Source: Raillietiella orientalis (taxonomy: Eukaryota). Taken from it: a stretch of 64,000 bases of DNA. The translations under genes were made by a program, and so were the position numbers. The stretch covers positions 1,984,001 through 2,048,000 of the forward strand of contig JAYWIR010000027.1 of the NCBI GenBank assembly GCA_036172245.1. Reading direction: 5' to 3'. The notes beneath the pieces were generated by a model. The model had not been told where the DNA came from and did not search any database. It was given only the letters and a program-made list of their open reading frames with translations. Shown piece after piece: positions 1-64,000 of this stretch (positions within the stretch are counted from its first letter, which is position 1; every line of letters starts with the position of its first letter).

Positions 1-264
1 CGGCCGGTCCGTCGTTCCGTCCGTCCGCCGCCGCCGGCCAGATTGAGAGGAGGAGAAGGAAGAGTCAGGCGCGCCCGTGCCCGGAGAAAAGGGGCCGCGC
101 AGAGAAATAAGGGGGGGGAGTCGTCGTCAGCTTTCACCCTCTTCCCCTCCCCATCCTCGAGAGCAGCAAGCTCCTCCGCCTCCTTTCCAAGAGTTGCTTT
201 GGTTTTCCAAGAGTTGCGCGGAGGTCACGTCTCCAGGGCGTGACCTCTGCGCGCGCCGCCGTAC

Positions 265-3200
265 CTCTTGATGGAGAGCGGCAGCTCCGAGATCTCCTTC
301 TCCAGTTGCACGTGCCGGAGCTGCATCATCCCCTTGTAATCGTTGATATCGGCCATGACGTTCACGGCTTTCCTCCTCTGCTGAACCTGCGTGTTCTCCA
401 GGCCCGTCTGCAAGACACCGGAGGAAGGTGTCAGCGCCGGGTGACGATCTCAGAAGGCGGAGGGGGGAGGTCTGCCGGGCCGCGTCGGAGGAGAGCTCCC
501 CCCCAGGAGGGGGAAGAGCAGACCCGCCTTTTCCGGGCGCTGCTGTGGCTGTCGGAAGGGGGGGGGGGGAACGGGGAAGGCGGATTTTCCTTTTCTTTCT
601 GGGACGTGGGGGAGGGGAGAAGGGGGGGAGTTCCTGGCTCTCCCGAGGAGGGGCGGCTCGCGGAAGCTGCTGCGGAGACGGGGATTTGCCGAGCTTCTAC
701 ACGTGGGGTGACCTGAGGTACCAGAGTGCAAGACGAGGGGGCGAGAGGAGAAGTGGGAGGAAGGGAGGGAGAGGAGGAGGAAAGAAGGTGGAGGTGGAAG
801 GGAAGAGGAAGAGGAGGAGAAAGGAGGAAAGGAAAAAAGGAGCTGCTGCAATGAGGCAATCCTAGAACCTCCGAGGCCGGAGGGGAAGGTCAGAGCGGAA
901 GGAGGCACTCCGGACCGTTCCGCTGCTTCCACCGCTTCCGGTTCCGCGGACCCCTCCTGGACGGGTGGTGCGAGGTTCCCCCGGGGACCTCCTCCCTCCA
1001 AGTGGAGTGGGATCGGAGAGTTGTCCCGTTGGTCTGCTGCTACTCACATTGTTGAACTTCTTCATGAAGGGCCTGGGGCTGATGTTGAACTTTGGCTGCA
1101 CGAGGAAGGTCTGCGCGCTGCTTTTCAGCAGCTCGTCGCTGGAGGAGGGGTTCCTGGCGATGAAGAAGAGCTCCCTGGAGTCCAGGTAGGCCTTGGTCTG
1201 TTCGCTGATGTGGAGGAACCTGGAAGACCAAGTCGGGAAGCGCCCCCGTCGACTCTCCGGGGAGTCGATCGCGCTCGCTTCCCCTTCTGAGGCTGCCGGG
1301 GGAGGAAGAAGGGGGACGAGCCGGTCCGCCGCGGTCGGGAGAGGGTCCTGCTCCTCCCGCTTCCCTCTCCGGGTCCTCCGCGGTCTCCGCGCCGCACCGC
1401 GCCGCAGTCATTACCCCGGGGATCCGGAAGACTCTAGGCGGCTCGCCATCTGGAAATCCTTGGACCACAGGTCGTGGTGCCACTTGCGGAGGCCGATGAC
1501 TCCGGAGAGGACGTTGCCCGTGTGGACGCCGATCCGCATGTCGATGTCCAGACGCAAGTTGTTCCTACGGCGGCGGCGACGGAGGAGGAGGAGGAGGAGG
1601 AGAAAAAAGGGGGAAGGGGGAGAGAAAAGGGAAGGGTAGCGTTCTAGCGGGGGGCGCCCCGGGGCTACTGACTGGACTTCCCGGATGATCTTGATCATGT
1701 CGATGCCCAGCTTGATGCAGTTCCTGGCGTGCTGCGCCACGGGTAGGGGCACGCCGCACACCGCGTAGTAGCTGTCGCCCACGATCTTGATGCGCCGGCA
1801 GCTGTTCTCCTGCGGGAAGGACGGAATGTCGTGTTGGAAACGACGGGATAGTCCTCCCCTTCAGGGACTATCCCCCCTTCCTCCCTTCCTTGCATTCTCA
1901 CGCCGCACCGCGCGCGCCGGCACAGGGAAGAGCAGGTTTTGAGAATCCCTTTCGGGGGTTGGCGAAATCTAGCGAGGGTCCCAGGGGGGGAGGACCGAGC
2001 TGCTGCTGTCGACTCCTCACGTCAGAGGGATGGGGCTTCGCTTTCTGCCATTACCCTCCCTCCTCTGATTCTCCCTCGCCCCGCTCCCCTTTCCTTCACT
2101 CGCCCGTCCACAACCCCAGGACTCACCTTGGCCGCCTTGTCAAACTTGCCGTACAAGGCGTTGAGCAGGTCAACCAGCTGCTTCGGCGTGAGAGTGGTGG
2201 TCAACCAGGTGAAGTTGACTATGTCCGCGCACAGGATGGTGACCCCCCGGAACCTCTCCACGTACAGAGCCTTGAAGGGCTTCCTGGAGAAGGAGGACTT
2301 CTGGTTCTCGTCGCACCGCCGGATGCAGTTGCGCACGTCCTGCAGGACCCGGTCGGAGATATGCTCGGGCAGGATGGCGGCCACCAGGTTCTCCTTGGGA
2401 GGTCAAGGGTGGGGGAGTGAGGCAGGGGTGGAAGGTTGGAGCAGGAGGGGGGAAGGAGAAGAGAAGGAGAAGAGAAGGAGGAGAGCAGCCCGGCGCACGC
2501 GGTCTGGCCGAACGAAATTTCCTTTCTCCTTCCCCTCCCCTCTCTTCTCGCGCTTCGCCGTCCCCTCCAGTTCCGCCCCCTCCGCTCGCGCTCGCTCAAG
2601 GCGCCATCACTGCCCTGCTCCCCTTCGCCCCGTCTTGCCTCTCACCTCCTTCTGCTTCTCGTACTGCAGCATCAGCGTGTTCTCTATGCAGATGCACTTG
2701 TTGACCAGGGAGATCCTCAGCGACAGCTCCCGCACCGAGCGCACGTGCATCCCAATGACGTTGGCCAGCAGGAAGAAGACGAAGTCCATGATCATCTAAA
2801 GGCGACACGGGGCCTGGGGTCTAAACCCGCTGGACTTCGGCCTCCGAGGGCCCTCTCTCTCACCTTGCGCGGCTGCCAGGGTTCGGGATACAGGAAGAAG
2901 TTGCACACGACGATCTCCAAGGCGGAGATGCAGGCCGCCGAGAGCAGGACGAAGAAGTCGCTCTTCAGAGGGAGGAGGATGTACGTGGCCTGGAACGCAA
3001 GGGTGAGGCGGAAAGCGCGCGTGGCCCTTCCTTCCTCCCGCCCAGACCCCAGCCCGCGGAAACACCCGGTTCTCCCGCCTGCCCACGACTGCCTGGCTGT
3101 GAAACGCTCACCATGATCAGCATGAAGCCGCGACTTACAAATGGTGAGTTGTGGCCGTCCATGGTGAAGGGCAGCAGGTGGCCCAACAGGAAGATGAGGA

Positions 3201-6200
3201 TGCTGAAGAAGGACACGATGGGGAAGGCGAGCGGTCTCTTCGTAAAGTGCTTTTCCTTGATCAGCGTGCACAGGAGGACGCTGAGGAAGGACTCGATCGC
3301 CAAAGAGGCGATCCTATACTTCATCTTAAACTCCGGGTCCTGCAAAACAACAAGGGGGAGTGGGAGAAAGTAGGAGGAACTGCTGCCAGGTAGGTGGGCA
3401 GGGAGAGGAAAGGGACCGGAAGGCGTCTGTGTCGTCAGAGGCTTCTGCGGAGCAAACGGGATCGCTGACTGTTCCTTCCGTGAAGTAGCTGAGCCTTTCG
3501 TCTCGAGGGAGGAGGGGTGGGGGCTGAAGGAAGGGAACCTCACAGAGAGAAAGAGGCCACCAAAGTGCAGCAAGGAAGACTACAACTTCGAGGCGGATGC
3601 TCTCCCGCCTGCGATAAGCAGAGGGAAGGTACGCAAGAAGGAAGGGAGGACGAAAAGTCATCGTTTGTCGTATGCGCTCCCAGGCACTCAGTAATGGCGG
3701 CAAGTACAGGGGGTGACTCGTCGTCTCTCGGCTGCTGCTCTAGCCTGGGGACCATGGTCCTCCTCCTCATCTTCCGTGAGGATGATGGCTCCTTTAGTCG
3801 AAGAGGGAGTCCTACTCTCAACGACCTCGTGTGTTGAGCAGGAAGGCAGGAAAAAAACAGGGAGAGACCCATTGTGTGGTTCCGCTAGTCGCTTTTTCGG
3901 CTTTGCGCATAAAGTGGACGGAGGGACTGTCGTGCATGCGCCCACAACCACCAAGTGAGTACATGGACGAACGCGTTCTCAAGCTGCAAGCCCTTCCATG
4001 GAGATTGAGTCCAGAGGCATGTAGCCGTGCCTGCGTGCATCTCACCGGCGCGACCTCCCTGGGAAGGCGATCACTGTCAGCACAACCGTTCCTCCAAGCA
4101 TCTGTCCTTGCGAACGATGGCTCCTCTCTGGCCTGGAGGAAGCTACTGCTGAGAGCAGGCAAGGGAATGATCTCTGAGCTCCTCCTCTTCTTGGTGCTGA
4201 GCGCCAATAAACCTCAGGGAGAAGATGCGAGCGGAGCAGAGGAGCGTCGGCATCGGAATACTGCTTTAATCTTCGGCCCATCTGCTTCACAATCCCTTTC
4301 CCTCCCAGTTCTGCCGATTCTATCCTTTAGTTTCCTTGGCTTGAGGAAGATAGCGTCCATGGTCACCCGGGAGAGAATGGGGCCTGCACCGCAAGATTCC
4401 GCAAGTTTCCATTCCTTTCGCCTTGCATTGCGCAGAAAGGACGCCGCCCAGGAACGAGCCGAGGTCGAAATTCGTCAGCGACAGGGGAACGTGCGAGCTC
4501 TGTAAGAGGCGGCGTGGCAAAAAGGAAACGCGTGGCGATGGATCCTAAGCAGTCACTCGAGGTTGAGACCGCAAAGACTTCACACAGCCTCCGTCACACT
4601 TCGGAGCGCCGTTTCAAGGCTTGAACTCAGCTACGCGTCTGCGAAAAACGGTGCTGAACAAAGTCGAAATCCGGCTGGTGGAAGGAAGCCAGGCTTTTTT
4701 GGGCAGGGACCGTTCCGGTTCTTTGATTCCTCATCTTGGAACCAGAGCCGCCTCCAGCCTTTTCAAGCTGTTAGCTTCTCTAAGTACACTAACGCTTCCC
4801 TTCATCTGTTACCCCTTCACGCCGTTAGCTCACGGCAGCACTCTCCCTGGTAGCAAAAGGAAACCGCCGCTTTGATGCTTCTTGGAAGAATAACCACTGG
4901 AAGAGAAGGGAGAGTCTCAAGGCTGCGGGCTAGCGGAACATATGGGAGAACTCCGATTGTTTTTTCAATACTTTGGGTATCTCATCACATGACTTCAAGC
5001 CTGTGTTCTTTAACCGGTTCCTCGCGACTTCTTTATCCGCCTATCCCCGTTCACTGTTTTTCCTCGCATAGGGAGGTATCCTTCTATCCTTCCTGTGCTG
5101 CTGCTATTTTTCACAGCTTCGCGTTCGCCTCATGCGAGGCTCCAAGTAGTTAGCTGTACCAACATGTGTAACCCTTGGTTGCCAAGTTATCTTCAATTCT
5201 ATTTACCATGCGAAGCTACCAGAAAGAACGGTTCTTGCGGAAGAACGGAAAGTTTCACTAGATTGCGCTAGATCTCCCAGTACTGCCACATTCGAGTCCT
5301 GGTTTATTCGAACATGCTGCCGGTCAGAATTGTTTTTTGGTGTTTTGGCTAAAATCAAAGTATAGTAGGAGTATGATGGAAATCCTTTGGGTTCTATTTC
5401 TGTCTTGGCTGTTTTCCTTCCAGCTTTTTTTTTTTTTCTAGTTTTGTTTTTTTTGGTTCGCTAAGTATCTCAAGAGCCGTAGCGTGTCTCGCGACTTGCA
5501 GCTCTTTAACACTGTTTCCACGCCACCCGAGGGTGTGTGTAATTCCTCAAGATAGTGGGTACCCCGGGAGGGATCCGCTCTATGAATCCAGGAAGGGAAC
5601 GGAGTCCGTTCCTCTCACGTCTGGGGAGGGGTCACTGGAATGGGGAGCACCTCCACCCAGGTTGTCTCCGAAGGGAACCCCGAAGAAAATCTTCCTTATT
5701 CTCTCCGTAGGAACCCCGGAGTAGTCCGCTCTATTCTTCTTCTCCGAAGGGAAACGGACAGGATCCGCTAGTAGGAATTTCTTCTCCAGAGGAAACTCGC
5801 AAGCAAACCTCTCCCGTTTACTCCTCTGAAGAGAACTCCGAAGGGACGTTTCCGAAATTCAGAAAGGCACTGCTTCCCTAAAGGGATCGGCTCGCTTCTT
5901 TAGACTCTCTGGAGAGGTGGCTACACATCTACTCCATCAGTGCGCCGCGGAATGTCCCCCACACTGGGGTGTCCTCTCTGCTTTGCAGAACCAGAGGGCC
6001 AATCCCCACTCCTTGATACCTGGAAGGACCTGAAAGTCGACTCCCACTGTTACGGCCTCATCGGGGGCATCCGGTTTGAACCGCTACCAGTGCCGCACCC
6101 GAAGGAATGTAGGCCAGCCAGCGTCATCTTGCAGGAGTAACTCGAACCCACGACGCACTGCGTCGATTTCTTTCAGAGTATTCGAACCCGCGAAGCATGG

Positions 6201-9200
6201 TACCCCGCGCAGAGTCCGTAACCAAAAAGCCTCCAACGCGGGCAGTAGGAGTAGGGGTAGGAGTAGCAGAGTTCTTGCTGGAAATCGCCAAACGCACGGC
6301 CACCAAAACCTGCATCGCGCGTGAATTATGCTCTCGGGAAGCAAGCATGCGTCTCATTCTTCTTTGCTTTTACCCTTGCTCCAACTGTCGACACGGGATG
6401 GTGTTCAGGGAGAAAGCCAATCTTTGGGAACTCTCCATCACTCTCTGCCCTGTCACTAGTACCGTTTCTCAGAAAGAGCGGAAGATTTCATTTCCAGACC
6501 AGGAGAAGAGCAGCCTGCCTTATCCGTGTTTCAGAGCTAGCAAAACCTCAGGCAGTTGGTCTCCCGATGTTTGCGCTGCGGGATCTGCAGGAACTTCCCT
6601 CCACAGCTCCTGAGGAGGAACAAAGGACTTCTGGGCAGCGGAATAGAGCCACCCTCCTTCTTTTCCCTATATCTTTTTCTTTGATGATCACTCTTTCATT
6701 TCCACCGTCACACTTCACAGATTAGATACATCCTCAATTGCCTCCACACAAAGGACTCGGAAAAGGACTGGCTTCCACAAGGGAAATAAGTTGCAGACGG
6801 GACAGATCTCCAAAAGGAGTGTGGAGGGAATGTAAGAGAGACCTCGTCGCAAACGTGAGCTCCAGAAAGGAACCTGGGAAACCACCTGATAAGCGTTAAC
6901 GTTTGCTGGATGGGATTTTCTGAAAGTGAGTCCGATTTTCCTCGCTGATGCGTCTCCTCAGGGAGCGCTCTCAGAAACATCAAAGAGAAGCAAACAACTG
7001 TGGATAGAGATCTGCCCCCAGGAAAGCATTGTCCAAGAAACCCTCCGGCTTCCAGTAGAGCGGCTCTCGTCCATCCCCTTTGAGCGGAGGAGGGAGAGCA
7101 CTCCTCCTGTCATTGGTAGCAGCGGAGAGGGAGAGTAGGAAGCGTCCTTTCTCGTTTACAGATCGCGCTCGCGTCCTTCACAACGGGTCATTGCTGGTGT
7201 TCGTTCCCTGCACCTTGGGTTCTGGGCTCATCTCTTTCATTCTCCTCCTCGAGTGCTTCTGAGGTTTACATCCCCTCCCCCCACTTTCGACCAATTGCTC
7301 GTCCTTCCTGCGTGAGCATGTGTGCGTTTTTCAAGAGGATGCAGCATCTGCCGGATGATGCCTAAGCTTTCCTCTTTTGAGAGCTATGTGGATAAAAAAA
7401 GGGTTCTACGACGAATATGCAACCGGCGGAGATAACCGAGGAAACACGAGAACTGGCGTTTTCTGACTACCTCGTCCGTGGGTCTCGACGTAAGCGGCGC
7501 CTTCTTGTTGGTCGGAAGGACAATACCAAAGTCAAACCCACCAGAAACACAAAACGGGTGACAGTGTGCTACATTTCTTCCTCTTCTTTTTGTTGCCTCA
7601 GGGAAGCAGGGGAGAAGAGGTAGACAGGAGAATCGCCTCTGACCAGGCTGCAGCGAGGTGTTGTTTGAAAACTCTGCTCGGCCAGCGCATCAACTGGGCA
7701 GGAAGGGGAAAGTGAGCGAAAGTGACCTAGGACAGTATGCGATGAGTTCCAGGGCAGTCAGAACACTTCTAGAGCATCGAGAGAACCTCTCTTGGTTGCC
7801 CTTTTCTTCTGTCGGCTCCGGGAGCGAGCCGGGTACAGATTACCACGTGGAAGTGCATCATCGTCTTCCTGGGCAAGGAGACGAGTAGACGGAAACGACC
7901 ACAGAAGGGAAAGAGATCATGTCGCCTCCTCCGCTTGCAACGCCTCCTTTGACTAGAAATTGTTTCCAGGAAAGGCGACCCCATGAGGAGGATGGGACCA
8001 CCCTTCCGAGTAGTCTCGGCCCAAGCGTTCTCCCAGAGGGAATCGAATGGCGGATACAACTTCTGAGGAATAAGACTCCTATCTCACCAAGAAGATTTCC
8101 CCTTCCTTGTGGGGCTCCCGCGTAGGATTCGTCCTGGACCGGTTCTCCTCCGCAAACAAGAAGCTTCCCGGAGGAGGCCGGTTTCCGGGTGTAGCAGAGG
8201 AAAGAAGGGTAATGCACTTCGGGGAGCGCCGACGCGAAGGCTCGCAGGAACACTGTGCCCCTGGCAAGTGCACCACAAGTCCGTAAAGCCGCAAGTTCAT
8301 AAAGGAGGAGAAAAGCGACGACAGAGAGCGCATGCGTTCTCCCAGAGAGAGGAGCTCCTGACTTGTTATGCAAAGTTTCGTGTGCTCGCGCACTATCCCT
8401 TCACCTGCCATTCCGCAGAGCTGCGTGGTGCTCTTTCCAGTCACGCAGCGTTTTCATTTCTTCCCGTCATCTCTCGTCACTCCAGAGAAGCGTACCGGGG
8501 GGTGGCCGGCCCGGGACAGGACTGTGGACTCCGGTCCAGCGATAAGGGGGAAGATGCCAGACGAAACCGAGAGCGAAGCGACTGTGAAACGGAGAGAAGT
8601 GTACAGCACCGCGTACCGACACATCTGTTGCTCCAGAGATCCTCTGCAAGGTACTCTGCCTGAAAGAACGCGGCTATTTACCTGGTGGATATATGCATTA
8701 CTGCTCCGGGCAGCACCGCGGTGACCGTACACGATGCTTGCCTTTTATCAGCGTTTATCTTATCAGCGGCGATATGCAGCCGCTTCGTCCCTCTCCAGTT
8801 GCTTCAGAGCGATGTATGGAAACAAATACTGGCACAAAACTCCTTGAGATTGCCAATATCACTCGACAAACGTACACCGGCCGCCACTCATGCTTGGTAT
8901 GCACTACTACTGCATCCGTTACGCATTATCGCTTTGCTCCTTTGTTTCCATCCTTCCTTGATCGCATTTGCTTGGAACTCGAAATTCGGAAGTACCTTCA
9001 ATTCCGCTCCTACTCCGACGTGTTTCCATCTGGATTTTTCTGGTGTGGTTCGTACCGCTCTCACTTTAGCACTGCATTAGTCGTTGACATCAATGAAAAC
9101 GCTTCGGATTTTTGTTTTCAAAAATGACGGAAACAAGGAAATCGATGTCTGATTGTCATCGCTAACTTTTCTCTCTCTACCAGCTGTTTCGTGTTGCTCG

Positions 9201-12052
9201 GGTTCGGGAAGGTTCACAGAGCACGATTCCCGTCCTCACTAGGAGGCATCAGCTGTTCCATGTGCTGGTTCGCACCAACACGTGGAACAGCTGATGCCTT
9301 CTGCCTTCTTCCCTCTCCATCTCCGTCGGTCACCACGGTATCATGCTTCGACAGCTCGAGTTCAACTGAGATTCTGTGAATGTTGCGTGGTACCAAAAAG
9401 CTTACCGAAGAAAGCCAAGAGAAACAGAAACAGGATGTAAAGAGTAGTTCACGGAAAGGGGGAGACATATGTCCGTCCTTGCCAGAGGAGAGGGAAGATC
9501 GCGTCTGCGGATTTATCAATCGCAACGATCACGAAGAGATCAAGACCATGCTTTTCCCAGTAGCCATTTGGGGAGCACGGACCACAAATTCGGTGATAGC
9601 AGGGTTAAAAAGGCACCGATCGATATTTTAATGAGTGTTCACAAGGTACCACCATCCGGTTCTCAGTTAGATCAGGAAAGAAGGGATGCGCTTGCTGTTC
9701 TACTCACACATCAGACAGCAATCGTTGCTTGATTTTCTCTTTCTTCTCTTTGATAAAAGTTTGGCATCGGGAATCACAGACCTACGGAACCAAGTGATCA
9801 CCACGCATTTGCGGCTAACTGAGGACATGCAAATACCCCTGTTCGCATATACGGTCTTAGCAGTGGACCTGAAGCAAAGGCCGATGGGCACAAGTCTTCT
9901 GGATGAAGAGCATCAAGGCTTATCCAGATGAGCATGATACACTAAGTCATTGAGCAGCCTGTGAACCAGGGTGGGGAATATGGGATCTCTAATTTGGCGC
10001 CTGCCTCCGGCACCCGTAGGCTATCTCGAAGTTTGACAATATATGGATGCTCTTCCTTTGGACCCAATTGTTCCCTGCGACTTCCCGAACATATCCTTAC
10101 AGGAGAGCGCGCTTGTTGAAGGGCGTGCCTGCGCATACCTCATTTTACAACCAAAATCTCGAGATCCACCTCTGATACAGAGTGTGCATACCATGGGGAA
10201 GCACTGTCTAAGCTATCGTGACGACGTGCAGCATGCCGCACGGAACTTTGTCAAAAAATAAACGAATAAATTCCATCCATCTCCCAAGGCATCATTTAGG
10301 TGCCTTCGGAAATCAGGGCCGTTAGGCGGAGAAAAAAAGGCGCCGAGGTCCCTGCTCTCCAGGAGCGTAGCGGCCGAAAGACCCCCCTGCCATCCATGAG
10401 CAGCCGCCAACTCAGTGAAACTCCGTCGCTACTGCTGGCACAGAGACGGCGGACGCTTTACGAGAGGTGCCGATGCTCACAAGAACACTTAGGACTCGCG
10501 AAACATGCAACCTCTCTCAATCCATGTGGGACCGGGCATCGACAACTCAAGACCAGAGGTCGACGCGCTACTTCGCCTACTTTTCCGTTCCTCTCACACT
10601 TGGGAAGGGACCTCCCCAGATGGGTGGGATCGCACCTCCCACCCTGGTTGTCTCCGAAGGGGAACCCCGAAGGGAATCTCCTTCCTCATTCTCTCCGGAG
10701 GGACACCCCCCAATGGGAAGAGACTGCCCCCTCCATTTCAACTTCTCCGAAGGGAACCCGGAAAGGATCCGCTAGTAGGAATTTCTCCTCCGGAGGGAAC
10801 CTGCAAGGGCACCGCTCCTGTTCACTCCTCTGAAGAGAACCCCGAAGGGACGCTTCCGAAACTCACAAGGTAGGTGCGCGAGAGAAGCGTTTCGTTCCTC
10901 ACCTGGCAGGTGACTAACAGGAGTATCATGCTAACGATGTCGAAAGCAGTGCAGACGATCAGGTAGACCTGCAGGAAGGCGAACTGCACCCGCATCTGGT
11001 AGTAAGAGAACAAGTCTTCCAGGTCCTTCCTCCTGAGCAAATCCTGCGGTTAGAAGAGTGAACGCCATGAGAGGAGTTTCCAGCGCCCACGGAACCCCCT
11101 GACACCCTGCCTGCTTGAGAAGGCCTTTCGCGCACGAGGAGCAGGAGCCGCCGGCAAGCACACGCGTTTTGAGCTTCCCACATTCTCCCAGATACCGCCG
11201 TCTTCTGGGGCGCTTGATCAAAAGTGAACATCCCCCCGAATGAAAATGCTCTTCGCTTCGTTGTCAGTGAGCATGATACGAAAAGCACGCCTACGCCTAG
11301 GTCATAGGTGCCAACAAGCTTTTGAGTGGAAGACCCATGACCTATCGACCAATCTAGGAAGCAGGCAAACGAAATAGGAAGGACAGAGAGGTGCGAAAAA
11401 AGAGTGGACCAGAAAGGGAGGCGGAGGTGATAAACGTTGTACTGCTAGAGGGTCTCTCCGGAAGAGGCCATGCCTTGCCTCCACGACCTTCGTCCCCCCG
11501 AACCTTCTTCGGGTCAGGCGGCGGATCCCTTAAGACGCTCGATGCTGATCTTCGCTTCCTTTCGCAGCTGATCCCGTCCCCGAGGAGAGCACAAGTCCTC
11601 ATTAACCCATCATCGCGGCCGACACAGTGCGAGCCCTGCAGTCCTTCTTGCTCCTCATTCAAGATGTCTTCGAGAGCGATTCAGGCAGAAGGACGTAGAA
11701 AGCAAAAGCAAAAGCTTCGCGCCTCCCCCTCCTGCTCCTCATCGATTCCGCCTAGCACCTTGCTCTGCGTGCTATCCACGAAGCACTCTTTGAAAGGACC
11801 CCTGAAATGAGGCTCGATGAGTGCACCGTGAGACGGCGCGGCGGAGGACGGACGGGCACTTCGAGAAAACATTCCTTCGGAGAGCACGCGCACGCCTCGC
11901 CCGGCGCCATGTACTACCTTGAGGCTGCTCCGCGAATGGTCCTCTTCATCTGCGAGCTCCTGGATGTCCATCTCGAGCTGTGTGGTGGACCTCTTGGCTC
12001 TTCGCAGACCTTCCTGGGTGAAGAGCTCCAGACGGTAACTCTGGTTCCTCAT
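265..12052 (-). CDS. ADCY: Membrane-bound adenylyl cyclase (class III), N-terminal half: N-terminus, M1 six-TM block, C1a catalytic domain, start of C1b; continues off the left edge
   Basis: Phase-consistent GT-AG exons on minus: 11918-12052 (MRNQSYRLELF..., least certain), 10903-11043, 3112-3339, 2864-2989, 2646-2795, 2127-2393, 1673-1809, 1415-1564, 1048-1219, 265-407. Six hydrophobic segments, then C1a motifs VTILCADIVNFT, RIKIVGDSYYAVCG, DMRIGVHTGNVLSGVIGLRKW..DLWS and SGSPGFLHISEQT. Both metal-binding Asp residues are retained. Confidence 0.93.
5543..6240 (-). mobile_element. tRNA-derived SINE, near full-length copy (in adenylyl cyclase intron 2)
   Basis: Minus-strand head ggaggctttttggttacggactctgcgcggggtaccatgcttcgcgggttcgaatac aligns with the head of the 14478 copy. 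Shared body motifs gaatccaggaaggg, ggagtccgttcctctcac, ggatccgctagtaggaatttc, ctctgaagagaac, gtcgactccc. Confidence 0.8.
9500..10250 (-). mobile_element. Possible highly decayed non-LTR retrotransposon remnant (I/Jockey-like)
   Basis: Broken minus-strand frames give EIPYSPPW and LRTG-like peptides in the order seen in I-group ORF2 C-termini. Many stops; weak support. Confidence 0.25.
10582..10866 (-). mobile_element. SINE, headless fragment
   Basis: Close match to the body of the 5543 and 55312 copies (ccgttcctctcac...caccctggttgtctccgaagggg...ggatccgctagtaggaatttc...gggacgcttccgaaactc). Ends about 35 nt from the splice donor at 10902. Confidence 0.8.
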
Positions 12053-14477
12053 GCTACCGCCCTTCGTACGGTGAGCAAGGGCGGCTGCGAGGCTGTCCTG
12101 AGAAGGAGGTGGCAGTGGTGGAGGAGGAGCGGGGCGGCGGCTGCGGAAGCGAGGAGCACCAGGTGGGCTTGGGCAGTCGGCGACACACTCGTGGCCGGCC
12201 GCCGGCGACGGCGACACGCAACGGGGAACACGACGTGTCTTTCGCCGTGGTCGTCTCGCGTGCCACACTCTCGTGATTGCCTACGCACCAGCGGACGGCG
12301 GCGAAGGCGGAAGAAACGTCACTCACAGCGGCACTGCGCGCGCTCGAGATGTGCGTCAAACGTGCAGCAAACCCGCCTTTGGTATGCCCTGACGCGGGGA
12401 GACGACGACAAAGCGGCGACCACCACCCCTGGATGCGGCATATCCAGCCGCTTCCCCTCCCCTCCTCCTCCTCCTCTTCCCGCCCCCCCTCCCTTTCCTT
12501 GAAAAGCGCCCACGCCGCTATCTGTCTCAGACCGCTTATCTCCTTTCGTCTCGACTCTTCCTCGCTGAAGTCGCGGATTCCTGGAGAAGCATCCGGACTG
12601 TGGAGGTGGCGCCCTGCCATCCCGGCTGGATGACGTGCCGTAGACCTCGTGTCGCTCCCGCTTCGTCCGAGTTCCTGTTTGATGCAGGAGATGGCAGACT
12701 ACGCTTATCTGTGCTCCCCAGGACTCTGAACAGCAGCTAAACGAGAAGTCAGCCTTCGTCTCCGTTTCGTTTCCAGGTGTTCCTTAGTGAATGGTGGTTG
12801 CCTGCAGTGCGCATCTCGACCGGGAGATGGTCGAGTCTCTGCTCACCCTCGGAGCACTGATGATGTGCAATTCCCGGACGTCGGACCGTGGGGGGGTTTT
12901 CCATTGCTATCCGTGATTCGAGAAGCACCGGGAACCCATCGGCATCCTGCCATCTTCCTGCGGGAACCCGTACTGCGAAATGGAAAAGGGGGAACGAAGT
13001 CGCCAAAGAGGGACAAACAAAAAAAGGATTTTTGAGAGCTTTTTTTTAAAAAAAAGGCCATCCATTTGAAGCAGTATCCGTAACTGTCAACTGCTGCAGC
13101 TGGCAATTTGGATATCTGAGACAGACTGCCCCATCGGTAGGCAGTGTCAACGTAAACTGTTCTCACAACGTTTCCTTCAAGGTGTGCAACATCCCCACTC
13201 GTTTTTCTTACTTTTCATACAAAAGAATGGTAATGAAACCGAACGGCTGAAAAATTCGATGCAAAAGCGACCATTCGCCTCTGTCCGTTTTACCTGTGAG
13301 AATGGCAACCCTTTTATAAAAATAATCCCTTTTTGGGGATGACAAAATCTTTTCATTCTTACCGGATTGTAGAATGTTCAAGTGCTTTTGTGACCATCGT
13401 TTGGGCTCTTCTTGAAAGTCACTTCACCGAGAAGCGTGCAGCCTACATTTGGGACGAGGGAAGCGCTGCCGCCGCCAAGCAGAGAAAGCAGGTGTCGTAC
13501 AGGGCTTCCCTAACAATGGTAGCGATGGCGACGAGTTGTTGGTTCGGCTTGTCGCCATAGTACTGTGATTTTTTCGAATCCGGGGCAGTGTTTTGCTGCT
13601 GGGGTTCGCACGGTTTGTTCGGCGCTCTTCCTCTGTCCACACCCGAACCGATTCTGCCTCCCATCCTCTCTGTCTCTACTTTCTGAGCCGCTGAGGTTCT
13701 GCTCCAGCGTGTAGAAAACTCCCAAGTTGTGTCGATCTCACCGGTCAATCTTTCATCTTCTGCCTTGTCTGGGAAGCAAAGCTACCGTTCCTTCAGCCCG
13801 ACCCGTTCCACTTCTGGGTCAAACTCCGCTTCCGCAGGTCCTTAATGAAAGGTGCATTTTTTCTTGCTTTCCGTTTTTGCATTGGGGAAGTAACTGGAGA
13901 GGGAAGAAGGGAGAATAAAATAATCAGAGTCGCTTGTACAGAGATTCGGTAGCAGGAGGAATCGCTCGTCCAATGGTGACCTCTAGTGATTACGCGACAA
14001 ATATCCTTTTCCCTTGCGTGGCACGTTCGGGTCTGAAAAGCGAATGAAACAGATCGTGGAGACGCTTGTGGAAGCCTCCCAGCTGGCGAGGACTCTGGCT
14101 CCCAATAGGGTCGTCGTTTCCTTGATGGTATTCGCGCTCGGACCGTAGTCAGCCAGAGGTCTCTTAGCAATGAGAAACGATCAATGGGTATTCCTTTCTT
14201 CCCGAATAGAAGCTACTCATCGTCTTTTTACCTCTTCATCGAAGTCGCTTTTGCACCTCTTTTCTCCAGGGTATACGTTCAACCTGGAAGTAGTGATGGG
14301 TCGTTTCAATGCAACGTGAAACCGCTGTTGGAGAAAGCGGAAGACAAGGAGGATAAGGCAGGAATGCGTCGAAAAGGAAGTTCATCCACTGACTGGTGTT
14401 GTGTGGTGTGAACCACATGTATTGACCAGAACCCATATCAAGAAAATATGAAAATCGCTGGACTCCACGAACTACGA

Positions 14478-15106
14478 GGGTGAGGCCTTGTGGTTAAGGC
14501 TTCTGCGCGTGGCACCATGCGTCGCGGGTTCGAATACTCCGGCAGAAACTGACGCCACTGCGTCGTTGGGTTCCGAGTTTCTTCTGCAATGGCGCTGGTT
14601 GGCCGATGACATTCGGGCGAGGCCCCTGATGAAGGCCGGAACAATGGGAGTCGACCTTCGGGTCCTTCCAGGAATCCAAGGAGTGGGAAGTTCCCCCTCC
14701 GGTCGTACAACGGAGAGCGGACCCCCTTAGCGGGGATGCCCTTCCGGTTTCAACATGGAGCAGGAGCCCTCGCTGGCACCTCTCCTAGTTGTTCGATGGA
14801 GCCGGATCCCCTTCAGCGGGGGTACCCTCCCAGTCGTCAACTCTTCACAGAGTGCACACGGGAGCAAGCGAGAGCGATTCCCTGCGGAAAGCTGCAGCGC
14901 CCCTTCTGAGTTTCGGAAGCGTCCCTTCGGAGTTCTCTTCAGAGGAGTGAACAGGAACGGTTCCCTCCGGAGAGAATGAGGAAGGAGACCACCAGGGTGG
15001 GAAGTGCGATCCCCCAAGGGATTCCCCTCCAAGCGTGAGAGGAACGGACTCCAAGCCCTTCCTGGATTCATATCGTAGCCCCTTCTGGGGTGCCCTATCC
15101 TGAAGA
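14478..15106 (+). mobile_element. tRNA-derived SINE, near full-length copy
   Basis: A-box-like aggccttgtggttaagg (14483) and B-box-like gcgggttcgaat (14524) at tRNA-like spacing. The body is the reverse complement of the 5543 and 55312 copies. Confidence 0.8.
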
Positions 15107-16372
15107 AAAGCATCGCCCCCTTGCCTCAGGCGGAGAGGCGTGGAAACTTCAAAAGGGCCACGTGCGCCGCGAGGCAGGCGACCGGCTCTTGAGGCTCACT
15201 TCACGAGGGGGAGCACGCGGGCGCAGCATCCGATGAAAGCTACCGTGCAGATCTCGGCCGTAGCACTGGATGCACTGCCATGGTGCGAAAATGTCCATAT
15301 CCCGAAGCTCATGTCTAGCGCAGGACCAGTACGGGAACGAAACAGTATTTTTCCGTATGGAGGGACGATCCGCGACGTTTCCACAGCCCGAACTAACTTT
15401 CGAAAGAAGGACCAAGCCTCGGGCCATTACCACTTTGGGACTCTGGATCTTGCCGGAGCTGGCAAACGCAGCTCCCGCTTGGGGGCGTTGCATCGGACCC
15501 AGTAGAACGGACCGCACGGGGTTTGCATCAAGACCCTTGTCTTCGAACTCTTACCTCGAAATTTTTCAGCTACTACTATAGTTACTCATTGACGCCGTTA
15601 ATCATATCTGAAGTTCGCTGAATGCATCCTTTCCGCGTACGTCATTCCCAAGAAACACCCAAGTTGACGTCTTGAAAGTCACGTAACGAAGAGAGCATTT
15701 TAATTCTTGTTTCTGTGGGAACAACTGGGATTCATTTGGTTCCATCGACTTCGGTAACCTGCTCCCTGCGTCACTGTAGTCGCCTCTGTCCGACGTGGAG
15801 ACATTTCAAGTTTCTGAAGTGCAATCGCCAGTAAACGGAATTTGGTGTGCTTCGCTCAAAATACGTCGACCAAGGACACGACTAGAGCACCACGTACTAG
15901 GGAACCGCCCTCAGTCATGAGGTGTCTGTTTCTTGTGACATGGAGCGTTCCTGCCTTGTGAACTTTTAAGATTCGTGATCACCTCGGTACCAAAATCAAT
16001 TCCCAATATGACACTGAAATCTAGAACGTCATAAAACGGTGGCCTCGTACCGTACGGCAAGGTGAGTTCGCTTGGCACGCCTTTTCCCTGCCAATTTCCG
16101 GACTAATCTTACTAACCAGCTTACACGATCAGCATTCTCATTTTGTTGCAGAGATGCCCTGACAATGGAAACGCTCATCTTCAGGTCCAGTTGGAACTGA
16201 GATTGGTTCAACTACATGGTGTCACTGTCACTAGGGTGACATGTACACTGATCATAAAATGTCAAAATCAGATTGTAGGAATAGAACATCCAATTCCAAT
16301 GTAAAATGTGCTCAAAATGTATTTGGTGCATGAAAAACAACTGGCACTCCTTCAATATTTCATTTTTTAATT

Positions 16373-19300
16373 TTAAATGGCATCATCACGGACAGGCTGG
16401 TGCTGAATCATCAACCTCGAAGCCTGATCCGCGACATCAGCAGATCCAGAGCACAGTACTCGGCATGCCATCAGATCAAATGGTTCGCCTGAAAGGACAA
16501 CATTGAAAAAAACGTGAAAAGATCACTTTCATTTGGAATAGTATACTATGCAATCACTTCAATCACAGTCCATTCCAACAAAACAGAACGTTCTGCATTT
16601 GGACAACAACTTCACTATACAAATCGCCATCAATGCTTCGCGCAAGAATCACCAGTGGTATCCACGACAATTCCTCCAGCTTCACGAACAAGCAGGTCCC
16701 CTGCAGCCATATCCCAGCAGTGTATGCCAAACTCGAAGTACAGCTGAACGCTACCACATGCCACCAACGCCATGTTCAGTGCTGCAGACCCCAAGCTTCG
16801 AACTCTGAAAGCAAAAGTCCATTTTACAAGACAATAAAACAGCAGCAGCATTTCGATAAGCCGCAAGCTGACTCGATTGCGGAAAAGTTCCTAACCCTCG
16901 TTAGCTTCTACATGATCTTGTGAACTTCCAATTATTCCAAATTTTATACAAATTCGTATTCGGCCGCATGCGGTTTGATTTTTATTTTTAAATCAAACCA
17001 TACATTCAGACTTCACGATATGATTTTAATTTTAAAGTCACTGGTCAGTTTTCGCTCTGGGCAACTCCCACTTCAAGTGAAAATGTAAACGCCTTCTTAC
17101 ACTTGTTGACTAGATGCGTCAGCATTGACTTTCTGTGTTTGGCATCTTTTTCTGTTACTAGAAATTTCAATATCCCTCACTCCAACTTTCAATTTCATTA
17201 CATAGCCTCTGTACTTGGTTGGCATGCTAGCATGTGCTATGCAATGTGTGACACAACATTGCATAAATGATGGCATTCCCAAGTGTAGATGGAGCATTAC
17301 AATAAGTACGGCACTTTCATTGGGCATTGCACCTCCAAAACAATTTACCAAGAAACTGTCAAGTCCAACAGAGTAAACGGGTTACGACACTTTGCTTTTT
17401 TTTTTAGAATAGCACTGGTTCAACAAAGATCCCTAAACATGAACTGTAATGACTACAGTTCATGTGTCTAGACACAATTTCACTCCAACAGACCAAACAC
17501 ATCAATATAACTGAAGGATGAGACATTTTCCTTGTCCAGAACCTTTTTGTACTTGGGTAACTTGAAAAATACTCTACGTAAGCACTCTAAGAATTGTTCT
17601 AGTAGTTGCCTTTAAAATAATGTATTATGTGAGTGATGGAACAATTCTTAATAAAATCACCCTGTTGCTTAAAACTGGTGATTGAAGACGCAATTTACAA
17701 AATAGCATTAAAAATGCTGACCTTACTCATGAACTCTGCAAAGATTTTCATGGTTTTGAACATTAACGACCTAACTTCTTTGATAAGAATAAATACACAT
17801 GAATCAGTTCTCTCAGTTTTAGGTAATGTAGGCTACTGCACAACCAACACGGATGCACAAAATCAATGCATTTTCATTTAAGGAAGTGGAAAAACACACA
17901 CACACACACACAGCTGTGCAAGCTCATCCAAATTTGAAGACGTGAATTATATTTTTCTCATCTTGGCAGGTAAATCATGGTGTTAAAGTAACAATAAATT
18001 TTAGGAAAATCATTGTTTTTCTAATTGTTTCTTCTTATACTGCTTTGGAGACAGCAACTAATAAATACCATGGTTTAATAATTTAAATGCTGAATGCACA
18101 GTTCAATGATTGGAAAGTTCCCTTTAAAAAATCAAGCACTGTAGGATTCATATGAATATTTCCCTCTAAATCAGTAATTCTACTCTTAACGGACCTTTTA
18201 TACCTGCTGAATTAATGTGACGGAACAACACACTCCTACAATATTGCTTTATAATAACCATGTCCTCTAAATCTAAATTTACACATGCAGTTTTTGTAAT
18301 ACATTCTGAATAGGCATTGCTCATGGTCATGAAACCTTGAGTAAAAACTGATTGGAAACTAATTGGACTAACATGAAGTGTCCTTGAATGACCTGCGAGA
18401 TGTCTGATAATGTGGCAGTACCAATGAATAAGACTTTGTTATCCAACAAGTTTGCAAAGCAACAATATGGAAGTCGGTAATTACAGACAAACAATTACAA
18501 AAACGATACAATTCGAATACATTGAATTAGCATAGAAGATTACAAGTATTCTACTCTTGGAAAACTAGAAAACAAATCATCAGAAAATTAAAGATTAAAT
18601 CAATGACTACTGAATCATGTTGCATTTCTCTTAACAGAGAGACATCTGCAACATTTTTCTTTCATCAAAACATTCTTAATTAATAAAAAATGAGTGCATT
18701 AATAACATTTCCATAAAAGAGAAAATAACCTTAATGAGTGAACAGGTATTAGAGAACTTCTTCAGCTGCACATTCACCAAGAATGGAATTGATAAAAATC
18801 TGATTAACACATTTCACGAACACATCTGAATAACTGAAATACAAAAGTCCAAATACTAAAGAATACATGGTTCCATTTCAAGCATTTGGCTTTCTCTATT
18901 AGGACTCTCAATGTTATAACAAAGCCTCTAAGCTTAACACATTTTAATGAGCTTTCTCCATTCCAGTTTCAATTCTCCACTTAACAACAAATTCACTCAA
19001 CTTTCATCTTTCAAACTCATTATATTCATGCTAATTAGACTATTTTAATTAGCATGGAATTTCTGTAATTTAGAAAAATACACATATGGTTTCACATTGC
19101 TTTGTGTACTGAAAATGATGGGACCATAAATCCATGTGAGCAAACATTCCTTTGCATCTATAAATATACTGAAGATTCTTGCATGCACATGTGCATTCCT
19201 ATTAGTCCAATGGGTATCACATAAATTTCTACATTTAAATTCACTAAGTGAAGCAATAAATCTGATTTGTCAACCAGAAAACAAAACACAAGGGTGACAA

Positions 19301-20911
19301 TTACAGCTTACAATGAATGTGCATTTTTCCTCATTTTGTAACATTGTGACTTCAATTTAATGTCCTAGCATGCACTAGTCAAAGATTCTCTTTTGATAAA
19401 TATTAAAAAAACGACAATTTGTAATGGATTTCGGAAACTGACATAATAAAAGGAATAAGGCATTTTAACTTTTGGATTACTTACCCTCTTACATTTGGAA
19501 TCACAGCTCTTATATTTTCTTGTATACATTTCATTTTATCCACATTTTTGCTCGTCCCCAATTCAAATATCAGCAAAGATTCCTTTAAATCTTCATGATT
19601 AATCATACAAAAAATAAACATAATAGTTCACTTTAAATGTACATGTTAATGCTTTCGAGATGATAATTTGAAATGTTGCAAACACTAGTAGTGAATTTGC
19701 ATTACAAGCAACCACATTTCCAATTAGCTTGGTATAACAGGTATGTACATTTAGACATACTACTAACATACAAGTAACCAGTTAATCTAAGATTGTCTTA
19801 ACAAGATTAGCAAACAAATTTAAAAATACATTTACCCTTTATTTTCGAAACTTGAATTTGTTTACCATTGAGATAAGCACCTTTACCACATTGAGCAGTA
19901 AACATTTGTTTCAGAATAGGGTTGTATATTATTGCAGCCTGAGTCACTTTCTTATATATCAAAGCTACAGAAATGGCTACAAAAGGAAACTTGTGAACAA
20001 AATTCATTGTTCCATCAACTGGATCAATTATCCATGTTGGATCTTCAGTTAGAATACACTTTTCCCCAGCTGCTACTGACTCCTCAGCAATAAACCTACA
20101 CAACACACTCACTTTATGAAAATGAAAACAAAATACCACTTTCCATCAAAGATTTATAATACAACAGCACTGATTATACAACAACTCTTTGATATCGTTG
20201 TTTTTATTGTTGGTTTGTATAGAAAAGCTTCCACATAAATGATGCAATAGGTTTACAACGACTGGGGTATCTTTATGTGAAATAGTGATCTATTTACATA
20301 CTCATAAACATTTACATGGCTTAACAAGTATTTTGCATCAGAAGTAAAAACAAAGTGATATGATTCTAATTTATGCTAATGGCTAATAAGCACTCTAAAA
20401 TATCCAATGTTGTAAAAAAAATAAATCCCATTCTCAACAGATATGAACGATGTCAACATAGAAGGGCGGGTTTCCATACAAAATTTCCTATTAAGTATTA
20501 CTATAATGAAGTACAGTAGTAATTATCATATCGAGTCAAAACAAATGCTAATATGAAAATGCAGTATTTGAAATACAATAGTTTCAAACTCACTTGTGGG
20601 TAGGGAACTTTTTCTTTAATCCTCCAATCAGAAATTTTTCTACCTCTTTATCAGTTTCTGTTACCAAATCTGAAGGACTAGACTTCATTTCAAAAAGCTT
20701 TTCTTTGTGGAAGGTTTCGTTAATAACCTAAAACATACCTTATTTGTTAGGAACAAGGGCATTTAATTCGGCAAATTGGCCATTTACTGAATTGACCCTA
20801 ACTTCCATATTACACTATTTACAATATCATTATGGATTTGCAAATATGAAAACGTACCTTTCCTGCTTGTTCTACAAGATGTAAAGCTTCCTCAAAACAA
20901 TTTTCTTCCAT
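16373..20911 (-). CDS. IMPA: Inositol monophosphatase (IMPA1/2-like), complete, 273 aa
   Basis: Six phase-consistent exons: 20858-20911 ([10 protein letters not shown]...), 20594-20727 ([12 protein letters not shown]), 19836-20095 (FIAEES...[14 protein letters not shown]), 19485-19590, 16653-16804 ([10 protein letters not shown]...HCWDMAAG), 16373-16488 (...PVRDDAI*). Total 822 nt. Both IMPase signatures (DPxDGT, WDxAAG) are present. Confidence 0.97.
17893..17912. repeat. (CA)n microsatellite in IMPase intron 4
   Basis: aacacacacacacacacaca seen directly. Confidence 0.9.
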
Positions 20912-23519
20912 GACTCAACAACAATGTAGAATTCACAATGTCTTGTTTATATAAAGTTGTCAGTTCTACAGACTTGTGTAAAACTTATCAAGTTCCATAA
21001 CGATGGCGTCTACGAAAAGAAAAAAAAATGTCTAAACCATAGTTTATTCATCAGCATCCCAATAAAAAGTGCTTTATGACCTAAAAGGTAATTTTTCAAG
21101 TTTCTTAAGTCTGACTTTTAATCCGATAAGGTTCCAGCTCTTAATAAACGACACCATGCTGATATACACAAGCAAAATCAAAGCATGTAGCTTAAATTGG
21201 TGTCTTTTTTCACAAGTGCATCGTGCTGTATCGTGTAGATCCATAAACCACTTTACAAATTCAATTGTCAGCATTCCTGTTACTGATATAAGCAAACAGA
21301 AATGCTACGGCAAAATGCTACGCTGATTGTTTCATCCTGTGAAAAGGCAATGCCTAATTGCAGATGTTCGGACTCTAGCAGGAGGAACCCCACTACTCTT
21401 CTGCTGCGCTGCTGGTACTCCGAACGCTTAATGCTTTCAGCCCCACAAGTTGAAATTTTTTCCTTCAGTTTTGAAAATTATCATTCCTTTCAATTTGGAA
21501 AGTTTTCCTCCTGTTTCCTAATTGCTATCCCTCTTACATTTTGCCTTGTTTCGAATGGCACCGACAACCTCAACAAAATTGACCAACTTTAAACTTCATT
21601 TTACGTTCCTATGGATAACCTCAAGCTTACCACATTTACCTACAGTAAAGATGCAACCGAGCAAAGGACAGCAGCCAAGCTGTACAAAAATCAGTCCTAT
21701 AATTTTGGAAATACTTTGGTGATACGCTGAAAACTCAAATAAAATAAACATATATTTCATTCCGTATAATGAAAATTAATTTGTAATCGAAATCAGCTTT
21801 AGTATTATATAAAGAACCATTTTCAAATCATTATTGTGACTAAGGAAATATTTATAAGTCGCGGCACAATTTTTGTTAAGTTCTGACGAAATTACACTCA
21901 CAAATCTTGATTCAAGAAAGTGAATTTTTTTTTATTTTGGTTTCGACTGTCCATATTCCTAGTAGTGTTCTAGAGTACTTTGGAGGTGTTGAAAAAAAAG
22001 CAATCTCAAACTAATCTTACACCTCTACGCAAAACATGAAAGAATCTACCAAAAGTTTCCCAAAATACTAACCACATGTTTAATTAAATCTACAAGTTTA
22101 CTCTATATAAACTACTTGATTAACTACAAGTAGTTGCATTATGATATGCAGGGAATATTGATGCACTTATCCGTTTCTGATTGCTTACGGCATGTTGGAT
22201 AACTAGACAAAAAAAATCCGATCACACTGAGATGGTAAGTGACAAAGTATACTACCTTGAAGAAATTTCTCAAGATCTTAAAATTCCTCTTAAATACTAT
22301 GTAGAAGGAAAGAAGCACGTACTCCTCATAACAATACCCACACGCAACTTTCACCGAGGCAAACTAAAAAACATCTGAACCCAGAAATGTTTGAAAAAAC
22401 ATCAAAAATTGGTCTATCTTTTTACAAACTTTTCGAATTAAATCTGCAAATATTGAAAGTAAACCACGGAATCTAATCGTATTTTTGTGGAGAACAAGTC
22501 TACATTACGAGTTGAAACTTAGTGTTACGGATGAAACACACAAACGTATATGGATTTATCCAGCTCCGTGAAAAAGAAAACATTTTTGTACCAAGCGTAG
22601 ATTGCAAAGGTTTTTAAAATGGAATAATCATCTTCTAGAAACTTAAGCCTTTGTTTCATTTTTCATAGTTACAATCGGTAGTCGCAATCAATTTATTAGT
22701 TAAAATCAATGCACTCTGAAGGCTCCTTGACACTTCTCTGAGAACAAATACCTAATTATGAAGTCAGAACTAAATCGTTTTTCATTTTACACCTTTCTTG
22801 ACTGATTTGCAAGGGCGGTTTTAATCACACAAGAACATAATAAACTTTATGGTAATAATGTCCCACTTCATTCCAATAATGCACTTTTAAAAATCATTTA
22901 TGCAAAAATTTCTGCTTTTACAGCCTCAAGAATTTAAAAGTGTTGCTGAGAAAGAGTGAAGACGTGAAACAAACAAGCAACCTCGACTTCAGAGTTCTCG
23001 ACGATAAACTGTGAATTGAGTTTAGGCTATTTCCAATGAAGCAGAGATGTCTTATGAATATGATATAGGAAGAAATATAAATTTTATCAAGAAACCTGGA
23101 AAACATTCAAACTTGAATTCACCACATCCGGCATCGTGCTCAACGGATAGAAGATGTATCTTCGGAATATGTGGTTCTCATATATCGAGAGGAGCATCTT
23201 CGAATGGGAAGGGCACCAGCAGTTGATACAGTCTGCAGTAGACGGACCAGTACTGCTGCGAATACATGATAGATGGGAACATTACCTTTTACTACAATTC
23301 GATTCCCCTTGCCTTGTTCTGGCTGACCATCTATCGACCAAACTTGGGCATGCATTACAATGCTAAGAAGCAGACACTGAATGGAGAAATTTGACACAGG
23401 ACCAGGTGAAGTGATGAGCCTGCAGCATCTGATGGCGAGCAGCATTTGCAAAGCTTCCACACTGGATGGGGTTCCATCCGTTGTTCCCTGCAATTCCTCC
23501 CTACAGCCTGCAGCCGAAG

Positions 23520-24235
23520 ATAGAATTATAGGGTAAGAGGATCCCTAGGCAAAGTGAATTCGCTTCACGTAGTGCAAATGAGGAAGCTACGTAGGGAGCT
23601 GTAGACGCAGTCTAACACCTGGTTGATTGCGAAATCTGGCGAGCCATCCCCGAATGGCAATCTGCTTGCTCCTGCAAAAGAATATGAAGACGAAGCTCTC
23701 TGTTCTGGATTCATTAACAGGCGGAGTTCGAGATTGCCGTATTCGGTCCCAGCGAAGATCTCGGAAAGGATCACTAAGAAACATGCTGACTCTTTCCTCA
23801 GTCTCCCTTTCCGACATCTGGAATGCTTCCCCGAAGGGAGCAGCACGCTTCTTGCACACTGGAGAGGTGGTCATCAATCCACCAGCTCCATGGTACGAGA
23901 GGGAGGTTACCCTCCGAAGGGAAGCATAGCTCCCTTTTCGAAACAAGAGGGGAACAGCTCCGAAGGATTCCTTGATGTCCTGGAAAGACCCCGGAGGGTA
24001 GACTCCCAATCCCGGACATTCATCAGAGGCATCCGGTTTTGTCCTCTACCGATGCCGCAACCGATCAGAAGCCAACCAGCGTCATCGTGCAGGAGGAACC
24101 TCCCTCTCGTACCATGGATGCAGAGGACCCATGGCGCACCCATTTCTCTGGAGTCGATCCTTCCTCAGGAGGGATTCGAACCCGCGACTCGCGGAGACCG
24201 CGCCCACGCGGCCTCCGAAAGCGGGGTTTCTGGCC
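23520..24235 (-). mobile_element. tRNA-derived SINE, diverged copy
   Basis: Perfect B-box on minus (cgcgggttcgaatccc, about 24171-24186). Body motifs ggagaggtggtcatcaatccaccagctccatggtacga and gactcccaatcccgg...catccggttt. Confidence 0.75.
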
Positions 24236-24399
24236 AGCCAGCCCAATGTGAAGCAATGGACAGCATGCCGGAGGGATTCGCGCCAAGCTATGCGTTTCTG
24301 CAGAAGCTATCTGCACCGCTGCAAACGCGCGTAGCTGCCGCAGGCAGACAGTTGCAAGCGTGCACGGGACAATAGTCCGCGATCCGCGTGTCGTGGCCG

Positions 24400-25972
24400 C
24401 GGGAAGAGGAGCTCCCGGAAGCGCGTTGCTGACCAACACAGGACATTGCCCTACCCTGGTCAGGGTTTTTCCAATCAGAGAATTCCGTGCTTCTGTGCGC
24501 TGGAGTCAGCTGTACGTTTTCTTCTCACGTGCCCATCGGTAGTCGGGTGACCGGTGGGCATCCTGCGGGCTGTCCGTTATCGAAGATCCAAGTCACCTGT
24601 AGACGGCTGGACATCCAACAGCCGTCGGCGACGGAGCAGTTGGCTCTCACGGGAGGATTAGGCAGAACCAAGGAACCTCTCGTCTGGTTGGCGTTTCCTC
24701 TCCCAGGGATTCAGGACCGACTGGACCACCTCAGAGGCCGTTCGCCTGGAGCCCTCCTCCATATAGGACTTCCAAAATCTCACTGCGGCATCGGCTGCCG
24801 CCAACGAGGGATCTGCGCCGATGACAGCTCCAGACCCTTTTGCGCGCTCCGTCGCGACCCTCCTCGTCTCAACCTGCCGTCTTCCAGGTGGCGCGGAGGG
24901 TTCGGCGCTCAAAGCGCCACCCATCTTGAGGTGCGGTTGTTTCGGTAGGGGAGTCACTGACGACACCGCCTTAGCAGAGTCCGATTTCTGTTGCCACCTC
25001 TCACCTCGCCAGAAGGGCAGCTGCCCTTTGCGCCTTTTAAGAAGGGCAGTTTGGGTTCGAGAGGGGTGAAAGAAGCCCACAGCATCCCGCGAAGGCTGGC
25101 CACAGCAAGAAGAAAGTCCTGCGCGCTTGGACATTTCGGCAGCTAGCGGCCTCTGCGACCCCAAATGTCGTGCTAAAAGGACTTCTGCGCTGGGGCTAGC
25201 TGCTCGCGTTACCTTCGGAGGAGATGAAATGACCCAGAGCATGCTGGAACACTGAAGTTCTCAGGAGGAATTCAACTGGAGGAACTTGGCGCTGCTGGGT
25301 TCGCATTGGGGAATCCCGTGCAAGGTGTGTCTTCATCATTGGACGCGGGGAGAGGGTGGGTGCTGAGTGGAACAATTGCAGAAAGAAGGAGACCCGCACG
25401 CACCTGCTGTTGACTGTGTTGTCCTCCGAATCCTTCGAGATCGCCGCGCGACGATCCTAGGCATCACGGTGGGCGACCCCAGGGACATTTTCAAACGCCT
25501 CTTCGCGGGTGCCGCACTGCTGCCATCCGCGTGCGTCCCTCGCAGTTCTCTGCCGTCTTCGCAGGATGGCAGTGGCCTGGAACGCGGAAAGAGGCTGAAA
25601 TGGAAGGGACGCCATCCACTGGGCGCGAATCTTCCTCAGGACCGCCTCGAGATGGCTCCATCTGGGCGACATACGGACGGAACTTGTCAGCATCCTGAAC
25701 AGGATGCAGAGGACGCCTGGCAGCGTACTGCGATCCCTTCCCTCACTTCCCCTCCCCGTGTAAGAATCCCGTTTTCTGTTTTAGTTTGTTTATTTGTTTT
25801 GTTTTTGTGTATTCTTCCTCCACTCTTCTGAAGCTGCCATGCTACCAGACCTCTACGATCTGCTTACCGCCCTTCGGTAGGTTTCTTGCGCTTGGCAGAA
25901 CCAAGGGTTCTAACACACCAATTTATTTTCATTACTTTACGTAACAAATGTCCCGGCATAACCAGGTGATAA
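24400..25972 (+). mobile_element. 5'-truncated, decayed L1/Tx1-like LINE (ORF2 C-terminus and 3' UTR)
   Basis: GGLG motif (about 24650), zinc-knuckle remnant NNCRKKETRTHLL(x)DC (about 25370), C-terminal AIHWARIFLRTASRWLHLGDIRTELVSIL, T-rich UTR, family terminus aaatgtcccggcataaccaggtgataa. The 5' boundary is approximate. Confidence 0.65.
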
Positions 25973-26009
25973 TCATCAATAGTAACGATAGCAACGATCT
26001 TCCCGTGAG

Positions 26010-27069
26010 GTCCCTACTGGCCTGGAACGCCAGAAGAGGCCGAAATGGCAGGGAGGTCATCCACTAGGCGACGATGTTCCTGAAGACCTCCACGAGGTGG
26101 ACCCACCTGGGTAGCCTTCGGACAGAACTTGCCAGCATTCTGAGCGGGAAAGCTGAGGAAGTCTCCCCGCGAAACGTGATCCCATCTCCGTTCCCCTCCC
26201 CCTCCACAGTGAAAACTTCTCCCGTTTTTCTTTTTTTTGTTTGTTTCTTTTTTCCCCCCTGATTTTCCCTTCCCCGTCGCAGTGGAAACGGACCTCGCCG
26301 GTCTACGCACCGGTCATGGCAAGTCACAAGCACTTGATGCAACAGAAGCGCTCCCGCATCTGCTTTTCGACTGCGGTGCCCTCCAAGGACTGTGGTGGAC
26401 GCTGGTTTCATTGCTCCTAGACCAAGGGTACACCGCCAGGATTTTGACGTGCCACTTCTTCACTCCAAGTGTCCTGTCGTTAGGTGCGGTTGTCGCAATG
26501 ATTTGTTGCATACGCGCCATCGACAAGGCCCACCGCCAGATGGAGTCGCAGACGACTTTTCGAGAGGTCACCAGTTTAGCCGACGACAACGTGACGACGG
26601 TTGCCAGGTGGACTCATCTTCCAGAAGACGTTCGGAAGGAGATCTCCGGCATCCAACGCCGGTTCTGAAAGGATGGAACGGCCGAAACCAAGGACCCCTG
26701 TCCCCAACCCCCCATATTTTTATCTATATTTTTTAATATATTTGTTCGTGGTCCCTTCCCTCCCGTTCTGGACTTTCGGTTATACCGACCTGAGTGTCGG
26801 GGAACCGTCCCTTCGTTACCCTTTGTCTGGAAACTTTGTTCCCAGATAGTCTTTAAATAAACGCCCCGGCGAAACCAGGCGAAAAACAGCACATGGTGCA
26901 ACCGAGTGTTCCACCACACTTGAACATTTCAGTGTACATTTATTATAATAGTCATAACTCGGTACTCGTCGGTTTCGGCACTCGCTACGAGTTCCGGAAC
27001 GAATCACCGACAGGGTCACTATTATTATTTTGTTTAATAATAAATGCCCCGGAGAAACTGGGTGAAAAA
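26010..27069 (+). mobile_element. LINE 3' fragment with a second LINE fragment (26334-26885) nested in its 3' UTR
   Basis: Outer copy: FLKTSTRWTHLGSLRTELASIL and terminus aataaatgccccggagaaactgggtgaaaa. Inner copy: EALPHLLFDCGALQGLW (zf-RVT-like) and terminus aataaacgccccggcgaaaccaggcgaaaaa. Imperfect duplication acaagcac (26326-26333) / acagcac (26886-26892). Confidence 0.65.
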
Positions 27070-27314
27070 CTTTCGTGGTCACCCGTCCTGCTGTCCACAG
27101 CAACCCACACCCTCCGTGGGATCTGATGAACGTCGCGTAGGGCGCCGCAACCCAGAGTTCGGTCCACCTCGCAACCCCGGTTCCGCTCGCCAAAATGGGC
27201 CGCCCCACTGCTCATGGATACAGGCAATCGGGACTTCAGCAGGTACTCAAAGAACCGTTCGCCTTCTGAGAGGGGAACAAGCACGAAGCTGTCCACATCA
27301 CCCGAGGTGCGCGT

Positions 27315-28500
27315 GACCCTTCAAGTTGTAGGAGGCACCGGTAAGACCTTAGGAGGGGACCACTCTACGAATCCACTAAGGCTTCTCATTCCTCTTACGC
27401 TTGGCAGGAGAGCCCAAAGGGAACCCCCGCCCTGGTTGTCTCCGAAGGGATCCCCGAAGAGGCCACCTTTTCCTTATTCCCTCCTGAAGGGATCCCTCAG
27501 CTTGTGGGGGTCACCCCCCGTTTCTTCTCCGAAGTGAACCCGGAAAGGATCCACCCCTGGATTTTTTTTCTCTGGAGGGATCCTTAGCGAGGAAGGCGCT
27601 CCCTGTTTCCTCGTCCTCTGAAGAAAACCCCTGAGGGACACTTCCTCATTCCCTGAAGGGTGCTCCCCGAAGGGAGCGCCACATTTCCTAACGCTCTGGA
27701 GAGTCAGCCGTCGAGGGGGAGAGGTATCAACCAGTTACCAGACCCTCGGCTGATGGCTCCATTTTCACAACAGGAGGGGACTCTCGAAGGACTGCTCGAT
27801 TCCTGGAAGGACCCTCAAGGTATCAACTTCCTATCCCGGCCAGTCGACGGGAACATCCGGCTTTCACCAGAGCCGCCGCACCCTAGCCGCACTGTGCTGC
27901 CTACGCGAGGTCGTGGCCGCATGGAACAACGCCATAGGAGGCCAGAAAGACTGAGACGCCATCCATTTTGCTGTCCTCTTCATGACGACAGCGTCAAGAT
28001 GTCCCCATCTGGGAACCATAAAACAGGAACTTGCCGACATCCTTGCAAGGATGCAGCGAACGCTCTCCAACACGCAGTAATCCCTTCCCCAATCCCCCCC
28101 TCCCCCACACTCCCTTCATCTTTTTTGGCTGCAGTTTTTTGTTTCGTTTTTCGCTTTTTGTTTGTCTTCCCATCCCTTGTGCTGCCGAGGCGCACCCTGC
28201 TGGCCTGCGTGCCAGTTCCCGGCAGGTACCTTTTGGTATTCATAAGAACCTGGCAGGATCAGACGTCCTGCCACAGACATGTGGGTTTGTTTCATAAATG
28301 AACGCACCGGCGGGACCAGGTGTCAACCAGAGCCGCCGCAGGCCGAATGGGACGACCAGCGCCGTCCTGTGGGGAAGGGAGGGGTGGGGGGTGTTGCGCC
28401 CCCCGTTCTCAGAGTCGACCCTTCTCCCGGCGGTATTCGAAACCGGGATGCGCGGTACCGCACGTGGTGGGATCGCAGCCTCGCGGCCACCAACTCTGGC
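27315..28500 (-). mobile_element. SINE interrupted by a LINE fragment
   Basis: SINE body at 27315-27880 resumes at 28326 and runs to the head (ggtattcgaaaccggg, about 28432-28446). Confidence 0.7.
27881..28325 (+). mobile_element. 5'-truncated LINE 3' end flanked by a 15-bp target-site duplication
   Basis: accagagccgccgca at 27866-27880 and 28326-28340. The interior matches the family C-terminus (ccccatctggga...ggaacttgccgacatcct) and ends gcaccggcgggaccaggtg. Confidence 0.8.
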
Positions 28501-28509
28501 GTTTGAATG

Positions 28510-29070
28510 TCCATTAGTCCTGCCTCTAGGGGCAGACCCACTTCTTCCACTTCAAGCACTTCTCGATGTGCTTCCTGATGCTGGAATAGAGCAACATCCA
28601 ATACGGTTTTCTGAGAGTTCCCAGCCTCGGGCAGGGCGCCAGACTCTGGAAAGCATGAAGTCCCATCGCAGCGTCCATTTCCGTTTTTTTCTTGTCATGG
28701 AAGCAGTTCAAAGCCCAAAACGCTCGATTGCTTGGTTAGCGACCGGTCCTTGGGCGGATCGGTCGGACGTGTCCCCAGGCTCATCGACCTCCTCGAGAAC
28801 TTGTTCGCTGTCCTCACAAGGCGCGCCTGTCCGTAGGGCAGGGATGTCCGTCCTCTCTCTTCATCGAAAAGGCGGTGCTCCCAGTAGCGCAGGATCGAAC
28901 GGCCCCAAAAAACGAGAAGGAGCACTTGAGTGGGTTTGCTGAGACGGCAGCCAGCCTCAGCACACAGTGCCTCAAGCGTCCTCATAGGGCAGGCTGTCAC
29001 CCATGACAACCAGCTCAACGATCGTTCAGCTTCCGCCATTTCTTGAAAATCGGTCTTCTTTGCCAAGAGT
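28510..29070 (-). mobile_element. Possible decayed non-LTR remnant (I/R1-like)
   Basis: Minus-frame peptide TACPMRTLEALCAEAG resembles the post-RT 'T.P..AL.AEAG' segment of I/R1-group ORF2. One motif only. Confidence 0.25.
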
Positions 29071-29454
29071 TAGCAGGAGGTGTCTTTCTTTTTTCTTTTT
29101 CCTCGTAATGACCCTGATCGAGTCCGCTCGGCCGTCAGCTTTACTCTTTCTTTACTTTTTTTTCCTTTGTTTACCGTTGCCACCGTAGCAGCGTTGGCTG
29201 GCTGCTCATCTTCGGCCGCTCTCGCTCGACGACTCGCTACCGGCGCTTCCCCGTAACTCGAGCTCGCCTTCCCCCAGGATGACAGCCCCGTCGGGACGTC
29301 CTCGAGTCGACGGGGCCTCGCCCGTCGTAAGGCCTCCCCCCTATCCCCCCTGCCCGTCTCCTTGCCCGCTCGCCTCTTCCTTCTTCCCTCGAGCACGCTC
29401 GCCGCCCGATCGGGGTCAGTCACGCCTCCTGGTCCCCCATTCCTGTCCCTTCTC

Positions 29455-29801
29455 TTCCCGGCGCGGATCTTCCTGAGGACCGCCTCCAAATGGCCCTACC
29501 CGAGTAGTCTTCGAACAGAACTAGTCAGCATTCTAAAAGAGGAATGCAGAAGGCGTCTCGCGGAGGAAGTAATACCTTCCTTACCCTAACCCTCGCTCCA
29601 TGCCCAAGAAAACTCTTCCTCCCTTTGTGATTTTTGTTTGGTTTTTTCGGGTTTTTCCTTCCCCGTCGCCGCGGAAAAGACCTCGGCGATCCACGACAAC
29701 TTTTCATCACGTGGTAGAAACACCTTATTTCAAATTGGTATGACTTTCATTATTATTGTTAATAATAATAATGAATGTCCTCGGCAAATCCGGGTGAAGA
29801 A
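29455..29801 (+). mobile_element. LINE 3' fragment
   Basis: ARIFLRTASKWPYPSSLRTELVSIL, T-rich UTR, terminus aatgtcctcggcaaatccgggtgaagaa. Confidence 0.7.
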
Positions 29802-31899
29802 CTTTTTTGTGCGCACTCTCCACGGCGCGAAAGCAAAAGGCCCGGGAGATCAGGACGGGACGGAGAGAGGGAGGAAAAGCGAAGGAAAAGAAAACAGGCA
29901 AGAAGGACTGTCTTTGTGGTTGAGGACGGAGGGGGAGGGTTTCCCGTGCCGTCGGGTTTTCTGCGGGATGCCGGCACTCGCGCTCCTCCTGGTGGCGTCC
30001 CCGGCAGGACGGGGAGAATGGCAGGGGGATGCGGGAAGGCCGGAGGAGTGCCGGATCCCTGTCGCCGGTTGCGGCGAGAGTACACCCAGGTTTCCTCCAG
30101 TCGCGTGATGCCCGGACCGCCGAACAGACGGAGAGCTCACGAACAGCGCCTCAATCGGAGGTCCGTGACCTCCGCGACGGCACGGCTATGGACCACTTCA
30201 CCGTCCTCTCTTTCCTTGTGGTTTTCCTGCGCCTGTTCGCACTGGGAGAAGAACCCTCGACGGAGTTTCCCGCAACTTGGGGATGTTGAGCGTCAGCGGA
30301 AGCAGATCCATGGATCCGTGCCCCTGGCGGAGAATCAAGTGCAGGCCGACAAGGGGATCCCCGCGGGCAGGCGGCGCTTTGAGTACCTCCGCGTCAGGCG
30401 ACTCACGCGTAGCGGAGGTGGTTCCGGCGGCTTTCAGATCGAGACGGCTCTCGGCCCGTTCCTAGGTCCTACTGCCGAACGGACCACCACCATCTGCACC
30501 ACCCTTTCCGGTCTCATCTCCGAGCCGTGTTTTCTGTTTTCCCGCTCCCCACATTCGGCAAAGTGACGGCCAAAATTCCTGCTGAGGCAAGTCCCGTGGG
30601 GAGCTACAAGGTCCTCGAACCGTCTGAAGGACCCGATGGCACCGCTGTTTCGGACTAGGACATCCTCGTAGGGATAACCAGGTCTCCTGACCCCCGACAG
30701 GGCTGCCACCCTGAAAGTGTTCCCGGGGGAGCTTCATCCCCTGCGAATTCTCCTCTGCGCACTCTCCGCCGGGAGATGTCTTGCTAAACTGGACGCAGTG
30801 GACTCCAATAGCCGGTCATAACCCTGGCCTCAACGGAGTCTGCCTGAGGGCAGTCAATGGCGACTGCCTGTAAGCGAAATGCCAGCATGCCCTTCACGGC
30901 TGCAGCGCCCTCGAGGGGGCCGCCTCGCCGCATTACCGGCCCACGGGACTCGTTCTGTGGCTTTTCGTTCGGACGCGCTGGGGACCCATTTTGAAAATAA
31001 GGGATACGCAAAAGACGAAGCAGAGAGAAACGACCGGATAAGACGGTTCTTTGGGGATAGCCGAAGAGGCTCGTGCACAGGACGGAGGGGAGGAAGGGGA
31101 AGAGATAGAAAAAGCGCCAGAAGGACTGAACTTGTGGTTGGAGACGGGGGGTGGGGAGAAATGCTACAGGTGGCATACCTGGTTCGACCGTGTACTCGCA
31201 ATCCGCGGCAGGCGGGTGAAATATCAGCAGGCAGGGTCGCCTCGAGACAGCGCTCGAACGGCCGCCCCCGTCGAGGAGATGGCAAACGGACCGAACGGAC
31301 CGAACGAAAGTTCTGCAGCGAGCGGAAAAGGCTGCGCCCGCGCGGGCGCGAACTCCGCCTCTTCGCGAAAAAACGACGGTAGGCCCTTCGCCCACGAAGG
31401 CGCACGTAAGAACACAACACAACACGCGGAAGCGCCGTCTCCGCTCACAAACACCTTCTCGTGACGAAATACCGACCATCTCTCTTCCTCGTTCCTCTAC
31501 GATGCTGGAGCGCTCCGAGAGACGAATCCCGGGTCCTCCCCAAGGTTGCCACGACACGTCGACGAGCGCACACAATCCCCCCCCGTTCCAGCGAGTTCCA
31601 AATTACGAAACGCACGCTCCCGTCCCCTCTTGTTGACGACGCGCAGGGAAGCGCAATCCTCTCACGCGAACGCACAACAGGGCGCTTCCCGCCCCCCCTG
31701 GGCAAGACCCTACACGGAAGCGAACGCGAAGGGCGACTCCCGACGCGCGAGAGAGACACTTGGCGAAGACGGTCTGTCGCAACCTGCTCTCCCCGTGCTC
31801 TGTTGACGTCGGTGGAACAAAAACCTTGACGGCCCGGGAGCGAGCACACGCACCCACCCATCGGCATTCGCACCGTCTCCCCGGCAACGAAACTTTCCG

Positions 31900-32999
31900 C
31901 CAAGTGTGCGCAAGAAATGCTCTTGCATTTCTTGCCCGCGTTCGGCAACCGGCGAGCAAACGAGAGTGCCACCTCGCAGGGTTCCCAGCTCCTCGTTCCA
32001 ACCGCTGCCGCAATCGCCTCCTGGGGCACGGGCGCAGACCAGGTACGTCTTTGCCGCGCCCCTTCCCTTCGTCGCGTTCCTCGGGGCAACCAGCGACGCG
32101 CCTGCTAGCGAACGCGCACGGTGCGGCTGCAGTGCCGGCGGTTGCCGCCTCGGAGGCTCAACGACCGAGAGCCTCCGCCCCGGATCGACAGCGGCTGCCG
32201 CGGACGGAGCCGTCGTCAGGGCCGCCGCTTCCCTGCGTCGGCCACACGGACGACGCGGTCGAGCCGGGACGTTCCGCCGCGGGGGGCACCGCGACACGGC
32301 GCAACGGGCACCAGCCGCTCGCCGTCGCGCCACCGCCGCGCTCGGCTCGCCTCTCGGCGGCCGCCGAGCCGCCGCAACACGCGCCTCGGAAACTGCACAC
32401 GGTCCGGAAAACGCACGCGAGGCGGCACCACCCGCGCCCGCGGACGTCCTTCCGGAAGCTGCACCCGCATTTCTCCATCGGACGCGCTTCGCACCGGCTG
32501 CAAAGGGAAGAGGAAGCAGGCAGACGGCCCTCCTTCGCCACCTTCTTCATCCCACTGCGTGCACGCCAAAGACACGCGCCTTCCGGTCCCGGACCCGTCG
32601 CCACCTCGCCACCTTTCCTCGGGGCAGCTTGCCACGAGCCGCGTCCGGGCGATTGGTCGCAAGCGATGCCCGCGCGCGCCAATCTCCAGTTCCGAAAGCA
32701 GCGGCGACCGCCCCGCTCGTGAAGTCGCTCCTTGCGCGCGCCAACTCTCCCACGCAGCGCAGGGATCGTGAGCACAATCCGCGCCACGGCCGCCTCCACG
32801 CTCGCCCGCACAGCCAGTAGCGACGCCCCAGCGACACGCCTTGCGAGCGCTGCCGCCGACAACGCACCTGCGCCCACCGACGGCCGGGAGCGCGTCTCCC
32901 TGGAGCATCTGAGACCATCCTGCAGACCGCACCTCTTCCCCTGCATTCCAGAAGACCCTCCACGATCGAGCAACCGGAGAGCAGCCGCAGGCGAGGAAA
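31900..32999 (+). promoter_or_regulatory. Putative non-coding 5' exon and first intron of the pepsin-like gene, in very CpG-rich DNA (mirrored at about 50784-51883)
   Basis: Strong donor CAG|GTACGT at 32043 and pyrimidine-rich acceptor ctcttcccctgcattccag at 32951, 48 nt before the ATG. The transcription start is not identified. Confidence 0.4.
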
Positions 33000-35900
33000 A
33001 TGAAGGCTTTGATCCTGGCACTTCTGTTGACGCAGAGCCGCACGCTGTTCGGGAACGACGAGACGTACGCAAGCGCACCGCGCAGCTTCCAACTTCTTCG
33101 ACGGCGGGTATTCGCGCGCTGCGCTTGAGGGGAACCCACCCGGGTGGCCTCCCGAATGCGGCCTCCCGACAGGAACGCCCTACGGGCCTCGGCAAGAGGA
33201 CGAATGGCATCTCCCGTCTCCAACGGCTTCCCGGCACGAGAAGGCGGCCGCCTTGCGGCCTTCCCGCGGTCAGGCCGACAGCAACGTTTCCCTCGCGCCA
33301 AGGCCGCGACGCGACGACGAGGTCGACGTCGAGCTTCTGCGCGGCGTCCTTCCGGCTTTCCCACCCTTGCGCGCAACGGCGGACAGCCCATCCCTCCGGC
33401 TGCAGTCTGCAGGCAGGTCCCGTTCTTCGCAAGGGGTGACGTGCGAAAGGGCGTACGGTCAACGGCCGTTCCGCGCTGCGAACGCAACCGAAGGCGTCCA
33501 CCGGCAATGGCCGCTCGCGCCTTCCTTCAGGTTCGTCGCTCTGGTTCGTCCCCCTCGCGGGGCAAGGCCTCTCGGGAACGCAGGCAAGCCTTCCGCTTCC
33601 CTCCCTTCCGACAAAACACGTGACCTTCCCGGCCGCGCCGAAGAGCGATGGGACAGCGCGTCGTTGCTTTCGCGCGCGGGAGCACTTTGCGGCGAAAGGT
33701 CCTGCCGCCACCGCTCACGGCCATGCGCGCGACCGTGTTTTGCCAACCCAAGTTCCGAGTCCGCTTGCTGCGTGCGGTTTTCGCAGCGATCCCTCCGTCT
33801 TACGCTTTGCGGGCATGGCCATTGCGTGGCGGAAGGTCCGCGTCCTTTTGCTAAGCGACACCCCGCCGTCCGCTGCGAGCACCTCTCGGTTCACCCATGC
33901 CCGGCCTCCTGGTGAAAAGTCGAAGCGCGTGCCACCCGTCGCGCGCGCCGAACGGGACGAGCTGCTCCTCGCCTCCAACCGACGCAAGGGTAGGGGACCG
34001 CCTCCCTTCCTGCTCGTGCGGTGGTCAAGGCGGCGCAGCGAAGGTCGAGCGCTCGCGAGGTTGACGATACGTGGGAATCTACAGCATGGCTTAACGTCCA
34101 TTCAGCATCTGGAAAATACGAACCATTACTGCTACGCCAAAGGTGGTAGTAACCAAGCAGACGGAGAACACCCAATCGACTGTCAGCACCGGGACGAAAG
34201 GACGGACTACCACAACAAGAGCAGGCATGACCGTAGATGACAAAGGACACCAAATCAAGATCCCTATTTGGAAAAAAAACAATGTGAGTCACTTCTGATT
34301 CGAGCTCTCCTTCGCGCCTGGTGCCAAATGGGACCGCTGTCTTCCCGTCGGAAAGTTGCGATTCCCGCCGGCGAGCTCTCCACCTGTTTATCCGTCTCTT
34401 CAGCGGGGCAGGGGCGACAGGCGATTCGAGGCAGGCTCCCGGTGGCACCGTCGCGTTCCCTTTTCCGCACTTGACTTGTATGTGACGCGTGGGTGCCGAA
34501 TCCAACAGGCGCCTCAGCTCGTGCAGCAGTTGCGAGCGTTGGGCGTTCTTCCTCATCGGGAAGAGGTGCGAGTCTTGAGCTGCTGGGCAGAAACCGTCCG
34601 TCCTCCGCGACCGCTGCCATGCGCAGCGGGTGGCTCTGCTTGTAGGTGCGGGCAAAAGGGCACCGGAAGAAGGGGCACCGGCAACGCCGTGCGTGTTGGT
34701 CGCGCGGGAAACGCCGCAGTGCCGGCCGTGTCGGATACGGGCGGAGGCGGACACGGTTGGCGCCGTCTTCTGCGAGACCGCGGCGCGCTCTGCGCATCCG
34801 TCCGATCCGTCCGTCTGGCCGGACGCTGCAAGAGGAAGGCCGTCGAGTCGCGAGGACGCCCGCAGACGGGGGCACGCACGCTCATGTCGAAGTGCGACTC
34901 GCGGCCGGTCCAGCGCACGGACACGAAGTGCGCGCCCGCTGAAGTCACCTGCCAAGTGGGGCTTGCTGGGGACTTCAGCGCTGACCGCTGAGCAGCGCCG
35001 GTTGCCGAATTCCTGAGGAAATTGGCTGCAGCCGACTTGCGGTGAAGCGGAGATGAGCTGCCGGTTTTGCAACTCTGTCTTCGGATGCTTCGAATTTTAT
35101 CCCGTGGTCGCGCCCTCGTTTCCTTCCCGAATCCCGAATTTCTCTTTCGCGGAAGACAAATTTTCAGAAACATCGTGTGTTCCAGATAATCATGCTGGAT
35201 CTGCATGTGGGAATTGCAGATCGGCGTGCGCAGTTCGCGCTTAAAGGCGATCACAGCTATATAGTTATGGAAAGCAATTATCCTGGAAGTGAGTTTCATT
35301 TATCCCTCATGTGCTGTGTATCTTGTGTGCTGTCTTCTCAAGGCCCGTATGAATTTGTGCCCGAGAACTCGGAGTCGTTGCAGTATTTCGAGGATCAGAA
35401 AATCCTCAAGGTGTCAGGCAGACAGTTCTGGGTCCGACTGGTGGAAGACGACCTTCTTGTAAGTGTCCTTGCATGGGCAGCCCGTACAACGGAGTCGCAC
35501 GACGCGGCGCCACTCGAAATTCTCGCACGGTGGCGCCCCGTGCTTTCGCCTCGTCCCGAGAATTTCGTCTTCGACGCGGCAACGACGGTCGACTCACTTC
35601 CGACGCCTGCGCTGGCGTCTGCCGTGAGTGGGCGATCTCAGCTCGTGGCACCGAGCGTCGGGGGTGCGAATCCCCCTTCCTCCTTAATTGAATGATGGAA
35701 GTAGGGAAGTCGGGGTGCTTCGTGGGTTTCGAACTCCTCCGTCAGAGCGCCGCCCCTCGGACTTTATTGTCAGAGGGCGCGGCACAGGCGGAAGTCGGTT
35801 GTCCCCCTCCAAAGACCAGGATTGGAGGTTGATGACCTTCCCGAGTCCTTTCAGGAACGCAGGAGTCGATTCTCTTCATGGTTTCTTACCGGTTTTTAAA

Positions 35901-38807
35901 ATGGAGCGGTCCCTTCCCTCTGCGGATGACCCTCTATTGCGTACCATTGAGCAGGATGGATACCCCTTTCCCAGGGGCTGTCTCTCCAGAGTGTAAGAAG
36001 CGCGTGGCACTCTTCGTTCGGGGAGCAGCTTTTGAGAAAACTGGACTCGTGTCATCGAGGTGGTTTCTCCGAAGGAGGAAACGAAGACCTTGCCCTTCCT
36101 GGGAGGGTTCCCTTCTTAGAAATGAGGGGTGAGGTCCCATTAGAGTTCTTTTCCCAGCGTAAGAGGGAAGGACTCTTTGGTCCGCAACCTTCCTCGATTC
36201 GTCGGGTGGTCTTTTTGGGGCCTCCGCCTGACAAGTGGAGTTACGCGCACCTTCTGGTGACGTGGTCCATGTTGGAGGAGCTCCGTGCGCCCCCCGCAAG
36301 AAGGCGAGAGGTTCTTCAGCGCTTGGCGCCCACCAAAAGGAAGAACAAAAGCCGGAAGGAAAGCAGGGAAAGCAGCAGCAGAATCCGAAAGGAATGTCCA
36401 TCGTCGTTTGCGGTGGTTCGCCTACGTGGAGTGGTCCGTGTCTATCCGCATGAGCAGCGCGATGCATCCGCAGACGGTTCAGCGAATGGCGGCGAGGTAC
36501 CGCGGAATTGCACGCGCACCACCTGCAGACCGCGGGCGTATTCCGCAACGTGTCCGGTGTTGGGCCGTGGGCCGCGCTCGCTCGTTCTGCCACCCAGTGG
36601 TTTGGGGGATTCGCGTCTCTCCACGGCGTGAGGAGGGTCGGCAGAGGAGGACGCAAATCCGGAGAGAGGCACGGCACTTCTCTTGCACTTTCAGATTGAG
36701 GATGTTCTTCTAGTCAACCAGAAATTTTACTCAGTGAGGAGATGCATTGAGCCCTTACTGATGCGGTTTCCTTATATATCCTCCATCGGACTATCCCCTG
36801 GTTTGACTGTTGGGGAGGACCACGGAAATTGCTCATGGTTTTGCAGCATCGCTTCTATGTATCCAGATCTTCCTCCGACTTTCTCGTTGGATTTCGACAG
36901 GTAACAGGCGCGCCGGAAACAGCAGGCCGTTGGCGCTGCGGTGCCAGCAAGCGCTTTGCCGTACCGGCCTTCGTGACGGCTTCGCTTCACCGCCGTTCCG
37001 CGTGAGAACAGCGGTTAAGGACGCTTCCCACATGAGGATTGCAGGACAAGGGGATCGCGTACGGGATAACGTCAGCGAGTTGCAGTCTTGTGTTTGTGGG
37101 AGAGTCGTCCCGGAAGGGCCGCCTGTTGGTAATACGGAATGCAGCAGAATTCGCCTGCTTGCGCCCGCAGGGAAGCTTTTCTCCCAAAGCAATGTTCTAG
37201 CCGCTGCGCGTTCGCATCCATGGGTTTGCGGTTTCCGCTTTCCGAGATCAGATGGCGTGCGCACGGTTTGCGACGAAGGTAGCATCGCTGTCGGCTCTGC
37301 AGGCACTGACGCACTTCCCTCGCATCTGGGTTGGGTCTTCAGGGAGCGTCCGCTTGTGCTCTTGAGGAGAACCAACCGCAGGAAAGGATTCTTCTGCTCC
37401 CCGTGGGCTGGAAGGGGAATGCAAGGGTCAGTGTGGATGCGGTGTGGGGAACGGGTGGGAACCGCACATGAGGCTGAGAGGACTGCAGTTGCGGAGAAAT
37501 AATTGCTACTGAAGGAACCGCACGCACAGGATTTCGGACCAGGGAAAAGCCAGGTCACCCGCGCAACAATCCTCTAGCTGGAAGCTGGACCGCCAGCGAA
37601 GTCTGCTATGACTCTTGATACCCTCTTCCTGGGTCCTGGGACTGCTGGCGCGCCCCCTCGCGCGCGAGAAGCAGGCAGCCTATGCCCGCGCCCTCATCTC
37701 CAGCTGGGGACCACGGTGGCTCTGCCGAGAGCCACGAGTACGCCGCATCCGGGAAGGATCCCGCCGTTCGGCTACGGCGGGTGCGTCGGGGCCTGCAAGC
37801 GCGCACGGCTCTGCACCCGTTTGTCCCCGATCAAGGGCGGACTCAGAAAGGCCAAAGAGCCGGTGAGCAGCGCAGCGCGTAGCTTTCGCCACGCGTCGTC
37901 CAGGACAACTCGCACGTGCGCAGCACTCAAACGTCACCACATTCGCCGCATACGACCCGTGGGTGGTGCCGACGTTTCCCGCCGTCCTCTCGTTGAGATG
38001 GGTTCGTTCCGCGCTCGAGTCGGAACTCCTCTCCCCAGGCACTGCGGGAGGGAATGCGAGTGCCGTCCACTAATGTCGGATGCTTTCCGCGTACTTTGCA
38101 GCCTCCTACGGGGGAATAGAGCAGGGTATTTGGTGTTGGGTCGTGCCGATAGGCTGGGATCGGGCCAGCTGCTAACCATCAGCGTTGGCAACGAATCCAA
38201 GTGGACGTTTCCGGTGCAGAAGTGAGTGTTGTCATGGTCTTTCCGAAGGCGTCTTCTTCCAAGTAGAAACTTCCCTCCCCAGGGTGATGGTGAACTCGGA
38301 AGAGATCTGCAAGGATGGGTGCATTGCGGATGTCGAGTTGGACTTTATGGGCATCGGTCTTTCTCGAACCGATTACGAGGTTTTCCAAAAACTGAGTCAG
38401 ACGAAGATGGTTCCTGTTGCCGAAAAGAGTGATTTAGAGAGAGATGTGGCTGTTACCGGAGACGGCGTGGACGAGGAAGATGAGGTAAGTGGGGAATTCT
38501 GGGGCCCTTGATTTCATGGGGTACGCCAGGGGTCTTGTCTTGCGCTTGAGAGTGCTCCCAAGCTCTCCCTGACTGTGGAAGGGCGAAAGTTGGATTTAAC
38601 TCCCAAAGACTACTACTTTGAGGTGAGTTGGTCGACGCGTCCAGGATACGCAACGGGGAAAGATTTCAGCCCGGCAAAGCTTCGTGCAACTCCTTGGTGA
38701 ACTCGCATCACCCTGAGGACGGCAGGATCGTGTTGGGGGCGGCTTTCCTGAATCGCTATCATGCGGTGTTCAACTTGGAGCAGAAGACGATCAGCATGTA
38801 TATTTGA
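33000..38807 (+). CDS. Secreted pepsin-like (peptidase A1 fold) pseudo-protease, copy 1, 406 aa
   Basis: Nine phase-consistent GT-AG exons: 33000-33064 (signal peptide MKALILALLLTQSRTLFG), 34106-34283 (Thr-rich, ...IKIPIWKKNN), 35186-35288, 35343-35458, 36695-36900, 38102-38221, 38283-38484, 38530-38622, 38670-38807. Total 1221 nt, no internal stop. Colinear A1 landmarks: LDLHVG, VNQKF, IGL, TFSLDF, GYLVLG, WTFPVQKVMV, ICKDGCIA, PKLSLTVEGRKLDLTPKDY, IVLGAAFLNRYHAVFNLEQKTI. AATAAA at 38977. Confidence 0.88.
35615..36190 (+). mobile_element. Diverged SINE in intron 4 of the pepsin-like gene (identical mirror copy at about 47593-48168, minus)
   Basis: Head cgtggcaccgagcgtcgggggtgcgaatccc matches the 14478 head. 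Body includes ggagtcga, gtaccattgagc and ctctccagagtg. Confidence 0.6.
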
Positions 38808-39210
38808 AGAGGTTCCCTTGGAGCACGGTGTCCTTTCGGCGTGCACCTGGTTGGGGTGCCCGTGGCGCACGGTTCGGCGCGCGGATTGTGCGCGCTATCG
38901 CCGGCCGTGCATGCGTCCACGTGGCTCCACTGTCTACAAACGTGTGCTGTGGGGTTGCATACGAGCTTGCACAGGGAATAAAAGTATCTCAAACATGCGG
39001 TTCGGGGATGAATGTGCTGCTTGAACGGTACACCTGGAGCGTGACATTTGGTTCCGTTTTCTTCCGGCGTGACGACTGTCCGTAGGTGATTTCGATACGT
39101 GACCGGGACTGTTCAGCAGTGCGTGGCAGCGGTGGATGGTCGGTGAGTTCGGTCCACGCTGAAGAGTTCACCTTCTGAGAGAGGCCTTTTTGTTGGAACT
39201 CTGCGCACGT
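37591..39210 (+). repeat. Inner inverted-repeat arm B (partner 44647-46266)
   Basis: Position + partner = 83857. Identical ORF translations (38185..38511/45346..45672, 38804..39085/44772..45053). Mismatches seen only in the terminal 20-30 nt at each end. Confidence 0.98.
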
Positions 39211-40199
39211 CCATTGCAGCGGCTGGAGAAATGTGTGAGCGTCGCTGTTCGTGAGCTCTTTTGGGAATGTTTAGGGTAACTTTTTTGTTTTCGAGAGTTT
39301 GTTGTTCTGCGGCTGGAGCTTTGCATGCTGCTGAGGATCAATGGATGCCTGGAACTCTGTCCATTTTTCCCGTTTGCTGCCTTTTTAATTTAATCTAGGA
39401 GGAAGACTAAGGGACTGTACATTGCCCTTGAGTTGGCTGATCCAGCAGCAGAATTTCTCGCGCTGGTAGCCTAACATATGTGCCATACGGCCGTTTGCCG
39501 AGGTCTACTAGAAGAGTGGACAGCTAAGTGCGTTGAAAACCTCACACAGTTGAAGAATGGTCGGCTACAAGCTGCCCCTTTTCTTGCAGTGCATCCATTT
39601 CGCATTTGTCGGTTTGTGCGTCGGAACAGAGCTTTTGGAGTTGCTGGTAATGTGAGTGGGTTCTGGGTTGGGGGGCGTGAAGCGCTTGCTGCCTCTGACC
39701 CTGCCGAAGAGTGGGTGCACCTGCCGTCCCAAGTCCATCGCAATTCATTGTTTTCCTTGATATGGCGTAAATAGGAAGAGTTCGTGTGGAAATCTCCTCC
39801 GTGGTTTTTGGCCTCTGCTACCTTCCCTCTGGTTTCATCATCCCTTAATGGGGTTGCTATGCAGTCAGTGGTTCTAGTGGGCAGACGCGTCTTTTCTGAG
39901 AGACGTCAAGAAGGGAAGAAAGCGGGGAGCTTCGTAGGGTGAGGTGCCGCCACGTGTCGAAAGAAGCCTGCAGGAGTTCTTTAGCGGGAAATCAGGGAGA
40001 AGGAGGAGGAGGAGGATGGCCGGGTTGCGCAGCCGCCTACCATGGGATCTGCCTCGAGCGGTCGCTCTGGGGTCGTCGGGCCAAGCAACTAATTCTCCCC
40101 CATACGGAAAGTCTTCCTCAGGAGTCCTCTGCGATGGGCGGTTCCCCCTCCAAACCGCCTGCCAATGCTGGGGACTTGCAGTGCGCACGGTAAGGGCAA

Positions 40200-40880
40200 G
40201 GGTCTTCCGCATCCTCCCTGATCCGTGTCTCTGCAACCCGTTCCTCTCACTCTGGGGGGGATTCTCGAAGGGAACAGCCACCATGATTGTCTCCTAAGGG
40301 AACTACCCCTTCTTTGTTCCTGTAGGGGCTGCTTCTTGTTTCTTCTCCGAAGGGGACCCGGAAAGAATCCGCTAGTGGAATCTCTTCTCTGAAGAAATCC
40401 CCACTCCTTGTTTACTTCTCTGAAGATAAACGCCGAAGGGACGCCTCCTTATTCCTCTGAAGGACGCTCCCTGAAGGAAGTGGCGCACTTCTTGGCACTC
40501 CGGAGAGGTCATCAATCCACCAGCTCCGTGGTGCGAGATGCGGGGCCCTCTCCCCCGAGGGAGAAAGGACGGCTACATCTTCAGCACCGGGGTGGAACCC
40601 CGAAGGACTCCTCGATTCCTGTCAGGACCCTGGAGGAGTGTCGACTTCCCATCCCAGCCAGTCGACGGGGAGGGGGGCATACGGGGGTTTCCAGTTTCCA
40701 CTAGTGCCTCCGCATCCGAAGCTCGTGGACCAACCAGCATCATCCTGCGGGGCGGAGACTCGAAACCCATGACTAACCTTCCCCCTCATCCCAATTCTTG
40801 GCGTCGATGGTCCACGTTGGGATTCGAACTTGCAACTCTTGGCGCCACACGCGGCGGCGACCGCAACCGCTGATACGGGC
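40200..40880 (-). mobile_element. tRNA-derived SINE in the palindrome spacer
   Basis: Minus-strand B-box gttcgaatccc (about 40819-40829). Body cttctccgaaggggacccggaaagaatccgctagt and ggagaggtcatcaatccaccagctcc. Confidence 0.75.
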
Positions 40881-42759
40881 GGGCTTAGCTCTGACGCAAG
40901 CAGCCTGAGAGCCGTCACCTCCCCTCCTCGAGATCCTTGGGTTTTCGGCCGTATCGGCTCTCGGAAGGCCTCTCGAGGGACGAAATGTGCCGCCCTCAAC
41001 GCGCGCAAGCGATCCCGGATGCCGAGCACGGAACTTCACGGTGCGGCAGCAAGTGGGACTGCGCTTGGGGAATCTAGGGGTTATGGTCGAGAAGCTGCCG
41101 GGTGCCGTTGCAGAAGTCTCGAGATCATCTCACAGGAACAATCGGGCTCAGACAACGCGCGGCAAAAACAAAACGGGGGGAAGACGTAAGAGATCTGGCG
41201 ACGCCCTTACCAGTCGAGAACCCCACGAAGAAGGGGGGGTGGGGGAATTCTTTTTTCTTACATGGGACGTGGCAGGGATGCACGCTTGCCATATCGACTC
41301 AGCACCGCTCCCTCTGGGAAGGCGGGCGGACGTCGGACCGATAGGGAAAAAGTAAGCAGCGCGTTAGAAGCTCGAGAAGTATTGCGCTGGAGTGACCGAC
41401 TCGATGGCCCGTGGCGACGTAACTCGCGAATCTTGCAAGCATCAAACTCCATCCTAAGTGTCATTGATTTCGTCATCCCTGGGATCCGAAGGCAACGGCG
41501 ACTGTTCGCTCCATCCCGAAGTCGCGCGCGCTCCCGGCCACTCCACAGCAGCGCCGGGGACCTGCCACACTTGACCTCGGAGAAGCGGGCTCGAACCAGG
41601 GTTGGCGCACAAGGACCCGGAGCACGTCGTCGTCGCTTCGTCCAGGGTGGCGGCGAGCGCTACGGCCACGCTAGGTGGCACGGCGCGTCGCCATTGCCTC
41701 CTCGACATACCGAAGCAGCAGTCCGAGTTCTCTTGAGCGTCTTGCCGCTGCTCACATGAGGAGGGATCTCGCGCTTCCTCAGAAGACAGGGCTCCTGCGA
41801 CGGCAAACGGGAGAGACCGTTTCCTTCCTCTTTCCTCTTCATAGCCCCTGATTCGGGACCGCCTCTCCTCCCTCGCATAGGCAGGAGTGTGTCGAGTAGG
41901 AAGGCTCCAGGCTTTTCTTCGAAAGCAGAAAGTAAGGTAGAATCTTGGCCTCCTGGGACTGTTCGGTTTGTGTCGTCCCTGTGGATGTTTTTTTTTTTTT
42001 TGATCTGCTTCCATAGTGACCAGATGGTTGTGCCTCCAGGCAAAGAAGATCGACTTCCGCACGATCGCGCGATCCGGGACGACCACTAGTGCGTCGAGGA
42101 CCCGCCTTGCACGTTCGCCGTTGCTCCTTGCGGGCGACACCCGCAAGAGGGAGACGAGGCCTGTACAAAAATCGCGTGGGTGTACGAAGCTGTCCCCACA
42201 GGCCAGGGACCACGCCGTGCTTCCTTGCATTGGGATAGAATTTGTTCCCAAGGCAAGTTCACGCCTCCTGCCTTTCACCAGAGGTGACTCCCCGGATTCC
42301 GTTCCTAATCCAGCATCTTCCGATGCCGAGAACCCTTGAAAATCTCACCCCGTCCCACCAGATGCTTGGAGACCTGCTCACCCGCTTGCTAAGCGCCCCA
42401 CTGCTTGGGTCGGTCGTCCTTTCGGACGAAGTACCCTCCGAGGTCTGCGCTCGAGGTTGCTGGCCGAGTTCCTCTTGTGGCTGCCGAGCGTAGAATGGTC
42501 CTATGGAAGTCCACGAAGACTCGATCCGGAAGTGCTGGAGGCTGGAGGGAGCTGTGCAAGGCTATCTCGCCGGTCTTGTGGACGGAGATGTCCCTTTGCA
42601 GAGGAAAAAACAAAATCTGCCAAGCAGCCCAGAAACGGCAAGCCAATCCTGCCTTCAATCTCTTGCAGCATCGGGGTACATCTACGTGGAGAAACGTGCC
42701 CTGGCCACGGTAGTTTTATGCGCAAAGAAAGCCGAAAACCGGATTCCTCGTGTCGACTG

Positions 42760-43020
42760 ACCAAGAATGTATGTCAACCCCCCTACGGGGCCCTTTTAGG
42801 AGTTCTCCTGGGTTTCCCTACTGTTGTGCGAACGGCAACATCTTCCTTACCTCCCCCCACCCCCCCTCCGGGGGAAAGGCCCCTCCGTCGCACCATGGAA
42901 CTGATGGATATCTCCCTCGGGAAGTGGTTGCCTCTCCAGAGTGTCAAAGAGCTCCCTTCAGAGGAGTGGCAGGGAGCGATTGCCTTGCGGTTCCTCCGGA
43001 GAACAAATCCCAAGCAGGAA
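42760..43020 (+). mobile_element. SINE internal fragment
   Basis: caccatggaactgatggat...cctctccagagtg...ggttcctccggagaacaaat is the reverse complement of the family body. Confidence 0.55.
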
Positions 43021-44646
43021 GTCCGGAGCTTTCAGAGCATTCTGATCCTGAGATCTGCGAAGGAAATGGTTGTTGTAAACCGCCATATGCTCTCTCCGTG
43101 TCCAAAGAGAAGAGGTCTGAAGTGTGAGACTGACCTTTGCACATTTCCTTCAGGGGTTCCAAGACATCCCACAAAAAAAAAGAACGGAAACTTGCAGGCA
43201 TTTTCTTTAGGAAAAAAAAAAGCTGATTTTTAAAATTAGAAAAAAAAATGGCAGCCAGCAGAAAACTCTTCTCCGTGTGACGTCTGCTTTCACCTGGAGA
43301 ATTCCGTTGCTTTCCGGACCGTCAGTGCTGGGTTGGCCTCAGAAAAGGAGAAAATAAAAGGAACGAGAGATACGAGCATCAGCTTCCTTTTGTCGAGCGG
43401 AAGATGCATTCACGTGACAGAGAGGGGACGAAGACGGCAACGCTGACCGGGAAACTCGCGCGAACCCTTTCCTCCACAGCTCGTTTGGATGTCCCGATTT
43501 TTCGACATTTCCCTGCTTGCGGCTGTCTTTCGTCAGGGGATCCAAATAAATCATTCGCACCCAGACTTCAAAGAGCGCACCTTTGTCTTGGCTAAAAGAA
43601 GGCTTCCCAAGGACACTGCCAAGAAATCATCTGAAATCATCCTTCAATCCTGCAATCCCCCTTCTTCCGCGAAACGTGCACCCACGCCAACCTGCTCCTG
43701 CGTTCACCCAGGGGCACAGCTGCAGAAAGAATCCCATCCAACAGATGTCCATAAGAAACACCTTGAGGAGCGCAGTTGCTTTGCAGATGGACGCTTCTGT
43801 TGAAGAAGCGTCCATCGAGGATCGCAGCATCTTGTGGGGAGTTTTCATTCGGAAAGGAAGCAGGTATTCCAAATAAAGAAACAAATACAAAGCATTTATT
43901 TTTCTCAGAAGGGGTTTCCATCGCACTTTTCCGTTAGAATCCCGCTAGGAAAGGCGTGTCGACGGGATATCTCCGTTTGCTTACGTCTCTTTTTCAGGAT
44001 TCCCTATTAAAACGGGAGACAAAGCAGCGTTGCGCAAACGGAACAAGCGTGCACGTCTTAGCGGGCAATAGTCCTCTTTGGTAAGGGAAGGACGAAGGCG
44101 AGGGGAACGTGAGCGCTTTCAGCAGAGGGCCCGCGTTCCTCTAGCCATCAAGACTAGAGGACAGCGGCGCAGCTCTTCGAAGGAATCGGGTCTCCCCAGC
44201 TGTCGAAGCGGATGCTTTCCTCATCCGAGACAAAGGTCAGGGAACTGTCTTCTTCCGCTCAGATACAGTTCACCTCTTGTCCCTTAAGAAAGGGCATTCG
44301 AAGCCAACAGGCAACCTGAAAAGTCCCGAGCAGCCGCGAGCTGGTCAATGTAAGACCACCAAAACGACATCCATCTCACAGAAACCTGCGTCAGCATGCA
44401 TTGGAAAGTGAAGGACAATAACCACATCGTCAGCAAGCAACACGATCCTAAGACGGAAGACTTTGTGAAGACCACGAACCAAGCGCCCAAGGGAGTGTTG
44501 ATCTGTGGGAATGAAGCACTCCGTTCAAATAGCGCTTCATAAGCCTTTCCCTAGAAAAAGAAAGTTCCCGAAAGGACGTACACAAACAAACCATAACTCG
44601 TTCAACTCCGTATCCCACTTTTATTCGTACAACAGAACGGCTGTCC

Positions 44647-46266
44647 ACGTGTGCAGAGTTCCAACAAAAAGCCCTCTCTCAGAAGGTGAACTCTTCAGCG
44701 TGGACCGAACTCACCGACCATCCACCGCTGCCACGCACTGCTGAACAGTCCCGGTCACGTATCGAAATCACCTACGGACAGTCGTCACGCCGGAAGAAAA
44801 CGGAACCAAATGTCACGCTCCAGGTGTACCGTTCAAGCAGCACATTCATCCCCGAACCGCATGTTTGAGATACTTTTATTCCCTGTGCAAGCTCGTATGC
44901 AACCCCACAGCACACGTTTGTAGACAGTGGAGCCACGTGGACGCATGCACGGCCGGCGATAGCGCGCACAATCCGCGCGCCGAACCGTGCGCCACGGGCA
45001 CCCCAACCAGGTGCACGCCGAAAGGACACCGTGCTCCAAGGGAACCTCTTCAAATATACATGCTGATCGTCTTCTGCTCCAAGTTGAACACCGCATGATA
45101 GCGATTCAGGAAAGCCGCCCCCAACACGATCCTGCCGTCCTCAGGGTGATGCGAGTTCACCAAGGAGTTGCACGAAGCTTTGCCGGGCTGAAATCTTTCC
45201 CCGTTGCGTATCCTGGACGCGTCGACCAACTCACCTCAAAGTAGTAGTCTTTGGGAGTTAAATCCAACTTTCGCCCTTCCACAGTCAGGGAGAGCTTGGG
45301 AGCACTCTCAAGCGCAAGACAAGACCCCTGGCGTACCCCATGAAATCAAGGGCCCCAGAATTCCCCACTTACCTCATCTTCCTCGTCCACGCCGTCTCCG
45401 GTAACAGCCACATCTCTCTCTAAATCACTCTTTTCGGCAACAGGAACCATCTTCGTCTGACTCAGTTTTTGGAAAACCTCGTAATCGGTTCGAGAAAGAC
45501 CGATGCCCATAAAGTCCAACTCGACATCCGCAATGCACCCATCCTTGCAGATCTCTTCCGAGTTCACCATCACCCTGGGGAGGGAAGTTTCTACTTGGAA
45601 GAAGACGCCTTCGGAAAGACCATGACAACACTCACTTCTGCACCGGAAACGTCCACTTGGATTCGTTGCCAACGCTGATGGTTAGCAGCTGGCCCGATCC
45701 CAGCCTATCGGCACGACCCAACACCAAATACCCTGCTCTATTCCCCCGTAGGAGGCTGCAAAGTACGCGGAAAGCATCCGACATTAGTGGACGGCACTCG
45801 CATTCCCTCCCGCAGTGCCTGGGGAGAGGAGTTCCGACTCGAGCGCGGAACGAACCCATCTCAACGAGAGGACGGCGGGAAACGTCGGCACCACCCACGG
45901 GTCGTATGCGGCGAATGTGGTGACGTTTGAGTGCTGCGCACGTGCGAGTTGTCCTGGACGACGCGTGGCGAAAGCTACGCGCTGCGCTGCTCACCGGCTC
46001 TTTGGCCTTTCTGAGTCCGCCCTTGATCGGGGACAAACGGGTGCAGAGCCGTGCGCGCTTGCAGGCCCCGACGCACCCGCCGTAGCCGAACGGCGGGATC
46101 CTTCCCGGATGCGGCGTACTCGTGGCTCTCGGCAGAGCCACCGTGGTCCCCAGCTGGAGATGAGGGCGCGGGCATAGGCTGCCTGCTTCTCGCGCGCGAG
46201 GGGGCGCGCCAGCAGTCCCAGGACCCAGGAAGAGGGTATCAAGAGTCATCGCAGAGTTCGTTAGCG
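44647..46266 (-). repeat. Inner inverted-repeat arm B'
   Basis: Reverse complement of 37591-39210. Confidence 0.98.
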
Positions 46267-49200
46267 ATGCGGATTGCCAAGAGGTTCCTTCGCGTTGTGT
46301 TGCACGGCAAGCACGAGCTGCGGATTCGCTGGAGGAGAGCAGTCGAAACCTGAAGCTGCCAGGAAGGCCGAGTGCGAAGCGGAAGCGCGTCACTGCTTCC
46401 TGCAGCCCCATCTCCGCGCGATCGCCGAGTCATGGGACCCGACGGAAGAGGATGCAGCTCCCTTATCTCTCCCCGGGAACGCATTCGTCAGGGGGCAGTA
46501 ACGCCCTAATGGAGCCGATGGAAGCCATGAGGGCCAGCCACTGTCCCGGTACCAGTGGCGAAGAAACACGTACACACAGGAGAACGCTGCGTAGGACTCC
46601 TGCGGCATCTCCACCCACGAGATTCCAGCCAGACGGGCAGACCGGCGGAAGCGACCCGCACATCATAACAGCAGAATAGCCGTATGAAAGTTAAGGACTC
46701 CGATCGGAAGCGCGGCGCTTGGGTGGAGCAGAGGTCTTTCCCCTGCACGATCATTCGGCATTACAGGCCTTCATAGCAGCGGGACGAAGAAAATCGGAGC
46801 GAGCAAATTCCTTCTCATTGACATCAGAAAAGGTTCTCGTATTGCTGCGCAGACGCCCTTCTATTCGCGGCGCGCCGGTTACCTGCCGAAATCAAACGAG
46901 AAGGTCGAAGGAAGATCTGGATACATAGAAGCGATGCTGCAAAACCATGAGCAATTTCCGTGGTCCTCCCCCACCGTCAAACCAGGGGACAGTCCGATTT
47001 CTGCGTAGTAAAACAAGAACATCCTTTCGGGATCCATACATGAAATCGCTGAGTAAAATTTCTGGTTGACTAGAAGAACATCCTCAATCTGAAAGTGCAA
47101 GAGAAGTGCCGTGCCTCTCTCCGGATTTGCGTCCTCCTCTGCCGACCCTCCTCACGCCGTGGAGAGACGCGAATCCCCCAAACCACTGGGTGGCAGAACG
47201 AGCGAGCGCGGCCCACGGCCCAACACCGGACACGTTGCGGAATACGCCCGCGGTCTGCAGGTGGTGCGCGTGCAATTCCGCGGTACCTCGCCGCCATTCG
47301 CTGAACCGTCTGCGGATGCATCGCGCTGCTCATGCGGATAGACACGGACCACTCCACGTAGGCGAACCACCGCAAACGACGATGGACATTCCTTTCGGAT
47401 TCTGCTGCTGCTTTCCCTGCTTTCCTTCCGGCTTTTGTTCTTCCTTTTGGTGGGCGCCAAGCGCTGAAGAACCTCTCGCCTTCTTGCGGGGGGCGCACGG
47501 AGCTCCTCCAACATGGACCACGTCACCAGAAGGTGCGCGTAACTCCACTTGTCAGGCGGAGGCCCCAAAAAGACCACCCGACGAATCGAGGAAGGTTGCG
47601 GACCAAAGAGTCCTTCCCTCTTACGCTGGGAAAAGAACTCTAATGGGACCTCACCCCTCATTTCTAAGAAGGGAACCCTCCCAGGAAGGGCAAGGTCTTC
47701 GTTTCCTCCTTCGGAGAAACCACCTCGATGACACGAGTCCAGTTTTCTCAAAAGCTGCTCCCCGAACGAAGAGTGCCACGCGCTTCTTACACTCTGGAGA
47801 GACAGCCCCTGGGAAAGGGGTATCCATCCTGCTCAATGGTACGCAATAGAGGGTCATCCGCAGAGGGAAGGGACCGCTCCATTTTAAAAACCGGTAAGAA
47901 ACCATGAAGAGAATCGACTCCTGCGTTCCTGAAAGGACTCGGGAAGGTCATCAACCTCCAATCCTGGTCTTTGGAGGGGGACAACCGACTTCCGCCTGTG
48001 CCGCGCCCTCTGACAATAAAGTCCGAGGGGCGGCGCTCTGACGGAGGAGTTCGAAACCCACGAAGCACCCCGACTTCCCTACTTCCATCATTCAATTAAG
48101 GAGGAAGGGGGATTCGCACCCCCGACGCTCGGTGCCACGAGCTGAGATCGCCCACTCACGGCAGACGCCAGCGCAGGCGTCGGAAGTGAGTCGACCGTCG
48201 TTGCCGCGTCGAAGACGAAATTCTCGGGACGAGGCGAAAGCACGGGGCGCCACCGTGCGAGAATTTCGAGTGGCGCCGCGTCGTGCGACTCCGTTGTACG
48301 GGCTGCCCATGCAAGGACACTTACAAGAAGGTCGTCTTCCACCAGTCGGACCCAGAACTGTCTGCCTGACACCTTGAGGATTTTCTGATCCTCGAAATAC
48401 TGCAACGACTCCGAGTTCTCGGGCACAAATTCATACGGGCCTTGAGAAGACAGCACACAAGATACACAGCACATGAGGGATAAATGAAACTCACTTCCAG
48501 GATAATTGCTTTCCATAACTATATAGCTGTGATCGCCTTTAAGCGCGAACTGCGCACGCCGATCTGCAATTCCCACATGCAGATCCAGCATGATTATCTG
48601 GAACACACGATGTTTCTGAAAATTTGTCTTCCGCGAAAGAGAAATTCGGGATTCGGGAAGGAAACGAGGGCGCGACCACGGGATAAAATTCGAAGCATCC
48701 GAAGACAGAGTTGCAAAACCGGCAGCTCATCTCCGCTTCACCGCAAGTCGGCTGCAGCCAATTTCCTCAGGAATTCGGCAACCGGCGCTGCTCAGCGGTC
48801 AGCGCTGAAGTCCCCAGCAAGCCCCACTTGGCAGGTGACTTCAGCGGGCGCGCACTTCGTGTCCGTGCGCTGGACCGGCCGCGAGTCGCACTTCGACATG
48901 AGCGTGCGTGCCCCCGTCTGCGGGCGTCCTCGCGACTCGACGGCCTTCCTCTTGCAGCGTCCGGCCAGACGGACGGATCGGACGGATGCGCAGAGCGCGC
49001 CGCGGTCTCGCAGAAGACGGCGCCAACCGTGTCCGCCTCCGCCCGTATCCGACACGGCCGGCACTGCGGCGTTTCCCGCGCGACCAACACGCACGGCGTT
49101 GCCGGTGCCCCTTCTTCCGGTGCCCTTTTGCCCGCACCTACAAGCAGAGCCACCCGCTGCGCATGGCAGCGGTCGCGGAGGACGGACGGTTTCTGCCCAG

Positions 49201-50783
49201 CAGCTCAAGACTCGCACCTCTTCCCGATGAGGAAGAACGCCCAACGCTCGCAACTGCTGCACGAGCTGAGGCGCCTGTTGGATTCGGCACCCACGCGTCA
49301 CATACAAGTCAAGTGCGGAAAAGGGAACGCGACGGTGCCACCGGGAGCCTGCCTCGAATCGCCTGTCGCCCCTGCCCCGCTGAAGAGACGGATAAACAGG
49401 TGGAGAGCTCGCCGGCGGGAATCGCAACTTTCCGACGGGAAGACAGCGGTCCCATTTGGCACCAGGCGCGAAGGAGAGCTCGAATCAGAAGTGACTCACA
49501 TTGTTTTTTTTCCAAATAGGGATCTTGATTTGGTGTCCTTTGTCATCTACGGTCATGCCTGCTCTTGTTGTGGTAGTCCGTCCTTTCGTCCCGGTGCTGA
49601 CAGTCGATTGGGTGTTCTCCGTCTGCTTGGTTACTACCACCTTTGGCGTAGCAGTAATGGTTCGTATTTTCCAGATGCTGAATGGACGTTAAGCCATGCT
49701 GTAGATTCCCACGTATCGTCAACCTCGCGAGCGCTCGACCTTCGCTGCGCCGCCTTGACCACCGCACGAGCAGGAAGGGAGGCGGTCCCCTACCCTTGCG
49801 TCGGTTGGAGGCGAGGAGCAGCTCGTCCCGTTCGGCGCGCGCGACGGGTGGCACGCGCTTCGACTTTTCACCAGGAGGCCGGGCATGGGTGAACCGAGAG
49901 GTGCTCGCAGCGGACGGCGGGGTGTCGCTTAGCAAAAGGACGCGGACCTTCCGCCACGCAATGGCCATGCCCGCAAAGCGTAAGACGGAGGGATCGCTGC
50001 GAAAACCGCACGCAGCAAGCGGACTCGGAACTTGGGTTGGCAAAACACGGTCGCGCGCATGGCCGTGAGCGGTGGCGGCAGGACCTTTCGCCGCAAAGTG
50101 CTCCCGCGCGCGAAAGCAACGACGCGCTGTCCCATCGCTCTTCGGCGCGGCCGGGAAGGTCACGTGTTTTGTCGGAAGGGAGGGAAGCGGAAGGCTTGCC
50201 TGCGTTCCCGAGAGGCCTTGCCCCGCGAGGGGGACGAACCAGAGCGACGAACCTGAAGGAAGGCGCGAGCGGCCATTGCCGGTGGACGCCTTCGGTTGCG
50301 TTCGCAGCGCGGAACGGCCGTTGACCGTACGCCCTTTCGCACGTCACCCCTTGCGAAGAACGGGACCTGCCTGCAGACTGCAGCCGGAGGGATGGGCTGT
50401 CCGCCGTTGCGCGCAAGGGTGGGAAAGCCGGAAGGACGCCGCGCAGAAGCTCGACGTCGACCTCGTCGTCGCGTCGCGGCCTTGGCGCGAGGGAAACGTT
50501 GCTGTCGGCCTGACCGCGGGAAGGCCGCAAGGCGGCCGCCTTCTCGTGCCGGGAAGCCGTTGGAGACGGGAGATGCCATTCGTCCTCTTGCCGAGGCCCG
50601 TAGGGCGTTCCTGTCGGGAGGCCGCATTCGGGAGGCCACCCGGGTGGGTTCCCCTCAAGCGCAGCGCGCGAATACCCGCCGTCGAAGAAGTTGGAAGCTG
50701 CGCGGTGCGCTTGCGTACGTCTCGTCGTTCCCGAACAGCGTGCGGCTCTGCGTCAACAGAAGTGCCAGGATCAAAGCCTTCAT
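45050..50783 (-). CDS. Secreted pepsin-like pseudo-protease, copy 2, 406 aa
   Basis: Exons 50719-50783, 49500-49677, 48495-48597, 48325-48440, 46883-47088, 45636-45755, 45373-45574, 45235-45327, 45050-45187. Same as copy 1 except 16 residues, all in exon 5. Splice sites and frame are intact. Confidence 0.88.
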
Positions 50784-52543
50784 TTTCCTCGCCTGCGGCT
50801 GCTCTCCGGTTGCTCGATCGTGGAGGGTCTTCTGGAATGCAGGGGAAGAGGTGCGGTCTGCAGGATGGTCTCAGATGCTCCAGGGAGACGCGCTCCCGGC
50901 CGTCGGTGGGCGCAGGTGCGTTGTCGGCGGCAGCGCTCGCAAGGCGTGTCGCTGGGGCGTCGCTACTGGCTGTGCGGGCGAGCGTGGAGGCGGCCGTGGC
51001 GCGGATTGTGCTCACGATCCCTGCGCTGCGTGGGAGAGTTGGCGCGCGCAAGGAGCGACTTCACGAGCGGGGCGGTCGCCGCTGCTTTCGGAACTGGAGA
51101 TTGGCGCGCGCGGGCATCGCTTGCGACCAATCGCCCGGACGCGGCTCGTGGCAAGCTGCCCCGAGGAAAGGTGGCGAGGTGGCGACGGGTCCGGGACCGG
51201 AAGGCGCGTGTCTTTGGCGTGCACGCAGTGGGATGAAGAAGGTGGCGAAGGAGGGCCGTCTGCCTGCTTCCTCTTCCCTTTGCAGCCGGTGCGAAGCGCG
51301 TCCGATGGAGAAATGCGGGTGCAGCTTCCGGAAGGACGTCCGCGGGCGCGGGTGGTGCCGCCTCGCGTGCGTTTTCCGGACCGTGTGCAGTTTCCGAGGC
51401 GCGTGTTGCGGCGGCTCGGCGGCCGCCGAGAGGCGAGCCGAGCGCGGCGGTGGCGCGACGGCGAGCGGCTGGTGCCCGTTGCGCCGTGTCGCGGTGCCCC
51501 CCGCGGCGGAACGTCCCGGCTCGACCGCGTCGTCCGTGTGGCCGACGCAGGGAAGCGGCGGCCCTGACGACGGCTCCGTCCGCGGCAGCCGCTGTCGATC
51601 CGGGGCGGAGGCTCTCGGTCGTTGAGCCTCCGAGGCGGCAACCGCCGGCACTGCAGCCGCACCGTGCGCGTTCGCTAGCAGGCGCGTCGCTGGTTGCCCC
51701 GAGGAACGCGACGAAGGGAAGGGGCGCGGCAAAGACGTACCTGGTCTGCGCCCGTGCCCCAGGAGGCGATTGCGGCAGCGGTTGGAACGAGGAGCTGGGA
51801 ACCCTGCGAGGTGGCACTCTCGTTTGCTCGCCGGTTGCCGAACGCGGGCAAGAAATGCAAGAGCATTTCTTGCGCACACTTGGCGGAAAGTTTCGTTGCC
51901 GGGGAGACGGTGCGAATGCCGATGGGTGGGTGCGTGTGCTCGCTCCCGGGCCGTCAAGGTTTTTGTTCCACCGACGTCAACAGAGCACGGGGAGAGCAGG
52001 TTGCGACAGACCGTCTTCGCCAAGTGTCTCTCTCGCGCGTCGGGAGTCGCCCTTCGCGTTCGCTTCCGTGTAGGGTCTTGCCCAGGGGGGGCGGGAAGCG
52101 CCCTGTTGTGCGTTCGCGTGAGAGGATTGCGCTTCCCTGCGCGTCGTCAACAAGAGGGGACGGGAGCGTGCGTTTCGTAATTTGGAACTCGCTGGAACGG
52201 GGGGGGATTGTGTGCGCTCGTCGACGTGTCGTGGCAACCTTGGGGAGGACCCGGGATTCGTCTCTCGGAGCGCTCCAGCATCGTAGAGGAACGAGGAAGA
52301 GAGATGGTCGGTATTTCGTCACGAGAAGGTGTTTGTGAGCGGAGACGGCGCTTCCGCGTGTTGTGTTGTGTTCTTACGTGCGCCTTCGTGGGCGAAGGGC
52401 CTACCGCCGTTTTTTCGCGAAGAGGCGGAGTTCGCGCCCGCGCGGGCGCAGCCTTTTCCGCTCGCTGCAGAACTTTCGTTCGGTCCGTTCGGTCCGTTTG
52501 CCATCTCCTCGACGGGGGCGGCCGTTCGAGCGCTGCCTCGAGG
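46868..52543 (-). repeat. Outer inverted-repeat arm A'
   Basis: Reverse complement of 31240-36915. Confidence 0.98.
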
Positions 52544-53229
52544 GGAGCCTCATCGCTGATGTGCGGGTCGCGCTCGTTGCTCCGCTCGGTGTGCAACTGG
52601 GCTGTTATGTCGTGTCCCGCTGGCCTGCGGGAATCCTTGGCACTGGGAGCAACGCTGTTGTCTTCGACCTGTGCTGTGGCTGTAAGGAGGATTCGCGCGT
52701 CTGCAGTTGTTGGGGATGTCACTGGTCCGTCGGCTTTGCAATGGAATTCGAATCGATGATGAGGCAGCGGTTGTCCAGTCTTTTCTTCGATTTTGTTGTC
52801 CGGCTGTTCCTGATGACATGTCTTCGTGCTGAACTCCACCTACGTCCGTTTGGGCACTTCGTGATCTGGAGTTCTCGCGCGCCAAAGGGTTTCGAAGTCT
52901 GTAAGCTCCTATGTGTCGTTGTGGCTGCCGTTCTCTTCTGTCGCGTTGGGAATCGTCCACGCGGATGCGTTCTGTTTGCTCGGCGTGGTCAGCGACTTTT
53001 CTGGTCCATGTGGCACCTGTAGTCTCGTTTTCTCCGCTCACCCTGATAAGTCGGTTGCTCAATTCCGAAGGCAGGTGCGCAAACCACCGTGCCGACGGTG
53101 TTCGCTGCGGCGCTGGCGAGCTGAAAAGAAGAGCAGGATGTCTTCGGTGCTCGCTGTGCCTTCATAGATGGTTCTTGTGGAGGCTTCGCTTGGGATAGGA
53201 AGATGTCCGAGAATTTCAATCAAGAGGAT

Positions 53230-54513
53230 GAGCAGGGGAGATAGACAGAAGGGGCTTCCCGTTTATCTGTATTTCGGTGCATCCAGAAGACAGGCAGGTG
53301 CTCCCTACCGAGTGTTTTCGACGGATCCTCTTGCTCCCAGTGGGATCCTTCAGTTCACTAGAATGGCAGTGATTCTTTGGTCATTGCTTGGTTCGCTTCG
53401 CACGCCGTCCGCGATCCTGACCAACCACCTCTTATTGGGCGCAGACCGGGACGGTGGCGGCGAACACCAGTTTTCTTCTTGAGCAGCGTCACTCGAGTCT
53501 CGGCGGCTCTCTACGTCTTCTGCTGCTCGCCGCTGGTCGACCTATTCGCGCCAAGGTGTTCCCGACGATGGTTGTGCACGCTCAGGCGTCTTTTGCTTTT
53601 GCTTGTTCCCTCGGAGTGTCCTCTGCGTTCGCGCGTGTCGGTCATCTCCGCTGACGTTCCGCGACTTGCAGTCACGGAAGAACCCTCTTGCTCCGAGCGG
53701 AGGAACGGGACCCGCAGATAGCCATGCACGCCTTGGGGCAACCCGCTCCGGGGACCGCTGCTCTGACACGCGATGTTAGGGCTGCAGGGGACGCTTTCGC
53801 GACAGGAGCGAAGGGGACGATCCCGAAATTCAGACGAGGGTTGTCGTTCCCTCAGCTTTGGGGTGGTCACGCTCAGTTCCGGATGCTATACACTTCTTGG
53901 CTAAGCAGCGGCTATCCCGGCGCATCGGCAGATATTTTATCTTTCCGGTTTCTGGATCGAGGGACTCGCATCCATGTCATTGCTCTGCCCTTCCATCATA
54001 CCTCCCGGCTTCCGTGGCTGACGCGGCTCCACTTCGTTCGCCACTCGGGATCCCGCGCCCTGGAACCTCGTGTGGTAGTTTCGGGAGCATATGAGGAGCC
54101 GTGTCCTCTGCCGAGCTGGCAACGATGATCGTGAGCGTTGCCTTTCACGTCCTACAGGCGCAAGGTCATCCGCGCTGCCAATCCATCGCTGCGGACGGCC
54201 CCATCTGGAAACCTCGAAACAGGAACTTGCCGGCATCCTGCCTAGGATGTAGAGTACGCCCTCCGGCACCCAGTGATCCCTTCCCAAACCCCCCTAATTT
54301 TTTTCCGTATACATTTTTTTGTTTTACTTTGCTTCCTGGTTGTCCCCCCCCCCCTTCTTTCCTGCTGCCGAGGAGAACCTCACCGGCCTGCGTGACGGTT
54401 CTCGGCAGGTTGTTATGGTCACATTTGTAACGCGGCTGGACCAAGCGCCCTGCCGCTGAACTGCATGTTTATTTTTTGTATAAATAAACACCCCGGCGCA
54501 ACTTGGAGTAAAA
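53230..54513 (+). mobile_element. Decayed L1/Tx1-like LINE 3' portion
   Basis: 54170-54513 matches the 27881 copy (ggccccatctggaaacc...aggaacttgccggcatcc; ctgctgccgagg...ggcctgcgtg). Terminus aaataaacaccccggcgcaacttggagtaaaa. The 5' boundary is approximate. Confidence 0.6.
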
Positions 54514-55311
54514 CCAAAGCACGCCGAACGAACTGCCCCTTCAACGGCGAGGTGGTCGATGGGGAGTGGAACGCAGGAAGGCAGGGAATTCGCGGGCTGC
54601 GCGAGCACTTGAGAACTTCGGAGCCACTTGAAGGCATGCCCGAAAATCCATTGCTCCTGCAGCAATCCTTCCGGGACGAGTGCGAGCGACGTGCCATAAA
54701 GCGAAGATAGCGCGCTGCCTCGGAACCGCGACAGAGCGTGGAGACGGCGAACTGGGGAAGAGGGGAGGAGGAGTCCAAGGAGGGATGGGGAGGTGCCTCC
54801 GTGCGGGCGGCGGTGACGCCCGATTGAACACGCCGGGGGCCGGGCTGCACCCAGCGCAGCCCGAGGACACAACGTTCGTGCACACGACGCTCCACGGGAA
54901 ACGAGTCCGCCCGAAAACGGGAAAGGAAAGCGCGGCCCGACCATCCCTTCACGCTGGAAGAGATTCCTGGTGCCTTTGCGGCTTGATCCGGTCACTGCCG
55001 AGAATATTTTTAAAAAATAGATGAATAAATAGGTGAACTAACGATTTGGGAACTCGGTTTCCAGAAAACAACAAGAGGAGGAAGGTTTACGGTCACTAGG
55101 GCCGGGTTCCGAGGAAGTCAGGAGCAGAAGGGAGGGGAAGGGGATGCAATAATAAAAAAGTAGGAAAAAAAAAGGTATGGGCGGAACAGTGGTCTTTGGA
55201 GTAAGGCACTCTTTGCTTCCTAGAACCTGGAGCCAAGTACCTCAAGGACCGTCGCTCGCTTGGCGGCTCACGCAGCTCTTTGACACCGTTCCACGTCACC
55301 CAAGGGTGTCT

Positions 55312-55980
55312 TGACTCTTCGAGTTATAGAAGGTTTCCCCGAGAGGGGACCACCCCATGAATCCAGGAAGGGCTCCGGAGAAGGGAGTCCGTTCCTCTCA
55401 CGACTGGGGAGGGAACATCGAAGGGAATCTTCTTCCTTATTCTCTCCGGAGGGACATCCGGAAGGGTTCGCTCCATTTTTCCTTCGCCGAAGGAACCCAG
55501 AACGGATCCCCGAGTAGGAATTTCTTCTCCGGAAGGGAACCGCTCCCTGTTAGCTCCCCCCTCTGAGGAGACTCCCGAAGGGACGCTTCCGAAATTTCCC
55601 CGAAGGAAGCTGCTCGTTCTCTGCACGCTGGAGAGGCACCACACCAACTCCATGGTACGACACAGAGGATCCCCCCGAAGGGGAGGTCCTCTCCTGTGCA
55701 CAACCGGGGGGGAAGGAACTCCTAATCCTTGATACCTGGAAGGACCGCAGAGGGTCGACTCCCAATTCCGGCCACTCATCAGAAGTGTCCGTTTTAGCCG
55801 CCATCGGTGCCGCCACACCTGTACGGAGGACATCCAGCGTCATCTCGCGATGGAAACGCGAACCAGAGACGCACCCCCCGTTCTCGGCGTCGATTCTTCC
55901 TGGGTAGTATTCGAACTCGCGACGTTTGGTGGGGCCACGCTCGGAGACCGCAACCACGTGATCTTCGACGCGGGCCATAT
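55312..55980 (-). mobile_element. tRNA-derived SINE, near full-length copy
   Basis: Minus head cgtggttgcggtctccgagcgtggcccc...cgcgagttcgaatac. Body colinear with the 5543 copy. Confidence 0.8.
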
Positions 55981-56029
55981 GGAGAACCGGAGCTGAATGA
56001 TGGCGATCTCCCAGGAGACTTCTTGCAGG

Positions 56030-56300
56030 TTTTCCCCCAATTTTTCCGGGACATTTCTTATTAAAATAATAATGGAAGTACAATAATAAAAACAGAATGG
56101 TGTGGTAGAGTGCTTGGTTCTCCCACGTGCGCTGAACCTGCCAAGTACCGATGCACATACCGGCGAGGTCCGCTTCGGCAGCGGAAGGGAAGAGAAAACC
56201 GAAAACCAGAAGGAACAAACAAAAAAAGAGGAAAATCTTTCTCGGGCAGCGGGAAAAGGGAACCGAGGAAGGGAAACCCGCTGGAATGCTGTGCCCACCG
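56030..56300 (-). mobile_element. LINE 3' UTR fragment
   Basis: Minus strand: ccgctgccgaagcggacctcgccggt... and terminus aagaaatgtcccggaaaaattgggggaaaa. Confidence 0.6.
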
Positions 56301-56894
56301 CGAGCTGTGGCGGAGGCTGGCTTTGGCGGTCCCGCTCCAGGAGGGCACCTCGAAGGACCCGCTGCGGCGTTTATTCCTTCGCCACGGATCATTAAGTGGC
56401 GCGGTAGTCGCAACAATCTGTTGCATTCGCGCCATTGTTACGATCCGCTACGTAGCGAAGAGGGGTCCACCATCTGGCAGCCGCCTATGTACGTACAGCT
56501 GCAAGGAAAAGCAAAGGAGGAGATCGCCGGCATCCTTGATGTTGCCAGGAGATGGGCAGTTAGGAACGGCGGACCCCGGTGAACCTTGCCTCCTCTCACC
56601 CTTTATATATATATTTTTTTCGTTGCCCATCCCCGTTTGCTCAGCAACTTCACCGGTGTTTTTGCTTTTATCCCAGTTCCTCCCGGAGCGATCTCAAAGA
56701 TCCCTGTCCCATCCCATCGCATTTAATTTTCTTTTTTTGTCCCCCGATACCCTGCCCCGTTTCGAACTTCCGTTATGCCGACTTGTGTGCTGGTGGATCC
56801 TCCCCTTTGCTTGTTTTGTCGTCGGCTGGGAACTCTGCTCCCAACTGGTTTATTTTTTTTTATAAAGTACACGCCCCGGCGTGACCGGGTGAGA
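56300..56894 (+). mobile_element. LINE 3' fragment, second subfamily (same as 26334-26885)
   Basis: GAVVATICCIRAI here versus GAVVAMICCIRAI at 26483. Shared UTR (cgttatgccgac...ggaactctgctccc) and terminus cgccccggcgtgaccgggtgaga. Confidence 0.7.
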
Positions 56895-56899
56895 GATCT

Positions 56900-58678
56900 G
56901 TTGCTGCTCCCCGGCATCATCACTCGAAGGCTTCTTCGAGCTGTGAAGCTGCAGGACGGGCTTGGAGGTGAACAAAGCAAAATGGTCGGATGGTGGAAGT
57001 GGGCACGGCATGGGCAAGATGGTCGGATTGGATCCACTTGGAGATCCCCACGGGCGGGTACTGGAAGTACCTTAGCGTTACGTTGAGGGACTTCTGCTAG
57101 GCAGAAGCCTGGTCCAGAAAAGACCTCGAAAGTCGTCTCCAGAAAGGGAAGATGGCGCTTGTCCCGTTCCTGGACGGCAACTTGTACTTTCCGGAAGTGA
57201 CCACGGTCTGCAACGCGTATTCGCCGCTCCTCTCCTCCTCCCCCCGCTTTTTGTTCTTTCCCCCCCCGAGGCCAAAAAAAGGAGGAAAGAACTCTTGCGA
57301 ATCGCCTTGTGGGGCAGTGGGCGGTTCCGAGTTCAGCTGAAGGACTCGTTTGCTTCGCGACAGGACGGCGGCCTCGGCGTCCTGACTTTGGAGCGTATGG
57401 ACATCCAGCTGCTATGGCGAACGATGGCCATCGCAGCGAAGTATCGAAGCACCCTCTGGTGATTTCCTGTACGCCTCCTCGCCAGCCGTGTATTCCGTAC
57501 AGAAGGACTCGCCTCCTACCTTTGTGCTGCGGCCGGAAGGTGAGAAGGTGCCGCCTCCTCCTCGGACGCATGGCTATCTTGGACAAGAGGAAAGGCTGGA
57601 TGGCCTGCTGCCCCACCAACTGTAGCACCTGGATAGAGGAAACTGTTGACACGTGGGCGAGGATGAATGCACCCAGCTCAGAGGTGTGGAACAACAACCA
57701 CGCCCGCTGCTCGCTGCGGAAGATTCTGGGGTATCCCAGCATGAGCGCGTGGGCGTAGCGGAACCACTTCTCTGCAACGACGCTCTTCCTGAGGAGGACG
57801 TTTGACAGCAGCTAACAGCCGAGGCGAGAAAATCTCCCGCAAGATCACAGGTAGACAGAAGTTCACGAGTGGTTGGACCATGGGGTGGCTGTGGATGCCG
57901 CGAACCCGAGTGTTCTTCCACGAGGACTGCAACGCTGGGGCGAGCTGCTCGGCATTCCTAGCGAATACCTGGAGTGGCTTCCAGTGCTCACGAACGGCAG
58001 CACCCTCCCCCCCGAGGTGGAAAGTGTCGGCACTTCTGCTGTTGCACTGGGGTCTTTACTGCAGCTCCCATCGACATCATTGGACACTGGGGAAGGCGAG
58101 CCTGGACTGTCTCGGGAGCGGGAACGAGAGTCCCTCCCGCACCTGCCTGTGTCGCCCTCCGGCCCCTATGAGAACGTTTAGAGACGACCCTATGGACCTC
58201 GGTTGGTAATTCCAGGAACATTTTCAAGCTCCTCTTCGTGTGGGATGCCCTTCCGCCAGCCGCAGCCCTAGCAGCTCTTTGCTTCATCCGCGGGACCGTA
58301 GCGGCCTGCAGCGCCGCTGAAGCAGGAGCTAACGAAAGAGTGCCAGCGAGAGTGCACTTCGCTTTCTGTGGATGGCAGCCAGATGGCCCCATCCGGATGC
58401 AGTCAGGACGGACCTAGCATTGGCATCCTGGAAAGGACGCAGAGGACTCCCTCCAGCATACTGTGACCCCTTCCCGGCGCTCCATAGATAGTGTTTTTAG
58501 TTATTTTTCCTTTTGTTTTCCCCCTTCCTTCCGCTGCCGAGATGAACGCCGCCGGTCTGCGGACCGGCAAATCGGCAGGTCCAGGACGAACGGAGCGTGG
58601 TACGACCATACGTATCCTACCACAATTTGCGAGTTTCTTTTCGATTTTAAGAAACGCCCTGGTGTGTCCGGGTGGAAA
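56900..58678 (+). mobile_element. Decayed L1/Tx1-like LINE (post-RT region to 3' end)
   Basis: FASRQDGGLGV motif (about 57350-57382), C-terminal gccagatggccccatccgg...ggcatcctggaaaggacgcag, terminus aagaaacgccctggtgtgtccgggtggaaa. Frameshifted. Confidence 0.6.
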
Positions 58679-61559
58679 TCGGAGACAAACAGGGCGGAGC
58701 GCCTCCTTCTGAGTTCCCCTCCCAAGCGTAATAAGAGCGGACTCCTTTCTCAGGAGCCTTTTTGGATTCGTAGGGTGGTCCCCTGCCGAGAGTCAGTGGT
58801 GCCCCTGGCCTGAAGAGTCAACTCCTCAGGTCAGGGCAATACCCATCCACACGGTACTCTCGGGTGGCATGGACAGCGTTAAAGAGCTCGTGAGCTCTCA
58901 GACTCTTTGAGTGATCAGCGAACCGAAACAGAAGAAAATCCGGGAAAAAAAAAAGCTGGAAGAGCCTTCTGCCGAGAGCGGGGGGGGGGGGGGGGGGCTC
59001 GTGGGGATACAGGACACACGCTTGACATTCTGGATGCCCCTGCGCCGAAGTGCCGTTCTTGGCGAATGGATGTTGGTGAGGAGGAGGCAACAGCGGCTGC
59101 AGTCCGGAGTGTGGAATCGTAGAATGACGGAGCATCCCAGGAGGAGCACCGAACTCTCGGCCGCGCCGCTCTGCTTTCGCAGAGCCGTTGACCCCAGGGG
59201 AAGCTTCCTCAACTTATCTCTGTGGAGCACGGTTCACCCGGTGGAAGCAAGCGAGCAGGTCCGCTGCTGCCATGCCAACTTCTGCGCAATGGCAGCAGGA
59301 GCCCGTCGACAGCGTGGGCGACGCCGGCGAGGGCTCCTGCAGGACATTCTGCTGCGGCCTGAGCGCCCCCGGGATCACAGCGCGCCTCTCGAGATGACGA
59401 ATGATCTCGAGAAGCGGATGCACGCATCCGCCTCAGAACACTCGGCGGTGGCAGCTGCGCTACCCTCCCGGAGGTAAAGAAACGGCAGCAGGAGGGAGTT
59501 CGCGAGCGCCATCGTCGGCGTCCCGCACGCCGGCGGCCGTGTGGAGGCGACTGCCGCGTGCAGCACCTGGTATCCCGCAAATTCGGATCCCCGGGAAGAC
59601 GACGTCGAGAATGGACGCGTCGTGGGTCCCTAGTGCCTTCCTCCCTCTCCTTCCGCAAAATGACTCTGGGATGACTGCGAACGCTCAATGGAGACCGGAT
59701 GTCCTCGCTGACTAGCCAGAATTGGGGCTTCTCCCCAAATGAGTCACACATACCCTCGATTGAGGTGACTGTGAAAAGAACCCATGTGTCGGCATCGCCG
59801 AGTCGCTCCCATACCCCTAGGGGGTGGAAAGTATTTAGCTAACTAAAAAAAAAAAACAACGCTGAAAGGAAATATCGCGACAGGATTCCATCGTCTTCGA
59901 GGAATGGATGACAGCGCAGCGGGACGAGATGATCGCTAAGAAGCAGGCGCAAGGAAGCGTGACCATGAGGACTCCTTGGAACTCACTTTCAGAGTAACCC
60001 TGCTCTCCCTCCCTCGTTTCTGGACAATTTTGTGCTTCCCCACAGAATTCAGCAGGCGACGTCGCTCTTCCTGCACACCGGAGACTCATAAGCCACAGGA
60101 GTTGTCGCCGACTGCCGGGACGAAATTTTTCCCAGAAACGTGCGTGGAGCGGATCGGAAGGACCTACTTTCCACCTCCTCCCGGACCGAAGGGTGGGAAC
60201 GCATCGCAAGGGACCGTTCCCTCCCGGATGAGAGCCCGGAGACCCCATGCTGGTTCCAGATGGACACACGCCGGCTGCAGCAGCAGTTAGTTGCTTTCTT
60301 GTGCTCCGTCAGCGTCACCGAGGAAGCTCGTGTTGCGGAGCAACTATGCGAGCAGCCGAGTGGGAATGATCCCGAATGCGCAGGAGAGGAAGGTAGTCCC
60401 ATTCCTTTTACAAACGCGAGGGAGAGCACGCCCACCTCGTGCAAGGCCAGAGTGCGAAAGGGACTGGAGATCGGTCGCCACTCCTTGCTTCCCACTCGCA
60501 ACTCCAGACCTCTGCGCCCCAGAGCGTGAAGGGCAATACGCATCCACCTGTATGATCCCAGTAGTAATCCCGTTCCCACTGTGTACGCTCACTTGTATTT
60601 TACAAAGAATCGCCTCGGCACGACCGGATAACGAACCTCGCCTACGCTCCCTCCCAACAGAGGCCCACCATGCGGCTTGAACCCTATGGGTCAATAACAG
60701 ACGAATGGATCAGTTATTTGTTCGCCCACTTACTTAGTGCAGACGATTGGTCCAGTGCATGCGAGATGAGAAGACAGCAACTCGTCAGAAAGGTCGCTGT
60801 GTTCCAGTGAAAGGACAGAGCACATTCCCACGGGTTTCACGTCGTCCCCGTGAAGCAGATTCGCCTTCGGTGCGAGGTTGTGCACTTCTGTACAATTAGC
60901 TGCACCTTGCTATGACGAAAGTGGAACGGACGTCTCACCGAGATGGAAAACTAGCCGTCTCTCCCTTGAAAGCCTACGGCCACAGAGAGACCATTATCAT
61001 CTCCCGAAAGACAAGTGTCTGAACATGATCCCAAAGAGCAACCGATGGGGTAATTAGAGCCAGGCCCGTTTCCATCAAGTTGGCAATGCTGAACCAACAT
61101 CAACCCTCTATGGGCCCGTGTCACCTTTGAAGTCACGTGCTCACATATAGATATCTTATTGATGCGTTTATTTTTTTTTGCGCAAGGTGGCATGCTCATC
61201 TTGTTGTATAACGTCTCCTTGGTAACCAACAGCAGTCTTGGTGACGGATGTCAACTCGAACCCGAGATATCGAGGTAAATGCTTTTGCGAGTTGCCTTTA
61301 GATAAAAGTTGTGTGAACCATCCTGTGCAGCTGTCATCATTTTTTGTTCCATCGTCATAACAAGAAAGAGTCTACGTAATGGCTCTTGGTTTGTGTATCA
61401 ATAATCTCTCATTTGTTTGCATTTAAGCAACCATTTTGTTGTTATTTTCACGTGATAAAGCTTTGTGACTTTCAAGTCACAATGAGCTATGATGGTAGGA
61501 TTCGGTGTTTGCGATGACGCCTGTTTTTTTTTTTTTAGTTTTACATGAATACCAAAGCA

Positions 61560-61910
61560 TAGAAAAATAAAATAGTAGTAAGAATAAGAAGAAGCGTTAG
61601 CAGTATTGGATCCGTGGATTCTTCATTAGAATCTGACTCGGACGAAGATCGGCCGACAGAGCTTACCCGACGACGTATAAATGTTATTGATAGGGACGAT
61701 GAATTTAGTGGGGAATCATCATCAGATGACAAAAATTTCAAATCACAAAAAATTTCTTGGCAATCAGTATCCCATCCGAAAAACAGTCTTCATCTTCCTT
61801 GGAAAGGAAATTGTCCTGAAGATCCTGAAGCACCCTACTCTCCTACGACCCATTTCCGAAAATTATTCGGTGACGAAATTATAAGTAACCAGTACGCAAA
61901 AAAAAACTAC
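61560..61910 (+). pseudogene. piggyBac-like transposase N-terminal fragment
   Basis: Acidic leader (ESDSDED...SGESSSDD) followed by W...PYSPTTHFRKLFGDEII(deletion)SNQYA, resembling the PGBD 'P..F..FF.DE....I...TN.YA' motif. No DDD core and no TIR found. Confidence 0.6.
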
Positions 61911-62461
61911 CGTGAACGCAAAATTACTACCGTGATACCCGCGGCTTCGCAGGGGAAATACGGAGGACCTCGGAGTCTCTCCATGTAAGGAACGTTGGGA
62001 TTTGTCGCTGATGCTGCCGCTTTCTGTCTTCTTCCGGGAGTGAACGGAGGTTTCGCAAACAGGACCCAAAAGTCAGCGCGTGCTGTTGGAAACAACCACT
62101 CACTGCTTCACGAGAAACCTTACCCCCAGGGCAATACGACTACATCTTACATGGTGGTCCGAACCGTAAAAATGGGATTCGCCGTGCAGCGAACAGTGCG
62201 CTGCTCTGAGGGCGTTCTAGAATTTAATGGACAATTTAAAAATCTACAATGAAAAATAGATTTATTTCTACATACATTTATATTTCATTTTAATACTTTA
62301 ATATGGTGACAGTGAAAGGAGCTTGTAAGCACAATCACATCAGGATAAATAACGAGACGATCAAATACGATGCAAGCTTTTCACAAATGCGTAATGGTCA
62401 ATGTCACCTAACGATCACGTGAAACCTACATGGAAATAATGTTACGAAAATGTTCCGCCTC

Positions 62462-64000
62462 TTAATGTTGACTAGCATCATTTTCGAATTCACTAAAAGC
62501 ATCATTAAGTTCCATGAAAATCAGTTTTGCAATTGTCTCATTCGGTCCACCTAGCTGTTTATCTGGATGAACAGCTAAGCAAGCTTTACGGTAAAAGCGT
62601 TTTACATCCGCATCTGTCAATAACTGATGCATGCCAACATTGGACCATTTGTCACAGCCATCCCATAACACGGTGTGCAAGCTGCACAGCAAGGCCCGGA
62701 TGTTCTTCCGCTTGCCTTCAATCCACTCAGCTACCTGTTGGGGAACATAGAAAGGCTCAATGTAAGGGAAAATAGACCTTCAGTTGATCCGGATCCATTT
62801 CTTTTGCCAAAACCTCCCGGCGCATCTCGTTAATATTTCTAGGAGCAGTGTCTTTTCTGGCGTTGGCAAAACCATCTCCCAACAGGTCTCCAAAAGCATC
62901 GCTATCCAGACGTGGCCTAACCAGATTAGCACCACTCTGCGGGATACCATGTAAAGAGTGGTTGCTGGACTGCATCTGTGAAGACTCTTTTGAGTTGCCT
63001 TTGTGTTTCCTCAACTTGCCTGAGGAAAACACTCGGAAGTACTGCTTTTTGTAGACAGAGGAACCATATTCTCTTTGATATTACCGAAGCTTGCTAAAGA
63101 GTCTGAGAGAACATCCTACCTCATGGAGCATGAATATCTTACCAAGATCAGCCAAAGGATCAGGCTTATTTCTGACTGAGTCCAAATTAGGAGTACTAGA
63201 ATTCCTGATCAGTGGTCGCGAATTCACACCAGTTGGACCTAAGCCAAGTAGCAAGTCGGTATTTTGTGGAACACTTTTAGAATGATTGAAAGAACTGAAA
63301 TTGCTGGCACTAGCAGAGTGTGTAATGAGGGGAACTGAAGGGAATAGAAGCGTGGTATTATTTTGGAATCCTTCAGAAAAATTGAAGCTTTCCAAGAGAT
63401 CCACATTAGACAAAGATTTCTTGAGAGGGAAATCAGTAAGCAGGTCTGCACGAGAGGAACTACTGCCGCTTAAATTTAGTAAATCACCAACTTCTGAACT
63501 GGGAAAAACTGTTGGAGAAGATTTACTGGGGCAGCTAGGATCTTCTTGAGAACTACCATGATCACCTAAAATCTGGAAACCACAACACTGATTTTTCCAG
63601 CCCTTCAGGCTTGCCTTAATCTGCTCTCTTTCAGCATACACACTGGAAGCATCCACCACATCGTCTCGAAAAGCTGCCTTATCCTTCAAATCATCATACT
63701 TTGGGCATGTCCTTACCATCAAAATTTCGAATCATCTCTTCCATCTCTTGATGAGAACTGAAAGCCACTTCAGCAGTAACATCTCTATGATCTTCAATCC
63801 ATGGTTCCTTAATTTTACTTTTCTGATTCCTTTCACCATTGAGAATTTCCAGTTTAATTTGGAAGTTTTTGGGGAAACGATCAGGTTCGCGAACTTCATC
63901 TAAATCCGCAAGGCTGAAGCACAGGTGGTCTTCTTGAACTAAGAATCCAGTATGAAGCTGTAGCTGGAACATTTTGATGGTCTGAAGTCCAGGAAATCCC
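62462..64000 (-). CDS. GAK: Auxilin / cyclin-G-associated kinase, C-terminal part (end of the C2 domain, clathrin-binding region, J domain); 5' part lies off the right edge
   Basis: Exons 63717-~64000 ([10 protein letters not shown]..., tensin-type C2), 63143-63565 (several DLL motifs), 62778-63019 (...KEMDPDQLK), 62462-62734 ([22 protein letters not shown]...[12 protein letters not shown]...IFMELNDAF). AATAAA on minus at 62261-62266. Confidence 0.95.

Follow-up and report, generated by a model that had tools for sequence, protein, structure and literature searches.

A nested palindrome carrying two convergent A1-like genes that differ in a single patch of exon 5 and intron 5

Introduction

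How can two genes in the arms of one palindrome be identical over kilobases of upstream DNA, exon and intron and differ in a single short segment, and what kind of protein would carry such a segment? Both questions are raised by an inverted repeat in a 64-kb window, the term used here for the whole stretch of DNA that was analysed. A preliminary description of the same DNA had interpreted the repeat as twin genes for a secreted pepsin-fold pseudo-protease, with a constant scaffold and one variable cassette. Here, the layout of the palindrome, the gene models, the differences between the copies and the kinship of the encoded protein are examined in turn, and the explanations that have to be weighed against each other are then discussed together.

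Layout of the palindrome

The palindrome is a real nested inverted repeat of 21.3 kb with two convergent genes inside, located where the preliminary description had placed it, and it consists of the following parts:

31223..36763: arm A (left), 5541 nt, 100% complementary to 47020-52560
37582..39210: arm B (left), 1629 nt, 99% identical to arm B'
39211..44646: unique spacer, 5436 bp, separating B from B'
44647..46275: arm B' (right), mirror of arm B (x -> 83857-x)
47020..52560: arm A' (right), mirror of arm A (x -> 83783-x)

Arm A, which is lengthened by BLAST to 5699 nt at 99.26% identity, contains about 4 kb of upstream DNA, exons 1 and 2 of the seven-exon gene model given below, and the head of exon 5, while arm B contains the 3' part of intron 5, exons 6-9 and 403 bp past the stop codon. 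Base-by-base mirroring of the arms revealed no mismatch in either the 5358 bp of the arm A core (31377-36734) or the 1577 bp of the arm B core (37608-39184); the mismatches that exist are isolated and confined to frayed edges, the outer edge of arm A being 31217-31376. Frayed rather than sharp arm edges, a unique spacer and unique flanks that differ between the two sides of the palindrome together argue for a biological duplication. GC enrichment of the arms relative to the flanks is absent from the gene part (57% vs 57%), and long-term GC-biased conversion thus leaves no visible trace.

No recognisable gene was found in the spacer, whose 36 ORFs of at least 90 aa gave no Pfam match at E <= 0.001 and one weak match, to UPF0515, at E 0.0022. 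A dispersed repeat family with about 8 copies in the window has one of them in the spacer (40338-40669) and none within either pepsin-like gene; the intronic SINE reported earlier was not seen in the gene. CpG is not depleted (o/e 0.96), which, together with introns of 45-61 nt, indicates that the genome is not a vertebrate one.

Two convergent genes

Each half of the palindrome holds an open gene with canonical GT..AG splicing, and the two genes are intact and arranged tail-to-tail, as had been described, with 6242 bp between their stop codons:

35267..38807 (+ strand): gene copy L, 428 aa, 7 exons, open frame; exons 35267-35623, 35820-35990, 36695-36900, 38102-38221, 38283-38484, 38530-38622 and 38670-38807
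45050..48516 (- strand): gene copy R, 428 aa, splice sites as in copy L, single terminal stop; exons 48516-48160, 47963-47793, 47088-46883, 45755-45636, 45574-45373, 45327-45235 and 45187-45050

The six introns of copy L, all GT..AG, measure 196, 704, 1201, 61, 45 and 47 nt; intron 5 is 1127 nt long in copy R versus 1201 nt in copy L. All 12 splice sites and 428 stop-free codons are kept in both copies. The earlier count of 9 exons and 406 aa was not reproduced: the most conservative model has 7 exons and 428 aa, and the alternative has 9 exons and 398 aa, obtained if two candidate mini-introns in exon 1 (35289-35342, 54 nt; 35459-35494, 36 nt), both stop-free and multiples of three in length, are real and both spliced. 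Exons 6-9 of the nine-exon scheme correspond to exons 4-7 of the seven-exon model, and exon 5 of copy L is 36695-36900.

One divergent patch between identical arms

Six of the 7 exons in the seven-exon model show no nucleotide difference between the copies, and exon 5 differs at 34 of 206 positions. The encoded proteins differ at exactly 16 amino acids, all in exon 5 and 13 of them inside one block of 17 codons. The gene models thereby return the same number and the same exon as the preliminary description, and its picture of a constant scaffold with one variable segment is supported, the copies being identical outside the exon-5 patch. The parts of this patch are:

36735..37597 (+ strand): divergent zone V1, 863 bp, comprising the 3' two thirds of exon 5 and the first ~700 bp of intron 5
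46260..47048 (- strand): divergent zone V2, 789 bp, corresponding to V1
36734..36784 (+ strand): hypervariable 17-codon block of copy L, residues 190-206, VRRCIEPLLMRFPYISS, net charge +2
46999..47049 (- strand): hypervariable 17-codon block of copy R, AISCMDPERMFLFYYAE, net charge -2
36785..36916 (+ strand): conserved island in V1, made up of the tail of exon 5, its splice donor and 16 bases at the start of the intron, ~94% identical between the copies

In the hypervariable block, 13 of the 17 residues differ (dN 0.95, dS 0.80), its length is exactly conserved and four anchor residues (Cys, Pro, Met and Tyr) are kept; diversifying selection on the block is not demonstrated by its dN/dS of ~1.2, given that dN and dS are both saturated. 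The exon-5 tail (codons 207-244) has a dN of 0.035 and a dS of 0.17, with three nonsynonymous versus four synonymous changes, and purifying selection on it is marginal; the conserved island does not stop at the exon but covers 16 bases of intron as well, which is more suggestive of a conversion tract than of constraint. Between the intronic stretches of V1 (681 bp) and V2 (607 bp), no homology was detectable: the best local match, which is not co-linear, scores 15 against 11.9 +/- 1.4 for shuffled sequences, a score reached by 10 of 200 shuffles. The single variable cassette proposed earlier is one divergent zone, but not a uniform one, being a three-part mosaic of a near-saturated block, a 94% identical tail and a non-homologous intron. 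Mismatches fall into classes of 27/56 in the block, 8/126 in the tail and 0/5358 in the arm core (Fisher P 2.7e-10 and 6.2e-14, in that order), which agrees with the notion of homogenised arms with one segment kept different. Beyond the two copies, tblastn within the 64-kb window revealed neither a third copy nor a spare cassette, all other matches having E >= 0.26.

Kinship of the encoded protein with pepsins

Pfam and PDB scans were run exon by exon, and a pepsin-family (A1) signal at the sequence level is found in the following part of the gene:

38530..38804 (+ strand): last two exons (8 and 9), the sole parts with such a signal

Exon 9 matches Pfam Asp (PF00026) at E 7-8e-4 with 19.4-19.6 bits, just under the gathering score of 19.9, over profile positions 273-312 of 315, and TAXi_C at E 6e-3; the other 6 exons of the seven-exon model gave no Asp match. 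All three PDB matches of exon 9 are A1 chains, secreted aspartic proteinases, at E 0.63-0.99 (chain positions 297-327), as are all four matches of exon 8 (cardosin A, the best, at E 0.014, and three cathepsin-D-like chains; positions 261-287). Because exons 8 and 9 match A1 structures separately and in order, they provide two independent and co-linear signals. Exons 1, 2, 5, 6 and 7 have no A1 match among PDB sequences and no homology in Pfam, a phmmer search with exon 1 against 1.84 billion proteins gave only two matches, both spurious repeat proteins, and no homology was detected in the language-model atlas. None of the databases searched yielded a relative. Kinship with the pepsin fold claimed previously is thus supported for the C-terminal 76 residues, but not for the N-terminal two thirds, which have no detectable relative; the proposed full bilobal fold and the pocket position of the block rest on an alignment made by eye, because exons 1, 2, 5, 6 and 7 show no homology.

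The C-lobe of A1 proteins has a Cys-x3-Cys just before the second active-site strand and a second cysteine pair about 33 residues apart. Here, Glu303 follows Cys294-x3-Cys298 at a distance of 5 residues, and a spacing of 34 residues separates Cys355 from Cys389; this layout matches the two C-lobe disulfides and the Asp215 position of pepsin. The N-lobe motif reads F-V-F-D103-A-A-T-T and the C-lobe reads E303-L-D at the position set by the Cys-x3-Cys anchor, so that the catalytic DTG/DSG is absent from both lobes, in any nearby register. This motif state, with both DTG motifs lost, is read directly from the sequence and is that of the pseudo-protease described earlier; given the loss in both lobes, the protein has most likely lost catalysis and is a non-catalytic binding protein. 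A hydrophobic core, LSLMCCVSCVL (residues 12-22, KD 2.5), follows the start, and the distance from the start to Asp103 is about that of a signal peptide, propeptide and N-terminus; the protein is probably routed through the secretory pathway. The hydrophobic core is encoded by the candidate 54-nt intron (GTGAGT...AAG), and its splicing would remove the predicted signal peptide. By gapless, cysteine-anchored alignment, the hypervariable block presumably corresponds to pepsin residues 104-120, the helix and strand walling the S1/S3 portion of the substrate groove, and it probably lines the ligand or substrate groove. The protein is best read as a new, orphan and very divergent A1-like lineage that would be lineage-specific.

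Origin of the pattern

The explanation that we favour, tentatively and at a little short of an even chance, is that the two genes are inverted paralogues evolving in concert, with a "peak of divergence" between them, and that they encode a non-catalytic A1-like orphan protein. Pairing of the inverted arms would make intrachromosomal gene conversion possible, and conversion may repeatedly have overwritten one copy with the other, leaving 5.4 kb and 1.6 kb free of differences, while a 0.86-kb patch, with the length-conserved 17-codon block of exon 5 as its core, would have escaped. A near-saturated block and intron beside a tail with dS 0.17 and arms with zero differences require no fewer than three events that differ in age, a history that accords with recurrent conversion; repeated conversion also accounts for the three identity classes better than one duplication would. 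Gene conversion would then be the homogeniser of the arms, the divergent patch may be of great age, and two specificities could be maintained by selection. With net charges of +2 and -2 in the block, one scaffold may present two chemically different pockets, and a two-specificity ligand-binding system is plausible on the sequence; the gamete/seminal and venom/saliva roles suggested previously found no support.

Import of a single ~0.86-kb patch from a diverged third family member elsewhere in the genome, following a recent inverted duplication, explains the data nearly as well as selection protecting the segment. It would require one event, more parsimonious than two flanking homogenisations plus protection, and the divergent DNA is indeed one contiguous tract of typical conversion-tract size with perfect identity on both sides, in arms without GC enrichment; even the mosaic could mirror how donor and recipient had diverged, little in the exon tail and fast in the block and intron. 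What makes this history unlikely overall, though worth serious consideration, is that the window contains no third copy or spare cassette, that the slightly frayed arm edges suggest some age, and that one donor could hardly have supplied both a tail with dS 0.17 and the unalignable intron next to it, unless it was already a mosaic. Perfect identity over 5358 and 1577 bp is also the expected output of an assembler from one template, and two haplotypes of one locus, or a fold-back chimera, might have been mis-assembled as an inverted duplication. However, fold-back chimeras normally have no spacer and lie at a contig end, and haplotype duplications are normally direct, whereas here a unique 5.4-kb spacer, unique flanks that differ from side to side, arm edges frayed with isolated mismatches rather than sharp, and zones of 863 (V1) versus 789 bp (V2) that are non-homologous in the intron make an assembly artefact improbable.

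A real locus could still lack two specificities, if its genes are unexpressed, decaying or neutral, or if the inverted pair is a source of hairpin (small) RNA through read-through of the spacer, and to this a low but appreciable probability is given. Drosophila has known hairpin-RNA loci that arose from inverted gene duplicates, and read-through of the convergent perfect arms would here give a 1.6-kb double-stranded stem; in addition, the protein is an orphan without relatives found, the gene pair sits in a gene-poor stretch rich in repeat relics, its GC3 of 59% equals the local GC of 58%, unlike the conserved neighbours, whose codon positions are strongly structured (GC3 of 85-91% in the cyclase and 24% in the IMPase), exons 1 and 5 show little coding periodicity, and dN is about equal to dS in the block. 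Neutrality or decay sits badly with 428 stop-free codons and 12 splice sites intact in both copies, with a block that keeps its exact length and four anchor residues, and with the preserved cysteine layout and C-terminal A1 motifs. At the protein level, the N-lobe Asp is retained and the Cys anchor puts a carboxylate, Glu303, precisely where the second catalytic residue belongs, which would allow active peptidases with an unusual Asp103/Glu303 pair; the exon-5 variants would then differ in the substrates they cut and not in the ligands they bind, and the variable block falls on the S1/S3 wall, which determines specificity in genuine pepsins. Yet both Thr-Gly pairs are gone (D-A-A, E-L-D), so the hydrogen-bond network positioning the dyad should be lost, and the A1 proteins treated in PMC9541408 that show losses of this kind, namely Bla g 2, Per a 2 and Lma-p54, are described there as inactive; activity is accordingly very improbable. 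It is quite improbable, too, that the palindrome serves to switch or diversify two cassettes on an orphan pepsin scaffold, in which case recombination between the perfectly identical A arms would flip the V1-B-spacer-B'-V2 core, changing which cassette adjoins which flank, and silent donors at other genomic sites might supply new cassettes; the locus would then be a eukaryotic recognition system for self/non-self, mating or host interaction, with a constant scaffold and a swappable pocket on a pseudo-protease.

Significance

If real and expressed, the locus is an unusually clean natural experiment, with two proteins that differ in a 17-residue stretch plus three nearby changes, from which the link between pocket chemistry and the choice of ligand by a pseudo-protease could be read directly. 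It would likewise be a compact case, outside mammals, of genes evolving in concert around an escape patch with sharp limits, about 7 kb around it being kept identical. The locus also marks a pepsin-like lineage recognisable by its last 76 residues only, with no relatives in the searched databases. No principle is overturned, because the evolutionary pattern and non-catalytic A1 proteins are both already known.

Comparison with known systems

Tail-to-tail paralogues across a spacer, with segments exchanged by conversion while antigen-defining exons stay different, are found in the human RHD/RHCE pair, which Innan is said to have treated in 2003. RHD and RHCE differ from the present pair in their spacing of ~30 kb with a gene in the spacer, in their identity of ~92-97% and in encoding a membrane protein unrelated to pepsins. 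A "peak of divergence" under gene conversion is described for exon 5 of the primate red/green opsins, with a model by Teshima and Innan (PMC3924837). The opsins resemble the present pair in being paralogues near-identical including introns, with a short exon segment of function-defining residues diverged. They differ in being direct repeats ~24 kb apart with few key substitutions, whereas the present copies are inverted and convergent, their arms match at 100%, the peak packs 13 differences into a block of 17 residues, and the intron beside it has not been homogenised but lacks homology.

In Caenorhabditis, long inverted repeats with convergent or divergent paralogous gene pairs are actively maintained (Zhao et al. 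2007, PMC1803023). These pairs share with the present one near-perfect inverted repeats on the kilobase scale, which include whole gene pairs and intergenic DNA, and an identity confined to stretches with sharp limits, other portions of these genes having diverged; they belong to other gene families, and no nested A-V-B arrangement around one internal cassette is described in the sections of that report considered here. Arm-to-arm gene conversion is likewise established for sex-chromosome palindromes, namely P1-P8 of the human Y and those of the X (PMC3723533, PMC8600007, PMC8981503, PMC8327919). These palindromes resemble the present case in having inverted arms >99.9% identical, a unique spacer, genes in the arms and conversion as the homogeniser, but they are 10-1000 times larger, mammalian and subject to GC-biased conversion, unlike arms of 7-8 kb in a non-vertebrate genome with no GC enrichment in the gene part.

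Pregnancy-associated glycoproteins and plant TAXI-type inhibitors have a pepsin fold but are not catalytic. Cockroach Bla g 2, Per a 2 and Lma-p54 belong to the same category (PMC9541408). Such proteins differ from the present one in that Pfam Asp recognises their full length, rather than the last 76 residues only, and the protein encoded here has lost both Thr-Gly pairs and has Glu in place of the second Asp. Alike are the degenerate catalytic motifs on an A1-type scaffold, secretion, which is probable here, and a function thought to lie in binding rather than in cleavage.

Architecture of the inverted repeat

The nested inverted repeat announced in the preliminary description lies where it had been placed, and a repeat finder, BLAST and exact mirroring of the arms agree on it. 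Its arms enclose a spacer of 5436 nt (repeat finder), and each half is interrupted by a divergent zone.

Components of the nested inverted repeat
31223-36763 and 47020-52560, inverted: arm A, 5541 nt, 100% complementary (repeat finder)
37582-39210 and 44647-46275, inverted: arm B, 1629 nt, 99% (repeat finder)
36735-37597, left half: V1, divergent zone between arms A and B, 863 bp
46260-47048, right half: V2, divergent zone between arms A and B, 789 bp

BLAST of the left half against the right half in reverse complement matches two stretches, of 5699 nt (99.26%) and 1620 nt (99.63%), percentages that are misleading because the cores are mismatch-free and the differences lie only at the frayed edges. 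Base-by-base mirroring finds 5358 bp (31377-36734) and 1577 bp (37608-39184) entirely free of mismatches, confines every arm mismatch to those edges, and reveals that the left and right outer flanks of arm A are unrelated to one another. No further copy of arm sequence is present in the window by self-BLAST. A transposon with long terminal inverted repeats was considered and set aside, as arms and spacer carry no transposase, reverse transcriptase or recombinase domain in Pfam.

Ahead of the gene, arm A includes 4 kb (31223-35266 and its mirror, 48517-52560) with 65% GC and a CpG o/e of 1.2, the most GC-rich DNA of the window. These 4 kb contain long Arg/Ala/Pro-rich ORFs on both strands, which are without domain match or coding periodicity, and a Pfam search of 68 ORFs from the upstream arm and the spacer returned no recognisable domain. 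This region may be a promoter island or an unrecognised gene.

Gene model

Three frames were read along the left half, and the boundaries were then fixed by script. The left gene (copy L, 35267-38807, plus strand) consists of seven exons with 428 codons in open frame, and the right gene (copy R, 45050-48516, minus strand), which lies tail-to-tail with it at mirrored coordinates, is equally intact. All six introns are of the GT..AG type, with lengths in copy L of 196, 704, 1201, 61, 45 and 47 nt.

Exons of copy L (seven-exon model)
35267-35623, plus: exon 1
35820-35990, plus: exon 2
36695-36900, plus: exon 3 (exon 5 of the nine-exon numbering)
38102-38221, plus: exon 4
38283-38484, plus: exon 5
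38530-38622, plus: exon 6
38670-38807, plus: exon 7

Exon 1 holds two more candidate introns, of 54 and 36 nt, both stop-free and multiples of three; if both are real, the gene would have nine exons and encode 398 aa. The nine exons and 406 aa proposed earlier come close to this version but were not reproduced, the model found here having seven exons and 428 aa. In what follows, exons are named by the nine-exon numbering, in which exons 5-9 are exons 3-7 of the list.

Protein identity

Sequence searches support the proposed pepsin kinship of the product at its C-terminus; in Pfam, exon 9 matches Asp, and the other exons have no A1-like match (A1 being the family of pepsin-like aspartic peptidases). 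Exon 9 matches Pfam Asp with E 7-8e-4 and 19.4-19.6 bits, just below the gathering score of 19.9, over profile positions 273-312 of 315, and TAXi_C with E 6e-3. Among PDB sequences, all three of its matches are secreted aspartic proteinases, aligned at chain positions 297-327 (E 0.63-0.99), and all four matches of exon 8 are A1 enzymes, aligned at positions 261-287, the best being cardosin A (E 0.014) and the other three cathepsin-D-like chains. Exons 8 and 9, as judged from these alignments, are two independent exons that match A1 proteins only, and in the right order. For exons 1, 2, 5, 6 and 7, no A1-like match was found in Pfam or PDB sequences.

The wider, putative fold assignment compares features of the sequence with those of pepsin. 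Cys294-x3-Cys298 stands five residues ahead of position 303, the arrangement of Cys206-Cys210 and Asp215 in pepsin, and Cys355 and Cys389 are 34 residues apart, the corresponding pepsin pair being about 33 residues apart. One strand of the N-lobe has the sequence F-V-F-D103-A-A-T-T. Two motifs, I-G-L-S and, near the C-terminus, I-V-L-G-A-A-F-L, lie at the expected spacings. On this evidence, the protein very probably descends from the A1 family. In the alignment to pepsin, the first catalytic triplet reads D-A-A and the second E-L-D, with no DTG or DSG in any nearby register, and normal catalysis has probably been lost. Downstream of the start at 35267, residues 12-22 form a hydrophobic core (mean KD 2.5), and the distance from the start to Asp103 would suit a signal peptide plus propeptide; the codons of the core, however, lie in the candidate intron of 54 nt (GTGAGT...AAG). 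We lean slightly towards a secreted protein.

Searches for closer relatives gave no confirmed match. Exhaustive phmmer of exon 1 against 1.84 billion representative proteins yielded two matches, to Ig-repeat and HEAT-repeat proteins, which were discarded as spurious sums of weak similarities (E 0.019 in pairwise BLASTP). Neither exon 7 nor the exon-9 ORF produced a scoring candidate in word-index searches. None of the 391 stretches matched in a metagenome protein-pattern scan was confirmed, an exact 35-nt metagenome scan had 0 matches, and tblastn of plasmids for a bacterial pepsin homologue returned three chance matches, none of them A1. In a language-model atlas, exon 7 reached a recognition of 1640, below the 2300 level, with no Asp cluster.

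Differences between the two copies

Between the copies, exon 5 differs at 34 of 206 nt and the other six exons at none. The two proteins differ at exactly 16 positions, all within exon 5, so that the count given in the preliminary description is correct on recount. A variable cassette does lie between identical arms, as had been claimed, but it is not uniform and consists of three parts, namely a block, a conserved island and an unrelated intron. The block, which is hypervariable, comprises 17 codons (residues 190-206), of which 13 residues differ with length kept; the residues common to both copies are Cys, Pro, Met and Tyr, and net charge is +2 in copy L and -2 in copy R. Its dN of 0.95 and dS of 0.80 are both near saturation. 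By gapless comparison from a shared N-Q just upstream, we infer that the block would correspond to pepsin residues 104-120, a helix and a strand with the S1/S3 wall residues Phe111, Phe117 and Ile120.

The conserved island, made up of the exon-5 tail with its splice donor and 16 bases of the intron, is about 94% identical between the copies, and codons 207-244 have three nonsynonymous and four synonymous changes (dN 0.035, dS 0.17). The intron-5 segments beyond it (681 vs 607 bp) have no detectable homology in local alignment, which scores 15 vs 11.9 +/- 1.4 for shuffles, with 10 of 200 shuffles reaching 15 and a best match that is not co-linear. Mismatches separate the block (27/56) from the tail (8/126; P 2.7e-10), and the tail from the arm core (0/5358; P 6.2e-14). 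The window contains neither a third copy nor a spare exon-5 cassette; tblastn matches beyond the two genes all have E >= 0.26.

Genomic context

Two other genes were recognised in the window, together with a dispersed repeat family.

Other features of the window
~1414-2402, minus: class III adenylate/guanylate cyclase gene, exons ~1414-1821 and 2130-2390 (Pfam Guanylate_cyc, E 5e-27 and 4e-8)
19810-20145 and 16633-16890, minus: exons of an inositol monophosphatase (IMPase) gene (Pfam Inositol_P, E 4e-32 and 2e-19)
5460-6224, 10584-10868, 14482-15107, 23828-24099, 27423-27851, 40338-40669, 55232-55956 and 58679-58784, both orientations: dispersed repeat family

The cyclase gene has an intron of about 300 bp and a GC3 of 85-91%, and the best relatives of the fragment in the searched length range are 37-41% identical. 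The IMPase gene, one exon of which shares 48 of 85 aligned residues with human IMPA1 (hand count of the alignment), has a GC3 of 24% and an AT-rich intron of about 3 kb in DNA of 31-40% GC; its exons lie inside the AT-rich block (16-24 kb), which is therefore not junk. GC3 falls from the cyclase to the IMPase value within about 15 kb, tracking local GC, and the compositional boundary near 16 kb is very sharp. CpG o/e is 0.96 across the window, and in the AT-rich part it is 0.49-0.67, with TpG+CpA up to 1.4. The composition looks like CpG deamination rather than RIP, which was rejected as the origin of the block on a TpA/ApT of 0.77, a (CpA+TpG)/(ApC+GpT) of 1.35 and the conserved IMPase gene inside. 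The pepsin-like gene, three introns of which are just 45-61 nt, has a GC3 of 59% vs a local GC of 58%; since GC3 tracks local GC in this genome, the value is uninformative on foreign origin, and a foreign origin from codon usage was dropped. Together with the CpG o/e of the whole window, introns this short indicate that the genome does not belong to a vertebrate.

Strong coding periodicity of the host type occurs mainly at 0-3.4 kb and elsewhere only in isolated islands, so that the palindrome lies where genes are few and relics of repeats are present. Such islands, at 10831-11130, 28411-28710 and 57031-57840, have a strong codon-like periodicity in GC (spread 0.4-0.53, no Pfam match) and may be exons of unrecognised host genes. 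The repeat family, with about eight copies of up to ~0.8 kb at 65-77% identity and no coding domain detected, probably represents old non-autonomous transposon relics. One copy (40338-40669) is in the spacer and none is in either gene, and the intronic SINE reported earlier is not supported. Small perfect-centre palindromes were seen by self-BLAST at 9241-9302 (62 bp, 87% self-complementary) and 29742-29779 (38 bp, 89%), and scans for Rfam families, tRNAs and tandem repeats gave either nothing or nothing informative.

Origin of the pattern

Three age classes of sequence are most economically explained by an old pair of paralogues whose inverted arms have paired and repeatedly converted each other. 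The arm cores would have been converted very recently and the exon-5 tail earlier, while the block and adjoining intron may never have been converted, may be too different to pair, or may have yielded converted copies that were selected against. The substitution rates do not demonstrate selection, dN and dS being nearly equal in the block and the constraint on the tail being marginal and reaching into the intron. The gene part of the arms shows no GC enrichment.

Import of one patch from a third paralogue would explain one contiguous 0.86-kb tract very simply, and we consider such an origin unlikely; an assembly artefact is more improbable still, as there are a spacer, flanks that differ, arm edges that are frayed, and a V1 and V2 of unequal length. 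As to function, the pair could possibly be neutral or act through hairpin RNA, and the animal-specific roles suggested earlier have found no support so far. Recurrent conversion between old paralogues is the likeliest of these readings. The observation of twin genes with a variable cassette is largely borne out, and its interpretation, a scaffold kept uniform by conversion around a binding segment protected by selection, is supported in part.

Comparison with known systems

Pregnancy-associated glycoproteins and TAXI-type inhibitors are non-catalytic A1 proteins, although one review that was searched names neither. Nothing comparable was found for the former in the open-access library searched, nor were aspartic-protease paralogues in inverted, conversion-homogenised pairs. 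In cockroaches, Bla g 2, Per a 2 and Lma-p54 are A1 proteins without catalytic activity whose function is binding or not known (PMC9541408). Kilobase-scale inverted gene pairs are actively maintained in Caenorhabditis (PMC1803023), and arm-to-arm conversion is established for palindromes of mammalian sex chromosomes (PMC3723533, PMC8600007 and PMC8981503). A "peak of divergence" is a known pattern of duplicates under conversion, exemplified by exon 5 of the red and green opsins (PMC3924837), and the palindrome pair is like these opsins in having a divergence peak amid otherwise near-identical copies. Both the evolutionary pattern and the protein class have thus been met before. What appears new is that they come together with nested arms of perfect identity, in an A1-like protein of orphan lineage and with a dense block, inverted in charge between the copies, where the pocket is presumed to lie.

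Follow-up and report, generated by a model that had tools for sequence, protein, structure and literature searches.

The question raised by this locus is how two copies of one gene, identical to each other over thousands of nucleotides, come to disagree across most of 17 consecutive codons. Both copies lie in a 64,000-nt stretch of the Raillietiella orientalis genome, the whole of which was analysed and is referred to below as the window, and the segment in which they disagree (the patch) is in-frame coding sequence in each:

36734..36784, plus strand: patch variant 1, in gene copy 1, VRRCIEPLLMRFPYISS
46999..47049, minus strand: patch variant 2, in gene copy 2, AISCMDPERMFLFYYAE

The two variants differ at 27 of 51 bases and 13 of 17 residues. 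Checking against the sequence bore out the initial annotation on the number of replacements, on the lack of any indel, on coordinates and translations, and on the retention of Cys, Pro, Met and Tyr with synonymous codons for Cys (TGC/TGT) and Tyr (TAT/TAC), although its word hypervariable is too strong for a comparison of two sequences only. The nucleotides that still agree (24/51) fall evenly on the three codon positions (9, 8 and 7 matches, each out of 17), and the differences are concentrated in the patch, with 0/200 to its left and 16/155 to its right (Fisher p = 2e-17, or 1.3e-9 when only the right side is compared). The patch is a divergence peak in coding sequence, significant against both flanks, which is the kind of peak defined by Teshima and Innan.

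Silent and replacement divergence are equally saturated in the patch (pS 0.49, pN 0.54, dN/dS ~1.2), with both at the random level in its right third, while the remaining part of the same exon shows a pS of 0.155 and a pN of 0.034. Silent sites have therefore diverged about three times as far in the patch as in the adjoining exon, indicating a deeper and different history rather than an excess of replacements, and a dN/dS of this size is no positive evidence for selection. Aligned in register the two patch peptides reach a BLOSUM62 total of 15, a score attained by 297 of 100,000 shuffles, such that the patch represents diverged homologous sequence, not filler. In keeping with the conserved Cys anchor proposed in the initial annotation, both variants have in common a Cys, a hydrophobic residue, an acidic residue, Pro, Met, a second hydrophobic residue and Tyr. 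Residues 11-17 taken alone gave a score reached by 26,970 of 100,000 shuffles, so there is no in-register homology signal in that part. A local inversion of the patch was considered and rejected, the best match between variant 2 and the reverse complement of variant 1 being 5 nt.

In each copy the exon that carries the patch belongs to a chain of exons leading to a stop codon:

36695..36900, plus strand: patch exon of copy 1, with an AG acceptor and a GT donor, ending in two bases of a split codon
46883..47088, minus strand: patch exon of copy 2, with splice sites and open frame checked
38102..38221, plus strand (copy 1), and 45636-45755, minus strand (copy 2): exon 2, with GT-AG introns and a continuous frame; alone it has no PDB or Pfam match
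38283..38484, plus strand (copy 1), and 45373-45574 (copy 2): exon 3, with a Cys-x3-Cys pair and an acidic insert but without D[TS]G; alone it has no pepsin match
38530..38622, plus strand (copy 1), and 45235-45327 (copy 2): exon 4, a pepsin-family C-lobe segment
38670..38807, plus strand (copy 1), and 45050-45187 (copy 2): last exon with the stop codon, a pepsin-family C-terminal motif

The splice sites are GT-AG and the frame is open to the stop in both copies. From patch exon to stop the predicted proteins are identical at 236 of 252 residues, the differences being the 13 in the patch and three others.

With the patch of copy 2 on the minus strand, a point that the initial annotation left unmentioned, the two copies form an inverted pair, each carried by one arm of an inverted repeat:

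31223..39210, plus strand: arm 1 of the inverted repeat (palindrome), placed by repeat pairing, with gene copy 1 running left to right
39211..44646: unique spacer between the arms, 5,436 nt, GC 0.548 as against 0.614 in the arms
44647..52560, minus strand: arm 2 of the inverted repeat, with gene copy 2 convergent with copy 1

Comparison of the arms, each of about 8 kb, revealed zero differences over 5,358 nt (31377-36734) and again over 1,577 nt (37608-39184), both tracts spanning introns and non-coding DNA as well as coding sequence. The initial annotation had described identity upstream of the patch up to the preceding codon, which is correct as far as it goes, but the identity continues through 5,358 nt of which introns and non-coding DNA form part, pointing to homogenisation rather than to coding constraint. 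Inverted arms, a unique spacer and an arm identity of >99% outside a single island together characterise the structure as a palindrome. The GC content of the flanks is 0.57, and GC-richer arms would be expected if conversion were GC-biased, the bulk of the excess being in the upstream non-coding part. Both the outer and the inner ends of the arms are abrupt, which would fit a young segmental duplication equally well. A Pfam scan of the long ORFs in the spacer gave no match, and no Rfam families or tRNAs were found in the window. The window also contains a cyclase exon with 37-41% identity to animal adenylate cyclases.

The identity of the arms is interrupted by a single island of ~870 nt (36735-37607), which consists of the patch, a 155-nt valley and an intron core:

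36785..36939, plus strand: valley of intermediate divergence, pairing with 46844-46998 at 90% identity and covering what remains of the exon after the patch together with ~39 nt at the start of the intron
36940..37581, plus strand: intron core of copy 1, without detectable homology to the core of copy 2
46276..46843, minus strand: intron core of copy 2, not homologous to the core of copy 1

The exon part of the valley is identical at 113 of 120 positions. Counted per 15 nt, identity declines across the patch (12, 10, 7, 4), returns to 14/15 from 36785, falls gradually into the intron (12, 10, 9, 5, 3) and rises gradually again at the right end of the island (7, 11, 14 over 37575-37619). At least three levels of divergence thus adjoin one another, with the arms at zero, the rest of the exon at a pS of 0.155 and the patch at 0.49, and the graded edges of the island fit the ends of many tracts better than they fit one replacement event. 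The core of copy 1 has no homology elsewhere in the window, and a repeat or transposon origin of the cores was ruled out, neither having a match elsewhere in the window. The upstream tract, be it one of gene conversion or of recent duplication, and the unalignable intron core 155 nt downstream of the patch had both been overlooked in the initial annotation.

The reading that we put forward, and for which the chances appear about even, is that the patch is the sharpest part of an island of old divergence in a palindromic pair otherwise homogenised by arm-to-arm gene conversion. Conversion tracts would have swept the arms repeatedly, with one recent tract stopping at the left edge of the patch and an older, short tract renewing the adjacent 155 nt on its right side. 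Neither the intron core nor the 51 nt of the patch would ever have been overwritten, and the patch, saturated at silent and replacement sites alike, would then display the deep age of the pair. Escape from conversion might have come about by selection against convertants that lost the difference or, alternatively, the mismatch density of the patch itself may halt heteroduplex extension; were selection the cause, the two proteins would differ functionally in one surface segment. A peak of 51 nt is narrower than typical tracts, and for it to survive between the ends of two independent tracts, selection or a heterology barrier would have to intervene. The adjoining unalignable intron core could provide such a barrier, with the patch then a bystander. 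We infer conversion from the pattern of divergence alone, in which a very recent duplication would be indistinguishable from ongoing homogenisation.

It is quite unlikely that a recent duplication was instead followed by intense diversifying selection, fixing some two dozen point substitutions in a 17-codon ligand-contact loop and leaving the rest of the gene unchanged. The replacement of 13 of 17 residues with radical changes of charge, while length, frame and Cys were kept, would be in keeping with such selection, as would the ratio of ~5 obtained when a patch dN of 0.95 is set against a flank dS of 0.17 taken as the neutral yardstick, and unforced third positions, scored by eye, differ at 3/9 in the patch, not clearly more than the 5/40 of the flank. 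Within the patch, however, silent sites have diverged as far as replacement sites, up to and including the randomised right third, and replacement and silent changes in patch and flank differ in proportion only at p = 0.06 (Fisher), so that the earlier proposal of diversifying selection by amino-acid substitution is not upheld. In nine codons more than one position has changed (two or three, by eye), which would require chains of selected intermediates, and the next 38 whole codons to the exon end gained only three replacements over an equal time. The identical 5.4 kb upstream contains non-coding DNA and hence offers no evidence of constraint. A less improbable, though still unlikely, origin of the patch is a short ectopic conversion, in which one arm of a young duplication received a diverged but homologous segment from an unseen, more distant paralogue elsewhere in the genome. 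By this route a single step would account for saturation at every codon position, for the in-register homology of the peptides, for the abrupt right edge of the patch at 36784/36785 and for zero divergence in the remainder of the arms. Against this, tblastn detected no third paralogue in the 64-kb window, candidate donors for the patch elsewhere in the window amounted to chance-level k-mers, and the ORF at 56726-57811, a weak match without a Pfam hit, was rejected as a member of the family. Moreover, the right end of the island is graded and falls in the middle of the intron, a place at which homology to an old paralogue should not resume, and a valley at 90% identity together with two saturated blocks is impossible from one tract.

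Still less probable is an artefact of assembly, by which the arms would be misplaced haplotypes of one gene or polishing would have erased all but the strongest differences between them. It is indeed unusual for stretches of 5,358 and 1,577 nt without a single difference to adjoin a segment diverged by 10%, but the window contains no N, the arms lie mid-contig, and the flanks and the 5.4-kb spacer are unique. Frame, splice sites and scaffold residues are kept in both variants, which argues that the patch itself is not sequencing noise, and even under the haplotype version of the artefact the patch would still be real, as a deep polymorphism. A template switch or templated repair that copied neighbouring sequence into the right half of variant 2 is very improbable. 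Two stretches were candidates for the template: an 11-mer at the beginning of the exon carrying variant 2 and, within the intron of the same copy, an inverted 17/21 match in which transitions make up three of the four mismatches (by eye). In a first test these local matches were reached by 1/500 and 3/500 shuffles, with variant 1 having none. With dinucleotide shuffles and the four targets pooled, however, 60 of 2,000 reached the score, and 44 of 343 control 51-mers, taken from unique sequence in the window, matched their own flanks equally well. The whole patch is in addition homologous in register, even if residues 11-17 alone are not.

In published accounts, a local peak of divergence between otherwise homogenised duplicates has been taken as the signature of selection keeping paralogues different, examples under ongoing conversion being exon 5 of the human red and green opsins and the Drosophila transporter pair CG18281-CG17637 (PMC3924837, PMC2588116), and a similar idea has been advanced for Tigriopus GOT1 (PMC3728101). 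The present locus resembles the Teshima-Innan cases in having near-identical duplicates with a narrow coding peak between flanks of low divergence, which in those cases is read as selection against convertants. The Drosophila peak is given as >15% per 200 bp, far below the saturated peak of this locus, which has a raw difference of 53% in 51 nt between flanks of zero divergence. Unlike those cases, the locus also has a second, non-coding block of non-homology 155 nt away. Palindromes with an arm identity >99.9% maintained by conversion have been described (PMC3723533, PMC8600007), and the mammalian Y and X palindromes share with the present one inverted arms, a unique spacer, >99.9% identity, genes in the arms and GC-richer arms (PMC3723533, PMC8600007, PMC8981503). 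Their arms measure tens of kb to Mb as against ~8 kb here, and their abstracts mention no island of deep divergence inside the arms such as the one found here.

The relation of the encoded protein to the pepsin family is, on sequence comparison, verifiable for the C-lobe only. All four PDB matches of exon 4 are pepsin-family chains (E = 0.014-0.47), the best being cardosin A (0.014), and the exon aligns to residues 261-287 or 283-309 of cathepsin D-like full-length chains. Likewise, all three PDB matches of the last exon are aspartic proteinases, at residues 297-327, and the order and spacing of the two exons agree with solved members of the family. Scanned singly, the last exon was the sole exon to match Pfam Asp (PF00026, peptidase family A1), at profile positions 273-312 of 315 with E = 8e-4 and with 19.4 bits as against a cut-off of 19.9, and its match to TAXi_C was weak (E = 0.006). 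In a pepsin-like C-lobe, one disulfide closes a tight Cys loop ahead of the second active-site position and another joins cysteines ~33 residues apart, a spacing that Cys 118/122 and 179/213 of the spliced C-terminal part fit. The motif D[TS]G is absent from all 252 residues between patch exon and stop. For the patch exon, neither the Asp profile nor the solved pepsin-family chains gave a detectable match, and no Asp signal was found for an N-lobe among the 41 upstream plus-strand ORF fragments (>=35 aa) scanned. An upstream ORF read by eye as the exon with the N-lobe catalytic motif was dropped, its resemblance being a weak one to an ETS domain (E = 0.034), and an atlas look-up with the candidate N-lobe exon returned noise only. 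Counting back from the two matching C-lobe exons would place the patch roughly at pepsin-like residues 97-131, an approximate position that is compatible with the placement in the S1/S3 loop of the substrate cleft suggested by the initial annotation.

Searches for relatives were equally negative, an exhaustive HMMER search with a profile of both patch exons giving no match at E <= 0.001 against 1.84 billion protein representatives, word-index searches for either the patch exon or the last exon returning no relatives and two metagenome-contig scans yielding no confirmed relative. A pepsin-like C-lobe without the canonical catalytic motif recalls the pregnancy-associated glycoproteins of ruminants, in which the loops around the cleft vary adaptively, and the TAXI-type xylanase inhibitors of wheat, to which the TAXi_C match adds a further likeness. 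In contrast to these inactive pepsin-fold binders, N-lobe similarity is undetectable here, the patch-exon profile has no relatives among the representatives searched, and the patch shows no excess of replacement over silent divergence. Tentatively, and at rather low probability, the locus may be viewed as a two-cassette palindrome, in which a catalytically dead, orphan pepsin-fold scaffold is repaired by conversion and a 17-residue surface segment protected by selection provides two binding specificities.

If the patch is an unconverted relic, or a by-product of heterology in the intron, it would be nothing out of the ordinary for duplicated genes. Whether or not selection is at work, dN/dS calculated from two paralogues misleads where conversion has reset the flanks. 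If selection keeps the patch apart against conversion, then the locus would mark, with no need of biochemistry, a specificity determinant in an uncharacterised protein, and with flanks of zero divergence around a saturated peak of 51 nt it would constitute an unusually sharp case of neofunctionalisation under concerted evolution.

The 17-codon patch is present in two mutually inverted gene copies, one in each half (arm) of an inverted repeat of about 8 kb, with copy 2 on the minus strand. Starting at the patch exon, both copies form a five-exon chain with a 252-codon open frame that runs to the stop, all introns being GT-AG.

Features of the palindromic gene pair (arms and spacer from the inverted-repeat search, patch sequences read directly, exons from splice sites and frame)
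31223-39210, plus strand, arm 1
44647-52560, minus strand, arm 2
5,436 nt, unique spacer between the arms
36734-36784, plus strand, patch variant 1, encoding VRRCIEPLLMRFPYISS
46999-47049, minus strand, patch variant 2, encoding AISCMDPERMFLFYYAE
36735-37607 (copy 1), divergence island in three parts: patch, 155-nt valley, intron core
36695-36900, plus strand, exon 1 (patch exon), copy 1
38102-38221, plus strand, exon 2, copy 1
38283-38484, plus strand, exon 3, copy 1
38530-38622, plus strand, exon 4, copy 1
38670-38807, plus strand, exon 5 (last, with stop), copy 1

Outside the single island the arms are base-for-base identical over 5,358 nt (31377-36734) and 1,577 nt (37608-39184), with these tracts taking in introns and upstream non-coding DNA, and the left boundary of the patch marks the end of the homogenised tract. 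The initial annotation was right that identity runs up to the codon preceding the patch, but since the identical tract includes introns and non-coding DNA this is uninformative on coding constraint. The copies differ at 27/51 positions in the patch compared with 0/200 in the left flank and 16/155 in the right flank (Fisher p = 2e-17), a contrast far above chance and statistically striking. The valley, at 90% identity, consists of the remaining exon (113/120 identical, differences mostly third-position) and the first intron bases, and beyond it lie intron cores of 642 nt in copy 1 and 568 nt in copy 2 that could be aligned neither to each other nor to anything else in the window. Identity per 15 nt across the patch drops 12, 10, 7, 4 and is back to 14/15 at 36785, followed by a gradual decay into the intron and a gradual recovery at 37575-37619.

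Within the patch there are replacements at 13/17 codons and no indels, with C, P, M and Y common to both variants and C and Y each encoded by differing synonymous codons; in all of this, letters and coordinates included, reading and alignment bore out the initial annotation. DNA identity is 24/51 and even across codon positions (9/17, 8/17, 7/17). The peptide sequences are homologous in register, judging by a BLOSUM62 total of 15 attained by 297/100,000 shuffles, with the signal carried by residues 1-10 (808/100,000 shuffles) and residues 11-17 alone not significant. Positions that are identical or conservatively substituted make up a scaffold (Cys, I/M, E/D, Pro, Met, F/L, Tyr) that alternates with variable positions in the second half, suggestive of a strand with one buried face. 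The conserved Cys (36740-36742; residue 17 of the spliced C-terminal part) leaves the 252 residues with an odd number of cysteines, seven, the other six forming three pairs plausible by spacing (46/50, 118/122, 179/213), and may have its partner in the N-terminal part or be free. Apart from the 13 patch residues, the predicted proteins differ at only 3 positions. The introns measure 1,201, 61, 45 and 47 nt in order, such that three very short introns (38222-38669) share a gene with a long one, with TTTCAG-type sequences at several acceptors.

Sequence comparison supports pepsin-family membership for the C-lobe only. The last exon scores 19.4 bits against the Pfam pepsin-family profile Asp (PF00026), just below the cut-off of 19.9, at profile positions 273-312 of 315, and matches TAXi_C more weakly, with 3/3 PDB matches being aspartic proteinases (residues 297-327). 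The 31-residue exon 4 matches pepsin-family chains in 4/4 PDB hits, including cardosin A (E = 0.014) and cathepsin D-like chains at 261-287 or 283-309. The spacing of Cys 118/122 and 179/213 in the spliced C-terminal part fits the C-lobe disulfide spacing of the family. The D[TS]G motif is absent from the 252 residues between patch exon and stop, so the second catalytic site would be lost if the fold is pepsin-like. In the other three exons, patch exon included, no similarity to the family was detected, and upstream plus-strand ORFs gave no Asp signal. Counting back along the protein from the exons that match would put the patch near residues 97-131 of a pepsin-like chain, which agrees with, but does not establish, the S1/S3 loop placement proposed initially. 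No relatives of the gene came up in word-index searches, in metagenome scans or in a profile search run exhaustively against 1.84 billion representatives.

An open frame at 35345-35623 (plus strand, mirrored in arm 2) with a consensus GTGAGT donor was dropped as a candidate N-lobe exon, weakly resembling ETS DNA-binding domains instead (14/19 PDB matches ETS, best E = 0.034, two halves in permuted order). A Pfam search of this frame gave no Ets match; the resemblance may be fortuitous, or the frame may belong to another gene, separate or decayed, that precedes the pepsin-like exons. The outermost 3.8 kb of both arms (31223-35000, mirror 48783-52560) is very GC-rich (0.66, reaching 0.69 in a 2-kb bin), has a CpG o/e of about 1.2 and is open over long stretches in each of the six frames, with scanned ORFs giving no Pfam match at E <= 0.001 and the plus strand only noise-level matches at E <= 10. 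This sequence may be promoter- or CpG-island-like, or a product of GC-biased conversion.

Elsewhere in the window, an AT-rich island at 16000-24000 (GC 0.31-0.40, CpG o/e 0.49-0.67) is set off by a sharp compositional jump on both sides from DNA whose GC is about 0.55 and whose CpG o/e is about 0.9-1.2. Minus-strand exons of an animal-type inositol monophosphatase lie in it, one at 19810-20145 (104 bits to mammalian IMPA1) and a candidate second, recognised by eye only, in ORF 16633-16890. The island may represent an isochore-like domain or a methylated housekeeping gene, or else DNA of foreign or chimeric origin. An adenylate/guanylate cyclase catalytic domain is encoded by two exons at 1414-2402 (minus strand; Pfam E = 5e-27, 4e-8), with animal membrane adenylate cyclases as best database relatives at only 37-41% identity. 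Together with the IMPA1-like gene it gives a faint hint that the DNA comes from an animal or something closely related.

Nei-Gojobori counts between the copies gave a patch pS of 0.49 and pN of 0.54 (dN/dS about 1.2), reaching the random level in its right third (pS 0.82, pN 0.69), compared with 0.155 and 0.034 over the remaining exon. Silent sites in the patch are about three times as diverged as those of the adjoining codons, which points to a deeper history of the patch beyond mere replacement excess, and replacement against silent changes do not differ significantly between patch and flank (Fisher p = 0.06). Neither the diversifying selection nor the substrate-cleft location proposed initially is demonstrated, and selection by point substitution is improbable. 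Ectopic conversion from an unseen paralogue is somewhat less so, though still unlikely, with no donor for either variant found elsewhere in the window, while an assembly or haplotype artefact ranks slightly below point-substitution selection. Variant 2 as an inversion of variant 1 was ruled out by comparison. A template switch, with the right half of variant 2 copied from its own exon start and, inverted, from its own intron, looked promising when only 1/500 and 3/500 shuffles attained the matches, but failed stricter controls, with 60/2,000 dinucleotide shuffles attaining the score and 44/343 unique-DNA 51-mers matching their own flanks equally well, and is very improbable. The inverted match of 17/21 between the right half of the copy-2 patch (46999-47020) and the copy-2 intron (46833-46853), about 30-50 nt past the donor and without counterpart in copy 1, is not significant against unique-DNA or dinucleotide controls; it could pair in pre-mRNA.

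Arms at zero divergence, a valley of intermediate divergence and two saturated blocks whose edges are mostly graded fit, with perhaps an even chance of being correct, an aged palindromic gene pair in which arm-to-arm conversion would repeatedly overwrite the arms, leaving the patch and intron core unconverted. The conversion, age and selection readings all draw on one sequence. Earlier reports describe palindromes with arm identity above 99.9% kept by conversion (PMC3723533, PMC8600007) and interpret just such localised peaks of divergence between paralogues as a mark left by selection against convertants, copies whose paralogous difference conversion has overwritten, as at exon 5 of the human red/green opsins and in a Drosophila transporter pair (PMC3924837, PMC2588116). 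Under such selection linked neutral sites diverge too, so that similar pS and pN inside the peak would be expected, which is no proof of selection. Alternatively, still with conversion, the tracts might be stopped mechanically by the dense mismatch block or by the intron core, non-homologous and 155 nt away; the odds between selection and such a heterology barrier alone are about even. The locus is best classed as a further case of divergence islands in concertedly evolving duplicates, a phenomenon already known.
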